Of a stretch of 64,000 bases of DNA, positions 1-64,000 are shown piece after piece. Positions within the stretch are counted from its first letter, which is position 1. Every line of letters begins with the position of its first letter. The notes beneath the pieces are model-generated. The model was not told the DNA's origin. It ran no database searches and was given only the letters and a program-made list of their open reading frames with translations. The DNA is taken from positions 160,704,001-160,768,000 of the forward strand of contig OZ024743.1 in NCBI GenBank assembly GCA_964016885.1, given 5' to 3'. The stretch comes from Eledone cirrhosa (taxonomy: Eukaryota). A program made the position numbers and the translations under genes.

Positions 1-560
1 TGGTGTCAGTGGTATTCGGTGTGGAAGAGTCCATTCTGGGTGAATCCATTTCGATGTCACGAGATAATAATTTATTTTTTGTTTCTGTTGTCGCTGTGGT
101 GGTGGTGGTGGTGGTATCAGTGGTGTTGGTTGTTCTTTTTGACATTGAGGTGGTTGTGCTGGTGGGGGGGGGGGGGATTTAACACCTGCAGTTATTGGTA
201 ATGGTGGGAAATCCATGTTTTTAAGCGGCAAATCTAAATAATTGAGACTACTATTAATTATATTTTCAGTGTTGGCAACCGTGGCAAGGTTTACAATGGT
301 GGTGGTAGGGGATGTTAGTCTGTTAAAAACAGATTTATCGTCCATCTTTTTTTTTCAAAGAAATATTTTGCTTGATAAATAAAAAGTTTAAATTTTCTGC
401 TCAAGGCCCAAATATTATTGAGTGTCATTTTCAGAAAGCATTATATGTAAACTTATAAACACTTAACAACAAAAATTTTCCATAACTGGCAATTTGAAAC
501 AACTGAAAACAACAACCCTTTGTAGAGCTCACGATAATACGATTTCCTACGTAGGTCGCC
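1..560 (-). mobile_element. 5' end (5'UTR and start of ORF1) of a Tx1-like non-LTR retrotransposon running off the left edge
   Basis: Homologous to ~17560-18016: shares aacacctgcagt(t/c)attggtaatgg and the terminal ctacgtaggtcgcc, then abuts (AAT)n. Confidence 0.85.

Positions 561-617
<57 letters not shown>
561..617. repeat. (AAT)n microsatellite separating two Tx1-like elements
   Basis: Seen directly. Confidence 0.99.
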
Positions 618-618
<1 letters not shown>

Positions 619-859
619 TTTTCTTTATTGGCCTCAAGGGCTGACACGAATAAAAACATTAGAGGCGGCACAGAACAGTACAGGACGATACAAAGTGGGT
701 TTTGGTCGTGTAAACAGGTTATAACAAAATCGGGCTAGAAATCCTAAGGAATTCAAACAACAAAAATTCCCCAAAAGGGGGGAAACCTCCGAGGGCCACT
801 CGTGGCGAAAACTACACAAAAGACCACGGCCACCATTACCAACAGGGCAAGCGCCCTCT

Positions 860-3729
860 CTCAGGTTTCCCACTCCTCAGTCTACAGGCGCATACACAGA
901 GCGGGCCGGCTCACCCGGACCAGACTCGCCACTTTCACCCACCTTTCAATAAACTTACTAGAAGACAGCACTTGCCTCTACACCCTGATTTTCTTCTTCA
1001 AGTGAAACTTGAAGAAGTTAATCAGGGATTCCAGCTTCCAAGCGCTATCGCTGATCCAGGACTGCAGCTCCGTCAAGGAGACGAGCTGGGGAAAAACGCG
1101 TCTGGCAAACGGAGCCCACACATGTTCACAGTCAAGGAAGCACCAGAGATGTCGCAGCCTCAGCGCATGCTTGCGCATAATCAGCCACGGCATGCCTAGT
1201 CCTCCACGCAACGGGTGTTGACAGCAATGGATCGTCGGACCATGGGAGCACGTCCCTTCCACAAACTGCGTAACAGAAGGTGTTCCCTCTTGGTCAGAGT
1301 TGGGCGGGGGCAATATACGAAGGTCAGGTGGTAGCAGATGACCGACGCTATGTACGCATTCGCCACCTCCGCCCGACCTTTCAGAGACAGCCTCCTCTCG
1401 GCCCATTTTTGGGTGAGAGAGGCCACCCTGCTCGTCACCTCTCTCCATTTTTTCTCCATCTGGAGTTCCAGATCGAACCAGACCCCTAGCAATTTAACTG
1501 GTCCTTCCGTCCTGTGCCACACGACGCTGTAAGGACGGCATGGACTTGCCTCTCCAGGTGCCGAGTTACAAGCCCACCGACTTTTCCTGATTTATCTTCG
1601 CTCCTGTGACCGCTTCGTATTCCTTGAGAGCGGTGCCAAACATCTGGACGTGTTTGGTGCTCGACACCACCACGGTGTCGTCGTCGGCGTAAGAGGACAC
1701 GGATCTCCCGCATCCCAGTTCGCGATGGACCCCCCTCATCAACTCCAATTTGTGCAGTAACTGCTCTAGAGCCAGTACGTACAAGAGTGACGAGAGGAGG
1801 CAACCCTGGCGGACCGAGCGCATGATGCTGAAAGGCTGCGACAGGGGACCATTCACCGTCACAATGGAGCAGATTTCGCTGTGCATCGCAGCGATCCAGC
1901 CCCTAAAAACGGGACCGAAGCCGGTCGCCTTGTTGATCGCAGCCAGGTACCGATGGTCCACCCTATCAAATGCTTTAGATTGATTCAAGTTGATCAGAGT
2001 CCCACCCGTGCCAGGTTCCATAACCACCCTCTCTATGATGTATCGCATGAGATGGAGGTTGTCGTGGATGGATTTTTCCGGAATAGCGCATGTCTACGCC
2101 TCTCCTACCAGATCACTGACGACAAGTGCCAATCTCTTTGCTAACACCTTGGCCAAAATCTTAAACTCTGCGTTTAGCAGAGTTATGGCCCTGATGTTGT
2201 CTATAACGTCCCCCTTGTTCGGGTCTTTTCGCAGCTGCGCCACCGCTCCTCGGCTTACAAAATTGGGAATGCTCCCGTTCTGCTGCCAGTTGCAGTAGAC
2301 ATCTGCAAAGAATTCGCCGAACAAGTCTGGCATATAAGCATATAGCTCGTAGGGCAAACCATCCAAACGTGGCGATTTACCCCTCGTGCACTCAGACATC
2401 GTCTCCCGTATTCAACCTGCTGTTATCGGCTTTTCTCAGCACTGCGCTGCGGTCGTCGAGAGCCGCGGCACTCTCTCGAGGTATGCACCGAAGTCCACAC
2501 TCCGATCTGGCCCGCCGCCGCTCCCGAACAATTGAGCAAAGTGCTGTTGAAAAGCCGCACACATCTGCTGTTTCGAGCAACATGCGCCCGTTTTGATCAG
2601 GCAAAGACCGAATTGTGGACTTGTTGCCACGGCGCGCCTCCGGCACCCGGGCCCATTGGACGGCTTTCGTCCCCTCGTGTCTTAGAGCACGCGCTCTAGC
2701 TCTGACAATGCAGCCTTCATGCTTTGCGTTGAAAAATTGTTCGAGTACCAATCTCGCCCAAGCACGTCAGTTGCGATGCGTATCCTAAACCCCTCTTCTA
2801 GCTTTCTAACTAACTCTCCCTCTATTCTATTTTCCTCTATCACTACTCCTTTGCTAAACCTTATCTATTCTTCTCTAATAGCCCTTTTCAGTGTAAACCA
2901 CCACCTGTTGTTGAGGATCGTACCCGTCAACGCACGCTTAACTAATTCGCTAATCCGGTCTCTGTAAACTTTGCGCGCCAGGAACGACGTATTCAGCTTC
3001 CAGGAGCCGGGCCCTTGCCTATGGAGTCTATCTAAGTCAACTTCACAGATCACAAATTTGTCGACTACTTTAAATTGTGGAAAATCTACACTAGCCTTAT
3101 CTGTTTCCCTACAGAATACCCTATCTAAATACGATCTGGATGACCAGATGCGGTTTGCCCATGTCCACATTGGCACATTCGGATAATCCATTCTATACCT
3201 GTCAGACAGTTCAAAATGTCTGAGCAGATTGTTGAGGCTTTTACACCCTCCTACCCTGTCTACTAGCCCCACATAATCCCAGCGTGCATCTAAGATACCG
3301 TTCCAGTCGCCCACTAACCCTGAAGAGCGGGACGTTCCAAGAAAGTTCTCTAGACGTCTGAAGAAATCTTGCCGTCCTGCCCCTGTTGGGGTGTAGACGG
3401 CAACTAGCCTGAAAGCATTGCCTTCGCTGCCAGACACGTCCAGCACCACCGATTTACCTTCTGGGTCCAGGAAGATAGCCCGTACGGCGAGATCCATGCC
3501 CCTCCGAAAAAGCACGGTAACCCCTCCCTCCCGATCCTGAACGGGTGGGAGATCCGTATACATCGTAGCCGCCGAAGATCGGTGCGAAGGTACGTGCTTC
3601 GAAGATTCTGGTCTCGCTGATGGCCACCACATCTATGTTTAGTGACATGAGGTCGATGAGCAGGTGACCCTGCTTCCAAGATGATCCCAGGCCACGTACA
3701 TTTATACTGCCTATTCTAAGTACGGCCAT
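860..3729 (-). pseudogene. Tx1-like ORF2 (APE endonuclease + reverse transcriptase), frameshifted
   Basis: ORF pieces 3454-3729, 2865-3632, 2392-2751, 2094-2399, 1566-2048, 1196-1522 and 978-1448 carry collinear APE and RT motifs. Confidence 0.9.
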
Positions 3730-3744
3730 GTTGGATGAGAAACG

Positions 3745-5620
3745 ATCACTTACCTTGATTGTGTGGTGTAGATACAGTAGAACCGTCCCTTTGGTTGGTC
3801 ATGGGTGTTTCCAATAGTATGTCAGTGTATATCCTCTTGGTAAGCGACCCTCTGAAGTCTCCAAATGCGTTGGGCAATTGTTGTTTTAAAAGTTTGTAAT
3901 GTTTTATTTTGATTTCAATGATGATTATATTTGTCGGGAGAGTTCTTGGTGTTGGTGGGGTGTAGTAGTGTTTTTTTCTGTAACGTCTGGGTGCTGCTTT
4001 ATATCTTGTAAGACTTCTTTATTTGCCATGTTTATGGCTGTGTATTTTTTGGGGGGTAGGGGTGATTTTGTGGCTGTTTTCTTGTTGTTGCTGTTGGGTA
4101 GTGTGTTCTGTTGTGTTTGCGATGTTGGTGTTTTTTGTGTTACTGGTGTGGTTGTTACACCTCTTTGTCTGCTTTCGCTTTTGGAGGGTGAAGCTAAGAG
4201 TTATTTTCTTTTGTGGCAGACCGTTTGCAACTTCCCTCCCGCCTCACACTCCATGTCGGACCCCGGGGCATCCGGGAGGGGCATGAGCCTCACTGCTGTT
4301 GGTGGTGGTAGTGGAACCCGCTCCTGCGATTTTACAGCCGGTGTAGCTACTGCGACTGTTGGTGTTGCTGCCACTGCTGCCGCTGCTTTAGTTGTATGTG
4401 GCCTTGGTATGGGTTCCACGGACGTTGCCCTCCTACTCACCGTGGAGGGTCTTCTGCCTCTGTTGTCTGCCCTGCTCTTGGTAGCAGCGGATTAGGCGTC
4501 GGAAGGAGGGTTGCCCTCTTCTCAGCTGTCTTCTGTGGGAAGAAAGCCCTGAGTTGACCCTTCTACCCACAGAGATAGCACTTTGGGCGCCTTCCTTCCA
4601 CGCTTATTGGGAATTGGCGCCCTTCTTCGAGGTCTATCATGTCTGGGATGGCCTCAATGCACTCCTGGATGCACTCCTGGAATTAGCATTTGCATGCCTA
4701 TTCCTGACCAGTTCTCTCTTCCCATTCTCTGTATTTGCAGTATGGTGGTCTTCTCCCCGATCCCAGCCAGTACAGACGCGGCCAGCCAAAGTAAGGGCAC
4801 GTCGGGCGGGACCTGGGTCAATTTGACCCTCACAATTTTCTGCCAGCAGTAGGAGGGCACCAAGACTATCTCCTCACTCTTTAGAGTTTCCAAAGAGTGA
4901 GACTTTGCCTCTTGGGGGGGGGGGGGGACGAAAAGTACGTCTACTGTGGCGTACTTTTTGCCTCGGGTTATGTGGGTTTTGCGCGCCCAGACGCACCCCA
5001 AGGCCTTTTGGATTTGAGCCTCCGTGTTTCTCTCCACCCGATGTGACATTTTGCTTGCGCAGTTGCTGGTCTTTGATAAAATCGTGTGAAGGTTTCAGGG
5101 AAACTCTATTGTCGTTACTCGACACCATGGCCCTTGCGACTGCCATCTCCTCCTCCGTGACTAGCACTGTCTCTATGTTTCGGGCCACACCTGCGAAAGA
5201 AGTGGCCCCTTTTTCAGCGGCATCATTATTGCTGCTCCTACTGCTGCTACTGGTCTTGTTGTTGGTGTTGTTGCTGTTATCATTGTTGTAGTTGGTTTTG
5301 TTTTTGGTGCCACCGTTGTTGTTGTTTTCGGTGCAATTTGTATTGTTGATGTTGGTGTTGTCGTTGTTTATTTTCTTGTTAGTGGTGTTAATATCGTTGT
5401 TGCATTTGTTGTCATCTTTTTCTGCTGTCTGTATTTTGGTTGACGCTGTTATTATTGTAGTTGGTGTGGTAATGTTTTCAAAATTAGTGTTCTCAGTGTT
5501 GTTGTCTTTGTTCACGTTGTTTGTGGTGGTGTCTGTTGTATGAATTTCACTAACCCTCCTCTCAACTTTTACGCCATTGTCACACAACAGCAGACATATT
5601 GCTGGGGGTGTGGCTGAGCC
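3745..5620 (-). pseudogene. Tx1-like ORF1 (gag-like zinc-knuckle protein), frameshifted
   Basis: Fragments align with 16333-17328 (IQKALGxVWARK, LVPSYC, ENWSG); EGRRPKCYLCG knuckle remnant at ~4550-4600. Confidence 0.75.
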
Positions 5621-5850
5621 ATGTTTTTTTTTAAATAATTTTTTTTTTTAGACGTAAAATGTTCAAATATTTAGGCCAAAAGGCCCAAATACTATACTTT
5701 CCCCTTCACAGGACAAAGTCTAAGGGCTTATATCCCTTACACAACAAGAAATATTTAACAACAAATAATTTTAACAGGCAAATAAAGCGACTTACTGGGA
5801 GCGAGAAAAAGACGTCCCATTAGACCAATAATAATAATAATAATAATAAT

Positions 5851-5998
5851 GGTTTCTTTATTGGCCACAAGTGTTAACATTAAGAAAAACATTTAACGGC
5901 ACAGAACGGTAAGGACAATAGAAAGTGGGTTTTGGCCGTGTAAAAAGGTTATAACATGAAGGTAGAAATGTGTAAAAACAAATCACAAAAATTCAAAC
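5851..5998 (-). mobile_element. Short 3'-terminal fragment (5'-truncated copy) of the Tx1-like family
   Basis: Matches 618-770 (tttctttattggcc...aaagtgggttttgg...ggttataac); AAT repeats on both sides. Confidence 0.85.
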
Positions 5999-6007
5999 AA
6001 TAATAAT

Positions 6008-6191
6008 TGTTCCTACTTTTGGCACAAGCCCAGCAATAACCCAGTGTATTACTGGTACTTTATTTTATCGACCCCGTAAGGATGAAAGGCAAAGTTAACC
6101 TCGGCGGGATTTGAACTCAGAATGGCAAGGGCCGTAACTCTATGCGTCAAAGCATGGTCTCCGACCCTCTACCGATACTGCCAATCCACAC
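6008..6191 (-). mobile_element. tRNA-derived SINE copy
   Basis: Minus strand has an A-box-like TGGCAGTATCGG, a B-box GAGTTCAAATCCC, the core GCCTTTCATCCTTACGGGGTCGATAAAATAAAGTACCAGT and an ATT tail. Confidence 0.85.
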
Positions 6192-6203
6192 AATAATAAT
6201 AAT

Positions 6204-6385
6204 TGTTTCTACTTTTGGCACAAGGCCAGCAATTACCCAGTACATTACTGGTACTTTATTTTGTCGACCCCGTAATGATGAAAGGCAAAGTTAACCTCGA
6301 CGGGATTTGAACACACACCGTAAAGGGACGTAACTATGCTGGAAAGCATGGCGCCCGACTCTCTACCGATACTGCCAATCCACCG
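6204..6385 (-). mobile_element. tRNA-derived SINE copy
   Basis: Same family as 6008-6191, flanked by AAT repeats. Confidence 0.85.
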
Positions 6386-6879
6386 AATAATAATAATACA
6401 CAAACATTATAGTCGTCATTAAAATTAGCTCTGGCTGGTAGAAGAATATCTTCTCATCAATATAGATGTGCAGATTCTACCCTATATCTCTTATCTGCAG
6501 TTTCTACAATAGGTTCTATTTCTCTGAGCCAAGCAATCTGTTAAGCACCTTTCCTAATCCCCCTGATGAATCCAACTCTCTTCCGCTCCTTATCCATCCT
6601 ATTGTATCTCACCCTACTAAAACTTGCACTGTACTAAATATTTTTCTTTAATCATTCCTCCTTGGGTGCAAACCTCTACAATTTAATTCTCCTTCTTCCC
6701 AATTTTCTAACAGGCATTGACCAACAAGTGTTGAAAGTATATATCAATGACATCAACCTCATTAACAGGAACAAGCACAATAGTCACGGGCATTTTCCAA
6801 CTTCTTCATCGGACCAAATCATGAATTCTAAAATAGACTTGACGTCTCAAATTTAGAAGAAAGGAATTTCATTCAGCTT

Positions 6880-6995
6880 GTGGGTATTTTTACCTTATCG
6901 ACCGTGAAAGGCAAAGGCTTACTTCAGTGGGATTTGAATTTAACGTGAAGAGAGTGAACAAATACTGCATGGCATTTTATCGATCGCTGTAACGA
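6880..6995 (-). mobile_element. Old, diverged SINE fragment
   Basis: Degenerate match to the SINE core (ttatcgacc..gaaaggcaaag..gggatttgaa). Confidence 0.5.
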
Positions 6996-7689
6996 GAAAA
7001 AAGAAGTGGAAAGTAGTGTATACATTGTTTGTCATATTTCATGTATGTATATCATTTGATTTGCCACGTAGACAACTTTTTTATTGTGTCGACTCAACCT
7101 TGAAAGAATACTCTAGTATATTATTTTCAATAAAACTATATTAAATCTGTTGTTTATGCTGCTGCTACATCTACTTTTGTTTAACCCCACATCGACTCTG
7201 ATTGAGTAGACCTATATCAAAAGTGGTCCATACATGACCATCTCGTATTTTATTTCCTGGGACCTTCTATCTAATATAGCATGATCCTATGGATATTTAT
7301 ACTATTTATTCAGACAGTAAGGTGTGATTTCAGGGAAACTTCACTAGTATTTCTCGGGACCATGTAGAAGCTCCCGAAATGTCAGCTATCAACAAGGAGA
7401 TATTCATGCCATACCTATAACAACAGTAAATTCAATAACTACTAACAAACAAATACTCTCACACAAACGAAATATGGAGGGACAGTTAATTTGCGATATT
7501 TGATTGTATGTATAGACTCATAATCCCTGGGGTGTCGTACGAGTTCCGTATTGATATTCGGCGTTTCTAGGGCTTTTTAAAAAACCTGGTGGAGATCATC
7601 TCCTCTCCAAGCCTGAATTCAGAAGATTTCTTCCAGAGAATGACAGAGAGTGAGAGGCTGGAAGTGAGAAAGAGATATACAAGAGGAAT

Positions 7690-7846
7690 TGATCTCAGTA
7701 CTAGACTGATACATCTTTTATAGAACTTGAATGGATGATAAGCAAAGTTGACCTCGGCGAGATTTGATCTCAGAGAGTAGAGAGTTGAAACGAATCGTGC
7801 AAATCATTCTATCCGACGTTCTAACGGCTTTGCCAATTCGCCGCCT
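7690..7846 (-). mobile_element. Old, diverged SINE copy
   Basis: ggatgataagcaaagttgacctcggcgagatttgatctcag...tgccaattcgccgcc matches the SINE core and head. Confidence 0.65.
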
Positions 7847-8318
7847 TGATGTTTGACTAAGACCATTCAAATAACATAAGTACCAGTCAAGTACTAGTGT
7901 CGGCGTAATCGACTATAAGTTGCAACCAGGTCGTTGTCGAATGGCTGAAACTAGTAAAAGAAAAATATCATTAGATATCGCTCTGAATGTGATACTTTGT
8001 GTCATTGAAATGGACTCTGTGGCGTTTATGATATTCCATCTATATCGATATTCAGAGTATCGAAGAATTATCAGTGCACCTGTTGCCAAGATTCGCCAAA
8101 TATTGATTAACTAAACAAAACCGTAGGGAAAAAATCTTCGATTTATCCAGCAATCCACATGTAAATTGTGATTCAGCTAAATAAAGAGAGATAAAATGGA
8201 GGCAGATGGAGAAAGTGTTATTGTTGATGAAGGAATGTTGCGAGTTGGCAGGTGTTTTCTGTGCGCCATGAACCCAACTATTGTAACGATGATGAGAAAG
8301 AGAGGAAATGATGGAAAA

Positions 8319-8405
8319 GAAGAAGAAGAAGAAGAAGAAGAAGAAGAAGAAGAAGAAGAAGGGGGAGGAGGGGAGGAGGAGAAGAAGAAGAAGAAGAAGA
8401 AGAAG

Positions 8406-8437
<32 letters not shown>

Positions 8438-8490
8438 GAAGAAGAAGAAGAAGAAGAAGAAGAAGAAGAAGAAGAAGAAGAAGAAGAAGA
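8319..8490. repeat. (GAA)n microsatellite, interrupted
   Basis: Seen directly. Confidence 0.98.
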
Positions 8491-8605
8491 GTTAAAAGGC
8501 ATCACAATAAACACTAATAGAGCAATATGTGTTAACGTTACTGATGTTGGTCAATGACAATGTACTCTATGTAGAGTAACTAATTCTGTTAATATAGAAA
8601 TTGAA

Positions 8606-8747
8606 TGTGTGTGTTTTTGTGCATATAAGTATGTGTGTGTATATATATATATATGTATGCATATACATATATGTGTGTGCGTGTATATATATATGTGTGT
8701 GTGTGTACGTATGTGTGTACGTATGTGTGTCTGTATATATATATACA
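8606..8747. repeat. Compound (TG)/(TA) low-complexity repeat
   Basis: Seen directly. Confidence 0.9.
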
Positions 8748-9156
8748 TTAGTTTGTTTTTGTTATTGGCTAAACGAAATTGCCGCACAGTTGGATTGGAG
8801 CACGTGGTTGCGAAACGACCATCTTAAGCACACAACATTGCTATGTTTGTATTTACAAACTGGAGGGCTTTCATCTTTTCATTATATTGTTGCCGAAAAA
8901 ACCCCACACACATTGCTTGAATCTGGGAGTATTCACCTGATGAATGATAAGCCTCGAACAAAATATATATATAATATTAATATGTAAGGGAATGAAGAAT
9001 CAGTGTTACATCATATACATATACATATTCAATTACATATTACATATGTTTCACTGTCGATCAGTTCGAGAATCGTTCTATTGATGATCGAACCTGACTC
9101 TGGAATCCTATACTATTGATATTCTGCTACCCAAGAGCATCGAGTGTTCATTCGGC

Positions 9157-9220
<64 letters not shown>
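9157..9220. repeat. (AAT)n microsatellite, left border of the large insertion cluster
   Basis: Seen directly. Confidence 0.99.
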
Positions 9221-9223
<3 letters not shown>

Positions 9224-11873
9224 CAGACAAGAAAGAGCAGAGCCGTGGTGGAAGAAGCGACTGAGTGGGCAAATCGGGGAAATGAGAAATGACATAGGAA
9301 AGCTTGAGTCACTACTGAATGGGACACTAAAAAACATAGGCACTAAAAATAGACTGGAAATAAAATACAAAACTAGGAGTAAAAAGCTAAATATTATCAT
9401 AGAGGAATTGAAGCAACGCATTGTAGCAAAGAGTGCCAAAATCAGGCGATACGAGAACAGAGTCAGTCAGTATAAACAGAACCGCATGTTCGACAACAAC
9501 CAGAAGATGCTGTTTGGACAGCTTGAGGGGAAAGAAAGAGGCACCGACTTGATCCCTGGGGCGGAACAAGCTAAAACATTCTGGAGAGGAATATGGGAGC
9601 AGGATGTTAGACACAATGCCCAGGCAGGGTGGATTGAGACAGTACAGAGGGAGATCGGTGAGCAGGCACAGCAACAGACTGATTTGAGTATCACAGTTGA
9701 AACTCTTAAGGGGCAAGCCAAAAAACTAACCAACTGGAAATCACCAGGCCCAGATGGTGTGCAGGGGTATTGGATTAAACATTTAACATCCCTCCACCCG
9801 AAGCTGACGGCCATGTTCAATGACTGCTTGGTGTCGGGTGAGGTGCCAGAGTGGTTGACAAAAGGTACCACAGTTCTGATAATGAAAGACCGAATCAAGG
9901 GTAATGATGTTACCAACTATAGACCTATCACATGTCTGCCCGTAATGTGGAAACTGTTGACGAGCATTGTGTCTGAGGAAATCTACCATCACCTCCACAC
10001 AAACAACTTGTTGCCGGACGAACAGAAAGGATGCCGAAAGAAGTCACGTGGTACAAAGGACCAGTTGCTTATTGATAAGATGGTAATGGGGAATTGCAGG
10101 AGGAGACACACTGATCTTGCCATGGGATGGATAGACTACAGAAAGGCATTTGACATGGTGCCTCATTCCTGGATCACCAAAAGCCTGGAGATCTTCAGGG
10201 TGGCAGATAACATCAGACAGTTGCTGGGCAGGAGTATGGGGTCCTGGGAGACAGAGTTGACATCAACTGGAGTATCCTTGGGAAGCGTGAAGATCAAGAG
10301 AGGTATCTTCCAGGGAGATAGCCTGTCCCCTCTGTTGTTTGTCCTTGCCCTGATGCCCTTGACCATTATGCTGCGAAAAGTGAGAGCAGGATACAAGTTG
10401 GGAAGGGGAGAGCTTACCATCAATCACCTCCTCTTCATGGACGATCTTAAGCTCTTCGGGAAAAGTGAGAAGGAGTTGGATGTGCTTGTTGACACTGTCC
10501 GTATTTTCAGCAGTGATATATGTATGCAGTTTGGTATTGGTAAATGTGGAGTCATTGTGATGAGGAGGGGTAGGTTGAGCAGAAGTAACGGGATCCAGAT
10601 ACCAACAGGTGAGATGATAAAGGAAATTGACTCTGAGGAAGGATACAAGTATTTGGGCGTTCTGGAGGCTGATGGCATAAAGAACAAAAAAATGAAGGAA
10701 TTGTTAAGAACTGAATACATTCGGAGAGTAAGGAGCGTATTGAAGTCACATCTGAACAGCAGAAATGCCATAAGCGCAGTAAATTCCCGAGCTGTGTCTA
10801 TTATTAGGTACAGTGCGGGAATTCTGAGATGGAATGTTGCTGAACAAAAAGAAATGGATAGGAAGACTAGGAAGCTATTGACTATCTACAACATGTTCCA
10901 CAAGAGGAGTGATGTCGATAGACTCTACCTAAGGAGATCTGAGGGTGGAAGAGGTCTTATCAGCATAGAGGACTGTGTTCAGATGGAGAAAAACAACCTA
11001 TACAAATACGTGACCTATAGTAAGGAGCCAATGCTCAGAGCTGTACTGAAGGAGGGGACAGTAGGCCAGGGGATACCCAAGGAGGAAATAACATCAAGGA
11101 GGAAGAGCAGCCTTAAGGGAAAATCCCTTCATAGTACCTTCTTTGAGAAAACTGAATTTAGAGATCCACAGACATGGAACTGGTTGAGAAGAGGAGACCT
11201 CAAAAAGGCTACAGAAGGAATGCTAATGGCTGCGCAGGAGCAGGCCCTCAAAACGAAGTGGTTGAAGCACCATATCTACAAGGAGGAGGCTAGCCCACTG
11301 TGCAGGATCTGTGGAGAGAGAGAGGAGACTGTGGCTCACATTGTGTCCGAGTGTAAACACCTAGCCCAGACCCACTATAAGGGCTGGAGACACGATGTGA
11401 TGGGCAGGGTGATCCACTGGCACCTGTGCAAAGTAAACAATCTACCACATTCTGAGAAATGGTATGAGCATAGGCCAGAGGCGGTGATGGAGAACAGTCA
11501 GGTGAAGGTGCTGTGGGATTTTAGGATACAGACGGACAAAAAACTGGAACACAATAGACCTGACCTGGTGGTTGTGGACAAAGAAAAAAGATCGTGCCTG
11601 ATTGTGGATGTGGCCTGCCCGTTCGACACGAGAGTGCAAGAGAAGGAGAGGGAGAAAATTAACCGATACCAGGACCTAAAGTGGGAGGTGAAAAGGATTT
11701 GGAACTGCCATGAAGTCAAAGTGATCCCGATTGTCATAGGCGCACTGGGGACTATCTCCAAAGGTTTCCAGGGATGGTTAAAGAAAATCGGCCCCTTCAC
11801 GCTTTTTGGAACGCTTCAAAAGGCATGCTTGCTTGGAACGGCAAGAACCCTCCGATACGTCCTGAATATCTGA
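9219..11873 (+). CDS. Family A RT-RLE protein, uninterrupted but lacking its N-terminus
   Basis: Motifs [52 protein letters not shown], CRICx8HIVSEC, RPDLVVVD..IVDVACP..K. The called start at 9144 and the poly-Asn come from flanking DNA. Confidence 0.85.
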
Positions 11874-11947
11874 GGCTGCAGGTAGTGGCTTGATATTCAA
11901 TCCAACGGACTTTCCAGTTAACCAACATCAATGACTGAGATTCAAGG
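9221..11947 (+). mobile_element. R4/Dong-like RLE non-LTR retrotransposon, family A copy 1 (5'-truncated, longest copy)
   Basis: Single open RT+CCHC+RLE frame, 74-bp 3'UTR, (AAC/AAT)n tail. Confidence 0.92.
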
Positions 11948-11980
11948 AATAACAATAACAATAATAATAATAATAATAAT

Positions 11981-12162
11981 TGTTTCTACTTTAGGCACAA
12001 GGCCAGCAATTACCCAGTACATTACTGGTACTTTATTTTATCGACCCCGTAAGGATGAAAGGCAAAGTCAACCTCGGCGAGATTTGAATTCGGATCGTAA
12101 AGGGACGTAACTATGCTGGAAAGCATGGCGTCCGACCCTCTACCGATACTGCCAATTCAACG
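11981..12162 (-). mobile_element. tRNA-derived SINE copy
   Basis: Near-identical to 6204-6385; shares the (AAT)n tract at 11948-11980 tail-to-tail with R4 family A. Confidence 0.88.
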
Positions 12163-12409
12163 ATTTCTTTATTAACCACAAGAGTTTACATAAAGTAGAC
12201 ATTAAGGACAGTGCAGGACAATACAGGACGGTACAAATGGGCAGTTCTGCGTGTAAAAAACAAAAACAGAGGATGTAACAAAAAAATAACAATGAAAAAT
12301 TCCCCAATAGGAGGGAGACTTCGGAGGGACATTTGTGGAGAAAGACCAGTAAAAGGCCACAGTGACCCTGCCCACCAAGGCAAGTGCCCTCTCCCAGTTT
12401 TCCACCTTT

Positions 12410-15400
12410 AATTTACAGATACGTACTCAGAGTAGGCCCATACACTCGGGCCATTCTTGCTTCTCTCACCCATCTTTCAACAAAATGCTGGGAAGAGAGC
12501 ACTTCTACTCTGATTTTCCTTTTCAAATGAAATTTGAAAAAGTCAATCAGGGCATCACCGAAGAGGTAAGTGCTCGTCTTAAGTCCTTTCAAACGTGTCC
12601 ACCATACTATCTCTTTCGCCATGGCCACCAGACAGATAAAAACTGCCTGCCCTTCCCGGCTAAAGGAAGAGGGCGGGCCAATCCTCACGATGGACTCAGA
12701 TGATAGCCGGATCCGTCCTACACGCGACAGCAGGTGTTCGACATAAACCCACAAGTCAGCAATTTTCGGACACTGGACGAGTGCGTGCAGGACGGTTTCG
12801 TCGTCCTGCGCGCATCTCGGACATGCCCGGCTGACGGCACCTCCATGCCTGTAGAGTTTATGTCAAACTGGCAAGGCTCCACGGTAGCACTGCCAGGCCA
12901 GAGATTTCTGGAAGTTGTTCATAGGTCCCGGCCCGAAAGTTCTTCCGAAGAGATTGGCTAGTTGATTTATGTCGACGCCTAGAATTTCCCCAAGTACGCC
13001 GTCACTGTTCCCCTCCACTAATCCTCTATAGAACGCCAAGGTGGAGTTTCCACCGATCACATTGCCCGATTGGTCGAGGGCTGTGAGCGCCTGAAGACAT
13101 TCCAGTCTCCAGGCGCTCCCTCTCGGTCTTCGCTTGACCCAGGACTGCTGCTCCGTCAATGAAATGAGCTGGGGAAATACGTATCTAGCAAACGGCGACC
13201 ACACCTGATCACCGTCGAGGAAGAGGTGGAGATGTCGTATCCTGAGCGCGTGTCTGCGCATCATCAGCCACGGCATGCCCAGCCCTCCACGTAGCGGGTG
13301 TTGACAGCAGATGGACCGCCTGATCTTCGGAGCACGTCCCTTCCACAAAAAGCGAAAGAGCAAATGCTCCAGCGCAGTCAGGCGTGGCTTAGGACAAGGT
13401 ACGACGGTCAGGCGGTAGCAGATGATAGACGCGATTTACGCGTTAGCCACCTCCACTCGACCTTTCAGGGATAGCTTCCTCTCCGCCCATTTCTGGGTGA
13501 GAGAAGCAACTCTGCTCGTCACCTCGTCCCAGGTTTTGTGCGTCTGGAGGTCCGGACCGAACCAGACCCCTAGCAATTTAACCGGTCCGTCCGTCAAGCG
13601 TCCGACGACGCTCTTGGACTGCATGGACCTGCCTCTCCAGGTGCCGAGCTGCAGGCACACTGACTTTTCCTGGTTGATCATTGCTCCTGTCACCGCTTCG
13701 TATTCTCTTAGTGTAGTGCCTATCGCCTCGATGCGTTTGACGTTGGACACCACTACGGTGACATCGTCCGCATTGCTGACACGGATCTTCCGCATCCTTG
13801 TTCGCGCGGGACGCCCCACAACGTCTCCAGTTTGTGCAGTAATGGCTCGAGAGTCAATACGTACAAGAGGGACGAGAGGGGACATCCTTGGCGGACCGAG
13901 CGCTTGATGTTGAACGGTTCCGAATGGTGACCGTTCACTCTCACCACAGAGCAGATGTCGCTGTGCATGGCAGCGATCCAGCCTCTGAAGACGGGCCCAA
14001 AGCCAGCCGCCCTCAGGACTGCCGCTAGGTAACGATGGTCGACCCTATCGAAAGCTTTCGACTGATCCAAATTGATCAAGGATCCACCCGTGCCAGGTTC
14101 CCTAGCTACCCTCTCTACAATGTATCGCATGAGGTGGAGGTTGTCGTGGATGGATCTGTCGGGAATGGCGCATGTCTGCGCCTCTCCCACCAGATCACCA
14201 ACGACAAGCGCCAACCTCTTTGCTAGCACCTTGAACTCTGTGTTTAGCAGAGGTATGGGCCTGAAATTATCTATGTTATCCCCCTTGTTCGGATCCTTTC
14301 TCAGCAGTTCCGCCGCTCCTCGGCTCACAGAGCTGGGAATTCTCCCGTTCTGTTTCCAGTTGCAGTAGACGTCCGCCAAGAAGCCTCCGAAAAAGTATGG
14401 CATCTGTACGTAAAGTTCATAGGGCAGACCATCCAAACTAGGCGATTTACCCCTTGTGCAGCCAGTCATTGCCTCCCGTACTTCAGCGGCTGTTATCGGC
14501 TTTTAGCAACACTCCGCCTCGGTGGCCGAGAGCCGCGACAGTCCGTCGAGGTAGACACTAATCTCCATCCTTCGAGCCGGCCCACCGCTTCCCCGAACAG
14601 CTGAGCGAAGTGTCGGTGAAAAGCTTCACACATTTGCCCGGAATCGAGTAGCATGCGCCCGTCGTGGTCCACCAAAGACCGGATCGTGGCTTTGTTGCCA
14701 CGACGCGCCTCCGCCACTCGGGCCCATTGAACGGCTTTCGTCCCCTCGTGTCTAAGAGCACGCACACTAGCTCTGACAACGCAGCCTTCGTGCTTTGCAT
14801 TGAAGAATTGGTCAAGGGCCAATTTCGCCGCAAGTACGTCGGTCTCAATGCCTTTGCTAGGCGCCTCGTCTAATTTTCTAACTAATTCTCCCTCTGCTCT
14901 ATTTTTGTCTATTGCTAAAGCCTTACTAAACCTAATGGACTCTATTCTAATTGCTCTTTTCAGAGCAAACCACCACATGTTGTTGACGATGGCCCCCGTC
15001 AACGCCCGCTTAACTAGTTCGCTAATCCGGTCTCTGTAGGCCTTGCGCACTGGTAAGGACGCGTTTAGCTTCCAGTAGCCGGGTCCTCGTCTATGAAGCC
15101 TATCTAAGTCAAGCACACAGATCACGAATTTGTGGTCCGTGTAGCTGACTATCTTGAATTGTGGACAGCCTAGGCTAGACCTATCTATTTCCCTACAAAA
15201 TACTCTATCTAGATATGATCTGGATGACCCTATGCGATTTGTCCAAGTCCACATTGGTATATTCGGGAAATCCATTCGGTACCTGTCAGACAGTTCAAAA
15301 CGCCTGAGCAGGTTGGTGAGACTCTTGCACCCTCCTTCCCTATCCACTAATCCCACACAATCCCAGCGTGCATCTAAGATCCCGTTCCAGTCGCCCACTA

Positions 15401-15813
15401 ACACTAAAGAGCGGGACGTTCCAAGAAAGGTCTCCAGACGCTGGAAGAAATCAGGCCGCCCTGCTCCTGTCGGGGCATAGACGGCCACTAACCTGAAAGC
15501 TTGCCCTTCTCCGCTGGTCACGTCCAGCACCACCAACTTACCTTCTGGGTCCAGGAAGATGGCCCGTATGGCAAGATCCAAACCTCTCCGAAAAAGCACA
15601 GCAAATCTTCCCCCCGAAACCGGACGGCTGGGTGATGCGTACACGTCGTAGCCGCCGAAGATCGGTGCGAAGGCCCGTGCTTCGGACATTCTGGTCTCGC
15701 TGATGGCCATTACATCTATGTTTAGTGACCTGAGGTCGTTAAGCAGGTGGCCCTGCTTCCATGACGACCCCCAAGCCACGTGCATTTATGCTGCCTATTC
15801 TGAGTGAGGTCAT
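12410..15813 (-). pseudogene. Tx1-like ORF2 (APE-RT-CCHC), frameshifted
   Basis: ATG at 15813 (MTSLRIGSINARG); pieces 14493-15785, 13753-14469, 13436-13885, 12863-13363 and 12413-12754. Confidence 0.9.
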
Positions 15814-15847
15814 GTTGGAAAGGAGTGGAAAAGATGGGAAAGACCAC

Positions 15848-17671
15848 TTACCTTACTTCTCGTAGGGGAATGACGGTTTTTCCATCCTTTTCACTGCTTG
15901 TGGCCTCCTCAGGAAGGATGTCCTTATAAATCCTCCTGGAGAGTGCTTGTCGGAAGTCTCCGATGTCTTTGGGGAATTTTTGTTTTAGTGCCATGTACGT
16001 TTTCTGTGTGATGCGAGTGATTTGTATGTGTGGAGGTGGTGTGAACTTTTGGGTTGTTGTGTAGTCTTTTTCAGTGATGCTGGTGTTGTGTTGGATGTAG
16101 TGTAATAATTGCTTGTTGTTCAAATTTAATGCTGTGTAGTGTGTATCGTTTTGGTTGTTTTGTTTTTTTTGCGTTTGTTGTGGATTTGTTTCTGTTTCGC
16201 ATTTTGGTGACTTTTGTGGTGTAGGTGATGGTGGTGTTGGGGTTAGTGATGGTGATGGTGTTGGTGTTTGGGTTGATGGGGTTGGTGATGCTGGTGTGGA
16301 TGATGGCATATCTGTCCTAACTTTTTTGTTTGTTAATTTATTTGTTTCCCTCTGTATTTTGTTTTTGGAGGGGGAAGGAAGAGAATTTTTTCTTTTTTGG
16401 TTTCTTTTTTTTTTCCTGATACCGTTTCCCACTCCTCGTCGTCACAATCTGTCAACATTTGTGATAGGCCGGGGAGTGGAAAATCCTCCACAGGCGTTAG
16501 TTTTGGTTGTGGCGTAGTGGATGGTGTAGGCGCTGGTGCTAGTTCTGAAGCGTTGGGTGGTGGTGGTGTTGGTTTTGCTGGTGGTGGTGGTTTTGGTTTT
16601 GCTACTGTTGCTGGGGTTGTTGCTGTTATAGTTGCTTCTGTTGTTGCTGCTACAGTTGTTGCTGCCATCTCTGCTACTGGTGGTGTTGATGGTTGTGTCA
16701 CTGGGGTGGGTAGGAGAGGTGGCCTCAACCTTTTAGCCTGAGGGCAGAAAGCCCTTAGGTGGGTTCCTTCACCACAAACGACACACCTAGGCCTTCTGCC
16801 CTCGTCAATTACCGTGAGGTGGCTGCCGTCAGTGAGGTCTATTACCTCTGGGATCTCCTCAATGCTTTTTTGCTCCGCTTGGATCAGGAGCTCCATCCCA
16901 GATCCGGACCAGTTCTCCTGCTTTTCTTTTGCTATTGCTATTATCTTTGTGTTGGCTTCGATGCCGCCGAGGACGGCCGCTATTAGCCAGGTAATTTCGA
17001 TGGCCGGTGGAACGTGGGTCACCCTGATCTTTACGAGTCTCTGGCCACAATAGCTTGGGACGAGTGTGATGTCGTCACTTCTTAATGGGGCCATGGAGTG
17101 TTCTCTAGCCTCCTCTGGTGTTTCAAAGAACACGTCCACGGTTCCATACTTCTGCCCACGTCTGATGTGGATTTTTCTTGCCCACACATGTCCCAAAGCT
17201 TTTTGGATTTGGGATTCGGATGCTCGTTCCACTCGGCGCGATTTTACATTTATTGTTCGATACGACACGGTGCAGAGGCGCTGATGCTCCATTTTATTAG
17301 GTGGGGGGGAGGCTGACCCTGTACCCATCTTTCTTTACCATTTGTTTGGCATTTTCTAAATCCTCCTGAGTTACCGTAAATGCTTCGAACTGTTTTGCTA
17401 CTCTGGCAACACTCAGGGTGGTTTTTTTAATGTCATTGTTGTTGTTGTTGCTATTGTTATTTTTGATATTATTAATTTTAGTTTCAGTTGTGGTGGTGGT
17501 GACGTCAGTGAAAGTCGGTTTGGGAGAGTCTATTTTGGTTGAAAATATTTCGACATCACGAGTTGATTTATTTTTTCCTTTTGTTTCTGTTATCGCGGTG
17601 GTGGTGGTGGTGGAGGCTTTAACACCTGCAGTCATTGGTAATGGCCAGAAATGAATGTCTGCCTGAGACAA
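15848..17671 (-). pseudogene. Tx1-like ORF1, split by frameshifts in homopolymer runs
   Basis: Pieces 17297-17671, 16333-17328 (CCHC) and 15848-16432. Confidence 0.8.
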
Positions 17672-18101
17672 ATTTAAAATATTGCTACTGCTTATATTTT
17701 TTTTAGTGTTGGCAAACGTAGTAACATTTACAATGGTGGTGTCGGTGTGAGGTGTTAATTCGTGAGGAAGGCTTTAAGCTGCTTGGTGCAGAAGTGAATT
17801 AGCCATTTTTTTTTCAAAGAAATTTTTTGATAATCATAAAAGTTTAAATTTTGGGCACAAGGCCCCAATCTTTTTGGGTGTCCTTTTCGGAAAACAATGT
17901 ATGTGCGCTTATATATAGTTAACAATAACAATTTTCCATAAATGGCAATTTTTAACAAACGGAAATAACAAACCTTTGCCGAGCTCACGATGATACGATT
18001 TACTACGTAGGTCGCCAATAATAATAAAAATAATAATAATAATAATGATAATAATAATAATAATAATAATAATTGTGTCTGAGGAAATAATAATAATAAT
18101 A

Positions 18102-20082
18102 ATTGTGTCTGAGGAAATCTACCATCACCTCCACACAAACAACTTGTTACCGGACGAACAGAAAGGATGCCGAAAGAAGTCACGTGGTACAAAGGACCAG
18201 TTGCTTATTGATAAGATGGTAATGGGGAATTGCAGGAGGAGACACACTGATCTTGCCATGGGATGGATAGACTACAGAAAGGCATTTGACATGGTGCCTC
18301 ATACCTGGATCACCAAAAGCCTGGAGATCTTCAGGGTGGCAGATAACATCAGACAGTTGCTGGGCAGGAGTATGGGGTCCTGGGAGACAGAGTTGACATC
18401 AACTGGAGTATCCTTGGGAAGCGTGAAGATCAAGAGAGGTATCTTCCAGGGAGATAGCCTGTCCCCTCTGTTGTTTGTCCTTGCCCTGATGCCCTTGACC
18501 ATTATGCTGCGAAAAGTGAGAGCAGGATACAAATTGGGAAGGGGAGAGCTTACCATCAATCACCTCCTCTTCATGGACGATCTTAAGCTCTTCGGGAAAA
18601 GTGAGAAGGAGTTGGATGTGCTTGTTGACACTGTCCGTATTTTCAGCAGTGATATATGTATGCAGTTTGGTATTGGTAAATGTGGAGTCATTGTGATGAA
18701 GGGGGGTAGGTTGAGCAGAAGTAACGGGATCCAGATACCAACAGGTGAGATGATAAAGGAAATTGACTCTGAGGAATGATACAAGTATTTGGGCGTTCTG
18801 GAGGCTGATGGCATAAAGAACAAAAAATGAAGGAATTGTTAAGAACTGAATACATTCGGAGAGTAAGGAGCGTATTGAAGTCACATCTGAACAGCAGAAA
18901 TGCCATAAGCGCAGTAAATTCCCGAGCTGTGTCTATTATTAGGTACAGTGCGGGAATTCTGAGATGGAATGTTGCTGAACAAAAAGAAATGGATAGGAAG
19001 ACTAGGAAGCTATTGACTATCTACAACATGTTCCACAAGAGGAGTGATGTCGATAGACTCTACCTAAGGAGATCTGAGGGTGGAAGAGGCCTTATCAGCA
19101 TAGAGGACTGTGTTCAGATGGAGAAAAACAACCTATACAAATACGTGACCTATAGTAAGGAGCCAATGCTCAGAACTGTACTGAAGGAGGGGACAGTAGG
19201 CCAGGGGATATCCAAGGAGGAAATAACATCAAGGAGGAAGAGCAGCCTTAAGGGAAAATCCCTTCATAGTACCTTCTTTGAGAAAACTGAATTTAGAGAT
19301 CCACAGACATGGAACTGGTTGAGAAGAGGAGACCTCAAAAAGGCTACAGAAGGAATGCTAATGGCTGCGCAGGAGCAGGCCCTCAAAACGAAGTGGTTGA
19401 AGCACCATATCTACAAGGAGGAGGCTAGCCCAATGTGCAGGATCTGTGGAGAGAGAGAGGAGACTGTGGCTCACATTGTGTCCGAGTGTAAACACCTAGC
19501 CCAGACCCACTATAAGGGCTGGAGACACGATGTGATGGGCAGGGTGATCCACTGGCACCTGTGCAAAGTAAACAATCTACCACATTCTGAGAAATGGTAT
19601 GAGCATAGGCCAGAGGCGGTGATGGAGAACAGTCAGGTGAAGGTGCTGTGGGATTTTAGGATACAGACGGACAAAAAACTGGAACACAATAGACCTGACC
19701 TGGTGGTTGTGGACAAAGAAAAAAGATCGTGCCTGATTGTGGATGTGGCCTGCCCGTTCGACACGAGAGTGCAAGAGAAGGAGAGGGAGAAAATTAACCG
19801 ATACCAGGACCTAAAGTGGGAGGTGAAAAGGATTTGGAACTGCCATGAAGTCAAAGTGATCCCGATTGTCATAGGCGCACTGGGGACTATCTCCAAAGGT
19901 TTCCAGGGATGGTTAAAGAAAATCGGCCCCTTCACGCTTTTTGGAACGCTTCAAAAGGCATGCTTGCTTGGAACAGCAAGAACCCTCCGATACGTCCTGA
20001 ATATCTGAGGCTGCAGGTAGTGGCTTGATGTTCAATCCAACGGACTTTCCAGTTAACCAACATCAATGACTGAGATTCAAGG
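18102..20082 (+). mobile_element. R4/Dong-like family A copy 2 (truncated at the position equivalent to 9966; one nonsense codon and one frameshift)
   Basis: Near-identical to 9966-11947; GGA>TGA at 18777-18779 and one A missing near 18822. Confidence 0.92.
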
Positions 20083-20088
20083 AATAAC

Positions 20089-20128
<40 letters not shown>

Positions 20129-20131
<3 letters not shown>

Positions 20132-21816
20132 TCAACTGGAGTATCCTTGGGAAGCGTGAAGATCAAGAGAGGTATCTTCCAGGGAGATAGCCTGTCCCCT
20201 CTGTTGTTTGTCCTTGCCCTGATGCCCTTGACCATTATGCTGCGAAAAGTGAGAGCAGGATACAAGTTGGGAAGGGGAGAGCTTACCATCAATAACCTCC
20301 TCTTCATGGACGATCTTAAGCTCTTCGGGAAAAGTGAGAAGGAGTTGGATGTGCTTGTTGACACTGTCCGTATTTTCAGCAGTGATATATGTATGCAGTT
20401 TGGTATTGGTAAATGTGGAGTCATTGTGATGAAGAGGGGTAGGTTGAGCAGAAGTAACGGGATCCAGATACCAACAGGTGAGATGATAAAGGAAATTGAC
20501 TCTGAGGAAGGATACAAGTATTTGGGCGTTCTGGAGGCTGATGGCATAAAGAACAAAAAAATGAAGGAATTGTTAAGAACTGAATACATTCGGAGAGTAA
20601 GGAGCGTATTGAAGTCACATCTGAACAGCAGAAATGCCATAAGCGCAGTAAATTCCCGAGCTGTGTCTATTATTAGGTACAGTGCGGGAATTCTGAGATG
20701 GAATGTTGCTGAACAAAAAGAAATGGATAGGAAGACTAGGAAGCTATTGACTATCTACAACATGTTCCACAAGAGGAGTGATGTCGATAGACTCTACCTA
20801 AGGAGATCTGAGGGTGGAAGAGGTCTTATCAGCATAGAGGACTGTGTTCAGATGGAGAAAAACAACCTATACAAATACGTGACCTATAGTAAGGAGCCAA
20901 TGCTCAGAACTGTACTGAAGGAGGGGACAGTAGGCCAGGGGATGTCCAAGGAGGAAATAACATCAAGGAGGAAGAGCAGCCTTAAGGGAAAATCCCTTCA
21001 TAGTACCTTCTTTGAGAAAACTGAATTTAGAGATCCACAGACATGGAACTGGTTGAGAAGAGGAGACCTCAAAAAGGCTACAGAAGGAATGCTAATGGCT
21101 GCGCAGGAGCAGGCCCTCAAAACGAAGTGGTTGAAGCACCATATCTACAAGGAGGAGGCTAGCCCACTGTGCAGGATCTGTGGAGAGAGAGAGGAGACTG
21201 TGGCTCACATTGTGTCCGAGTGTAAACACCTAGCCCAGACACACTATAAGGGCTGGAGACACGATGTGATGGGCAGGGTGATCCACTGGCACCTGTGCAA
21301 AGTAAACAATCTACCACATTCTGAGAAATGGTATGAGCATAGGCCAGAGGCGGTGATGGAGAACAGTCAGGTGAAGGTGCTGTGGGATTTTAGGATACAG
21401 ACGGACAAAAAACTGGAACACAATAGACCTGACCTGGTGGTTGTGGACAAAGAAAAAAGATCGTGCCTGATTGTGGATGTGGCCTGCCCGTTCGACACGA
21501 GAGTGCAAGAGAAGGAGAGGGAGAAAATTAACCGATACCAGGACCTAAAGTGGGAGGTGAAAAGGATTTGGAACTGCCATGAAGTCAAAGTGATCCCGAT
21601 TGTCATAGGCGCACTGGGGACTATCTCCAAAGGTTTCCAGGGATGGTTAAAGAAAATCGGCCCCTTCACGCTTTTTGGAACGCTTCAAAAGGCATGCTTG
21701 CTTGGAACAGCAAGAACCCTCCGATACGTCCTGAATATCTGAGGCTGCAGGTAGTGGCTTGATATTCAATCCAACGGACTTTCCAGTTAACCAACATCAA
21801 TGACTGAGATTCAAGG
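20129..21816 (+). mobile_element. R4/Dong-like family A copy 3 (truncated at the position equivalent to 10260)
   Basis: Near-identical to 10260-11947; frame open to 21742. Confidence 0.92.
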
Positions 21817-21912
21817 AATAACAATAACAATAATAATAATAATAATAATAATAATGAAGGAATTGTAATAATTGAATAATAATTGAATAATAATTGAATA
21901 ATAATAATAAAA

Positions 21913-23091
21913 ATGAAGGAATTGTTAAGAACTGAATACATTCGAAGAGTAAGGAGCGTATTGAAGTCACATCTGAACAGCAGAAATGCCATAAGCGCAG
22001 TAAATTCCCGAGCTGTGTCTATTATTAGGTACAGTGCGGGAATTCTGAGATGGAATGTTGCTGAACAAAAAGAAATGGATAGGAAGACTAGGAAGCTATT
22101 GACTATCTACATGTTCCACAAGAGGAGTGATGTCGATAGACTCTACCTAAGGAGATCTGAGGGTGGAAGAGGTCTTATCAGCATAGAGGACTGTGTTCAG
22201 ATGGAGAAAAACAACCTATACAAATACGTGACCTATAGTAAGGAGCCAATGCTCAGAACTGTACTGAAGGAGGGGACAGTAGGCCAGGTGATGTCCAAGG
22301 AGGAAATAACATCAAGGAGGAAGAGCAGCCTTAAGGGAAAATCCCTTCATAGTACCTTCTTTGAGAAAACTGAATTTAGAGATCCACAGACATGGAACTG
22401 GTTGAGAAGAGGAGACCTCAAAAAGGCTACAGAAGGAATGCTAATGGCTGCGCAGGAGCAGGCCCTCAAAACGAAGTGGTTGAAGCACCATATCTACAAG
22501 GAGGAGGCTAGCCCACTGTGCAGGATCTGTGGAGAGAGAGAGGAGACTGTGGCTCACATTGTGTCCGAGTGTAAACACCTAGCCCAGACACACTATAAGG
22601 GCTGGAGACACGATGTGATGGGCAGGGTGATCCACTGGCACCTGTGCAAAGTAAACAATCTACCACATTCTGAGAAATGGTATGAGCATAGGCCAGAGGC
22701 GGTGATGGAGAACAGTCAGGTGAAGGTGCTGTGGGATTTTAGGATACAGACGGACAAAAAACTGGAACACAATAGACCTGACCTGGTGGTTATGGACAAA
22801 GAAAAAAGATCGTGCCTGATTGTGGATGTGGCCTGCCCGTTCGACACGAGAGTGCAAGAGAAGGAGAGGGAGAAAATTAACCGATACCAGGACCTAAAGT
22901 GGGAGGTGAAAAGGATTTGGAACTGCCATGAAGTCAAAGTGATCCCGATTGTCATAGGCGCACTGGGGACTATCTCCAAAGGTTTCCAGGGATGGTTAAA
23001 GAAAATCGGCCCCTTCACGCTTTTTGGAACGCTTCAAAAGGCATGCTTGCTTGGAACAGCAAGAACCCTCCGATACGTCCTGAATATCTGA
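21913..23091 (+). CDS. Family A C-terminal ORF (RT thumb/linker, CCHC, RLE), unit 1
   Basis: 392-aa ATG-started ORF equal to the C-terminus of 9219-11873; expression unknown. Confidence 0.55.
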   Translation: MKELLRTEYIRRVRSVLKSHLNSRNAISAVNSRAVSIIRYSAGILRWNVAEQKEMDRKTRKLLTIYMFHKRSDVDRLYLRRSEGGRGLISIEDCVQMEKNNLYKYVTYSKEPMLRTVLKEGTVGQVMSKEEITSRRKSSLKGKSLHSTFFEKTEFRDPQTWNWLRRGDLKKATEGMLMAAQEQALKTKWLKHHIYKEEASPLCRICGEREETVAHIVSECKHLAQTHYKGWRHDVMGRVIHWHLCKVNNLPHSEKWYEHRPEAVMENSQVKVLWDFRIQTDKKLEHNRPDLVVMDKEKRSCLIVDVACPFDTRVQEKEREKINRYQDLKWEVKRIWNCHEVKVIPIVIGALGTISKGFQGWLKKIGPFTLFGTLQKACLLGTARTLRYVLNI

Positions 23092-23261
23092 GGCTGCAGG
23101 TAGTGGCTTGATATTCAATCCAACGGACTTTCCAGTTAACCAACATCAATGACTGAGATTCAAGGAATAACAATAACAATAATAATAATAATAATAATAA
23201 TAATGAAGGAATTGTAATAATTGAATAATAATTGAATAATAATTGAATAATAATAATAAAA

Positions 23262-24440
23262 ATGAAGGAATTGTTAAGAACTGAATACATTCGAAGAGTA
23301 AGGAGCGTATTGAAGTCACATCTGAACAGCAGAAATGCCATAAGCGCAGTAAATTCCCGAGCTGTGTCTATTATTAGGTACAGTGCGGGAATTCTGAGAT
23401 GGAATGTTGCTGAACAAAAAGAAATGGATAGGAAGACTAGGAAGCTATTGACTATCTACATGTTCCACAAGAGGAGTGATGTCGATAGACTCTACCTAAG
23501 GAGATCTGAGGGTGGAAGAGGTCTTATCAGCATAGAGGACTGTGTTCAGATGGAGAAAAACAACCTATACAAATACGTGACCTATAGTAAGGAGCCAATG
23601 CTCAGAACTGTACTGAAGGAGGGGACAGTAGGCCAGGTGATGTCCAAGGAGGAAATAACATCAAGGAGGAAGAGCAGCCTTAAGGGAAAATCCCTTCATA
23701 GTACCTTCTTTGAGAAAACTGAATTTAGAGATCCACAGACATGGAACTGGTTGAGAAGAGGAGACCTCAAAAAGGCTACAGAAGGAATGCTAATGGCTGC
23801 GCAGGAGCAGGCCCTCAAAACGAAGTGGTTGAAGCACCATATCTACAAGGAGGAGGCTAGCCCACTGTGCAGGATCTGTGGAGAGAGAGAGGAGACTGTG
23901 GCTCACATTGTGTCCGAGTGTAAACACCTAGCCCAGACACACTATAAGGGCTGGAGACACGATGTGATGGGCAGGGTGATCCACTGGCACCTGTGCAAAG
24001 TAAACAATCTACCACATTCTGAGAAATGGTATGAGCATAGGCCAGAGGCGGTGATGGAGAACAGTCAGGTGAAGGTGCTGTGGGATTTTAGGATACAGAC
24101 GGACAAAAAACTGGAACACAATAGACCTGACCTGGTGGTTATGGACAAAGAAAAAAGATCGTGCCTGATTGTGGATGTGGCCTGCCCGTTCGACACGAGA
24201 GTGCAAGAGAAGGAGAGGGAGAAAATTAACCGATACCAGGACCTAAAGTGGGAGGTGAAAAGGATTTGGAACTGCCATGAAGTCAAAGTGATCCCGATTG
24301 TCATAGGCGCACTGGGGACTATCTCCAAAGGTTTCCAGGGATGGTTAAAGAAAATCGGCCCCTTCACGCTTTTTGGAACGCTTCAAAAGGCATGCTTGCT
24401 TGGAACAGCAAGAACCCTCCGATACGTCCTGAATATCTGA
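23262..24440 (+). CDS. Family A C-terminal ORF, unit 2
   Basis: Same protein as unit 1. Confidence 0.55.
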   Translation: MKELLRTEYIRRVRSVLKSHLNSRNAISAVNSRAVSIIRYSAGILRWNVAEQKEMDRKTRKLLTIYMFHKRSDVDRLYLRRSEGGRGLISIEDCVQMEKNNLYKYVTYSKEPMLRTVLKEGTVGQVMSKEEITSRRKSSLKGKSLHSTFFEKTEFRDPQTWNWLRRGDLKKATEGMLMAAQEQALKTKWLKHHIYKEEASPLCRICGEREETVAHIVSECKHLAQTHYKGWRHDVMGRVIHWHLCKVNNLPHSEKWYEHRPEAVMENSQVKVLWDFRIQTDKKLEHNRPDLVVMDKEKRSCLIVDVACPFDTRVQEKEREKINRYQDLKWEVKRIWNCHEVKVIPIVIGALGTISKGFQGWLKKIGPFTLFGTLQKACLLGTARTLRYVLNI

Positions 24441-24610
24441 GGCTGCAGGTAGTGGCTTGATATTCAATCCAACGGACTTTCCAGTTAACCAACATCAATG
24501 ACTGAGATTCAAGGAATAACAATAACAATAATAATAATAATAATAATAATAATGAAGGAATTGTAATAATTGAATAATAATTGAATAATAATTGAATAAT
24601 AATAATAAAA

Positions 24611-25789
24611 ATGAAGGAATTGTTAAGAACTGAATACATTCGAAGAGTAAGGAGCGTATTGAAGTCACATCTGAACAGCAGAAATGCCATAAGCGCAGTA
24701 AATTCCCGAGCTGTGTCTATTATTAGGTACAGTGCGGGAATTCTGAGATGGAATGTTGCTGAACAAAAAGAAATGGATAGGAAGACTAGGAAGCTATTGA
24801 CTATCTACATGTTCCACAAGAGGAGTGATGTCGATAGACTCTACCTAAGGAGATCTGAGGGTGGAAGAGGTCTTATCAGCATAGAGGACTGTGTTCAGAT
24901 GGAGAAAAACAACCTATACAAATACGTGACCTATAGTAAGGAGCCAATGCTCAGAACTGTACTGAAGGAGGGGACAGTAGGCCAGGTGATGTCCAAGGAG
25001 GAAATAACATCAAGGAGGAAGAGCAGCCTTAAGGGAAAATCCCTTCATAGTACCTTCTTTGAGAAAACTGAATTTAGAGATCCACAGACATGGAACTGGT
25101 TGAGAAGAGGAGACCTCAAAAAGGCTACAGAAGGAATGCTAATGGCTGCGCAGGAGCAGGCCCTCAAAACGAAGTGGTTGAAGCACCATATCTACAAGGA
25201 GGAGGCTAGCCCACTGTGCAGGATCTGTGGAGAGAGAGAGGAGACTGTGGCTCACATTGTGTCCGAGTGTAAACACCTAGCCCAGACACACTATAAGGGC
25301 TGGAGACACGATGTGATGGGCAGGGTGATCCACTGGCACCTGTGCAAAGTAAACAATCTACCACATTCTGAGAAATGGTATGAGCATAGGCCAGAGGCGG
25401 TGATGGAGAACAGTCAGGTGAAGGTGCTGTGGGATTTTAGGATACAGACGGACAAAAAACTGGAACACAATAGACCTGACCTGGTGGTTATGGACAAAGA
25501 AAAAAGATCGTGCCTGATTGTGGATGTGGCCTGCCCGTTCGACACGAGAGTGCAAGAGAAGGAGAGGGAGAAAATTAACCGATACCAGGACCTAAAGTGG
25601 GAGGTGAAAAGGATTTGGAACTGCCATGAAGTCAAAGTGATCCCGATTGTCATAGGCGCACTGGGGACTATCTCCAAAGGTTTCCAGGGATGGTTAAAGA
25701 AAATCGGCCCCTTCACGCTTTTTGGAACGCTTCAAAAGGCATGCTTGCTTGGAACAGCAAGAACCCTCCGATACGTCCTGAATATCTGA
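24611..25789 (+). CDS. Family A C-terminal ORF, unit 3
   Basis: Same protein as unit 1. Confidence 0.55.
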   Translation: MKELLRTEYIRRVRSVLKSHLNSRNAISAVNSRAVSIIRYSAGILRWNVAEQKEMDRKTRKLLTIYMFHKRSDVDRLYLRRSEGGRGLISIEDCVQMEKNNLYKYVTYSKEPMLRTVLKEGTVGQVMSKEEITSRRKSSLKGKSLHSTFFEKTEFRDPQTWNWLRRGDLKKATEGMLMAAQEQALKTKWLKHHIYKEEASPLCRICGEREETVAHIVSECKHLAQTHYKGWRHDVMGRVIHWHLCKVNNLPHSEKWYEHRPEAVMENSQVKVLWDFRIQTDKKLEHNRPDLVVMDKEKRSCLIVDVACPFDTRVQEKEREKINRYQDLKWEVKRIWNCHEVKVIPIVIGALGTISKGFQGWLKKIGPFTLFGTLQKACLLGTARTLRYVLNI

Positions 25790-25959
25790 GGCTGCAGGTA
25801 GTGGCTTGATATTCAATCCAACGGACTTTCCAGTTAACCAACATCAATGACTGAGATTCAAGGAATAACAATAACAATAATAATAATAATAATAATAATA
25901 ATGAAGGAATTGTAATAATTGAATAATAATTGAATAATAATTGAATAATAATAATAAAA

Positions 25960-27138
25960 ATGAAGGAATTGTTAAGAACTGAATACATTCGAAGAGTAAG
26001 GAGCGTATTGAAGTCACATCTGAACAGCAGAAATGCCATAAGCGCAGTAAATTCCCGAGCTGTGTCTATTATTAGGTACAGTGCGGGAATTCTGAGATGG
26101 AATGTTGCTGAACAAAAAGAAATGGATAGGAAGACTAGGAAGCTATTGACTATCTACATGTTCCACAAGAGGAGTGATGTCGATAGACTCTACCTAAGGA
26201 GATCTGAGGGTGGAAGAGGTCTTATCAGCATAGAGGACTGTGTTCAGATGGAGAAAAACAACCTATACAAATACGTGACCTATAGTAAGGAGCCAATGCT
26301 CAGAACTGTACTGAAGGAGGGGACAGTAGGCCAGGTGATGTCCAAGGAGGAAATAACATCAAGGAGGAAGAGCAGCCTTAAGGGAAAATCCCTTCATAGT
26401 ACCTTCTTTGAGAAAACTGAATTTAGAGATCCACAGACATGGAACTGGTTGAGAAGAGGAGACCTCAAAAAGGCTACAGAAGGAATGCTAATGGCTGCGC
26501 AGGAGCAGGCCCTCAAAACGAAGTGGTTGAAGCACCATATCTACAAGGAGGAGGCTAGCCCACTGTGCAGGATCTGTGGAGAGAGAGAGGAGACTGTGGC
26601 TCACATTGTGTCCGAGTGTAAACACCTAGCCCAGACACACTATAAGGGCTGGAGACACGATGTGATGGGCAGGGTGATCCACTGGCACCTGTGCAAAGTA
26701 AACAATCTACCACATTCTGAGAAATGGTATGAGCATAGGCCAGAGGCGGTGATGGAGAACAGTCAGGTGAAGGTGCTGTGGGATTTTAGGATACAGACGG
26801 ACAAAAAACTGGAACACAATAGACCTGACCTGGTGGTTATGGACAAAGAAAAAAGATCGTGCCTGATTGTGGATGTGGCCTGCCCGTTCGACACGAGAGT
26901 GCAAGAGAAGGAGAGGGAGAAAATTAACCGATACCAGGACCTAAAGTGGGAGGTGAAAAGGATTTGGAACTGCCATGAAGTCAAAGTGATCCCGATTGTC
27001 ATAGGCGCACTGGGGACTATCTCCAAAGGTTTCCAGGGATGGTTAAAGAAAATCGGCCCCTTCACGCTTTTTGGAACGCTTCAAAAGGCATGCTTGCTTG
27101 GAACAGCAAGAACCCTCCGATACGTCCTGAATATCTGA
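25960..27138 (+). CDS. Family A C-terminal ORF, unit 4
   Basis: Same protein as unit 1. Confidence 0.55.
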   Translation: MKELLRTEYIRRVRSVLKSHLNSRNAISAVNSRAVSIIRYSAGILRWNVAEQKEMDRKTRKLLTIYMFHKRSDVDRLYLRRSEGGRGLISIEDCVQMEKNNLYKYVTYSKEPMLRTVLKEGTVGQVMSKEEITSRRKSSLKGKSLHSTFFEKTEFRDPQTWNWLRRGDLKKATEGMLMAAQEQALKTKWLKHHIYKEEASPLCRICGEREETVAHIVSECKHLAQTHYKGWRHDVMGRVIHWHLCKVNNLPHSEKWYEHRPEAVMENSQVKVLWDFRIQTDKKLEHNRPDLVVMDKEKRSCLIVDVACPFDTRVQEKEREKINRYQDLKWEVKRIWNCHEVKVIPIVIGALGTISKGFQGWLKKIGPFTLFGTLQKACLLGTARTLRYVLNI

Positions 27139-27308
27139 GGCTGCAGGTAGTGGCTTGATATTCAATCCAACGGACTTTCCAGTTAACCAACATCAATGAC
27201 TGAGATTCAAGGAATAACAATAACAATAATAATAATAATAATAATAATAATGAAGGAATTGTAATAATTGAATAATAATTGAATAATAATTGAATAATAA
27301 TAATAAAA

Positions 27309-28487
27309 ATGAAGGAATTGTTAAGAACTGAATACATTCGAAGAGTAAGGAGCGTATTGAAGTCACATCTGAACAGCAGAAATGCCATAAGCGCAGTAAA
27401 TTCCCGAGCTGTGTCTATTATTAGGTACAGTGCGGGAATTCTGAGATGGAATGTTGCTGAACAAAAAGAAATGGATAGGAAGACTAGGAAGCTATTGACT
27501 ATCTACATGTTCCACAAGAGGAGTGATGTCGATAGACTCTACCTAAGGAGATCTGAGGGTGGAAGAGGTCTTATCAGCATAGAGGACTGTGTTCAGATGG
27601 AGAAAAACAACCTATACAAATACGTGACCTATAGTAAGGAGCCAATGCTCAGAACTGTACTGAAGGAGGGGACAGTAGGCCACGGGATGTCCAAGGAGGA
27701 AATAACATCAAGGAGGAAGAGCAGCCTTAAGGGAATATCCCGTGATAGTACCTTCTTTGAGAAAACTGAATTTAGAGATCCACAGACATGGAACTGGTTG
27801 AGAAGAGGAGACCTCAAAAAGGCTACAGAAGGAATGCTAATGGCTGCGCAGGAGCAGGCCCTCAAAACGAAGTGGTTGAAGCACCATATCTACAAGGAGG
27901 AGGCTAGCCCACTGTGCAGGATCTGTGGAGAGAGAGAGGAGACTGTGGCTCACATTGTGTCCGAGTGTAAACACCTAGCCCAGACCCACTATAAGGGCTG
28001 GAGACACGATGTGATGGGCAGGGTGATCCACTGGCACCTGTGCAAAGTAAACAATCTACCACATTCTGAGAAATGGTATGAGCATAGGCCAGAGGCGGTG
28101 ATGGAGAACAATCAGGTGAAGGTGCTGTGGGATTTTAGGATACAGACGGACAAAAAACTGGAACACAATAGACCTGACCTGGTGGTTATGGACAAAGAAA
28201 AAAGATCGTGCCTGATTGTGGATGTGGCCTGCCCGTTCGACACGAGAGTGCAAGAGAAGGAGAGGGAGAAAATTAACCGATACCAGGACCTAAAGTGGGA
28301 GGTGAAAAGGATTTGGAACTGCCATGAAGTCAAAGTGATCCCGATTGTCATAGGCGCACTGGGGACTATCTCCAAAGGTTTCCAGGGATGGTTAAAGAAA
28401 ATCGGCCCCTTCACGCTTTTTGGAACGCTTCAAAAGGCATGCTTGCTTGGAACAGCAAGAACCCTCCGATACGTCCTGAATATCTGA
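27309..28487 (+). CDS. Family A C-terminal ORF, unit 5 (mosaic variant)
   Basis: 392 aa with a few substitutions. Confidence 0.55.
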   Translation: MKELLRTEYIRRVRSVLKSHLNSRNAISAVNSRAVSIIRYSAGILRWNVAEQKEMDRKTRKLLTIYMFHKRSDVDRLYLRRSEGGRGLISIEDCVQMEKNNLYKYVTYSKEPMLRTVLKEGTVGHGMSKEEITSRRKSSLKGISRDSTFFEKTEFRDPQTWNWLRRGDLKKATEGMLMAAQEQALKTKWLKHHIYKEEASPLCRICGEREETVAHIVSECKHLAQTHYKGWRHDVMGRVIHWHLCKVNNLPHSEKWYEHRPEAVMENNQVKVLWDFRIQTDKKLEHNRPDLVVMDKEKRSCLIVDVACPFDTRVQEKEREKINRYQDLKWEVKRIWNCHEVKVIPIVIGALGTISKGFQGWLKKIGPFTLFGTLQKACLLGTARTLRYVLNI

Positions 28488-28657
28488 GGCTGCAGGTAGT
28501 GGCTTGATATTCAATCCAACGGACTTTCCAGTTAACCAACATCAATGACTGAGATTCAAGGAATAACAATAACAATAATAATAATAATAATAATAATAAT
28601 GAAGGAATTGTAATAATTGAATAATAATTGAATAATAATTGAATAATAATAATAAAA

Positions 28658-29839
28658 ATGAAGGAATTGTTAAGAACTGAATACATTCGAAGAGTAAGGA
28701 GCGTATTGAAGTCACATCTGAACAGCAGAAATGCCATAAGCGCAGTAAATTCCCGAGCTGTGTCTATTATTAGGTACAGTGCGGGAATTCTGAGATGGAA
28801 TGTTGCTGAACAAAAAGAAATGGATAGGAAGACTAGGAAGCTATTGACTATCTACAACATGTTCCACAAGAGGAGTGATGTCGATAGACTCTACCTAAGG
28901 AGATCTGAGGGTGGAAGAGGTCTTATCAGCATAGAGGACTGTGTTCAGATGGAGAAAAACAACCTATACAAATACGTGACCTATAGTAAGGAGCCAATGC
29001 TCAGAACTGTACTGAAGGAGGGGACAGTAGGCCAGGGGATGTCCAAGGAGGAAATAACATCAAGGAGGAAGAGCAGCCTTAAGGGAATATCCCGTCATAG
29101 TACCTTCTTTGAGAAAACTGAATTTAGAGATCCACAGACATGGAACTGGTTGAGAAGAGGAGACCTCAAAAAGGCTACAGAAGGAATGCTAATGGCTGCG
29201 CAGGAGCAGGCCCTCAAAACGAAGTGGTTGAAGCACCATATCTACAAGGAGGAGGCTAGCCCACTGTGCAGGATCTGTGGAGAGAGAGAGGAGACTGTGG
29301 TTCACATTGTGTCCGAGTGTAAACACCTAGCCCAGGCCCACTATAAGGGCTGGAGACACGATGTGATGGGCAGGGTGATCCACTGGCACCTGTGCAAAGT
29401 AAACAATTTACCACATTCTGAGAAATGGTATGAGCATAGGCCAGAGGCGGTGATGGAGAACAATCAGGTGAAGGTGCTGTGGGATTTTAGGATACAGACG
29501 GACAAAAAACTGGAACACAATAGACCTGACCTGGTGGTTGTGGACAAAGAAAAAAGAACGTGTCTGATTGTGGATGTGGCCTGCCCGTTCGACACGAGAG
29601 TGCAAGAGAAGGAGAGGGAGAAAATTAACCGATACCAGGACCTAAAGTGGGAGGTGAAAAGGATTTGGAACTGCCATGAAGTCAAAGTGATCCCGATTGT
29701 CATAGGCGCACTGGGGACTATCTCCAAAAGTTTCCAGGGATGGTTAAAGAAAATCGGCCCCTTCACGCTTTTTGGAACGCTTCAAAAGGCATGCTTGCTT
29801 GGAACAGCAAGAACCCTCCGATACGTCCTGAATATCTGA
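28658..29839 (+). CDS. Family A C-terminal ORF, unit 6
   Basis: 393 aa; lacks the 3-bp deletion of units 1-5. Confidence 0.55.
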   Translation: MKELLRTEYIRRVRSVLKSHLNSRNAISAVNSRAVSIIRYSAGILRWNVAEQKEMDRKTRKLLTIYNMFHKRSDVDRLYLRRSEGGRGLISIEDCVQMEKNNLYKYVTYSKEPMLRTVLKEGTVGQGMSKEEITSRRKSSLKGISRHSTFFEKTEFRDPQTWNWLRRGDLKKATEGMLMAAQEQALKTKWLKHHIYKEEASPLCRICGEREETVVHIVSECKHLAQAHYKGWRHDVMGRVIHWHLCKVNNLPHSEKWYEHRPEAVMENNQVKVLWDFRIQTDKKLEHNRPDLVVVDKEKRTCLIVDVACPFDTRVQEKEREKINRYQDLKWEVKRIWNCHEVKVIPIVIGALGTISKSFQGWLKKIGPFTLFGTLQKACLLGTARTLRYVLNI

Positions 29840-30036
29840 GGCTGCAGGTAGTGGCTTGATATTCAATCCAATGGACTTTCCAGTTAACCAACATCAATGA
29901 CTGAGATTCAAGGAATAACAACAACAATAATAATAATAATAATAATAACAATATAAAAAGCCCCGGCACCACCACCGACATAGCCAACAACAATAATAGC
30001 CAACTACAACAAAAAGTATATTATATTATTGTAAGG

Positions 30037-30081
30037 CACTGGGTGATTGCTGGCCTTGTGCCTGGAGTGGAGACAATTATT
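30037..30081 (+). mobile_element. Short 3' fragment of the SINE family, opposite orientation
   Basis: actgggtgattgctggccttgtgcctggagtggagacaattatt matches the SINE 3' end. Confidence 0.6.
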
Positions 30082-30166
30082 AATAATTTCATTCTTAAGC
30101 CACGCAATGCTCACATTAAGGAACCACTGATGATAATAACAATTTAAAAAAACAACAAAAAGAAAA

Positions 30167-33100
30167 CCCCGTGACCAAGAAATAACGGGATGGCGGCCGG
30201 CGGAGAATAGCCGTGTCTCTAGGAGAGAACGACCCCTCTAGTCTTGGTTGACACTCGTTCTAGAAGTGGTAACACGAAATGATTACCCCTTGGCGGATAA
30301 GGATAAAACGCGACAAAATAAAGTAAATGTCTAATGATAAAATCTCATACCGGATCGGCCGTCACCCGGGTAAAAAAGGGCCGCGTCCCTCAGAGAGGAA
30401 CCAGAATGGGGTCGAAAAATCAGCTAATGGTTCAAACCTTCCCATCACTTCGGAGCTGGAGACCTCCCATAACCGGAATACTCCTACTGTTGGCCCTCCA
30501 TGCTCACCACCAAGAAATCCAAAGAAAAAGAGAGAAAAATTGTCAAGGGAAGATAATAAAGAAGTCCTTGAGGCTTTCTACACTGCCATGTACTACCCAT
30601 CAAATACATCGAATACAGAACAGACATATATCAACTGGAAAAAGAAACATCCCGAAAACAGAGGCTATATTGACAGTAACAAACTAGCCAATATACGAAG
30701 AAATATTGTAAGAAAAAAGTTACTAACTGATATAGAAATTGATCAGATCAAGCTATTAGCACAAAGTCATCGAAGGGAAAATGAAACATGTGTCAGTGAA
30801 AACGAGGTAAACTGTAACACTTCGAATCCCGGGGTTGGGGCGGAATCACTGGCAACAGAACAAATTAAAGAAAGGATCGAAAAAGTGGTGGGAGTGCATG
30901 CTCAGGATGAAACTCGAAATGAAAATAATGAGATCGTAAATGATAAAGAAATGAATGAGAATGAACTTGCCAAATTGAAGGATGAAATTATGATCGAATG
31001 GATGAAATGAAAGAATCTGACATGGAGCAACGAGACACCCTCCCTAAGATCCAGAACTCCAAACAGAACCAAAAGATAGTACACAAGACTGACATAATTC
31101 TCAAAAACATTATCATCACAAACAAACTAAACATTACTGATTTAAATCATCTCTATTATGCATCGGCTAAAGTCACCACTCACTTATGTGGAGTGAAGAT
31201 GAAAAATCAAAGGAATTCCCACAAGAAATCTACTTGGCAAGAGCACATCAATTGCCAAATAAACCTTCTCCGATCTGACATAGAAATTTTAACAAACTAT
31301 AAAGTAGGTGAACATGTTAAACAAACTAAACTTAGAAAATTGAAAACAAAAGTACGGTATAAAATCAACATGTGACATAGACATGCTGATAGAAATAATC
31401 AAGCAAAAAGTGTCGGCCAAAGCTGCTCGTATAAGGCGCTTTGAAAAACGATCTAGATTCTATAAGGACAATAATATGTTCAAAAACAACCAAAGAAACT
31501 TCTACAGAAAAATTGGTAAGTCAACAATAACTGCTAAATCAATACCACCCAAGGTGGAAGTGCAAGAATTCTGGGAAAAGATCTGGGCCGAAGAAAGAGT
31601 TCATAACATACATGCCCCATGGATAGACAGACAAATGAAAGATACAGCTCACCTTGAGGAACAAACATGGGAAAATATAACAGTTGAACAGTTGCGCTTG
31701 GCTCTAAGAAAAACCAGCAAATGGAAATCCCCAGAAAAAGACAAAATACAAAACTTTTGGATAAATGCCTTCACAGAGTCTCATGAGCTGTTAGCCCAAC
31801 TTTACAATGAAATAGTTAAGGAGTCAGAAAAGATACCTTCATGGCTAGTTAACGGCATTACATTCCTGCTTCCGAAGAATGATGAGACAAACAATCCCAC
31901 AAATTACAGACCGATAACTTGCTTGACCACAATGTATAAAATTTTAACATCAGTCCTAACTGAATACACATATGACCACCTGATAACAAATGAACTATTT
32001 CCCATTGAGCAGAAAGGGTGTAAACGAGGCTCATATGGCTGTAAGGATCAGCTTCTGGTTAACAAAATGATACTGGAAGATTGTCATAATAGACACAAAA
32101 ATCTATCGATTGCTTGGATAGATTATAAAAAAGCATTTGATAGTTTGCCACACAGTTGGATTGAAAAATGTTTAGAGATTTTCAAAATATCCCCCGTTGT
32201 CAGGAGGTTTTTGTCATTCAATATGAAGACATGGAAAACGACACTCCTTTTGAATAGTGAAACAAAATCACTGGAAGCTGGAGAAGTTAATATTAATTGT
32301 AGAATTTTTCAGGGTGACTCTTTATCACCGCTTTTATTCTGCATCGCACTTATACCATTAAGTAAAATGCTCAATGAAACAAAACATGGATATAAAGTCT
32401 ATGACAAAACCATTAATCACCTGTTCTACATGGATGACCTGAAACTATTTGCAAAAAATGAGGAACAATTGGAAGGGCTATTATCCACTGTGAAGCAGTT
32501 CAGTGATGACATTAAAATGGAGTTTGGACTAGATAAATGCGCCAAAGCAACGTTCACCAGAGGAAAGCTGCTGAAGAGTTCAGACATTAATCTTGATCGG
32601 GGGAACGTGATAAGAGAACTTGATCAAGAAAAAACTTTAAAATATCTAGGTGTTTGTGAAGGAGACGGAATTAAGCACTCGACAATGAGGGAAAGGATAA
32701 GGAAGGAATGTTACCGCAGAGTAAGAGCAATCTTAAGAACGGAATTGAATGCAAGGAATAGGATCGATGCCATAAACACGCTTGCCATACCAGTAGTAAC
32801 CTACAGTTACAATGTCATCAACTGGTCAAGCACAGAGATCCGTAGGCTCGATACAAAAATTCGAAAATTATTAACCATGCACAGAATGCATCACCCTAAG
32901 GCAGATATAGATAGAATATGTCTCCCTAGGAAAGAAGGAGGACGTAGGTTAATCCAGTTAGACATTGCGTTCAAAACTGCAACAATTGGATTATCTACAT
33001 ATCTAAGGGAATCACATGATTGGATGATCAAACTCGTTTTGAAACACGAAAGCATCAAAAGATCATATTCCATTACATAAGATGCACAAAGATACAGTAA

Positions 33101-34120
33101 TGGACTACAAATTTCAGAAGTCCCATTTACTGCTGAAATGGAAAACACAGAAAAAGCAAAGCAGGTAAAAGTAACTGCAAAGAAAGAACTGCTACAGAAA
33201 CTGGCTAAGAAATGGCAAGAAAAGCCTCTGTATGGAAAATACCCAGAGCGAGCTAACAATCCTGATGTTGACAAAACTTTAACCCATCAGTGGTTGGCAT
33301 CCTCTGGACTGAAATCGGAGACTGAAGGACTGATTATATCGGCACAAGATCAGTGTCTGCCAACAAAAAATTACCAAGCCAACATAATAAAAAATGGGTG
33401 CAGCCCATTATGCCGTGTATGCAAAAAACAACCAAAGACCATTGACCATATAATTTCAATGTGCAGTCCTATAGCTCCAACCGAATACCTAAACAGGCAT
33501 GACAGAGCTGCACAATACATACATTGGATAATGTGTAAGCATTTTGACCTGCCCCATCAAAAGAATTGGTGGGAACATCAACCACCTCCCATACTTGAAA
33601 AAGATCACATCTCAATCTTGTGGAATTTAGCATCCAAACAAACCGAAAAATAGATGCAAACAGACCTGATATAATATTGAAAGACTTTCAAAAGAGGGTA
33701 TGCCTGCTAATTGATATGTCTGTTCCAATAGACAAGAATGTATCTATAAAAACATTTGAAAAATTGAGCAAGTATAAGGACCTGGAGATAGAAATTGGAA
33801 AAATGTGGAAATTGAGAACTAAAACAATACCAGTGGTTGTAGGCGCTCTGGGAATGATACCTAAGGGGTCTAATGATTACTTATCGCAAATCCCAGGAAA
33901 CCCGCGTATAGGAGAAATACAAAAGATAGTACTAATGGGAACTGCCCATATACTAAGGAAGTTTCTGTCAATATAAGTACATCACAAGTCTAAACACTAA
34001 AGATGCATGTGTGAGTATGTATGTTCTTTCTTGAACATGGCGGACCTTGTTGTCTCTTGAGGTCACTGGTTGTGACTTGGTGATAACTCGTATGAACATA
34101 AAGCAAGATAAATGCAACTG
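30167..34120 (+). mobile_element. R4/Dong-like family B, apparently full-length copy with disabled ORF
   Basis: GC-rich structured 5'UTR, ORF pieces 30327-33976, 3'UTR and (TAA)n tail; the 5' boundary is approximate. Confidence 0.88.
30327..33976 (+). pseudogene. Family B single ORF (N-terminal domain, RT, CCHC, RLE) with frameshifts and a stop
   Basis: Pieces 30327-31010, 30998-31375, 31383-33080 (NYRPITCL, WIDYKKAFD, HLFYMDD), 33138-33653 (CRVCx8HIISMC) and 33620-33976 (RPDIIL..LIDMSVP..K). Confidence 0.9.
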
Positions 34121-34235
34121 TAATAATAATAATAATAATAAAAAAGCATTCGATAGTTTGCCACACAGTTGGATTGAAAAATGTTTAGAGATTTTCAAAA
34201 TATCCCCCGTTGTCAGGAGGTTTTAGTCGTTCAGT

Positions 34236-35990
34236 ATGAAGACATGGAAAACGACACTCCTTTTCTATAGTGAAACAAAATCACTGGAAGCTGGAGAAGT
34301 TAATATTAATTGTGAAATTTTTCAGGGTGACTCTTTATCACCGCTTTTATTCTGCATCGCACTTATACCATTAAGTAAAATGCTCAATGAAACAAAACAT
34401 GGATATAAAGTCTATGACAAAACCATTAATCACCTGTTCTACATGGATGACCTGAAACTATTTGCAAAAAATGATGAACAATTGGAAGGGCTATTATCCA
34501 CTGTGGAGCAGTTCAGTGATGACATTAAATTGGAGTGTGAACTAGATAAATGCGCCAAAGCAACGTTCACCAGAGGAAAGATGCTGAAGAATTCAGACAT
34601 TAATCTTGATCGGGGGAACGTGATAAGAGAACTTGATCAAGAAAAAACTTACAAATATCTAGGTGTTTGTGAAGGAGATGGAATCAAGCACTCGACAATG
34701 AGGGAAAGGATAAGGAAGGAATGTTACCGCAGAGTAAGAGCAATCTTAAGAACGGAATTGAATGCAAGGAATAGGATCGATGCCATAAACACGCTTGCCA
34801 TACCAGTAGTAACCTACAGTTACAATGTCATCAACTGGTCAAGCACAGAGATCCGTAGGCTCGATACAAAAATTCGAAAATTCTTAACCATGCACAGAAT
34901 GCATCACTCTAAGGCAGATATAGATAGAATATATCTCCCTAGGAAAGAAGGAGGACGTGGGTTAATCCAGTTAGAAATTGCGTTGAAAACTGCAACAATT
35001 GGATTATCTACATATCTAAGGGAATCACATGTATGGATGATCAAACTCGTTTTGAAACACGAAAGCATCAAAAGATCATATTCCATTACAAAAGATGCAC
35101 AAAGATACAGTAATGGACTACAAATTTCAGAAGTCCCATTTACTGTTGAAATGGAAAACACAGAAAAAGCAAAGCAGGTAAAAGAAACTGCAAAGAAAGA
35201 ACTGCTACAGAAACTGGCTAAGAAATGGCAAGAAAAGCCTCTGTATGGAAAATACCCAGAGCGAGCTAACAATCCTGATGTTGACAAAACTTTAACCCAT
35301 CCGTGGTTGGCATCCTCTGGACTGAAATCGGAGACTGAAGGACTGATTATATCAGCACGAGATCAGTGTCTGCCAACAAAAAATTACCAAGCCAACATAA
35401 TAAAAAATGGATGCAGCCCATTATGCCGTGTATGCAAAAAACAACCAGAGACCATTGACCATATAATTTCAATGTGCAGTCCTATAGCTCTAACCGAATA
35501 CCTAAACAGGCATGACAGAGCTGCACAATACATACATTGGATAATGTGTAAGCATTTTGACCTGCCCCATCAAAAGAATTGGTGGGAACATCAACCACCT
35601 CCCATACTTGAAAAAGATCACATCTCAATCTTGTGGAACTTTAGCATCCAAACAAACCGAAAAATAAATGCAAATAGACCTGATATAATATTGAAGGACT
35701 TTAAAAATAGGGTATGCCTGCTAATTGATATGTCTGTTCCAATAGACAAGAATGTATCTATAAAAACATTCGAAAAATTGAGCAAGTATAAGGACCTGGA
35801 AATAGAAATTGGAAAAATGTGGAAATTGAGAACTAAAACAATACCAGTGGTTGTAGGCGCTCTGGGAATGATACCTAAGGGGTCTAATGATTACTTATCG
35901 CAAATCCCAGGAAACCCGCGTATAGGAGAAATACAAAAGATAGTACTAATGGGAACTGCCCATATACTAAGGAAGATTCTGTCAATATAA
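34236..35990 (+). CDS. Family B truncated ORF (RT C-terminal half, CCHC, RLE), unit 1
   Basis: 584-aa ORF with YMDD, CCHC and PD..D..K. Confidence 0.55.
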   Translation: MKTWKTTLLFYSETKSLEAGEVNINCEIFQGDSLSPLLFCIALIPLSKMLNETKHGYKVYDKTINHLFYMDDLKLFAKNDEQLEGLLSTVEQFSDDIKLECELDKCAKATFTRGKMLKNSDINLDRGNVIRELDQEKTYKYLGVCEGDGIKHSTMRERIRKECYRRVRAILRTELNARNRIDAINTLAIPVVTYSYNVINWSSTEIRRLDTKIRKFLTMHRMHHSKADIDRIYLPRKEGGRGLIQLEIALKTATIGLSTYLRESHVWMIKLVLKHESIKRSYSITKDAQRYSNGLQISEVPFTVEMENTEKAKQVKETAKKELLQKLAKKWQEKPLYGKYPERANNPDVDKTLTHPWLASSGLKSETEGLIISARDQCLPTKNYQANIIKNGCSPLCRVCKKQPETIDHIISMCSPIALTEYLNRHDRAAQYIHWIMCKHFDLPHQKNWWEHQPPPILEKDHISILWNFSIQTNRKINANRPDIILKDFKNRVCLLIDMSVPIDKNVSIKTFEKLSKYKDLEIEIGKMWKLRTKTIPVVVGALGMIPKGSNDYLSQIPGNPRIGEIQKIVLMGTAHILRKILSI

Positions 35991-36249
35991 GTACATCACA
36001 AGTCTAAACACTAAAGATGCATGTGTGAGTATGTATGTTCTTTCTTGAACATGGCGGACCTTGTTGTCTCTTGAGGTCACTGGTTGTGACTTGGTGATAA
36101 CTCGTATGAACATAAAGCAAGATAAATGCAACTGTAATAATAATAATAATAATAAAAAAGCATTCGATAGTTTGCCACACAGTTGGATTGAAAAATGTTT
36201 AGAGATTTTCAAAATATCCCCCGTTGTCAGGAGGTTTTAGTCGTTCAGT

Positions 36250-38004
36250 ATGAAGACATGGAAAACGACACTCCTTTTCTATAGTGAAACAAAATCACTG
36301 GAAGCTGGAGAAGTTAATATTAATTGTGAAATTTTTCAGGGTGACTCTTTATCACCGCTTTTATTCTGCATCGCACTTATACCATTAAGTAAAATGCTCA
36401 ATGAAACAAAACATGGATATAAAGTCTATGACAAAACCATTAATCACCTGTTCTACATGGATGACCTGAAACTATTTGCAAAAAATGATGAACAATTGGA
36501 AGGGCTATTATCCACTGTGGAGCAGTTCAGTGATGACATTAAATTGGAGTTTGAACTAGATAAATGCGCCAAAGCAACGTTCACCAGAGGAAAGATGCTG
36601 AAGAATTCAGACATTAATCTTGATCGGGGGAACGTGATAAGAGAACTTGATCAAGAAAAAACTTACAAATATCTAGGTGTTTGTGAAGGAGATGGAATCA
36701 AGCACTCGACAATGAGGGAAAGGATAAGGAAGGAATGTTACCGCAGAGTAAGAGCAATCTTAAGAACGGAATTGAATGCAAGGAATAGGATCGATGCCAT
36801 AAACACCCTTGCCATACCAGTAGTAACCTACAGTTACAATGTCATCAACTGGTCAAGCACAGAGATCCGTAGGCTCGATACAAAAATTCGAAAATTCTTA
36901 ACCATGCACAGAATGCATCACTCTAAGGCAGATATAGATAGAATATATCTCCCTAGGAAAGAAGGAGGACGTGGGTTAATCCAGTTAGAAATTGCGTTGA
37001 AAACTGCAACAATTGGATTATCTACATATCTAAGGGAATCACATGTATGGATGATCAAACTCGTTTTGAAACACGAAAGCATCAAAAGATCATATTCCAT
37101 TACAAAAGATGCACAAAGATACAGTAATGGACTACAAATTTCAGAAGTCCCATTTACTGTTGAAATGGAAAACACAGAAAAAGCAAAGCAGGTAAAAGTA
37201 ACTGCAAAGAAAGAACTGCTACAGAAACTGGCTAAGAAATGGCAAGAAAAGCCTCTGTATGGAAAATACCCAGAGCGAGCTAACAATCCTGATGTTGACA
37301 AAACTTTAACCCATCCGTGGTTGGCATCCTCTGGACTGAAATCGGAGACTGAAGGACTGATTATATCAGCACGAGATCAGTGTCTGCCAACAAAAAATTA
37401 CCAAGCCAACATAATAAAAAATGGATGCAGCCCATTATGCCGCGTATGCAAAAAACAACCAGAGACCATTGACCATATAATTTCAATGTGCAGTCCTATA
37501 GCTCTAACCGAATACCTAAACAGGCATGACAGAGCTGCACAATACATACATTGGATAATGTGTAAGCATTTTGACCTGCCCCATCAAAAGAATTGGTGGG
37601 AACATCAACCACCTCCCATACTTGAAAAAGATCACATCTCAATCTTGTGGAACTTTAGCATCCAAACAAACCGAAAAATAAATGCAAATAGACCTGATAT
37701 AATATTGAAGGACTTTAAAAATAGGGTATGCCTGCTAATTGATATGTCTGTTCCAATAGACAAGAATGTATCTATAAAAACATTCGAAAAATTGAGCAAG
37801 TATAAGGACCTGGAAATAGAAATTGGAAAAATGTGGAAATTGAGAACTAAAACAATACCAGTGGTTGTAGGCGCTCTGGGAATGATACCTAAGGGGTCTA
37901 ATGATTACTTATCGCAAATCCCAGGAAACCCGCGTATAGGAGAAATACAAAAGATAGTACTAATGGGAACTGCCCATATACTAAGGAAGATTCTGTCAAT
38001 ATAA
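36250..38004 (+). CDS. Family B truncated ORF, unit 2
   Basis: 584 aa, near-identical. Confidence 0.55.
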   Translation: MKTWKTTLLFYSETKSLEAGEVNINCEIFQGDSLSPLLFCIALIPLSKMLNETKHGYKVYDKTINHLFYMDDLKLFAKNDEQLEGLLSTVEQFSDDIKLEFELDKCAKATFTRGKMLKNSDINLDRGNVIRELDQEKTYKYLGVCEGDGIKHSTMRERIRKECYRRVRAILRTELNARNRIDAINTLAIPVVTYSYNVINWSSTEIRRLDTKIRKFLTMHRMHHSKADIDRIYLPRKEGGRGLIQLEIALKTATIGLSTYLRESHVWMIKLVLKHESIKRSYSITKDAQRYSNGLQISEVPFTVEMENTEKAKQVKVTAKKELLQKLAKKWQEKPLYGKYPERANNPDVDKTLTHPWLASSGLKSETEGLIISARDQCLPTKNYQANIIKNGCSPLCRVCKKQPETIDHIISMCSPIALTEYLNRHDRAAQYIHWIMCKHFDLPHQKNWWEHQPPPILEKDHISILWNFSIQTNRKINANRPDIILKDFKNRVCLLIDMSVPIDKNVSIKTFEKLSKYKDLEIEIGKMWKLRTKTIPVVVGALGMIPKGSNDYLSQIPGNPRIGEIQKIVLMGTAHILRKILSI

Positions 38005-38263
38005 GTACATCACAAGTCTAAACACTAAAGATGCATGTGTGAGTATGTATGTTCTTTCTTGAACATGGCGGACCTTGTTGTCTCTTGAGGTCACTGGTTG
38101 TGACTTGGTGATAACTCGTATGAACATAAAGCAAGATAAATGCAACTGTAATAATAATAATAATAATAAAAAAGCATTCGATAGTTTGCCACACAGTTGG
38201 ATTGAAAAATGTTTAGAGATTTTCAAAATATCCCCCGTTGTCAGGAGGTTTTAGTCGTTCAGT

Positions 38264-40018
38264 ATGAAGACATGGAAAACGACACTCCTTTTCTATAGTG
38301 AAACAAAATCACTGGAAGCTGGAGAAGTTAATATTAATTGTGAAATTTTTCAGGGTGACTCTTTATCACCGCTTTTATTCTGCATCGCACTTATACCATT
38401 AAGTAAAATGCTCAATGAAACAAAACATGGATATAAAGTCTATGACAAAACCATTAATCACCTGTTCTACATGGATGACCTGAAACTATTTGCAAAAAAT
38501 GATGAACAATTGGAAGGGCTATTATCCACTGTGGAGCAGTTCAGTGATGACATTAAATTGGAGTGTGAACTAGATAAATGCGCCAAAGCAACGTTCACCA
38601 GAGGAAAGATGCTGAAGAATTCAGACATTAATCTTGATCGGGGGAACGTGATAAGAGAACTTGATCAAGAAAAAACTTACAAATATCTAGGTGTTTGTGA
38701 AGGAGATGGAATCAAGCACTCGACAATGAGGGAAAGGATAAGGAAGGAATGTTACCGCAGAGTAAGAGCAATCTTAAGAACGGAATTGAATGCAAGGAAT
38801 AGGATCGATGCCATAAACACCCTTGCCATACCAGTAGTAACCTACAGTTACAATGTCATCAACTGGTCAAGCACAGAGATCCGTAGGCTCGATACAAAAA
38901 TTCGAAAATTCTTAACCATGCACAGAATGCATCACTCTAAGGCAGATATAGATAGAATATATCTCCCTAGGAAAGAAGGAGGACGTGGGTTAATCCAGTT
39001 AGAAATTGCGTTGAAAACTGCAACAATTGGATTATCTACATATCTAAGGGAATCACATGTATGGATGATCAAACTCGTTTTGAAACACGAAAGCATCAAA
39101 AGATCATATTCCATTACAAAAGATGCACAAAGATACAGTAATGGACTACAAATTTCAGAAGTCCCATTTACTGTTGAAATGGAAAACACAGAAAAAGCAA
39201 AGCAGGTAAAAGTAACTGCAAAGAAAGAACTGCTACAGAAACTGGCTAAGAAATGGCAAGAAAAGCCTCTGTATGGAAAATACCCAGAGCGAGCTAATAA
39301 TCCTGATGTTGACAAAACTTTAACCCATCCGTGGTTGGCATCCTCTGGACTGAAATCGGAGACTGAAGGACTGATTATATCAGCACGAGATCAGTGTCTG
39401 CCAACAAAAAATTACCAAGCCAACATAATAAAAAATGGATGCAGCCCATTATGCCGCGTATGTAAAAAACAACCAGAGACCATTGACCATATAATTTCAA
39501 TGTGCAGTCCTATAGCTCTAACCGAATACCTAAACAGGCATGACAGAGCTGCACAATACATACATTGGATAATGTGTAAGCATTTTGACCTGCCCCATCA
39601 AAAGAATTGGTGGGAACATCAACCACCTCCCATACTTGAAAAAGATCACATCTCAATCTTGTGGAACTTTAGCATCCAAACAAACCGAAAAATAAATGCA
39701 AATAGACCTGATATAATATTGAAGGACTTTAAAAATAGGGTATGCCTGCTAATTGATATGTCTGTTCCAATAGAAAAGAATGTATCTATAAAAACATTCG
39801 AAAAATTGAGCAAGTATAAGGACCTGGAAATAGAAATTGGAAAAATGTGGAAATTGAGAACTAAAACAATACCAGTGGTTGTAGGCGCTCTGGGAATGAT
39901 ACCTAAGGGGTCTAATGATTACTTATCGCAAATCCCAGGAAACCCGCGTATAGGAGAAATACAAAAGATAGTACTAATGGGAACTGCCCATATACTAAGG
40001 AAGATTCTGTCAATATAA
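38264..40018 (+). CDS. Family B truncated ORF, unit 3
   Basis: 584 aa, near-identical. Confidence 0.55.
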   Translation: MKTWKTTLLFYSETKSLEAGEVNINCEIFQGDSLSPLLFCIALIPLSKMLNETKHGYKVYDKTINHLFYMDDLKLFAKNDEQLEGLLSTVEQFSDDIKLECELDKCAKATFTRGKMLKNSDINLDRGNVIRELDQEKTYKYLGVCEGDGIKHSTMRERIRKECYRRVRAILRTELNARNRIDAINTLAIPVVTYSYNVINWSSTEIRRLDTKIRKFLTMHRMHHSKADIDRIYLPRKEGGRGLIQLEIALKTATIGLSTYLRESHVWMIKLVLKHESIKRSYSITKDAQRYSNGLQISEVPFTVEMENTEKAKQVKVTAKKELLQKLAKKWQEKPLYGKYPERANNPDVDKTLTHPWLASSGLKSETEGLIISARDQCLPTKNYQANIIKNGCSPLCRVCKKQPETIDHIISMCSPIALTEYLNRHDRAAQYIHWIMCKHFDLPHQKNWWEHQPPPILEKDHISILWNFSIQTNRKINANRPDIILKDFKNRVCLLIDMSVPIEKNVSIKTFEKLSKYKDLEIEIGKMWKLRTKTIPVVVGALGMIPKGSNDYLSQIPGNPRIGEIQKIVLMGTAHILRKILSI

Positions 40019-40277
40019 GTACATCACAAGTCTAAACACTAAAGATGCATGTGTGAGTATGTATGTTCTTTCTTGAACATGGCGGACCTTGTTGTCTCTT
40101 GAGGTCACTGGTTGTGACTTGGTGATAACTCGTATGAACATAAAGCAAGATAAATGCAACTGTAATAATAATAATAATAATAAAAAAGCATTCGATAGTT
40201 TGCCACACAGTTGGATTGAAAAATGTTTAGAGATTTTCAAAATATCCCCCGTTGTCAGGAGGTTTTAGTCGTTCAGT

Positions 40278-42032
40278 ATGAAGACATGGAAAACGACACT
40301 CCTTTTCTATAGTGAAACAAAATCACTGGAAGCTGGAGAAGTTAATATTAATTGTGAAATTTTTCAGGGTGACTCTTTATCACCGCTTTTATTCTGCATC
40401 GCACTTATACCATTAAGTAAAATGCTCAATGAAACAAAACATGGATATAAAGTCTATGACAAAACCATTAATCACCTGTTCTACATGGATGACCTGAAAC
40501 TATTTGCAAAAAATGATGAACAATTGGAAGGGCTATTATCCACTGTGGAGCAGTTCAGTGATGACATTAAATTGGAGTGTGAACTAGATAAATGCGCCAA
40601 AGCAACGTTCACCAGAGGAAAGATGCTGAAGAATTCAGACATTAATCTTGATCGGGGGAACGTGATAAGAGAACTTGATCAAGAAAAAACTTACAAATAT
40701 CTAGGTGTTTGTGAAGGAGATGGAATCAAGCACTCGACAATGAGGGAAAGGATAAGGAAGGAATGTTACCGCAGAGTAAGAGCAATCTTAAGAACGGAAT
40801 TGAATGCAAGGAATAGGATCGATGCCATAAACACGCTTGCCATACCAGTAGTAACCTACAGTTACAATGTCATCAACTGGTCAAGCACAGAGATCCGTAG
40901 GCTCGATACAAAAATTCGAAAATTCTTAACCATGCACAGAATGCATCACTCTAAGGCAGATATAGATAGAATATATCTCCCTAGGAAAGAAGGAGGACGT
41001 GGGTTAATCCAGTTAGAAATTGCGTTGAAAACTGCAACAATTGGATTATCTACATATCTAAGGGAATCACATGTATGGATGATCAAACTCGTTTTGAAAC
41101 ACGAAAGCATCAAAAGATCATATTCCATTACAAAAGATGCACAAAGATACAGTAATGGACTACAAATTTCAGAAGTCCCATTTACTGTTGAAATGGAAAA
41201 CACAGAAAAAGCAAAGCAGGTAAAAGAAACTGCAAAGAAAGAACTGCTACAGAAACTGGCTAAGAAATGGCAAGAAAAGCCTCTGTATGGAAAATACCCA
41301 GAGCGAGCTAACAATCCTGATGTTGACAAAACTTTAACCCATCCGTGGTTGGCATCCTCTGGACTGAAATCGGAGACTGAAGGACTGATTATATCAGCAC
41401 GAGATCAGTGTCTGCCAACAAAAAATTACCAAGCCAACATAATAAAAAATGGATGCAGCCCATTATGCCGTGTATGCAAAAAACAACCAGAGACCATTGA
41501 CCATATAATTTCAATGTGCAGTCCTATAGCTCTAACCGAATACCTAAACAGGCATGACAGAGCTGCACAATACATACATTGGATAATGTGTAAGCATTTT
41601 GACCTGCCCCATCAAAAGAATTGGTGGGAACATCAACCACCTCCCATACTTGAAAAAGATCACATCTCAATCTTGTGGAACTTTAGCATCCAAACAAACC
41701 GAAAAATAAATGCAAATAGACCTGATATAATATTGAAGGACTTTAAAAATAGGGTATGCCTGCTAATTGATATGTCTGTTCCAATAGACAAGAATGTATC
41801 TATAAAAACATTCGAAAAATTGAGCAAGTATAAGGACCTGGAAATAGAAATTGGAAAAATGTGGAAATTGAGAACTAAAACAATACCAGTGGTTGTAGGC
41901 GCTCTGGGAATGATACCTAAGGGGTCTAATGATTACTTATCGCAAATCCCAGGAAACCCGCGTATAGGAGAAATACAAAAGATAGTACTAATGGGAACTG
42001 CCCATATACTAAGGAAGATTCTGTCAATATAA
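40278..42032 (+). CDS. Family B truncated ORF, unit 4
   Basis: 584 aa, same protein as unit 1. Confidence 0.55.
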   Translation: MKTWKTTLLFYSETKSLEAGEVNINCEIFQGDSLSPLLFCIALIPLSKMLNETKHGYKVYDKTINHLFYMDDLKLFAKNDEQLEGLLSTVEQFSDDIKLECELDKCAKATFTRGKMLKNSDINLDRGNVIRELDQEKTYKYLGVCEGDGIKHSTMRERIRKECYRRVRAILRTELNARNRIDAINTLAIPVVTYSYNVINWSSTEIRRLDTKIRKFLTMHRMHHSKADIDRIYLPRKEGGRGLIQLEIALKTATIGLSTYLRESHVWMIKLVLKHESIKRSYSITKDAQRYSNGLQISEVPFTVEMENTEKAKQVKETAKKELLQKLAKKWQEKPLYGKYPERANNPDVDKTLTHPWLASSGLKSETEGLIISARDQCLPTKNYQANIIKNGCSPLCRVCKKQPETIDHIISMCSPIALTEYLNRHDRAAQYIHWIMCKHFDLPHQKNWWEHQPPPILEKDHISILWNFSIQTNRKINANRPDIILKDFKNRVCLLIDMSVPIDKNVSIKTFEKLSKYKDLEIEIGKMWKLRTKTIPVVVGALGMIPKGSNDYLSQIPGNPRIGEIQKIVLMGTAHILRKILSI

Positions 42033-42291
42033 GTACATCACAAGTCTAAACACTAAAGATGCATGTGTGAGTATGTATGTTCTTTCTTGAACATGGCGGA
42101 CCTTGTTGTCTCTTGAGGTCACTGGTTGTGACTTGGTGATAACTCGTATGAACATAAAGCAAGATAAATGCAACTGTAATAATAATAATAATAATAAAAA
42201 AGCATTCGATAGTTTGCCACACAGTTGGATTGAAAAATGTTTAGAGATTTTCAAAATATCCCCCGTTGTCAGGAGGTTTTAGTCGTTCAGT

Positions 42292-44046
42292 ATGAAGACA
42301 TGGAAAACGACACTCCTTTTCTATAGTGAAACAAAATCACTGGAAGCTGGAGAAGTTAATATTAATTGTGAAATTTTTCAGGGTGACTCTTTATCACCGC
42401 TTTTATTCTGCATCGCACTTATACCATTAAGTAAAATGCTCAATGAAACAAAACATGGATATAAAGTCTATGACAAAACCATTAATCACCTGTTCTACAT
42501 GGATGACCTGAAACTATTTGCAAAAAATGATGAACAATTGGAAGGGCTATTATCCACTGTGGAGCAGTTCAGTGATGACATTAAATTGGAGTTTGAACTA
42601 GATAAATGCGCCAAAGCAACGTTCACCAGAGGAAAGATGCTGAAGAATTCAGACATTAATCTTGATCGGGGGAACGTGATAAGAGAACTTGATCAAGAAA
42701 AAACTTACAAATATCTAGGTGTTTGTGAAGGAGATGGAATCAAGCACTCGACAATGAGGGAAAGGATAAGGAAGGAATGTTACCGCAGAGTAAGAGCAAT
42801 CTTAAGAACGGAATTGAATGCAAGGAATAGGATCGATGCCATAAACACCCTTGCCATACCAGTAGTAACCTACAGTTACAATGTCATCAACTGGTCAAGC
42901 ACAGAGATCCGTAGGCTCGATACAAAAATTCGAAAATTCTTAACCATGCACAGAATGCATCACTCTAAGGCAGATATAGATAGAATATATCTCCCTAGGA
43001 AAGAAGGAGGACGTGGGTTAATCCAGTTAGAAATTGCGTTGAAAACTGCAACAATTGGATTATCTACATATCTAAGGGAATCACATGTATGGATGATCAA
43101 ACTCGTTTTGAAACACGAAAGCATCAAAAGATCATATTCCATTACAAAAGATGCACAAAGATACAGTAATGGACTACAAATTTCAGAAGTCCCATTTACT
43201 GTTGAAATGGAAAACACAGAAAAAGCAAAGCAGGTAAAAGTAACTGCAAAGAAAGAACTGCTACAGAAACTGGCTAAGAAATGGCAAGAAAAGCCTCTGT
43301 ATGGAAAATACCCAGAGCGAGCTAACAATCCTGATGTTGACAAAACTTTAACCCATCCGTGGTTGGCATCCTCTGGACTGAAATCGGAGACTGAAGGACT
43401 GATTATATCAGCACGAGATCAGTGTCTGCCAACAAAAAATTACCAAGCCAACATAATAAAAAATGGATGCAGCCCATTATGCCGCGTATGCAAAAAACAA
43501 CCAGAGACCATTGACCATATAATTTCAATGTGCAGTCCTATAGCTCTAACCGAATACCTAAACAGGCATGACAGAGCTGCACAATACATACATTGGATAA
43601 TGTGTAAGCATTTTGACCTGCCCCATCAAAAGAATTGGTGGGAACATCAACCACCTCCCATACTTGAAAAAGATCACATCTCAATCTTGTGGAACTTTAG
43701 CATCCAAACAAACCGAAAAATAAATGCAAATAGACCTGATATAATATTGAAGGACTTTAAAAATAGGGTATGCCTGCTAATTGATATGTCTGTTCCAATA
43801 GACAAGAATGTATCTATAAAAACATTCGAAAAATTGAGCAAGTATAAGGACCTGGAAATAGAAATTGGAAAAATGTGGAAATTGAGAACTAAAACAATAC
43901 CAGTGGTTGTAGGCGCTCTGGGAATGATACCTAAGGGGTCTAATGATTACTTATCGCAAATCCCAGGAAACCCGCGTATAGGAGAAATACAAAAGATAGT
44001 ACTAATGGGAACTGCCCATATACTAAGGAAGATTCTGTCAATATAA
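42292..44046 (+). CDS. Family B truncated ORF, unit 5
   Basis: 584 aa, same protein as unit 2. Confidence 0.55.
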   Translation: MKTWKTTLLFYSETKSLEAGEVNINCEIFQGDSLSPLLFCIALIPLSKMLNETKHGYKVYDKTINHLFYMDDLKLFAKNDEQLEGLLSTVEQFSDDIKLEFELDKCAKATFTRGKMLKNSDINLDRGNVIRELDQEKTYKYLGVCEGDGIKHSTMRERIRKECYRRVRAILRTELNARNRIDAINTLAIPVVTYSYNVINWSSTEIRRLDTKIRKFLTMHRMHHSKADIDRIYLPRKEGGRGLIQLEIALKTATIGLSTYLRESHVWMIKLVLKHESIKRSYSITKDAQRYSNGLQISEVPFTVEMENTEKAKQVKVTAKKELLQKLAKKWQEKPLYGKYPERANNPDVDKTLTHPWLASSGLKSETEGLIISARDQCLPTKNYQANIIKNGCSPLCRVCKKQPETIDHIISMCSPIALTEYLNRHDRAAQYIHWIMCKHFDLPHQKNWWEHQPPPILEKDHISILWNFSIQTNRKINANRPDIILKDFKNRVCLLIDMSVPIDKNVSIKTFEKLSKYKDLEIEIGKMWKLRTKTIPVVVGALGMIPKGSNDYLSQIPGNPRIGEIQKIVLMGTAHILRKILSI

Positions 44047-44305
44047 GTACATCACAAGTCTAAACACTAAAGATGCATGTGTGAGTATGTATGTTCTTTC
44101 TTGAACATGGCGGACCTTGTTGTCTCTTGAGGTCACTGGTTGTGACTTGGTGATAACTCGTATGAACATAAAGCAAGATAAATGCAACTGTAATAATAAT
44201 AATAATAATAAAAAAGCATTCGATAGTTTGCCACACAGTTGGATTGAAAAATGTTTAGAGATTTTCAAAATATCCCCCGTTGTCAGGAGGTTTTAGTCGT
44301 TCAGT

Positions 44306-46060
44306 ATGAAGACATGGAAAACGACACTCCTTTTCTATAGTGAAACAAAATCACTGGAAGCTGGAGAAGTTAATATTAATTGTGAAATTTTTCAGGGTGA
44401 CTCTTTATCACCGCTTTTATTCTGCATCGCACTTATACCATTAAGTAAAATGCTCAATGAAACAAAACATGGATATAAAGTCTATGACAAAACCATTAAT
44501 CACCTGTTCTACATGGATGACCTGAAACTATTTGCAAAAAATGATGAACAATTGGAAGGGCTATTATCCACTGTGGAGCAGTTCAGTGATGACATTAAAT
44601 TGGAGTTTGAACTAGATAAATGCGCCAAAGCAACGTTCACCAGAGGAAAGATGCTGAAGAATTCAGACATTAATCTTGATCGGGGGAACGTGATAAGAGA
44701 ACTTGATCAAGAAAAAACTTACAAATATCTAGGTGTTTGTGAAGGAGATGGAATCAAGCACTCGACAATGAGGGAAAGGATAAGGAAGGAATGTTACCGC
44801 AGAGTAAGAGCAATCTTAAGAACGGAATTGAATGCAAGGAATAGAATCGATGCCATAAACACGCTTGCCATACCAGTAGTAACCTACAGTTACAATGTCA
44901 TCAACTGGTCAAGCACAGAGATCCGTAGGCTCGATACAAAAATTCGAAAATTCTTAACCATGCACAGAATGCATCACTCTAAGGCAGATATAGATAGAAT
45001 ATATCTCCCTAGGAAAGAAGGAGGACGTGGGTTAATCCAGTTAGAAATTGCGTTGAAAACTGCAACAATTGGATTATCTACATATCTAAGGGAATCACAT
45101 GTATGGATGATCAAACTCGTTTTGAAACACGAAAGCATCAAAAGATCATATTCCATTACAAAAGATGCACAAAGATACAGTAATGGACTACAAATTTCAG
45201 AAGTCCCATTTACTGTTGAAATGGAAAACACAGAAAAAGCAAAGCAGGTAAAAGTAACTGCAAAGAAAGAACTGCTACAGAAACTGGCTAAGAAATGGCA
45301 AGAAAAGCCTCTGTATGGAAAATACCCAGAGCGAGCTAACAATCCTGATGTTGACAAAACTTTAACCCATCCGTGGTTGGCATCCTCTGGACTGAAATCG
45401 GAGACTGAAGGACTGATTATATCAGCACGAGATCAGTGTCTGCCAACAAAAAATTACCAAGCCAACATAATAAAAAATGGATGCAGCCCATTATGCCGTG
45501 TATGCAAAAAACAACCAGAGACCATTGACCATATAATTTCAATGTGCAGTCCTATAGCTCTAACCGAATACCTAAACAGGCATGACAGAGCTGCACAATA
45601 CATACATTGGATAATGTGTAAGCATTTTGACCTGCCCCATCAAAAGAATTGGTGGGAACATCAACCACCTCCCATACTTGAAAAAGATCACATCTCAATC
45701 TTGTGGAACTTTAGCATCCAAACAAACCGAAAAATAAATGCAAATAGACCTGATATAATATTGAAGGACTTTAAAAATAGGGTATGCCTGCTAATTGATA
45801 TGTCTGTTCCAATAGACAAGAATGTATCTATAAAAACATTCGAAAAATTGAGCAAGTATAAGGACCTGGAAATAGAAATTGGAAAAATGTGGAAATTGAG
45901 AACTAAAACAATACCAGTGGTTGTAGGCGCTCTGGGAATGATACCTAAGGGGTCTAATGATTACTTATCGCAAATCCCAGGAAACCCGCGTATAGGAGAA
46001 ATACAAAAGATAGTACTAATGGGAACTGCCCATATACTAAGGAAGATTCTGTCAATATAA
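44306..46060 (+). CDS. Family B truncated ORF, unit 6
   Basis: 584 aa, near-identical. Confidence 0.55.
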   Translation: MKTWKTTLLFYSETKSLEAGEVNINCEIFQGDSLSPLLFCIALIPLSKMLNETKHGYKVYDKTINHLFYMDDLKLFAKNDEQLEGLLSTVEQFSDDIKLEFELDKCAKATFTRGKMLKNSDINLDRGNVIRELDQEKTYKYLGVCEGDGIKHSTMRERIRKECYRRVRAILRTELNARNRIDAINTLAIPVVTYSYNVINWSSTEIRRLDTKIRKFLTMHRMHHSKADIDRIYLPRKEGGRGLIQLEIALKTATIGLSTYLRESHVWMIKLVLKHESIKRSYSITKDAQRYSNGLQISEVPFTVEMENTEKAKQVKVTAKKELLQKLAKKWQEKPLYGKYPERANNPDVDKTLTHPWLASSGLKSETEGLIISARDQCLPTKNYQANIIKNGCSPLCRVCKKQPETIDHIISMCSPIALTEYLNRHDRAAQYIHWIMCKHFDLPHQKNWWEHQPPPILEKDHISILWNFSIQTNRKINANRPDIILKDFKNRVCLLIDMSVPIDKNVSIKTFEKLSKYKDLEIEIGKMWKLRTKTIPVVVGALGMIPKGSNDYLSQIPGNPRIGEIQKIVLMGTAHILRKILSI

Positions 46061-46322
46061 GTACATCACAAGTCTAAACACTAAAGATGCATGTGTGAGT
46101 ATGTATGTTCTTTCTTGAACATGGCGGACCTTGTTGTCTCTTGAGGTCACTGGTTGTGACTTGGTGATAACTCGTATGAACATAAAGCAAGATAAATGCA
46201 ACTGTAATAATAATAATAATAATAATAAAAAAGCATTCGATAGTTTGCCACACAGTTGGATTGAAAAATGTTTAGAGATTTTCAAAATATCCCCCGTTGT
46301 CAGGAGGTTTTAGTCGTTCAGT

Positions 46323-48077
46323 ATGAAGACATGGAAAACGACACTCCTTTTCTATAGTGAAACAAAATCACTGGAAGCTGGAGAAGTTAATATTAATTGT
46401 GAAATTTTTCAGGGTGACTCTTTATCACCGCTTTTATTCTGCATCGCACTTATACCATTAAGTAAAATGCTCAATGAAACAAAACATGGATATAAAGTCT
46501 ATGACAAAACCATTAATCACCTGTTCTACATGGATGACCTGAAACTATTTGCGAAAAATGATGAACAATTGGAAGGGCTATTATCCACTGTGGAGCAGTT
46601 CAGTGATGACATTAAATTGGAGTTTGAACTAGATAAATGCGCCAAAGCAACGTTCACCAGAGGAAAGATGCTGAAGAATTCAGACATTAATCTTGATCGG
46701 GGGAACGTGATAAGAGAACTTGATCAAGAAAAAACTTACAAATATCTAGGTGTTTGTGAAGGAGATGGAATCAAGCACTCGACAATGAGGGAAAGGATAA
46801 GGAAGGAATGTTACCGCAGAGTAAGAGCAATCTTAAGAACGGAATTGAATGCAAGGAATAGGATCGATGCCATAAACACGCTTGCCATACCAGTAGTAAC
46901 CTACAGTTACAATGTCATCAACTGGTCAAGCACAGAGATCCGTAGGCTCGATACAAAAATTCGAAAATTCTTAACCATGCACAGAATGCATCACTCTAAG
47001 GCAGATATAGATAGAATATATCTCCCTAGGAAAGAAGGAGGACGTGGGTTAATCCAGTTAGAAATTGCGTTGAAAACTGCAACAATTGGATTATCTACAT
47101 ATCTAAGGGAATCACATGTATGGATGATCAAACTCGTTTTGAAACACGAAAGCATCAAAAGATCATATTCCATTACAAAAGATGCACAAAGATACAGTAA
47201 TGGACTACAAATTTCAGAAGTCCCATTTACTGTTGAAATGGAAAACACAGAAAAAGCAAAGCAGGTAAAAGTAACTGCAAAGAAAGAACTGCTACAGAAA
47301 CTGGCTAAGAAATGGCAAGAAAAGCCTCTGTATGGAAAATACCCAGAGCGAGCTAACAATCCTGATGTTGACAAAACTTTAACCCATCCGTGGTTGGCAT
47401 CCTCTGGACTGAAATCGGAGACTGAAGGACTGATTATATCAGCACGAGATCAGTGTCTGCCAACAAAAAATTACCAAGCCAACATAATAAAAAATGGATG
47501 CAGCCCATTATGCCGCGTATGCAAAAAACAACCAGAGACCATTGACCATATAATTTCAATGTGCAGTCCTATAGCTCTAACCGAATACCTAAACAGGCAT
47601 GACAGAGCTGCACAATACATACATTGGATAATGTGTAAGCATTTTGACCTGCCCCATCAAAAGAATTGGTGGGAACATCAACCACCTCCCATACTTGAAA
47701 AAGATCAGATCTCAATCTTGTGGAACTTTAGCATCCAAACAGACCGAAAAATAGATGCAAACAGACCTGATATAATATTGAAGGACTTTAAAAATAGGGT
47801 ATGGCTGCTAATTGATATGTCCGTTCCAATAGACAAGAATGTATCTATAAAAACATTCGAAAAATTGAGCAAGTATAAGGACCTGGAAATAGAAATTGGA
47901 AAAATGTGGAAATTGAGAACTAAAACAATACCTGTGGTTGTAGGCGCTCTGGGAATGATACCTAAGGGGTCTAATGATTACTTATCGCAAATCCCAGGAA
48001 ACCCGCGTATAGGAGAAATACAAAAGATAGTACTAATGGGAACTGCCCATATACTAAGGAAGATTCTGTCAATATAA
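46323..48077 (+). CDS. Family B truncated ORF, unit 7
   Basis: 584 aa; private variants near the C-terminus. Confidence 0.55.
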   Translation: MKTWKTTLLFYSETKSLEAGEVNINCEIFQGDSLSPLLFCIALIPLSKMLNETKHGYKVYDKTINHLFYMDDLKLFAKNDEQLEGLLSTVEQFSDDIKLEFELDKCAKATFTRGKMLKNSDINLDRGNVIRELDQEKTYKYLGVCEGDGIKHSTMRERIRKECYRRVRAILRTELNARNRIDAINTLAIPVVTYSYNVINWSSTEIRRLDTKIRKFLTMHRMHHSKADIDRIYLPRKEGGRGLIQLEIALKTATIGLSTYLRESHVWMIKLVLKHESIKRSYSITKDAQRYSNGLQISEVPFTVEMENTEKAKQVKVTAKKELLQKLAKKWQEKPLYGKYPERANNPDVDKTLTHPWLASSGLKSETEGLIISARDQCLPTKNYQANIIKNGCSPLCRVCKKQPETIDHIISMCSPIALTEYLNRHDRAAQYIHWIMCKHFDLPHQKNWWEHQPPPILEKDQISILWNFSIQTDRKIDANRPDIILKDFKNRVWLLIDMSVPIDKNVSIKTFEKLSKYKDLEIEIGKMWKLRTKTIPVVVGALGMIPKGSNDYLSQIPGNPRIGEIQKIVLMGTAHILRKILSI

Positions 48078-48219
48078 GTACATCACAAGTCTAAACACTA
48101 AAGATGCATGTGTGAGTATGTATGTTCTTCTTGAACATGGCGGACCTTGTTGTCTCTTGAGGTCACTGGCTGTGACTTGGTGATAACTCGTATGAACATA
48201 AAGCAAGATAAATGCAACT

Positions 48220-48220
<1 letters not shown>

Positions 48221-48273
<53 letters not shown>
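48221..48273. repeat. (TAA)n microsatellite, right border of the insertion cluster
   Basis: Seen directly. Confidence 0.99.
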
Positions 48274-48392
48274 GTAACAGTGTTACTATTATTGAGTATA
48301 AACTTTACCAGATGGTTTAAAGCTCGATGTAATGGGGTTCATGCAGAGCTGATATATGAAGATTAAGAAACACCTGAGAGTCTATCTATCTA

Positions 48393-49057
<665 letters not shown>

Positions 49058-49369
49058 TATAATACTAAAAGTCTGTGATTGATTGCTTGCTTCTCTGTAA
49101 TGTAATACAGCCATAATAAGAAATAGTTTGAAAAGGCGTTGCCCCTGAAATGGGAATACAAATGGAATAAAACAAGTTTCGCGTAATTCGGTACATGGGT
49201 TTCCCGAGATATAGCGTTTTTCCAGGTACCTTCATAAACAGAGAGAGAAAGAGAGAAAGAGAGAAAGAGATAGTGGTTGTGAGAGATGAGATTAAAAGAG
49301 AGACATAGAGTGAGGGAGAGGAGACAGAGAAGGAGAATGGAAGAGAATAGTGCTGGTGGTGTTGTTATG

Positions 49370-49411
<42 letters not shown>

Positions 49412-49683
49412 AGTGTGTGAGTGTGTGTGTCTATGACCAATGTATATAGATCACAGACACCCACATATATATGCACACACACATACATGTATACATATAT
49501 GTATATACACACATATTTACATTTATACATACACACATGTATATATATGGGCATTCCAGTTTCATTTCACATTATATACATGTCTCTGTATATTTTAATT
49601 ATTTAAAAATAATTTTTAAGTGAACATGATTTTTGAAAGAAATTTTGAAGAGAACGTGACCCAACAGGTCATGGGTGGTCTAG
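49058..49683 (+). mobile_element. Non-autonomous Helitron copy 2 (diverged sister)
   Basis: Collinear with copy 1; imperfect hairpin at 49656-49672 and CTAG|T at 49680-49684. Confidence 0.82.
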
Positions 49684-49848
49684 TACACAACAGAACGAAC
49701 ACGTTTTGCCTACAGCATATTTCTTAATGATATTCTCATACTGAATCTCCATCATAAATACACACTACGACTCTAGTGAGCTTTTTCCTGCTTACTCCTG
49801 TTTTTACCTAGTGACAACCTAGATCACACGGATAAACAATTTTTCTGG

Positions 49849-49850
<2 letters not shown>

Positions 49851-49934
<84 letters not shown>

Positions 49935-49935
49935 A

Positions 49936-49967
<32 letters not shown>

Positions 49968-49968
49968 A
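49851..49968. repeat. (AC)n followed by (TA)n
   Basis: Seen directly. Confidence 0.98.
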
Positions 49969-50149
49969 GTTATTCCGAGTTGAATCGGAGGTAACCACAG
50001 TAAGTAAGGTACTCAATACATAACAGAGTATAACAGTTTTAATATAGAAGAGCTTCTAGAGGACTAGAACTGTTTCATTCGTGAGAAATCATCAGGGAGC
50101 TCTCTGATGATTTCTCACGGATGAAACAGTTCTAGTCCTGTATAAGATC

Positions 50150-50156
<7 letters not shown>
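49969..50156. mobile_element. Probable Penelope-like pLTR remnant forming a ~114-bp palindrome with hammerhead core motifs
   Basis: Inverted arms centred on GAGCTC (50097-50102); each arm reads CTGATGA..GAAAC; flanked by (TA)n. Confidence 0.6.
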
Positions 50157-50200
<44 letters not shown>

Positions 50201-50899
50201 CTATCTGATGATATGCAAATCTGGCTGATCAAAGTATGTGGTTTCAACAGTCTTCTCAGTTCAATTTTTTAGCGTCATGCCTTAAATAGCACTTTAGTCC
50301 AGTTACTGATTTACATATCAACCCATATTTAGTGCAGATAACAGGAGTTTGAGTGGAGCAGAATCGAAGGTTTGATCTAATCTTGGTGTCAGATCTTAGA
50401 TCACGATGAACCATGCGAGATTTTTTATAATTCTATATACCTTCATAGCAAACATTTCTTCATTTTCTACGGCCAGAAGGTAATGCTTCAAAACATTGTA
50501 CCTCAGTTTATCTTTATGATCTGCTTACATTACGTGCTCCATTATGAAGTTGACTGCATACCAGGTTTTCGAATGTGTAGCTTCAATCACCCGCAGGACA
50601 TGACCAGCCTATCTGAGTTGGGATTGCACAAAACATGACACAATCCCTCCAATGTTTTCCCCCGTGAAGAGATGAGCATTGGAGTTTGTCAGAAAGTGCA
50701 TAAACACAGATAGAGTGGAGAAAATGTGTGTGGAAGACACCAAGCTTATAAATGAGGGTGCGATGAATTGTCCGTATAAGCGTGTTGTCAGTACCATTGC
50801 ACAATAAACTGCAACTGACCCCATAGACAATGATGTAGTTTGCCAAAAGCGTCAGTTTCTTTAGAGATACGATTGATTATCCAGGGATGCAGAGCTACA

Positions 50900-53471
50900 C
50901 ACCTTGATACTAAGGTAAGTAAAGGAATTCACATACTTCAGATTATTGTCAATAAGTGTCACGGTAATATTGGCATGTCCGTGCCTGCCCCGGCTGTCCT
51001 TGTCTAACATCTTCTACCATGCTTTTTGAGGATTTTCCAGAGAGCTTTATGATTGACAGTGTCAAAGGTTTTGCTCAAGTCGGCAAAGCCCATAAAGAGT
51101 TCCTGGTTCTTTTCACGAAACTTCTCTGCAGCTTACTGAAGGGAGAAAATCATGCCCATAGTACCCCGATCTGTGCAGAAAACATTGATTTTCAGAGCAG
51201 ATATTTTCAACAAGTCTAGATGTAATTCTGTTGAGAATTACACGGGCAAGTGCTTGCCAGCATTACAGAGAAAGGAGATGCCATGAGAATTGTCACAGAT
51301 AGATGTTATACCATTGTACTTGATGACATGGATTATAGATGCATCTCAGAAGTCTTGAGAGATATGTTCGACCTTCGAGATTTCCAGACGTAACCGAAGT
51401 ATCTTACGAACCAGGTTTTGACCGCTATATTTGAAAATTTCAGGCGACATCTATCATTGCCAGTACCTTAATTGGATGACAGTTGCTTGTTAGTGGGTTG
51501 TATTTTATTTAAATTTGGCTTGAATGCTACATGTTCAACTGTTGACTCAGTATTTAGGACCTTTTCGAAGTGTCCCTTCCATCGAGAGAGTATCTTAGCT
51601 TTGCCCATGTATGGGGTCGTACAATCAAAAGTTAGAACTGCATTTGATATGTTCGCTTTCGGACCATACACCGCCTTCAGACCATCATAAAAAGCTCTTG
51701 AATTCTTTTTATCGGCAGCGTTCTGTAGATCAGCTGCTTTAGCTGTCCACTAGATATCCTTTATCTTTCTGAGCACTGTACCCGCTGCTTAGAGTTTTTA
51801 TAGGCTTTCTTTTTAGTTGGTGAGTTTTTTATATCTCCAATCCAGAGCCTGTGCAGGGTATGCATTTGCTGATAAGGTTCTGGACATTTGAGTTGCTTTC
51901 ATCAATCCAGTACTGGTGTTTTCTCATGCGGAATCCTGAGATTTCTACGGAGGCTGCATATGTGGCATCTTTGAGCTCTTTCCACGAAACCTCAATCTCA
52001 TCAGAATTTTGTCGACGGATGAGTCAATTTTTGAAAATGTTCCAGTGGATTTTTGCAAATGTTATCAGTGGATTTCAAAGAACCTACATCAATATTGGGC
52101 GAGATAGGCGGCTTTAAAAGACGCCTTTTGCGGGCAGGATTGAATGAATTCTTACTGCGCGGCAGTGCATGATCCGAAAGATAGCAAGAACACTGAAAAC
52201 AACGAGTGATTTTGAAATGTTTTAGGTCACGCCTGTGTGTAATGACATAGTCGATTATGTGCCAATCCTTGGATCTATAATGTATCCATGCTGCTGGTTG
52301 GGTTGTAGGTTATTGAAACAATCTAATAGTGGTGTTATGATCAATTTTCTCACAGAGTGAAAGCAACCTCAGCCCCTTAAATTTCATAAATCCAACTCCA
52401 TTAAACCCAAGAATGTCATGTCACGTTTGATGATCCAATTATGATGAGCTTGTTCCTGTATAGAACAGTGGAGACCACTGTGTGATGCTGATTATGAACG
52501 TTGGGACGTAACAACGCATAGTGTAACAGAAATGTTGTTTGCTAGATCCAGATAAAGTGTCATAATACGATCACTGATGTTAGGGGTCTAGCTCTGTCAG
52601 ATCTAATGACAAAACCAACAGCTGACTGACAGTGGTGCTTTTCACTTCATCCGGATCAGAAGACTGTGTACCCTCCCCTACTTCCATTTTGGATGTGCCA
52701 GGTAGCGGGGTTTCATTTATCGCACAGGCATCAATGTAATATCTGTTGAATACATTGCGGATCAGCGCTGATCTTCGCTCCAGACTTGAAATACTGTCCT
52801 GGAGTGTTCTCACATTTCTGGAACCATAATTTAAATTTAAATTATTTATTTATTTCGACCGCATGTTTGGATAACCGCTGTTTACCGCTGTTTACTGCCA
52901 GGTTAAAAGATTGGGCAACTATTTGTTTATGGCTCTTTCTATCACCCTCTTCCTGTGTCGGGAAAGCTGTGCTATGTCTAAATCCACCTGCTTTGTCACA
53001 ATCAGGGAACAGGACAGCCCCAATTTCTTATATTTGTGCATGAACGACCACAAGCAGAAGGCTGCCACTATGTAGAGTTCCAGTTAAAGACTTTCTGTAA
53101 TACTCATTATAAATCCCCGCCGCATTTGCTATCTCACCAGTGGGCTTTCTGTAAATGGTGGGATATCAAATAGCACTGTTAAGTTGTTAGGCTAGCCACA
53201 CAAATGGATTGTTTATAGTGGTGAAAGCTTCTGCTGGACCAGCCACACTTGTCGGAAATGTTGTTAACACCTCAGGTATTGGATGTCCGTTCACTCTCAA
53301 TAATTCCTCCACTCTTTGACGAGTTTTGATTTTCATCGCACATGGTCTCCAAAAATCTTACTCCTCACTAAGCAAACTCGGTGGGGTTACCGGTTTAGTC
53401 GACGATGACCCGACCATGTAAGAAGTTGTACTGGTCCACATATTATCAGTAGCACTCATGCGCGACCTGAC
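50900..53471 (-). mobile_element. Decayed RTE-clade LINE (5'UTR, APE, N-terminal RT)
   Basis: Remnants: NVRTLQD..ERRSALI..YIDACAINET (52580-52813), VYGP..ILSRWKGHFEKVLN (51468-51671), LFMGFADLSKTFDTVNHKALWKILKK (~51020-51100); may extend further left. Confidence 0.8.
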
Positions 53472-53787
53472 ATAAATAGATAAATGCAGCTTAAAAACAT
53501 ACACGCACCTCTACATTTACTTTCACAGCTCTGTACAGACCAACAACTAACACACACATGTATAACTATGCGCACATGTACAGCTCTTTATACAAAACGG
53601 GCTCTTTTCTCTTTTTGATAGAGGCGCGCAATCATCACAATTTAAACAATTTTATCTTACACAAAACCCCAGTTTCCTAGAGATAGTGACTTGAATGAAC
53701 CTGTTATTTTTCTCTAACAATTTCTTTTTTTTTTGTTACCGCTAGTGCCCGTCTAATTCTTTTTATTTCTTCTCTAATTTCCTATTC

Positions 53788-53825
53788 TATTTACTGATGA
53801 AGGAATAATGTCCAAAACGTTACAA
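53788..53825 (+). other. Degenerate hammerhead-like motif, probably a Penelope-derived remnant
   Basis: CTGATGA-A-GGA..TCC-AAAAC-GT-TA; the GAAA core is mutated. Confidence 0.4.
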
Positions 53826-53928
53826 CACTTTTCTTACTATATCAAGCGTAAAACTAATACTATATTTCTTCATTGTACTGTGTCCTTTATTTTGTTATTT
53901 TTTTTCTCTTTTGCATACATACATACAT

Positions 53929-54533
53929 GGTGGCTGCCAACTCGTTTCGAGTACGGCCACTACTTTATATCCATGTAGGAGAACCCTTACCGATGCGCTG
54001 AACGAGTGTGACTTTTTAGTCCAGCCACCGATTTGAAAACTCTGGTACAAACACTACACTTGTGACAATTATTGACACATAGTGCTGGGCCCATGGTACC
54101 ATGTAACGAGAAGTGAAGAGAGATCTCCAGATATAAAGCAATGCCTGTGCTGTGAAGCTTTTATAGTGAGCAAAGGTACTGCACAAAGCCAGTCCTACTC
54201 TCTTAACCAAGATGATATTTATCAAAAAGAATAACAAGTCAACATCATTGGATACCATCAGAGTTGCAGGTGTTATATCAGTTTTCCTTCTCCTAGAATT
54301 CTGCCTTGACAAAGGCAAAGGGGTCATCTCTCCCGGTAATTTTGGATGGCCATTGACTCTTAAGAGCTCCTCTGCCCTTTGACATGTTTTGTTTTTAGTC
54401 CTGAAGGATGTCCAAAGTCACCCTCCTCACCAAGAAACCTTGGTGGGGTTGCCAGTTTAGTCGCCAATGACCCGACCATGAGACAGGTTGTACTGGGATA
54501 CATGTTACCAGTAGCACCAACTGGTGACCTGAC
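53929..54533 (-). mobile_element. Short non-autonomous RTE-related element
   Basis: Its 5' ~120 bp, including the GTCAGGTC terminus, match the RTE 5' end at 53360-53471; ends in (TATG)n. Confidence 0.7.
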
Positions 54534-54624
54534 ATAAAACTAATACTATATTTCTTCATTGTACTGTATCCTTTACTTTGTTATTTTTTTGTCTTTTGCA
54601 TACATACATACATACATTCATACA

Positions 54625-55004
54625 TGGAGGCTGCCAACTCGTTTTCGAGTACGGCCACTACTTTATATCCATGTAGGAGAACTCCTACCGATGCGCTGAA
54701 CGAGTGTGACTTTTTAGTCCAGCCAGCGACTTGAAAACTCTGGTACAAACACTACACTTGTGACAATTATTGACACATAGTGCTGGGCCCATGGTACCAT
54801 GTAACGACAAGTGAAGAGAGATCTCCAGATATAAAGCAATGCCTGTGCCGTGAAGCTTTTATAGTGAGCAAAGGTACTGCACAAAGCCAGTCCTACTCTC
54901 TTAACCAAGATGATATTTATCAAAAAGAATAACAAGTCAACATCATTGGATACCATCAGAGTTGCAGGTGTTATATCAGAGTTTTCCTTCTCCTAGAATT
55001 CTGC
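54625..55004 (-). mobile_element. 5'-truncated sister copy of 53929-54533
   Basis: Near-identical to 53929-54304; (ATAC)n on both sides. Confidence 0.7.
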
Positions 55005-55094
55005 ATACATACATACATACATACATACATACATACATACATACATACATACATACATACATACATACATACATACATACATACATACATACAT
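55005..55094. repeat. (ATAC)n microsatellite
   Basis: Seen directly. Confidence 0.99.
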
Positions 55095-55555
55095 GACAGC
55101 TGCAGACTCTGCTAAGAATATTGCAATCGCTTGTAACAGATCCTGAAAAAGCAATGCCTGTGCTTTGAAGGTTTTTTAAGTGGGAAAAGGCCTTGCACTC
55201 GACCAATCCCACTTTCTGAGCATCTAAAACACTACCCAAAAAGAGGAACTGGTCAACATCATCGGATGCTTCCGAAGCCACAATTTTTTTTTTGTTTTTT
55301 TTTTCAGAGTTTCGCTCTCTTAGATAGGTGTTGTCACGCCCAGGTGGAAAAAAGGTACAACTTAGATAGCCATTGACTCTGTTTAGTTTCTCCGCCCTTT
55401 ATCGGGTCTTGTATTTCATTCCGCAGGGTCTCCAAATATCACCCTCCTCACCATGCAAGCTTGGTGTGGTTATCGGCTTAGTCGCCGACGTTCCGACCAT
55501 GAGACAGGATGTACTGGGTTACATGTTACCAGTAGCACTCGAGAGCGACGTAGAT
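55095..55555 (-). mobile_element. Diverged short RTE-related element
   Basis: Shares ccgaccatgagacagg.tgtactggg.tacatgttaccagtagcac and aagcaatgcctgtgc with 53929-54533; ATAC repeats on both sides. Confidence 0.65.
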
Positions 55556-55599
55556 ACATACATACTTAATCCACACTTCATTGAGTCTGTCTTGTAGAT

Positions 55600-56035
55600 G
55601 GGCATCCTGAAGAACTCTTTGTTACATTGGGTGGACAGAAGTTGGGCTCAAAAGCAACACAGGCCTTCCTTAGTGAGAAGGTGCCATTTTTTGTGAGGAC
55701 CAAGATAGCCCAGTAATAGCCCAGATTTCAACCTTCTCGGTTACTTTTTATGGGTCGTACTTCAAACAAGAACCAATGCTTCACCAGACTCGAGTGTCAA
55801 CAGTTTGAAGACCTGCATCATGTGTGCGCCACGCAAAATAAAAAAAGCAAAGGTTGCGGTAGCTGCAAAAAAAATTCGTTCTCGTGTGGAGGCAGTAATT
55901 GCCCAAAAAGACGGCCATATCGAATGATAAATGTTTTTGTTATAATAAATATCACATGAGAATTATATCGGTTTACTACCATTATTTTAGAATTTATAAC
56001 CGGTTTTAGGCATAATAAAAATTGTCTCAATTATA
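55600..56035 (+). mobile_element. Tc1/mariner transposase C-terminal remnant
   Basis: Reads SKATQAFLSEKVPFF / PSNSPDFNLLGYFLWVVLQTRTN (from 55709) / RSRVEAVIA..GHIE* (ends 55927), i.e. the SPDLNP-type motif region. Confidence 0.7.
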
Positions 56036-56094
<59 letters not shown>

Positions 56095-56282
56095 CGTTTC
56101 TGAATTTGTTTAGCAAGATTCTTTATCTGAAACGCTTGTTGAAACCGATATTGTTATACTTTGGGAGGGTCATGTTGCCAATAAGAAACACACGCAGCTG
56201 CTTTCACTCCAATTTATTATAAATTAAATTTATAAATTTCCGGTTAGTTGGTTGGTTCCACAACCGGACGGTTGTTCATATA

Positions 56283-56327
56283 TTGTCAAAGTTCTTTCGT
56301 CACACATTCTGTGACCTCATCAATGAC
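56283..56327 (-). ncRNA. Inverted copy of the hammerhead motif (core variant TTGATGA)
   Basis: Perfect stem II GTCACA/TGTGAC; C3>U change in the core. Confidence 0.55.
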
Positions 56328-56829
56328 CGGGGATTCTTTTCTCTGTTTTGTGCCTCTCCTTTGTTCTGTCCTACGCCATCTTGTTTGTGTGTTGTGTGTG
56401 TGCTTAGTTTGCGCATGTGTTACATCCGGGTCTCTGTATGTTTTTATTTGTTTATTTATGTGTTTATTTACATGTTACTAGTTGGTTGTTTGTTCTATGT
56501 GTGTGTGTTTTCTAGAAACATAGTATATAGCATAAGATGTACTGAGGGACAATGTAAAGATAAGAATATAGTGTACATAGGTGAAACAGCTCGTAGTATA
56601 GGAGAACGATTAAATGAACACTGGCGAGAGTTTCAAGATAGAAAAGAATCATCAGTACTCCACCAACATGCTTAAATAGAACATAAGGGCAAATTAGAGA
56701 ACATAGAAATAAAAATAAAATCTACACACGGAAAAGATGCAATGTTTAGACAAATCACAGAGGCAATAAACATAAATGAACTCCAACCAAATTAAATAGA
56801 AAACATGAATGGAACAGTAACATCACAAC

Positions 56830-56876
56830 TTGTCACTGATGAGGTCACAGAATGTGTTACGAAAGAACTTTGACAA
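56830..56876 (+). ncRNA. Type I minimal hammerhead ribozyme motif
   Basis: TTGTCA-CTGATGA-G-GTCACA gaatg TGTTAC-GAAA-G aa C-TT-TGACAA: stems I, II and a minimal III. Confidence 0.75.
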
Positions 56877-57080
56877 TATATGAACAACCGCTCGGAAATT
56901 TATAAATTTCTTAAATTTATAAATTTGATTTATAATAAATTGGAGTGAAAGCAACTGTTGTTTCTTATTGGCAACATGACCCTCCCAAAGTATAAATATA
57001 TATATATCAAATATATATCAAGGAAACTAGAAACGAACAAACAAGAAGATGTGTATTCACGCTTGGAAATATATACATAT

Positions 57081-57114
<34 letters not shown>

Positions 57115-57150
57115 GACTGTTTATATGTAAATATTTCTCTATATATATAT

Positions 57151-57671
57151 GGTATAAACGTTTGAATATGTATAATAAAGCCAAAACAATGCAGGTATGG
57201 ACATAGAAAAAAGAATGCAATTGCAAAAGATATTGTTGACAATTCGTCTTTTACCTTAGATCTATCCCTAACATTTACGAATAGACTTATCTTTTCACAC
57301 TCACACACACACACACTCACATACTTACACCTTCATGCATTCTCCCACATACTTAAACAGGCATGTATATATTAAAAAAAAACCTAAACAAACCCCTTTT
57401 AAAGGGAGATTACTCTTTATCCACCTAATTTTAACTCTTTGACATTAGAGATAGAACAGATACTCTATACTATTTCCTGTCAGCATGGCTTGGCTGGTTT
57501 GAGACCTTTATTTCCCTCTGAAGAAGAGATATTATCTCGAAAATTAAGGACATTTAAATAAATTTAAGGTAAAAGCGAATTGTCAACAATATCTTTTTCA
57601 ATTGCATTCTTTTTTTTATGTCCATACCTGCATTGTTTTGGTTTTATTATACATATTCAAACGTTTATACC
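57151..57671 (+). mobile_element. Second Penelope-like remnant with inverted repeat and hammerhead motif
   Basis: Inverted repeat 57151-57260 / 57561-57671; CTGAAGA-A-GAGAT att ATCTC-GAAA-AT-TA at 57518-57546. Confidence 0.65.
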
Positions 57672-57707
57672 TCATTACACAATGCTTCAAGTGAACAATA
57701 ACCTCCT

Positions 57708-57752
<45 letters not shown>

Positions 57753-57902
57753 CTTTCTTTTTATTTTCCACTATATATTTAAAAGAATAGAGGTGTAACA
57801 CACGAGTTATGATATATTGGTAAAAGGAAAAGAAAATGCTGACAAATTGTTCCCAGTGAAAAATAGTTTAATTAGGAATAAGTAAAAATTAGTAATAAGC
57901 AT

Positions 57903-58081
57903 TTGTTTCTACCTTAGGCACAAGGTAAGCAATTATCCAATGCATTACTGGTACTTTATTTTATCGACCCCGTAAGGATGAAAGGCAAAGTCAACCTCGG
58001 GGGGATTTGAACTCAGATCGTAAAGGGACGTAACTATGCTGGAAAGCATGGTATCCGACCCTCTACTGATACTGCTAATCC
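57903..58081 (-). mobile_element. tRNA-derived SINE copy inserted in the Penelope 3' pLTR
   Basis: Same family as 11981-12162; absent from the matching repeat at ~62860. Confidence 0.88.
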
Positions 58082-58520
58082 TAGTATTCAGTTTTGGTTT
58101 TAAGTTTTTACCGGTTGCACCTTTCTAATGCTTTTCAAAAATAATTTTGAGATAGAGCGCCCGTGATGTTTGATCTAATCTGATTAGTTTTGAAATTCTA
58201 GCTGTCTTATGTGAAAAAAGTGGCTCCAGATGTATTAAAATAAGTTTTGCGCCAATTCGTGATGCGAAAATTCTTGTGGTCAAAACAATTTTGATTGGTC
58301 GGTAGAGGTCATGTGAATGTTAAAAATTGATTTTGCGCCAAATGTAGGTTTGTCTCGGCTGATTGTGCAGTCACTGAAAAATAAGTCTTTTAAGACAAAT
58401 ATGTGTGTGTGTGTGTGTGTAGTAGTAAAGAGGTTCATTGTTGTGATAATAGTCAGTAGGTATGTGTGTGTGAATTGCAGTCATGTTGACAGGTCAACAG
58501 TTCAGGTGCCTATTAAGACA

Positions 58521-58556
<36 letters not shown>

Positions 58557-59098
58557 TCTTTGTATGTTAGTGTACGCGTGTGTATGTGTGTGTGTATATA
58601 TATATGTGTGTGTATGTATATATGTGTATGTGTGTGTGTGTGTGTGGGTGGACCAGTATTTTTGTGATACTGGTAAAAATGGTGTACATTATTCGATATT
58701 TTCAGTAAAAACAATTCTCTCAAAAGAACGTCAAAAATCTTAATAATAAAAGGTGTGAAATGATATATAGTATTGTCATAACACCAAGGTGTGTGTGAGT
58801 GTCCGAGATTGTACGTACTGCAATGGGAATCCATTAGGCCCTGCCGTATTGGAATACTTGTGTACAAATATATATGTGCCCATCAGTCTGCAATGCATGC
58901 GTGCATATATGTATGTGTGTGTGTCAGCACGTTTATATCTATAGACATCAAAAGGTATGCAAATTTGTGTATATTTGTGCTGCACCATAGAACATGTGTG
59001 TTTACTTATGTGATTGTGTTTATATGTGGATAGAGATGTATGTAGGATGTATGCTGATGTAGGTATGTATGTTGACGTGTGTATGTTGTGGGTTCGTA

Positions 59099-62000
59099 TT
59101 AGGGAGAAGTGTTTAGACGGGGTCCGTATTTGTTAATGAAGTGAGATTCCTTGCTGATGCGCTGGGTGTGGGTGGCATTATCTTTAAATTTGTAGTAGCG
59201 AAAGATTCTGAAGTTGGGATGATTTTGGGCGACACAGGTATCAATGTGTTCACTCAGTCGTATTTTCCTGTATTCCCGTATTTTAATTTGGGATCTATGG
59301 ACAGTCATGCTTGGCGGAGGCTGTTTTTGGTCTGGCCTATGTTTTGTTCTCGACAACCTGAGCAAGTTAATACATATATTAGATTTTCTGATGCGCATGT
59401 GAAATTGTGTTTTACTATAAAACGTTGTCCTTCTTTGAAATAGAATTCCGAACACTCTATTAGGTTGATGCATATGCCACAGTTGGGTCTATCGCATTTT
59501 TTTACTGTGGGTTTCGTTGTTGTGGTTGGCAGTACTTTGGCATGTGTTAGGATGTTTTTCATTGACTTAGATTGTCTTTTGCTCTTTATGATATCGTGTG
59601 TTCGTAGCATTTGGTTCATTCTATGGTCCTCTTTTAACACAGGGATGTTCTGGAGGATGATGTCAAAGGCCTCATTGTTGAGGGGGTTGTGTGTGGAGAT
59701 GTATGGAAGAGCTTTTAGTTTCGGTTGATTTACTTTAGGGTGTCTAAGGTCCTGGGTACTGAGTTTTAGGGAACGTTGGATTCCATTGTCAATTAGTGAT
59801 GCAGGGTAGTCCCTGCCTATGAGTGTGTCCTTTAGTTCTTGTAGCCGTAAGTAACAGGTGTTTTTATTGGAGACTATAGTACAGATTCTCTTGGCTAAGT
59901 TGTAGGGAATATTAATTTTAACGTGTCTAGGGTGGCAAGAGTTGCTTGGAGTCTGTGGGCTTGTAGTATATGTCTGTTTCTATTTTTTTGTTATGAATCT
60001 TAATGAGGATTCGAGGAAGGGGAGTTGTTGATGGCTGTATTCCATCGTAAAGTTAATATTCGTGTTGAGCCCATTTATAAGGGTGTGAAATTCTTTAAGT
60101 TTCTCGATGTTTTCGTGCCAAAGGATGAAGCAGTCATCTAGATATCGCTTCCAGTTCCTTTCTATGTGTAAGTGGAGAGTGTTTCCAAATTTGTTTAGTA
60201 CTTTAGTGTAGAGGGGGATTTTCCAGGTATCCCATGACTAGGTTGGCATAAGTGGGGGCTGTTTTCGTTCCCATAGCGGTCCCAGATTTCCGCCTGTAGG
60301 ATTTGTTATTGAAAACGAAGTAATTGTTCTCCGAGATAAATTTCAGTCCCTCTATCACGAATTCTTTTTTGATGCGTTGTGGGAGTTCATTGTGGTAATT
60401 ATCCAGCCAGAATTGGATAGCTTTTATTCCTAGGTTGTGGGGGATGTTGGAGTATAGGTTGACTACATCGAACGTCACTAGTAGGGTTTGTTCAGAAAGG
60501 GGCATATTAGGGAGGTGATTGAGCATATCTAGGTCGCCCTTATATAGCTTTTGATGTGTTTGAAAAAAGGCTTGAGAAGGGTATCAATGAAGTTGCTAAG
60601 GCGGTGGGTCTCGCAAGCGGGTTCTGCTATTATAGGTCTTAATTTGAGATCATTGGGTGAGGGGACATTGATGACTATGTTTGTGGCTTCCTTGCATGTC
60701 TTACTTATTAATTCGCTTTTATGTACTTTAGGGATACCGTAGAAAAGGCTGCATTTACTTGTGAAGTCTGTGATGAAGCTGAATTCCTTCTTTGTATTGG
60801 TTGATCAGAGTTTTTAGGTTTCTCATAATTTTCTGTGTTCAGCCTTTTCGTAGTATGTTTCGTTTTCCAAAGTGGAGAGCGCTAAGTTGATATAGAATTC
60901 TGTCTCCATTAGGACTACTGTACTCCCTTTATCATCCTCTTTAATTGTAATGGTTCTGTCGGTTTTTAATCTATTTAATTCTTCCCATTCTTTCTTGTTG
61001 AGGTTTGGCTTGTGTTTTTGTCTGTGCAAGTGTTGGTAAGGGAAGTTTGTGATGTGTTCACAGAATTCGTCCAGGATTTTATTTCTACCTTTTGATGGGG
61101 TGTAATTACTTCTATTTCTGGCTAATGATTCATCCTCATTGTACTGGTCGAATAGTTGTTCACTAAGTCGTAACTTTCTACAGAAGTCTGTGATGTCTTC
61201 CTTCATTTCATAGTAGTTAGGACGTAGTGGGGTCGGTGTGAATTTAAGACCTTTGGAGAGTAAGTTGATAAGGTTGAGTGTTGGTTCTGCACTAGTTAGA
61301 TTGATAATTTTTATTACTCTTGGTTTCTCCTCCCTGTCTTGTGTTATTTTGCCTGTATCTGTGTGCTGTGTCTAAAAAATGGTTGGGGTAGAGGGGTTGT
61401 CTGCTGATGTTAAGTGGTCTACTGTGTTTGTTATATTCCTTGTTGTTGTAAGATGTGGTTCGGGTTCGTGGTTGTAGATTGAATTGGGTGTTCCTGTATT
61501 GCGAGTATGGATGTGTGTTTCTATGTGCCATGTTGGATTGTGGTGTCATAGGTGGCCTACGTTGCTGGTTGTATCGTGTGGTGTGGGTTTGTTGGATTGT
61601 GGTGTCATAGGTGGCCTACGTTGCTGGTTGTATCGTGTGGTGTGGGTTTGTTGTGTATTGTGGAAGCGAGAGTTGAGAAAATGGAAATTACCTTGCTGTC
61701 CCCTTGAAGCGAGGAAGTTGTTACATCTATCATGGTGGTGGTATCTTTTCCCTATGTTTGACGATGAGGCATCCGCGTAGTAGTTGAGTGATTTGGTATG
61801 GTGTCTCCTTGAAGGGGGAAAGTTGTAAATGTCATTCTGGGGGTGATGATTTCTAGGGTTTTTGGTCCTTCTTATGGAAGCGAGGTTGGGAAGTTCATCT
61901 TCGGTGTGCTGCTTCCTTCTTCTTTTGTTAGTGGCTGGGGGGTTTGCGAAGTTGTTGTGCGGTTCGGTTATGGGTTTTCCTATTTTTATGAACGGGTTAT

Positions 62001-62709
62001 TGGAGGTCTAATCCGTTTGAAAAGTCGATTCATAGTTTAGGAACCAAGCGGCACTATTTTCCCAGCGTTGAAGGGATTTCAGTTCTTCTCTGTTGCAGTC
62101 ACCTTTCTATAATTTAGAGATCTTCTCTACCTTGGGGCCTTCGATCTTATTGTTGATTTCCAGGAGGATCTCTTCATCGATGGTTTTGATTTTTTCCTCA
62201 TTTGTCTGGGCCCTCAATTTAAGAAGTTCAATTTCTGTCTTCATTTTTTCCAATGCCATTCTTTCCTTAAGGTGTCTTTGAGGTTCGGGTTCATTTGGAA
62301 TGGACTTTATTTGTATTTTACGGGGGAGAGTTAGAGGGGTTGAGTTAAACCATTTTTCATATATCTCCACTTTGTTGTGATTTTGTATCATCTTCCAGAA
62401 TGAGAACTTTCTGTCTCTGATGGATTTGTTCCATTTTGGAATTGTTCGAATTTTTATTTTGTATGAATCAATCTCACATGGTTCTTCGTTGGTTTTTCCT
62501 GGGTTGGTAGTAGTGAACATAGTTTGGATAGTATCGCAAAGGTTTTGAAGTTTATCGCCGATTTCGGAGGGTTTGTATCCGGTGACGGTTTCCTCATTTG
62601 TGGAGTCAAGTTTGTCGACCAGCACAGATAGGTTGGTGTTAATTTTCTTGAGCTCCTGTAGAATCTCTTCATTTGTGTTGCTACGAGTTGTATCTGTTTT
62701 TGTTGGCAT
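59099..62709 (-). pseudogene. Penelope RT + GIY-YIG ORF, frameshifted
   Basis: DKGSTVV, LVTFDVVNLYSNIP, GTAMGTKTAPTYANL, WKRYLDDCF (~60125-60155), NLIYVLTCSGCREQNIGQT, ESHFINKYGPRLN. Confidence 0.88.
61532..61650. repeat. Two-copy ~59-bp tandem duplication inside the Penelope ORF
   Basis: ttggattgtggtgtcataggtggcctacgttgctggttgtatcgtgtggtgtgggtttg repeated. Confidence 0.9.
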
Positions 62710-63085
62710 TTTCTGTATCTCGTGTGAGGATATGATATTTAAAAGAATAGAGGTGTAACACACGAGTTATGATATATTGGTAAAAGGAAAAGAAAATGGT
62801 GACAAATTGTTCCCAGTGAAAAGTAGTTTAATTAGGAATAAGTAAAAATTAGTAATAAGTATTGGTTAGTATTCAGTTTTGGTTTTAAGTTTTTACCGGT
62901 TGCGCATTTCTAATGCTTTTCAAAAATAATTTTGAGATAGAGCACCCGCTATGTTTTCTCTAATCTGATTAGTTTTGGAAATTCTACCTGTTTTATGTGA
63001 AAAAAGTGGCTCCAGATGTATTAAAATAAGTTTCGCGCCAAATCGTGTGTCGCAAAAATTCTTGTGGTCAAAACAATTTTGATTG

Positions 63086-63088
<3 letters not shown>

Positions 63089-63145
<57 letters not shown>
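63089..63145. repeat. (TA)n microsatellite abutting the Penelope 5' end
   Basis: Seen directly. Confidence 0.98.
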
Positions 63146-63149
<4 letters not shown>

Positions 63150-63845
63150 TTATTTATTTATTTATACTATATATACATATATTTAGGGAGTGTGAAAAGG
63201 ACTACTCTCATTGCTTACAGCTCTTGGGCATATTGCAACTCTGATATATTGTATCAACATTATATAAACGCAATTCAACACTACAAGCTGTTTAGAACAC
63301 GAAATATATGTGTATGAGACTACATATTTGATACAGTCTAATCATAGTTGTATGAATAATTAGTCATATAGGCAGATGGTACATCACATATTGTTGTAGA
63401 CTCTAACAACTTTACTGCTCCTTGTAGTTGCTATCAGCCAATATTACCAAGTAGCAGAGACAGTCTTCTGGTATCTCTTTATATTTTCTAAATAGCTTAT
63501 AATTTATTGAATTTATTTCGCATATGTGAAGACTCTTAAGTTTAAATATGACGGCAAGCAGTAGTGTAATCCTCTTAACTGCCAAACGCGGGAGATTATA
63601 TACATTTATAGAGTTGTTTTAATATCTGTTAAAATTGGATATATAAAACTAATGGTAAATCATATAAAACACTGTTAATTTTCTCTCTTCATTTCTTTTC
63701 CTTTCAATCGTTATATGGTGTCGTATGGAAAACTGGAATAAAACCATATTCCCTGGAGGCATTCGATTTCGTGATAGCTAATCTTCTCGTAGCTGGCAAA
63801 TTTTTACAGGACTTTATAATGCGCTTTATATATATGTATGTTTCA

Positions 63846-63848
<3 letters not shown>

Positions 63849-63921
<73 letters not shown>

Positions 63922-63944
63922 GGGGGGGTTATATGCATACATTC

Positions 63945-63977
<33 letters not shown>
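63849..63977. repeat. (TA)n, G-run and (AAT)n
   Basis: Seen directly. Confidence 0.95.
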
Positions 63978-63979
<2 letters not shown>

Positions 63980-64000
63980 CTGCTTGATATCAGGAGAGGT

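What the first reader, a model, noticed from the sequence alone, without database searches (positions are those of the whole stretch)
9157..48273. About 39 kb built by serial insertion into (AAT)n: a self-renewing landing pad
Seen: between unique flanks there are 9 family A copies, 8 family B copies, one Tx1 and one SINE, nearly all separated by co-oriented AAT tracts. R4 copies are always plus; the Tx1 and the full SINE are minus. No element interrupts another's body, and only ~29950-30165 looks like non-element spacer. Inference: each insertion regenerates the target through its own tail, creating a multi-family array analogous to telomeric retrotransposon arrays but at an internal microsatellite.
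Basis: partly seen in the sequence, partly recalled or inferred. Interest (0 to 1): 0.72.

Follow-up and report, generated by a model that had tools for sequence, protein, structure and literature searches.

The report
Retrotransposon stack half built by duplication
A 39-kb pile of jumping genes that sit in AAT repeats is really there, but about half of it was likely made by copying two already-inserted pieces in tandem rather than by fresh insertions, a known route from jumping genes to satellite-like DNA.

Summary
The described structure is real. Window 9157-48273 holds 9 copies of one RLE-type LINE (A), 8 of a second (B), one full-length APE-type Tx1-like LINE and one SINE. The RLE copies are on +, the Tx1-like LINE and SINE on -. 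All 27 of 27 AAT tracts are co-oriented.

The "19 serial insertions" reading holds for only about 8 events. A4-A9 are six units of exactly 1,349 bp that share one idiosyncratic 53-nt junction, found nowhere else in the 3-Gb genome (6 of 6 hits are here). B2-B8 are seven units of 2,014 bp with the same junction and tail. They carry 12 alleles absent from 22 other copies, plus hybrid units. By contrast, 20 independent B copies elsewhere have tails of 3-21 units, and the 8 whose 5' ends I could see are all truncated at different points.

So 11 of 19 copies (48% of the bases) most likely arose by tandem DNA duplication of a "truncated copy + tail" unit. This fits the published dimer-to-satellite model. 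Stacking in tails is genome-wide: 13 of 20 sampled B tails abut another such element. The locus is two stacks split by a 198-bp spacer, and the left flank is itself a dispersed repeat. The assembly could not be checked with reads.

This scan has already noted such AAT stacks many times on other DNA of this genome. Dong-type targeting of (TAA)n is in print.

The parts
9157..9220 (+). (ATA)21 = (AAT)n tract, the left-most target tract
9221..11980 (+). A1: 5'-truncated family A copy (2,760 bp). An 883-aa open frame carries RT, a CCHC motif and a restriction-like endonuclease. The (AAT)7 tail is at 11960-11980.
11981..12159 (-). SINE (179 bp). Its (ATT)n tail is the same tract as A1's tail. It carries a tRNA-like T-arm motif (my reading of the sequence; no Rfam hit).
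12160..18016 (-). Full-length Tx1-like APE-type LINE (5,857 bp) with decayed frames. Its 3' end is AATAAAGAAATC and abuts the SINE directly.
18017..18103 (+). Imperfect AAT tract, then the A2 5' junction stutter (TGTGTCTGAGGA, then (AAT)6)
18104..20127 (+). A2: family A copy truncated at A1 position about 746, with an (AAT)13 tail
20129..21855 (+). A3: family A copy truncated at A1 position about 1040, with an (AAT)9 tail
21856..29946 (+). A4-A9: six units of exact period 1,349 bp. Each unit is a 53-nt filler junction, then 1,293-1,296 bp of the A 3' part, then an (AAT)9 tail ((AAT)7 on A9). A4-A7 are identical, A8 is a mosaic, and A9 carries 8 private changes.
29947..30144 (.). Spacer (198 bp) between the two stacks. 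It holds a roughly 50-nt + strand SINE 3' fragment.
30145..34139 (+). B1: full-length family B copy (3,977 bp plus (AAT)6). It has an RT domain and broken frames.
34140..48272 (+). B2-B8: seven units of period 2,014 bp. Each is 1,996 bp of the B 3' part plus (AAT)6, with (AAT)7 after B7 and (AAT)17 at the end. All have identical junctions. B2 = B5 and B3 = B6; B4 is a hybrid.

Best explanation
The locus holds two adjacent stacks of non-LTR retrotransposons sitting in (AAT)n, in which about eight separate insertions were likely followed by tandem DNA duplication (probably unequal exchange) of two 'truncated copy + tail' units, giving the 6 x 1,349-bp and 7 x 2,014-bp arrays.

Shown:
- Families A and B are RLE-type LINEs ending in (AAT)n. 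The Tx1-like LINE and the SINE end in (ATT)n and lie on the other strand.
- Copies sit tail-to-head without cutting each other's bodies.
- The two arrays have exact periods, identical junctions and private shared alleles.

Inferred:
- Each element enters by target-primed reverse transcription, with its repeat tail pairing to the nicked microsatellite strand. This fixes its orientation and leaves a new tract as the next target.
- A tail-to-internal dimer (A3-A4, B1-B2) then gives about 1.3-2 kb of direct homology, on which unequal sister-chromatid or homologue exchange (or replication slippage) multiplies the unit.
- Later exchanges make hybrid units.
For: (1) Exact periods. AAT tracts recur at 1,349-bp steps six times and at 2,014-bp steps seven times. 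Self-BLAST gives 99.2-99.7% identity along the arrays.

(2) Family A junction. All six A junctions carry the same 53-nt filler: (AAT)9, GAAGGAATTG, (TAATAATTGAA)x3 and so on. A 35-mer from it occurs 6 times in the 3.0-Gb genome, all 6 in this array.

(3) Family B junction and tails. Seven B junctions are identical, and 6 of the 7 tracts that precede them are exactly (AAT)6.
- In 20 independent B copies the tails are 3-21 units, and only 1 of 20 equals 6.
- The 8 copies whose 5' end lay in the fetched DNA are truncated at 8 different positions.

(4) Private alleles.
- B2-B8 differ jointly from B1 at 41 sites. At 12 of these the array allele is in 0 of 22 other copies.
- One such dinucleotide allele occurs 8 times among 2,936 genomic sites. 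Seven are in the array. The eighth is in an unrelated 94%-identical copy with another truncation.

(5) Recombination signs.
- B2 = B5 and B3 = B6 at the segregating sites. B4 combines the B2-type 5' allele with the B3-type 3' alleles.
- A8 shares derived states with both A4-A7 and A9.

(6) Genuine stacks elsewhere (L026-L029) are heterogeneous in family, length and tail. No two consecutive equal spacings occur among the first 100 listed hits of A or of B.

(7) A second, older case lies just downstream. Two A copies share the same truncation and junction, with 23 differences in 1,785 bp.

(8) Tail-landing is general. 13 of 20 B tails abut A or B on +, or SINE or Tx1-like on -, and the orientation rule holds in 13 of 13. 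Gaps of 10 kb or less number 10 for B (9 same orientation) and 18 for A (17 same orientation), against about 1 expected.

(9) Literature.
- Dong elements target (TAA)n (PMC3812793 and PMC7998251, passages read).
- Tail-to-internal TE dimers expand to arrays with identical junctions by unequal exchange (PMC5932611, abstract and sections 7 and 18 read).
Against: - No read-level check of the assembled copy numbers was possible. Only short contigs were served, and the junction was masked as repeat.
- The B truncation point is not unique. The same 32-mer junction occurs once more, in an old copy on another chromosome. Identical truncation alone is therefore weak evidence for B, and the case rests on tails, private alleles and hybrid units.
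- Unequal exchange, replication slippage and other duplication routes cannot be told apart from sequence.
- No empty or orthologous site was found, so the order of insertions and the original state of the microsatellite are inferred.
- Clade names (R4/Dong, Tx1) rest on domain make-up, target and one automatic name, not on a tree.
Confidence: 0.85

Rival explanations
1. Pure serial insertion: all 19 copies are separate retrotransposition events, each into the tail of the previous one.
For: Tail-landing is real and common. The B truncation point recurs once elsewhere, so a microhomology hot spot exists.
Against: - Six identical 53-nt filler junctions are found only here.
- Periods and tail lengths are exact, against tails of 3-21 units elsewhere.
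- 12 array alleles are seen in 0 of 22 other copies, and the tested allele is essentially confined to the array.
- Hybrid units are present.
Confidence: 0.03
2. One-event concatemer: during a single insertion, the reverse transcriptase jumped repeatedly from the 5' end of a truncated RNA to the tail of another identical RNA, laying down several units at once.
For: It would give identical units, tails and junctions. Template jumping by R2-type reverse transcriptase is known (recalled from memory, not read here).
Against: - The A filler is itself a multi-step stutter and would have to be re-made identically six times.
- Units share subsets of variants (B2 = B5, B3 = B6, B4 hybrid, A8 mosaic), which needs later DNA exchange anyway.
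- The B progenitor carries 12 alleles not seen in other copies.
Confidence: 0.04
3. Assembly artefact: the arrays are real repeats, but their unit numbers (or their very presence) come from mis-assembly of near-identical LINE copies.
For: A4-A7 are 100% identical over 5.4 kb. No raw long reads were available.
Against: The arrays have ordered internal variants and diverged edge units (A8, A9, B8) joined to distinct flanks. The junction k-mers occur only on this contig. An older dimer of the same kind lies nearby.
Confidence: 0.08

Closest known systems
Dong elements (R4 clade, RLE-type non-LTR retrotransposons) specific for (TAA)n: Bombyx Dong, DongAg, DongBg, ostracod Dong1/2
   Same: Families A and B have RT plus a C-terminal CCHC motif and a restriction-like endonuclease. 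Their best solved relative is R2 protein. They end in (AAT)n and sit in (AAT)n. This is the target stated for Dong in insects, molluscs and cnidarians (PMC3812793 and PMC7998251, passages read).
   Different: - No tree was built, so clade membership is not shown.
- No N-terminal Myb/SANT hit was found.
- No 5' HDV-like ribozyme was found with Rfam or by folding.
- Two families only distantly related at the protein level share the target here.
TE tandem dimers that expand into satellite-like arrays by unequal exchange (McGurk and Barbash 2018, PMC5932611: Drosophila R1 array, hobo 16-mer, tail-to-internal non-LTR dimers)
   Same: A tail-to-internal dimer is made by double insertion at a preferred site. 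It is then amplified into an array in which every junction is identical, and later variants also spread. This matches A3/A4-A9 and B1/B2-B8.
   Different: Here the preferred site is the element's own microsatellite tail. The arrays are small (6 and 7 units, 8 and 14 kb). The exchange itself is inferred.
Telomeric retrotransposon arrays (Drosophila HeT-A/TART, named in PMC5932611 section 7; Bombyx SART/TRAS, recalled)
   Same: Head-to-tail, variably 5'-truncated copies of several families. Each new copy is added at a repeat end that the previous copy provides.
   Different: The site is internal, not a chromosome end. No end-protection role is implied. Any tract in the stack can be hit. Two strands are used by two endonuclease types.
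Microsatellite-specific Tx1-clade LINEs Kibi (TC)n and Koshi (TTC)n (PMC3812793, passage read)
   Same: An APE-type LINE with two ORFs that ends in, and sits in, one microsatellite in fixed orientation. The best named relative is 'Transposon TX1 149 kDa protein', at 31% identity.
   Different: The target here is (ATT)n, the opposite strand of the Dong target. I found no paper naming this target for Tx1 (searches only). Clade not tested by a tree.

Membership tests
R4/Dong clade (RLE-type non-LTR retrotransposon) | Reverse transcriptase domain | tested here: met
   PF00078 matches A at E 4e-23 and B at E 1e-29.
R4/Dong clade (RLE-type non-LTR retrotransposon) | C-terminal CCHC motif plus PD-(D/E)xK restriction-like endonuclease, with no APE domain | tested here: met
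   A residues 771-844 align to the C-terminal endonuclease part of solved R2 protein. zf-RVT is a weak hit. No PF03372 hit was found in A or B. B's C-terminal frames are broken.
R4/Dong clade (RLE-type non-LTR retrotransposon) | (TAA)n target and (TAA)n 3' end (Dong lineage) | tested here: met
   There are 2,376 exact genomic matches to the B 3' end plus (AAT)3. Of the 8 sampled copies whose 5' end lay in the fetched DNA, 7 have an AAT tract upstream. In the locus, all A and B copies end in AAT.
R4/Dong clade (RLE-type non-LTR retrotransposon) | Placement inside the R4 clade in an RT phylogeny | not tested
   No named R4, Dong, R2, NeSL or CRE reference sequences were available. The 120 listed homologues carry no informative names.
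R4/Dong clade (RLE-type non-LTR retrotransposon) | N-terminal diverged Myb/SANT domain (PMC7998251) and 5' HDV-like ribozyme (PMC3774820) | tested here: inconclusive
   No Pfam hit in the B1 N-terminal frame or in three full-length A-like homologues. No Rfam hit. The MFE z-score is -1.0. The published detections used profile or structure methods that I did not run.
Tx1 clade (APE-type LINE) | ORF2 with an N-terminal APE endonuclease followed by RT, plus a separate ORF1 | tested here: met
   PF03372 and PF00078 lie in one 740-aa frame of the L002 copy, with a 531-aa upstream frame. PF03372 is also found in the window copy.
Tx1 clade (APE-type LINE) | Phylogenetic placement with Tx1L, Keno, Kibi and Koshi | not tested
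   The only support is an automatic name on the best named homologue, at 31% identity over 82% of the query. No PDB relative of the APE part was found.
TE-dimer-derived tandem array (unequal-exchange model) | Founding tail-to-internal dimer, with the unit length equal to the offset between homologous points of the two copies | tested here: met
   The A3 to A4 offset is 1,352 bp against a period of 1,349 bp (the units carry a 3-bp deletion). The B1 to B2 offset is 2,013 bp against a period of 2,014 bp (a 1-bp indel).
TE-dimer-derived tandem array (unequal-exchange model) | Every junction in the array identical and private to the locus | tested here: met
   For A, 6 of 6 genomic hits are in the array. 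For B, 7 of 8 are.
TE-dimer-derived tandem array (unequal-exchange model) | Copy-number variation between haplotypes or individuals | not testable with these tools
   Only short contigs and RAD-seq runs were offered. The junction region was masked when reads were laid.

The most novel reading that the evidence does not exclude
This locus catches two satellite-like arrays at birth. Microsatellite-homing LINEs make tail-to-internal dimers as a by-product of landing in their own tails, and in this genome that habit, shared by two RLE families, a Tx1-like LINE using the opposite strand and its likely SINE partner, would be a standing source of new kilobase-unit tandem repeats.
Probability: 0.3. 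Interest if true: 0.45.

Novelty: new member of a known kind. Interest (0 to 1): 0.27.

Why it matters
It corrects how such stacks should be read. Copy counts in microsatellite "landing pads" overstate transposition activity when exact-period units are present.

It also gives a clean, datable example of the step from transposon dimer to tandem array outside Drosophila: a founder copy with about 0.6% private changes, then units 0-0.3% apart. The targeting habit and the dimer-expansion model are both already published, and the scan has reported the same kind of stack many times in this genome. The added value is therefore modest.

Tried and rejected
- DNA search of the own genome with the A 3' end returned nothing because common words are skipped. 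I used exact patterns instead.
- A degenerate pattern gave only a pooled count, so I repeated it with the exact allele.
- Rfam found no family at gathering score in the window, and only chance-level hits at the B1 5' end.
- The MFE fold of the B1 leader was no better than shuffles, with z = -1.0. A 5' ribozyme was therefore neither found nor excluded.
- Reads on the left junction were short contigs only. None bridges flank to A1, and runs of other organisms covered only the element body, so there is no orthologous or empty site.
In the longer stretch the junction was skipped as repeat. This gives no support either way for unit number.
- Pfam found no N-terminal Myb/SANT hit.
- PDB search with the APE part found no hit.
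- Protein searches gave no informative names for family A.
- Earlier-notes look-ups by place 'near' and by words returned nothing.
- I considered gene conversion among independently inserted copies and rejected it, because conversion would not equalise truncation points and tails.
Full report
**Place and material**

The window is C4:160,704,001-160,768,000 of a 3.0-Gb assembly in 1,796 contigs. Earlier notes of this scan call the genome octopus-like. I did not test that. The only taxon hint from my calls is that the nearest atlas cluster of the APE domain is mostly molluscan, with the phylum known for 3 members.

**Anatomy**

TRF and a regex scan show 27 tracts of 12 nt or more inside 9157-48273. 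All read AAT on the + strand and none reads ATT. Self-BLAST, junction print-outs and reads of the sequence give this order:

| Coordinates | Strand | Feature |
|---|---|---|
| 9157-9220 | + | (ATA)21 tract |
| 9221-11980 | + | A1, 2,760 bp, (AAT)7 tail |
| 11981-12159 | - | SINE |
| 12160-18016 | - | Full-length Tx1-like LINE, abutting the SINE with no tract between |
| 18017-18103 | + | Imperfect AAT tract and a stutter |
| 18104-20127 | + | A2 |
| 20129-21855 | + | A3 |
| 21856-29946 | + | A4-A9 |
| 29947-30144 | . | 198-bp spacer holding a + strand SINE 3' fragment |
| 30145-34139 | + | B1, full length by comparison with L002 |
| 34140-48272 | + | B2-B8, ending in (AAT)17 |

**What the families are**

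- *Family A.* A1 has an 883-aa open frame with RT (PF00078, E 4e-23) and a weak zf-RVT hit. Its best solved relatives are R2 proteins (E 1e-30). A second aligned stretch (A residues 771-844) falls on the R2 C-terminal endonuclease part. Full-length homologues are about 1,130-1,160 aa, so A1 lacks about 250 N-terminal residues.
- *Family B.* B has RT (E 1e-29) in broken frames.
- *Tx1-like LINE.* It has an APE domain. In a better copy (L002) APE and RT lie in one 740-aa frame behind a 531-aa ORF1. Its best named homologue is an automatically named "Transposon TX1 149 kDa protein", at 31% identity.
- *3' ends.* The LINE ends AATAAAGAAA(A/T)C followed by (ATT)n. The SINE ends ...AAAGTAGAAACA followed by (ATT)n. 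The likeness of these 3' ends suggests that the SINE borrows the LINE's machinery. This is an inference.
- *Clade names.* R4/Dong and Tx1 rest on domain make-up and target. I built no tree.

**Tail-landing is general in this genome**

- The B 3' end plus (AAT)3 has 2,376 exact matches. The A 3' end has 3,757.
- Among the first 100 listed places of each family, gaps of 10 kb or less number 10 for B (9 in the same orientation) and 18 for A (17 in the same orientation). About 1 is expected at random.
- 21 of 23 A-B pairs within 10 kb are co-oriented.
- I fetched 20 B copies chosen from single hits:
  - Tails are 3-21 AAT units.
  - The 8 copies whose 5' end lay in the fetched DNA are truncated at 8 different positions, and 7 of the 8 have AAT upstream.
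  - Directly after the tail come A on + (3 copies), B on + (2), SINE on - (4) and Tx1-like on - (4). That is 13 of 20 identified, with the orientation rule kept in 13 of 13.
  - Of the other 7, three share one unidentified sequence and four look unrelated.
- Four fetched clusters (L026-L029) are mixtures of unequal fragments with unequal tracts.

It is what published Dong biology predicts: Dong targets (TAA)n (PMC3812793 and PMC7998251, passages read).

**The two arrays are not serial insertions**

*Family A (A4-A9).* The six units have a period of exactly 1,349 bp. Each starts with the same 53-nt filler: (AAT)9, GAAGGAATTG, three TAATAATTGAA repeats, then re-entry into the element. This looks like the scar of one messy 5' joining. 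A 35-mer from it occurs six times in the genome, all six here. A4-A7 are identical over the aligned 1.3 kb. A8 shares derived states with both A4-A7 (a 3-bp deletion and column 887) and A9 (columns 435, 441 and 810). A9 has 8 private changes.

*Family B (B2-B8).* The seven units have a period of 2,014 bp with identical junctions. Six of the seven tracts preceding them are exactly (AAT)6.
- They differ jointly from B1 at 41 sites. At 12 of these the array allele is in 0 of 22 other copies.
- One such TA allele is found 8 times among 2,936 sites of that 27-mer. Seven are in the array. One is in an unrelated 94%-identical copy with a different truncation.
- Segregating sites give B2 = B5 and B3 = B6, with B4 a 5'-B2-type / 3'-B3-type hybrid.

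*Fit to the exchange model.* The unit lengths equal the offsets between homologous points of the founding dimers: A3/A4 is 1,352 bp less a 3-bp deletion, and B1/B2 is 2,013 bp plus a 1-bp indel. That is what unequal exchange on a tail-to-internal dimer produces. It is the model of McGurk and Barbash (PMC5932611, abstract and sections 7 and 18 read), in which expansion of a dimer gives an array with the same junction throughout.

*A second case nearby.* An older dimer of the same kind lies just past the window's end. Two A copies share one truncation and one junction, with 23 differences in 1,785 bp.

*A point against over-reading.* The B junction 32-mer also occurs once on another chromosome, in an old copy. 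That truncation point can therefore recur, probably through AT/A microhomology with the tract. For B the argument rests on the tails, the private alleles and the hybrid units.

**Tally**

About eight insertion events are needed: A1, SINE, Tx1-like, A2, A3, one 1,349-bp founder, B1 and one 2,014-bp founder. Eleven of 19 copies, 18,829 of 39,117 bp (48%), come from duplication. The locus is two stacks separated by a 198-bp spacer.

**Flanks**

Contig depth hinted that 8,970-9,160 is repetitive. The 26 nt abutting the left tract occur 78 times in the genome at 2 mismatches or fewer. In 10 of 10 fetched copies the repeat runs on for about 37 nt and ends in various microsatellites. That continuation is absent from the right flank. 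So the flanks are not a simple split unique site, and the starting state is unknown.

**Limits**

- No relatives are held for this genome.
- The runs offered were short contigs or RAD-seq.
- Laying them gave no bridge over either junction. Neither the assembly nor the orthologue test could be done.
- No 5' ribozyme or N-terminal Myb domain was detected. The methods used here are weaker than the published ones.

**Comparison and verdict**

This is a Dong-like (TAA)n habit combined with a Tx1-like LINE and SINE on the opposite strand. The scan has already noted that combination repeatedly on other DNA of this genome. Two small dimer-derived tandem arrays are added. I rate it a new member of known kinds, of modest interest.

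Noticed in passing
window 561-5850: A second Tx1-like family copy on the minus strand, about 80% identical to the one in the locus over 2.7 kb. It has an (ATT)19 tail at 561-617. Another Tx1-like 5' end begins directly left of that tract.
   Followed up: partly
window 5851-6397: A Tx1-like 3' fragment followed by two SINE copies in tandem (196-bp period, 87% alike), each with its own short ATT tract, all on the minus strand.
   Followed up: no
window 63951-64000 and L004 1-10000: Another stack starts at the window's end: four A copies then a Tx1-like copy. Two of the A copies share one truncation and one junction (period 1,807 bp, 23 differences in 1,785 bp). This is an older tandem duplication of the same kind.
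   Followed up: partly
window 8970-9156; L030-L039: The left flank belongs to a dispersed repeat (78 hits at 2 mismatches or fewer). In other copies it runs on about 37 nt and ends in different microsatellites (CATA, CA, TA). In the window it stops early at the AAT tract.
   Followed up: partly
L008, L012, L018 (after the B tails): Three of 20 sampled B tails are followed by the same unidentified sequence (it begins AAGGGAAGAAGAC...). It matches none of A1, B1, the Tx1-like LINE or the SINE. It is possibly the 5' part of a full-length element or a further tail-landing family.
   Followed up: no
L001 (C1:108,150,600-108,160,500): An old B copy (94% identical) has exactly the same 5' truncation junction as the B2-B8 units, next to a Tx1-like copy. 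This truncation point recurs independently.
   Followed up: partly
window 53849-55094: Two direct repeats of about 460 bp (94.7% alike) lie just before a (CATA)23 tract. Earlier notes of this scan report Dong-like families at CATA/TACA repeats in this genome.
   Followed up: no
window 56223-56675: A 150-aa open frame with a weak GIY-YIG hit (E 1.6e-4, just under Pfam's cut-off). It is possibly a Penelope-like element fragment.
   Followed up: no

Follow-up and report, generated by a model that had tools for sequence, protein, structure and literature searches.

The window, which is the whole 64,000-nucleotide stretch of Eledone cirrhosa DNA analysed here, carries a short tandem array derived from a 5'-truncated LINE (family A), together with longer copies of the same family that lie upstream of it. 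There are 13 same-strand family-A copies within 104 kb at this locus. The copies that precede the array, its six units (U1 to U6), and the tail that closes it are as follows.

9221-11980, forward strand: copy A, the longest family-A copy in the window, 5'-truncated.
18056-18118, forward strand: copy B's 5' junction, with a stutter of 2.1 perfect (100% identical) repeats of a 30-bp block.
18102-20129, forward strand: copy B, family A, with its AAT tail at 20083-20129 and a truncation point unlike that of copy C and of the units.
20130-21816, forward strand: copy C, a longer family-A copy immediately upstream of the array.
21817-23165, forward strand: unit U1, with the tract at 21817-21908, the truncated body at 21909-23165, and an open frame from the ATG at 21913.
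21817-21908: tract of U1, made up of AATAAC twice, (AAT)8, a partial re-copy of the first 11-13 nt of the body, 3.6 repeats of an 11-mer, and an AAT run.
23166-24514, forward strand: unit U2, identical to U1.
24515-25863, forward strand: unit U3, identical to U1.
25864-27212, forward strand: unit U4, identical to U1.
27213-28561, forward strand: unit U5, a mosaic with the 3-bp deletion and 885A as in U1-U4.
28562-29913, forward strand: unit U6, 1352 bp, without the 3-bp deletion.
29914-29953, forward strand: tail of U6 itself, AATAAC AAC AAC (AAT)n, which is unlike the inter-unit tracts and occurs once.

The source LINE of the units targets (TAA)n and encodes a reverse transcriptase (RT) and a restriction-like endonuclease. 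Copy A is preceded by an (ATA)n run (9157-9220), ends in an AAT tail of its own (11948-11980), and has an open frame of 883 codons with RT, zinc motif, and restriction-like endonuclease; RVT_1 is found in it at E=4.3e-23. A full-length genomic copy has a stop-to-stop frame of 1141 codons with RVT_1 at residues 486-738. The closest solved structures to copy A are R2 proteins, one of which matches at E=1.2e-30. A second aligned stretch, weak when taken alone (i-E 0.037), pairs query residues 771-844 with the C-terminal end of R2 (1044-1118 of 1169), which we take to be the endonuclease motif of R2. The motif RPDLVV..VDV..K in the endonuclease region corresponds to KPDLIF..VDV..K in R2. A 67%-identical relative has a weak HSDR_N_2 match (E=0.0036), zf-RVT is likewise weak (E about 1e-3), and no APE family is found in the 1141-aa frame by Pfam HMMs at E<=1. 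The RT in a single long ORF, a putative C-terminal PD-(D/E)XK endonuclease behind the zinc motif, and the lack of APE would place the element among the R4/Dong-like LINEs.

The surroundings of the copies are in line with this placement. AAT or TAA runs bound both ends of A, B, C, U1-U6, the downstream copies Long3, T1, and T2, the copy Old, and the loci read elsewhere, and (TAA)n is the published target of Dong (PMC7998251; PMC3812793). The label R4 used in the preliminary description is thus suitable for the architecture and the (TAA)n target, which are Dong-like, and is restricted to these two features. Similar to Bombyx Dong, DongAg, and DongBg of the R4 clade (PMC7998251, PMC3812793), the element has one ORF of about 1140 codons with RT, zinc motif, and C-terminal restriction-like endonuclease, and has (TAA)n both as insertion site and as tail. 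In contrast, Pfam HMMs detect no N-terminal Myb/SANT-like domain, which is reported for the clade, in either the 1141-aa frame or P0001 at E<=1; the diverged form of this domain is visible in the clade by profile-profile alignment search (PMC7998251). Its best relatives in the database share 67% identity, an informative name is absent from all 120 listed homologues, and in a protein atlas only RVT_1 clusters appear, with Arthropoda, Cnidaria or Chordata as the commonest phylum. No tRNA gene is found in the window by ARAGORN.

The array at 21817-29913 consists of six head-to-tail units, five of 1349 bp followed by one of 1352 bp, and the unit starts obtained from sequence anchors are 21817, 23166, 24515, 25864, 27213, and 28562. 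Each unit comprises a 92-bp stuttered (AAT)n tract and a 1257-bp 5'-truncated LINE body. Across the six units, alignment columns 1-292 do not vary; they cover the entire tract as well as the junction. The preliminary description, which reported six units of the same truncation, junction, and tract length behind two longer and differently truncated copies, is correct in both respects, the longer copies being B and C. No difference separates U1-U4 (4 x 1349 bp, 100% identity), and the count of these identical units is as given by the assembly. U5 differs from them at seven sites, whereas U6 differs by 13 substitutions and has ACA at the place where U1-U5 share a 3-bp deletion, so that the earlier statement of a deletion common to five units also stands. 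The state 382T is confined to U1-U4, while the deletion and 885A are common to U1-U5. U5 has 433T, 439G, 683C, and 808A in common with U6, and two private changes. The open frame is retained in all units; six of the seven differences between U5 and U1 change a residue, as counted from the translations, and constraint is not seen in these differences, the units being too young for a selection test. For 1.3-kb units at 99-100% identity, chance is no issue.

The junctions within the array are of the tail-to-internal type with the target sequence retained: the 3' end and AAT tail of copy C pass straight into a truncated body, and an equal tract lies between all units. A 34-nt core of the stutter has six matches in the 3.0-Gb genome, all six of which are the local unit junctions, and a 171-bp BLAST query across the junction matches only the six local units, all at 100% identity. 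Because the stutter core occurs only at the six local units, the junction arose once and was then copied locally. The view of the preliminary description, one insertion followed by amplification, is borne out by this and by the identity of the tract in all units, and its suggested search for the junction elsewhere in the genome gives a local-only result.

The truncation point itself is less specific than the stutter. Joined to (AAT)3, it has 12 matches in the genome, six local and six at other loci, and the site spanning it occurs 4515 times. At the six non-local loci, the point is joined to a plain AAT run or to another stutter. The recurrence of the point fits a microhomology between AAAAAT of the element and the (AAT)n target. 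A truncation hotspot or a sub-genomic start at the ATG of the unit was considered and rejected, as six other loci among 4515 copies are a mild excess at most. Stuttered 5' junctions recur in the family at copy B, where the block consists of (AAT)n and the first bases of the truncated body, and at locus L009. The earlier argument that independent target-primed reverse transcription (TPRT) would not repeat the junction is valid for the stutter and fails for the truncation point as such. A rival explanation by six separate insertions at a hotspot of truncation could draw on the shared truncation point with (AAT)3 at the six other loci and on the stutters of copy B and L009, but would have to produce six identical 92-bp tracts including the re-copy of the body start and the 11-mer repeated 3.6 times. 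The restriction of the stutter core to the local units refutes this explanation in practice, and we give it practically no weight.

The units might also have been added through RNA, by a read-through transcript across the tract that undergoes a new round of reverse transcription into the (AAT)n at the locus. The family is abundant, with 4515 copies of the site, and young, with many copies 98.3-99.7% identical to copy C; it targets (TAA)n, its own tails included; and the open frame has been kept throughout the array. However, separate TPRT events would be expected to differ in AAT length and 5' junction, while the six tracts are identical to the base, and the junction is not dispersed in the genome by either the 34-nt core or the 171-bp BLAST search. 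The hybrid bodies described below are also seamless, in register, and free of any new junction, unlike truncated read-through cDNA. Re-mobilised read-through RNA, one of the three routes proposed earlier, is disfavoured on these grounds and is considered very improbable.

A further concern is the assembly, since short reads cannot place four identical units and the assembler may have inflated or deflated their number in an otherwise real array. Of 19 sequencing runs, 13 contain part of the stretch. Over 21780-23090, where 21780-21921 is masked as repeat, the contig depths of run X8 for array-specific alleles (all minus other) are inconsistent, with ~443 at 22289, ~198 at 22590, and ~9400 at 22792; these are sums over thousands of family copies, and no copy number is derived from them. 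The contigs of runs X1 and X11 have the general family states (ACA present; G, C, G at three sites), and their depth is low and uninformative on the array. Against an artefact, three unit types (U1-U4, U5, and U6) with the same junction require at least three units if the bases are right, and the neighbouring family-B array has ordered unit-specific variants, with V1=V4 and V2=V5. Moreover, an array of 8.1 kb fits within one current long read. A wrong number of identical units is therefore improbable.

The unit bodies are chimeras with a U6-like 5' end and a C-like 3' part. Copy C and U6 differ at 12 alignment columns, and at these U1-U4 have the U6 state in the first (column 35) and the C state in the other 11. 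Such a pattern is expected if C and the original truncated copy underwent unequal homologous exchange. At the same 12 columns U5 reads uuuccucucccc, where u is the U6 state and c the C state, and it is a mosaic. The state 683A is shared by C and U1-U4 alone, being absent from all 21 other genomic copies examined. The 3' half of U6 has the states of another subfamily, namely 753T, 808A, 903A, 908T, and 1074A, which are present in 5 to 13 of the 21 genomic copies. All four gametes are present at eight site pairs when C, U1, U5, and U6 are compared, and therefore the units exchanged sequence as DNA. We infer that U6 is the original truncated insertion or its closest descendant, and that copy C was the exchange partner and the donor of the 3' part of U1-U5.

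In our reading, which we hold to be quite probable, a truncated LINE copy lying just after the tail of a longer one gave rise to the six units through unequal homologous exchange between the two, accompanied by a degree of gene conversion. A truncated copy U0, of another subfamily than C, would have entered the (AAT)n next to C through target-primed reverse transcription, and template slippage at its 5' junction would have produced the stutter, with U6 as its closest descendant. Next, U0 would have paired out of register with the homologous 3' part of C, and a crossover there would yield a third body, consisting of the 5' end of U0 and the 3' part of C and preceded by a copy of the tail of C with the stutter. 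The 3-bp deletion and 885A presumably originated in this hybrid body, additional unequal exchanges would lead to six units, and at least one conversion patch would give the mosaic U5. The four units proximal to C would be the most recent, because they are still identical. Exchange seeded by the adjacent copy, another of the three routes suggested in the preliminary description, receives its support from the C states at 11 of 11 downstream diagnostic sites in U1-U4 and from the downstream chimera T1. A point against this explanation is U5, for which one or more additional conversion events, or patchy repair, must be assumed.

Other DNA routes lead to related predictions. Recombination between C and the truncated copy might excise a 1349-bp circle, composed of the 3' part of C, the tract, and the 5' part of U0, and rolling-circle replication or repeated homologous reintegration of this circle might produce the U1-U4 block. 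Such a one-period circle would have precisely the observed chimeric make-up and could explain the complete identity of U1-U4, and rolling-circle replication is among the three mechanisms given for transposon tandems in PMC5932611. However, the array is graded (U1-U4, mosaic U5, U6) and not uniform, and the distribution of the deletion and 885A (U1-U5) against 382T (U1-U4 only) requires several successive steps. In addition, the junction is without a copy elsewhere in the genome, and the two-unit case T1/T2 requires no circle. A circle as the source of the block is thus given a low probability, about that of an assembly artefact. Unequal exchange between sister chromatids, exchange between homologues, and a one-unit circle that is excised and reintegrates by homology would leave the same product and are indistinguishable from the sequence. 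The array could also have formed by another DNA route and then received C sequence by gene conversion, which is less economical given the clean single breakpoint of T1.

Two neighbouring groups of copies offer a comparison with the proposed unequal exchange in the family-A array.

29954-34131, forward strand: long copy of family B, a second (TAA)n-tailed RT/RLE family, with its frame broken into several ORFs.
34132-48220, forward strand: family-B array of seven 2014-bp units, V1-V7, with one shared truncation.
63975-64000, forward strand: start of a further family-A long copy that extends past the window and is followed by a chimeric two-unit dimer (L045:2146-5704).

The dimer is an independent two-unit case 34 kb downstream, to the right of the window, with the order Long3-T1-T2, a period of 1807, and junction tracts that do not differ. 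In positions 3-1075 there are 43 sites where T1 agrees with T2 against Long3, and position 1345 is one more; in positions 1130-1746, T1 sides with Long3 against T2 at 20 of 20 sites. T1 is a clean chimera of one crossover with a single breakpoint. In the family-B array, the junction is (TAA)6, or (TAA)7 in one case, and V7 is the most divergent unit. Chimerism with its own long copy is not found, with 41 fixed differences across columns 12-1837, and therefore not every array at the locus shows its seeding partner. Six of six other sampled same-strand clusters of family A, located on another chromosome (contig C1), have differing truncation points and no repeated unit. Because all sampled clusters are unamplified, double insertion is seen as the common first step and amplification as the rarer second.

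Similar sequences of events are described for other elements. For tail-to-internal tandems of 5'-truncated non-LTR elements, McGurk and Barbash 2018 propose a double insertion and then expansion by unequal exchange (PMC5932611). Like those tandems, including the R1 array of Drosophila, the array here has an intact 3' end joined to a 5'-truncated copy with the target kept, has one junction copied through the array, and belongs to a genome where differently truncated dimers are common and expanded arrays rare. In contrast to those tandems, the present element targets a microsatellite and regenerates it as its tail, so that every copy is a new landing site. The array is also tiny with its six units, and its hybrid units can still be read as records of the crossovers; the Drosophila arrays could not be assembled. 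Truncated R2 variants in the rDNA of Bacillus rossius multiply via unequal recombination (PMC4370867). As in that case, dead truncated copies of an RLE-type LINE multiply by DNA recombination and not by retrotransposition. The recombining repeat of B. rossius is, however, the host rDNA unit, while here it is the element itself, outside rDNA.

The array is likely a clear example of the already described route from transposon to satellite, with an ordinary mechanism that leaves the model unchanged. This route is usually inferred from short-read junction counts, whereas here its first steps are kept base by base: the founding copy U6, the homology donor C, the predicted hybrid units, and a two-unit example with a single breakpoint. 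The locus extends sequence-level support for double insertion followed by unequal exchange to a further LINE clade and a further animal, and shows why elements that target (TAA)n are prone to array formation. In practice, identical truncations of family A in this genome are not to be counted as separate retrotransposition events. More tentatively, and with a probability well short of even, the stretch of about 60 kb may be a local nursery of satellite DNA, where a LINE re-hits its own (TAA)n tails and three dimers have been expanding to two, six, and seven units. If so, successive early stages of satellite birth would lie side by side with the founding crossovers readable. If true genome-wide, the rate and polarity of the earliest exchanges could be measured here, and microsatellite-targeting LINEs would be self-seeding generators of macrosatellites.

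The Eledone cirrhosa genome comprises 3.0 Gb in 1796 contigs, and the window corresponds to C4:160704001-160768000. Tandem Repeats Finder detected six occurrences of a 98-bp AAT-rich tract, 1349 bp apart, and exact anchors place the starts of the six head-to-tail units (U1-U6) at 21817, 23166, 24515, 25864, 27213, and 28562. Five units are 1349 bp long and the last, U6, is 1352 bp. Each consists of a 92-bp tract and a 1257-bp body, which aligns to the 3' end of the longer window copies of this LINE (family A). The tract contains, in order, two AATAAC motifs, (AAT)8, a re-copy of the body start (11-13 nt), 3.6 copies of the 11-mer TAATAATTGAA, and an AAT run. The following family-A features lie upstream of the array.

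9221-11980: copy A, with its own truncation point
18056-18118: junction stutter of copy B, 30 bp repeated 2.1 times
18102-20129: copy B, with its own truncation point
20130-21816: copy C, with its own truncation point

The anchors, the alignment, and the upstream copies agree with the preliminary description of the array in every particular. Longer copies with different truncations precede the units (B and C, and also A, all truncated at different points), and the 3-bp deletion ascribed to five units is the absence from U1-U5 of an ACA that U6 has. Alignment columns 1-292, covering the tract, junction, and body start, are invariant across U1-U6. U1-U4 are identical over their entire length; U5 departs from their sequence at 7 sites, and U6 at 13 sites in addition to the ACA. 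The changes in U5 cluster at 27592-27653, with two within 3 bp and three within 9 bp, and 6 of the 7 alter a residue as counted from the translations. Such clustered changes might be a companion of repair synthesis during exchange.

The six tracts are identical, AAT number included, and thus do not represent six events of target-primed reverse transcription (TPRT). A 34-nt core of the stutter, the repeated re-copying at the 5' junction, has six genome matches, all of them in the six units, and a 171-bp query across the junction gave the six local units as the only hits at 100% identity. The junction arose once and then multiplied, and its copies remained local. The proposed search for the junction at other loci therefore found the stutter core locally only. 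The earlier claim that independent TPRT would not repeat such a junction holds for the stutter, but not for the bare truncation point. The truncation point joined to (AAT)3 has 12 genome matches, six local and six elsewhere, on five contigs; other loci carrying it are L031, L032, L033, L040, L041, and L042. At the six other loci (AAT)n adjoins the shared point AAAAATG, whose ATG is in frame, and some of their bodies are only 88-93% identical to copy C. L009, one of the six other loci with the same truncation point, has a stutter unlike the local one. Truncation is mildly favoured at this point, probably by microhomology between AAAAAT and (AAT)n. Had the units been added by retrotransposition, their junctions should be new, their AAT lengths should vary, and copies should be dispersed; none of this was seen, and this RNA route is very improbable.

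Stuttered 5' junctions recur in family A. In copy B the first 15 nt are re-copied behind (AAT)5, and at L009:1501-1653 on contig C7 about 28 nt are re-copied, followed by an AAT run. These recurrent stutters suggest that AAT microhomologies allow template jumps between the RNA and its (AAT)n target.

The 1264-bp bodies of A, B, C, and U1-U6 were aligned, and 21 other genomic copies were added to polarise the sites. Copy C and U6 have different states at 12 columns (35, 433, 439, 646, 681, 683, 753, 808, 903, 908, 1074, and 1217). In U1-U4 only column 35 has the U6 state and the remaining 11 have that of C, as expected from the suggestion that unequal exchange was seeded by the adjacent homologous copy; the pattern of U5 is uuuccucucccc. 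The state 683A occurs in C and U1-U4 only and in none of the 21 other copies. U6 has 753T, 808A, 903A, 908T, and 1074A, which belong to another subfamily and recur in 5 to 13 of the 21 copies, so U6 and C come from different source elements. U1-U5 are hybrids of a U6-type junction and 5' end with a C-type 3' part, the product expected of a crossover in which the truncated copy paired out of register with the 3' part of C. Such a crossover would yield a new unit, with the 5' part of the original truncated copy (U0) and the 3' part of C, behind a copied C tail and stutter, while the original copy would keep the last position in the array. The inter-unit tracts start like the tail of C (AATAACAATAAC), and the tail of U6 is its own and different (AATAACAACAAC) and occurs once. 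The 3-bp deletion and 885A, found in U1-U5 and in neither C nor U6, and 382T, confined to U1-U4, would mark later steps of array growth. The four identical units adjacent to C are the youngest. Among C, U1, U5, and U6, eight pairs of sites have all four gametes, which calls for one or more additional conversions or double exchanges, most simply a U6-type patch placed in U5. The array could also have been built by another route and then been made C-like by gene conversion from C. An assembly artefact in the number of units is unlikely, since three distinct unit types with one junction argue for at least three real units.

Flanks of 20 kb on either side of the window were included, and 13 same-strand family-A copies lie within 104 kb. 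A third family-A cluster resembles the array at a smaller scale.

63975-71509 in window coordinates (L045:1-7509): third cluster, with Long3, T1, T2, and an older copy
63975-66090 in window coordinates: Long3, a long family-A copy

T1 and T2 are 1807-bp units whose idiosyncratic junction tract is identical in both. They differ at 20 sites, every one in the last third. T1 shares its state with T2 against Long3 at 43 sites between positions 3 and 1075 and at one more at 1345; between positions 1130 and 1746 it sides with Long3 against T2 at 20 of 20 sites. The pattern is that of one crossover joining Long3 and T2, an independent replicate caught at the two-unit stage. A circle of one period, giving U1-U4 by rolling-circle replication or reintegration, would also carry the observed hybrid make-up; the graded array and the T1/T2 case make it unnecessary, and it is a rather doubtful source of these units.

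Family A is abundant, the 28-nt site at the truncation point having 4515 occurrences in the genome. Among the first 100 of these listed on contig C1, taken as a baseline, six pairs (L047-L052) lie on the same strand within 3 kb of each other and were picked for this proximity. Truncation points differ among the copies in all six clusters, and a repeated unit is present in none. Independent double insertion into tails is thus common, with amplification as a second step that follows less often. Head-to-tail pairs and triplets are frequent on C1, a pattern that insertion of new copies into older tails would produce.

The window contains a second array, from another (TAA)n-tailed LINE family with reverse transcriptase (RT) and restriction-like endonuclease (RLE), family B.

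About 29954-34131: long family-B copy, directly before the array
34132-48220: array V1-V7, seven 2014-bp units with a single common truncation

A 37-mer at the junction has six genome matches, all local, and the seventh junction has one extra TAA. V1 equals V4 and V2 equals V5, which suggests a three-unit register, and the last unit, V7, is the most divergent. A unit register and a most divergent last unit are usual in arrays evolving by unequal exchange. No chimerism of V1-V7 with the present long copy was found (41 fixed differences, columns 12 to 1837), and the seed of this array is not visible at the locus.

The 883-codon open frame of copy A contains an RVT_1 domain (E=4.3e-23) and a weak zf-RVT match. 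Its best solved-structure matches are R2 proteins (E=1.2e-30), and a second stretch, the C-terminal RPDLVV..VDV..K, aligns with the corresponding stretch of R2, which we take to be its RLE motif. In the full-length copy L048 (minus strand), a stop-to-stop frame of 1141 codons, in which Pfam detected no N-terminal Myb-like domain, follows a leader of about 1.1 kb that begins where the AAT tail of the copy before it ends. AAT/TAA runs bound every family-A copy read, in the window and elsewhere. None of the 120 homologues listed bears an informative name. Excerpts of PMC7998251 and PMC3812793 describe the R4/Dong clade by RT, RLE, and a (TAA)n target, and the family-A element has an RT, an RLE-like C-terminal stretch, and a (TAA)n target. 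By these features it is probably Dong-like.

Other features surround these copies.

1048-3735: second copy of a GC-richer LINE, 80% identical
5999-6397: 196-bp unit, two copies (87% match), beginning with AAT repeats
11981-12050: recurrence of the 196-bp unit sequence, right after the tail of copy A
12863-17773, minus strand: GC-richer LINE between copies A and B, with several ORFs
14493-15785, minus strand: its longest ORF, 430 aa

By eye, the ORFs of this LINE look like a zinc-knuckle first ORF with endonuclease-like and reverse-transcriptase parts, broken by frameshifts. The 196-bp unit possibly represents a short, non-autonomous element linked to AAT runs. ARAGORN found no tRNA genes in the window.

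Comparable Dong arrays were not found in the open-access papers searched. In the model of McGurk and Barbash, as excerpted from PMC5932611, tail-to-internal tandems of 5'-truncated non-LTR elements start from double insertion and then grow through unequal exchange, the Drosophila R1 array being an example; the structure of U1-U6 fits this model. Its growth also parallels the stick insect case excerpted from PMC4370867, where truncated R2 variants were multiplied by unequal recombination. U1-U6 is a new, clear example of an already known process. Beyond the R1 and R2 cases as these excerpts present them, the hybrid units recording the exchanges are legible in this array, and the family-A element regenerates its own target, which explains the 13 same-strand copies within 104 kb.

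Follow-up and report, generated by a model that had tools for sequence, protein, structure and literature searches.

A seven-unit tandem array of a decayed, truncated Dong/R4-type LINE copy in Eledone cirrhosa, likely grown by unequal exchange beside an independent family member

The closest described arrays are those of R1 and hobo in Drosophila, for which double insertion followed by unequal exchange has been proposed (McGurk and Barbash 2018; PMC5932611). According to that account, insertion-site preference generates head-to-tail dimers carrying target sequence at the junction; dimers of independently inserted non-LTR copies differ in their 5' truncations, expansion yields identical junctions, and unequal exchange is termed "the obvious candidate" in passages presenting no chimeric footprint. 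The same paper mentions the head-to-tail arrays of the telomeric HeT-A/TART elements, and the double-insertion and exchange route is already in print there. Located within a 64,000-nucleotide window (the whole stretch of DNA analysed), the Eledone cirrhosa array resembles the Drosophila arrays, as far as the published passages describe them, in its dimer junction, in its identical expanded junctions and in the unequal exchange proposed for it. Its target, however, is a dispersed microsatellite that also forms the element's own tail, whereas in Drosophila it is rDNA or a short TSD; moreover, the amplified unit here is decayed and truncated, the arrays are small (2–7 units), and a chimeric middle copy remains readable.

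HeT-A/TART arrays are built by repeated retrotransposition, generating copies with intact 3' ends and varied 5' truncation points. The present array shares their head-to-tail non-LTR copies with intact 3' and truncated 5' ends, but their truncation points vary by successive insertion, whereas here a single junction has been copied as DNA. The human macrosatellites D4Z4 and DXZ4 consist of a kilobase-sized tandem unit of high identity with a diverged terminal unit, three features that recur here; unlike them, the array comprises just seven units over 14 kb.

Non-LTR retrotransposons of the Dong/R4 clade encode a reverse transcriptase (RT), a CCHC knuckle and a restriction-like endonuclease (RLE), and the Dong elements found in insects, molluscs and cnidarians are described as targeting (TAA)n (PMC7998251, PMC3812793, PMC4640811); Octopus vulgaris is reported to have Dong-R4 families that were active recently (PMC13282606). 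Family B, the element amplified here, is like these elements in both domain order and target, and on that basis is predicted to be a Dong/R4-type LINE. Its RT domain (Pfam RVT_1) is followed by a C-terminal CCHC knuckle and then the restriction-like endonuclease, while the N-terminal 227 aa, the region in which the single ORF of this clade would carry a diverged Myb/SANT domain and no zinc fingers, had no match in the Pfam search. All five matches in the PDB are to R2 proteins or to RT-like chains of 1,114 aa, and the 593 longer homologues at E<=1e-30 include a Pediculus RT (43% identity) whose source species is among those in the R4/Dong alignment (PMC7998251). TAA runs form the 3' ends of 23/23 dispersed family B copies and precede 16 of the 22 5' junctions that were scored, a tally in which two loci count twice. 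With 2,498 exact tail matches in the genome, the family is both young and abundant (the three (TAA)n-targeting families have 2,498, 3,817 and 7,921 exact motif matches). An unbroken ORF occurs in none of its six long copies, where open stretches reach 1,071 aa at most. Amplified shared-junction arrays, present here, are not mentioned in the corresponding sections of the Dong/R4 papers (PMC7998251, PMC3812793, PMC4640811), and no report of amplified Dong/R4 arrays or chimeric middle copies was found in searches of open-licence papers.

In the assembly, the array comprises seven head-to-tail units of 1,993 bp (1,992 bp for the last) with a period of 2,014 bp, lengthening to 2,017 bp before the last unit, and all seven start at one common first base, in agreement with the initial annotation of seven ~2014-bp units sharing an identical truncation. 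The features, in window coordinates, are:

20129..29948, plus strand: family A array, in which six units of 1,349-bp period with a shared complex junction come after a 1.7-kb copy; units a1–a4 identical
29949..34120, plus strand: almost full-length upstream copy of family B (FL) with its ORF in three pieces; its 5' end lies in the (TAA)n tail of the final family A unit
34121..34141, plus strand: first spacer, (TAA)7 with the ATAA microhomology to the truncation point counted in
34142..36134, plus strand: unit U1 (same sequence as U4), with its 5' truncation inside the RT domain
34224..34226, plus strand: stop codon common to all seven units
34227..35990, plus strand: 587-codon open stretch, one per unit, with the C-terminal part of the RT, a CCHC knuckle at aa 400–417 and the restriction-like endonuclease motif (RPD...D) from aa 484, intact in the units
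36156..38148, plus strand: unit U2 (same sequence as U5), after (TAA)7 at 36135–36155
38170..40162, plus strand: unit U3, U1-type at unit position 396, U2-type at 652, 1044 and 1288, with three private changes
40184..42176, plus strand: unit U4 (identical to U1)
42198..44190, plus strand: unit U5 (identical to U2)
44212..46204, plus strand: unit U6
46229..48220, plus strand: unit U7, which diverges most, after (TAA)8 at 46205–46228
48221..48271, plus strand: terminal tail, (TAA)17

These kilobase-sized units stand in tandem at 99.2–100% identity, as in a macrosatellite, and fall into five distinct types set apart by substitutions and a single 1-bp indel. Units U1–U6 lie 0–7 nt apart and U7 lies 11–15 nt from the others, with 9 of its 11 differences from U2 confined to the final 514 bp. 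Because the 5' half of the element is missing, the units are immobile by themselves, and the array is dead retrotransposon DNA with no function indicated.

The spacers, counted with ATAA, are (TAA)7 ahead of each of U1–U6 and (TAA)8 ahead of U7; the (TAA)6 originally described, with seven repeats before the last unit, refers to the same spacers without this microhomology, which is itself real (upstream copy ...TT-ATAA-AAAAGC, junction ...TA-ATAA-AAAAGC). Contrary to that description they are not unusually short: the pure TAA runs behind 30 dispersed family B tails have a median of 8. Spacer length is constant and new insertions are found in 0/7 spacers. The junction pattern has seven matches in the 3.0-Gb assembly, all seven inside the array. 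Upstream, the copy at first called full-length is shorter at the 5' end, by 45 nt or more, than 4/5 other long copies and has a broken ORF. The A and B arrays, only distantly related in sequence (38% amino-acid identity), were amplified separately; physically they are nested, because the final family A unit has FL starting right within its tail. A third amplified array lies just past the window, giving three within 52 kb of a TAA-rich cluster.

Phylogenetic analysis places the seven units in one clade (100/100) with a stem of 0.011 and FL in a different subclade (95/91), the two being 44–50 nt apart, including eight family-polymorphic sites that differ concordantly with subfamily. Sixteen substitutions occur in all seven units and in at most 1 of 23 dispersed copies, these copies being the best matches to the unit rather than a random sample; they comprise 11 missense, 4 silent and 1 stop change, close to neutral expectation. 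The shared stop is missing from FL and from every one of the 21 dispersed copies (of 23) that cover the site. Because these near-private substitutions are shared, the stop codon included, the units descend from one decayed Dong/R4-type copy, here termed T. The different subfamilies of FL and the units, together with the shared lesions, therefore show two insertions at one (TAA)n tract, with (TAA)n between them, one of which was amplified as DNA, as the 7/7 identical junctions also indicate. A dimer followed by DNA-level expansion had been suggested at the outset, and the FL and unit subclades, the shared lesions and the array-only junction bear this out. The accompanying idea that the element targeted its own tail is not supported: the TAA runs before 16 of the 22 scored 5' junctions are of any origin, and FL and T may have inserted in either order, T being no less diverged than FL (unit stem 0.011 against a terminal branch of 0.009).

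Exchange within the array is evident at unit positions 396 and 652, where all four allele combinations occur among the units; recombination between units is therefore needed, and U3 reads as a recombinant between unit types. Three minority alleles are common to FL and units (344, 1447 and 1514). The rare allele context at 344 has 15 genome matches, eight of them FL and the seven units, which points to local exchange; the context at 1514 has 51 matches, seven of them FL and U1–U6. Chimerism of middle copies was scored as sites matching the downstream/upstream copy to the left versus the right of the best break, with break positions picked post hoc and p-values uncorrected. The signal in this array is mosaic (U2 and U3, 35/1 vs 6/6; U1 and U6, 32/1 vs 8/7), with exchange points inside the unit at 396–652 and 1350–1480. 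Several "upstream-type" sites here may be mutations private to U7.

Beyond this array the route is general in this genome, as first envisaged: five further family B loci of the same kind and the third array were found, and one more family B pair is carried within a duplicated L1/Tx1-like unit. A clean chimeric middle copy, taking its 5' part from the downstream copy and its 3' part from the upstream copy, is present at four of the five sister trimers tested: C1:301.21 Mb (43/2 vs 0/20), C4:176.53 Mb (12/0 vs 4/20), the third array adjoining the window (43/0 vs 1/20) and C4:273.33 Mb (12/1 vs 1/17). The signal at C1:170.97 Mb is weak (13/3 vs 0/3, p=0.02 uncorrected). Unequal exchange within the body of the element would be expected to leave just such a chimera, and the exchange points at the four clean loci lie ~425–700 bp or more from the nearest spacer. 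The arrangement of a longer copy followed by an amplified shorter one is not general, the upstream B copy being the shorter at 2/5 loci having one.

For the first 100 tails listed on C1, neighbours on the same strand no more than 10 kb away number 12/99 for family B and 16/99 for family A, against ~0.5 expected if uniform, and 2/99 for a second RLE family (p=0.01 vs family B); loci with shared junctions per 100 listed tails number two for family B and one for the second RLE family, with no demonstrable difference. This second family is no clean control, having (CATA)n flanks and its own tandem duplicate at C1:29.49 Mb. An APE-encoding LINE next door was likewise ruled out as a non-targeting control, since it targets (TAA)n itself, with shared-junction duplications at C1:45.78 and 55.44 Mb. 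A recurring 6.9-kb spacing on C1 does not represent one mobile composite, the four loci differing in contents. Eight blocks of 50 kb each, placed at round coordinates and totalling 400 kb, contained no kilobase-period tandem, only periods of 466 and 592. The same blocks hold little of the studied families and are too small a sample for a rate.

We consider it likely, at a probability of roughly 80%, that the array consists of DNA copies of one decayed truncated copy beside an independent family member, grown by repeated unequal exchange. Family B sits in (TAA)n tracts and itself ends in (TAA)n, so that copies pile up head to tail. T and FL are separate insertions from different subfamilies, in either order, and T decayed neutrally prior to copying, because all seven units carry its lesions. 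T may then have mispaired with FL, and later unit with unit, a step whose footprint is seen at the four sister loci, and a crossover or a break-induced template switch (alike in sequence) would have duplicated the junction-bearing segment. Further exchanges would homogenise the inner units and shift short tracts between FL and the units, leaving U7 with a diverged 3' end.

Nicking of the (TAA)n spacers by the restriction-like endonuclease could have started such exchanges and is compatible with this reading; it is in keeping with the family's target, the intact endonuclease motif and the three arrays in the TAA-rich cluster. This proposal of the initial annotation is nevertheless unsupported and improbable, since the exchange points fall inside the element body both here and at the four clean loci, the spacers kept their length and took no new insertion, and the APE-encoding family duplicates likewise. 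A variant of nicking with long resection is compatible with internal exchange points.

An assembly artefact, in which the array is wholly or partly a false expansion, for example through haplotypes joined in tandem (U1–U3, then U4–U7), has a slim chance. It would account for U1 and U2 recurring as U4 and U5 with 0 differences and for the identical family A units a1–a4, and 18 kb of repeat approaches the length of accurate long reads. Eight of 16 read runs were examined: run X5, with the family at very high depth, has no contig over 9/34 listed variant sites, paired array-private sites included, and run X6 holds the family deeply with no exact piece over 60 bp listed and none spanning the paired array-private sites; X1, X9 and X8 hold few family contigs and X10 none, X14 (RAD) is too sparse, and X11, with 0 of 12.8 million reads, is no test. 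However, the runs derive from other samples, the TAA junction is masked and contigs drop rare variants, so that silence is no test. Against an artefact stand the five unit types, which therefore imply several real units even if haplotypes were joined, and the private changes of the middle copies at sister loci. A false array is judged very unlikely, and an incorrect count of seven, while unlikely, is distinctly easier to envisage.

Excision of a unit as a circle (FL-to-T or TAA-to-TAA), followed by rolling-circle amplification and reinsertion as a concatemer, would also give identical junctions, and a circle from an FL/T exchange would likewise be chimeric; the C1:55.54 Mb pair, moreover, shares one truncation without an upstream family member. 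A single burst, however, predicts identical units, whereas nested divergence of 0–15 nt, the four-gamete pattern and a diverged last unit are seen, and most other loci carry just two or three units, leaving this route no better placed than an artefact. Repeated retrotransposition or template jumping, inserting the same truncated RNA seven times, suits a young, abundant family often found beside itself but is largely refuted and barely credible, as independent neighbours differ in truncation point (10 of the 12 family B neighbour loci examined), the units share a stop and neutral decay without the 5' half, no dispersed relatives bear the unit junction, and the units recombine with each other. 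Equally hard to credit is a microhomology-mediated tandem duplication of the FL 3' half without a second insertion, for which the ATAA and the three shared minority alleles could speak, since the subclades and the eight subfamily-concordant sites differ and, beyond those three alleles, the units carry no FL-private lesion.

A broader and rather unlikely reading sees in clusters of (TAA)n-targeting LINEs the nurseries of satellites: several families pile up at one site because every tail regenerates the target, and local cis-acting instability drives some clusters, this one among them, into repeated unequal exchange, perhaps primed by element-encoded nicks in TAA tracts. Three amplified arrays lie in 52 kb here, against 0/13 family A neighbour loci on C1. 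If the nursery reading were true, products of a first exchange would lie frozen in the genome by the dozens to hundreds, with mappable breakpoints. A full scan of the three (TAA)n-targeting families could measure the rate of dimer expansion and the positions of exchange, and could show whether endonuclease type or local region matters. Earlier work ascribes the step from dimer to array to unequal exchange; in the present genome, chimeric middle copies still record the first such event.

On C4:160,704,001-160,768,000 of the 3.0-Gb assembly, family B forms a tandem array behind an upstream copy, with a period of 2,014 bp across 32.1-48.2 kb and 99.4% identity in the self-comparison of the window:

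29949-34120: FL, the upstream family B copy, near full length, broken ORF
34142, 36156, 38170, 40184, 42198, 44212, 46229: starts of the truncated units U1-U7, all seven cut at the same base of the element

The spacers, ATAA microhomology included, are (TAA)7 in six cases and (TAA)8 ahead of U7, and the end tail of the array is (TAA)17. The junction pattern has seven genome-wide matches, all inside this array, which is a real feature of the assembly; the initial annotation described its same-start units, TAA spacers and microhomology accurately. The upstream copy, called full-length there, is nearly so, its 5′ end being at least 45 nt short; it starts within the tail of the last unit of family A, a neighbouring LINE family with its own array. 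Seven units is the longest run among the loci examined, although this count is less certain than the array itself, because the identity of U1 with U4 and of U2 with U5 could come from joined haplotypes.

The unit codes for the rear portion of a reverse transcriptase (RT), followed by a CCHC knuckle and the motif of a restriction-like endonuclease (RLE); among solved structures, its protein matches R2 proteins and RT-like chains of 1,114 aa. Family B has 2,498 exact tail matches in the genome; its copies end in (TAA)n, and a TAA run precedes 16 of 22 scored 5′ junctions. Judged against the domain order and (TAA)n target described in PMC7998251 and PMC3812793, family B appears to fit Dong/R4, a group recently active in Octopus vulgaris according to PMC13282606; PMC4640811 supplies background on the clade. 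At the protein level, families A and B are 38% identical.

FL and the units are 44-50 nt apart; within the array, U1-U6 show 0-7 nt differences and U7 shows 11-15. A tree was built with the 23 dispersed family B copies that match the unit best; in it, U1-U7 group as a single clade (support 100/100, stem 0.011) and FL falls in a different subclade. In all, 16 substitutions common to all units occur in at most one dispersed copy; they comprise 11 missense, four silent and one stop, as would be expected from neutral decay. Together, the separate clade and this common decay indicate that a truncated copy inserted separately and had aged by the time it was duplicated at the DNA level, upholding the proposed two insertions followed by DNA-level expansion. 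FL carries 13 strictly private changes, so either of the two copies may have inserted first.

All four allele combinations occur at unit positions 396 and 652, which requires recombination between units. Between U7 and U2, 9 of 11 differences lie in the last 514 bp of U7, a boundary picked post hoc. Of the 15 places in the genome that match one rare allele context, eight are FL and the seven units; a second context has 51 matches, seven of them FL and U1-U6. FL and the units appear to have swapped short tracts too.

Unequal exchange between upstream and downstream copies would generate a middle copy with its 5′ part from the downstream and its 3′ part from the upstream copy. Sites matching the downstream/upstream copy were counted left versus right of the best break, with uncorrected p-values. 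A clean chimeric middle copy is present at four of five sister loci tested (43/2 vs 0/20; 12/0 vs 4/20; 43/0 vs 1/20; 12/1 vs 1/17), with a weak signal at the fifth (13/3 vs 0/3); each of the clean breaks is several hundred bases away from the nearest spacer. The signal in this array is a mosaic (U2 and U3, 35/1 vs 6/6), which would be expected after several rounds of exchange and is also partly compatible with new U7 mutations. One of the four clean loci (43/0 vs 1/20) is a third array, which consists of an upstream copy, two units (period 1,807 bp, one junction) and an older copy:

63975-64000 onward (C4:160767975-160775512, into stretch L078): third array, family A

Nicking of the spacers by RLE, suggested earlier as a trigger, is not needed, because the breaks fall inside the element, the spacers keep their length, and a neighbouring LINE family encoding an APE endonuclease does likewise.

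When the first 100 tails listed for C1 are taken from each family, same-strand neighbours within 10 kb number 12/99 for family B, 16/99 for family A and 25/99 for the APE family, against 0.5-1.1 expected under uniform spread. All 12 family B neighbour loci were fetched: ten are independent insertions and two carry shared-junction duplicates. No such duplicate was found at 13 family A neighbour loci within the fetched stretches (three loci partly fetched, two with ambiguous duplications). Stretches L187 and L173 (C1:82.78 and 83.88 Mb) hold two duplications of ambiguous structure: a family B match, offset by 8,175 bp, that extends past what was fetched, plus two occurrences of a 522-bp segment (99.2% identical), one on either side of two nested A copies. 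A satellite with a 71-bp period adjoins a family B dimer at L094:8891-10000 (C1:34.727 Mb).

A set of 245 family B tails, selected by exact spacer length (90/90, 100/106, 55/55) to resemble the spacer of this array, contains equal-junction repeats at three further loci, and the second rare allele context search recovered another:

C1:170.97 Mb: three units
C4:176.53 Mb: two units
C1:301.21 Mb: two units
C4:273.33 Mb: locus from the allele context search

From the neighbour survey and this set, TE dimers are common and shared-junction duplicates rarer, at roughly 1-2% of family B loci. The route is thus general in this genome, as proposed, with such repeats at several other loci. The supposed order of a longer copy followed by a shorter amplified one does not always hold, since the upstream copy is shorter than the unit at two of five B loci having one. 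Two other loci are without an upstream B copy:

C1:55.54 Mb: old pair with a common truncation
Other locus: one B fragment present twice, inside a duplicated APE-family unit

Three amplified arrays lie within 52 kb. Across 264 kb surrounding the window (L068-L087), family A, family B and the APE family each reach ~8% coverage, arrays counted, versus 0.2-0.9% in arbitrarily placed blocks totalling 400 kb; the region is a local cluster of TAA-targeting elements. The APE-encoding LINE (~6 kb), which we take to be L1/Tx1-like, also targets (TAA)n, in the orientation opposite to families A and B. It has 7,921 exact motif matches at many loci (for example L078, L102 and L103), and full-length head-to-tail clusters are common. 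Its copy in the window is exceptional:

12164-17613, minus strand: APE-encoding LINE copy without a TAA flank

Family A 5′ junctions at 18056-18118 and 21817-21914 hold short duplicated element-start pieces interleaved with TAA, a pattern that false starts or template slips would leave as insertion is completed; the complex junction is present in all six A units. A ~190-bp SINE, presumably resembling octopus SINEs, lies at 5999-6397, 11975-12160 and 57874-58081, starting in TAA tails and once as a tandem pair. An RT-bearing element, presumably Penelope-like, contains a 1,620-bp inverted duplicate (99.9% identity) some 46-51 kb upstream of the window (L072-L073).

A second RLE-like LINE family, which also has copies flanking the window, was rejected as a non-targeting control; it has (CATA)n flanks and its own tandem duplicate, and may be a second microsatellite-targeting family:

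C1:29482001-29492000 (stretch L148): 2,514-bp tandem duplicate, possible third copy

Because of these features, and because a 400-kb sample of arbitrary blocks is too small as a control, the claim is confined to dimer formation: targeting makes dimers, which stops short of a higher expansion rate per dimer.

McGurk and Barbash (PMC5932611) report that TE dimers arise through site preference and that those of R1 and hobo have expanded; the candidate cause they give is unequal exchange. No account of amplified Dong arrays was found in the open-licence literature searched. The array is a new example of an already known route, and together with its sister loci it offers a molecular footprint useful for studying the exchange step.
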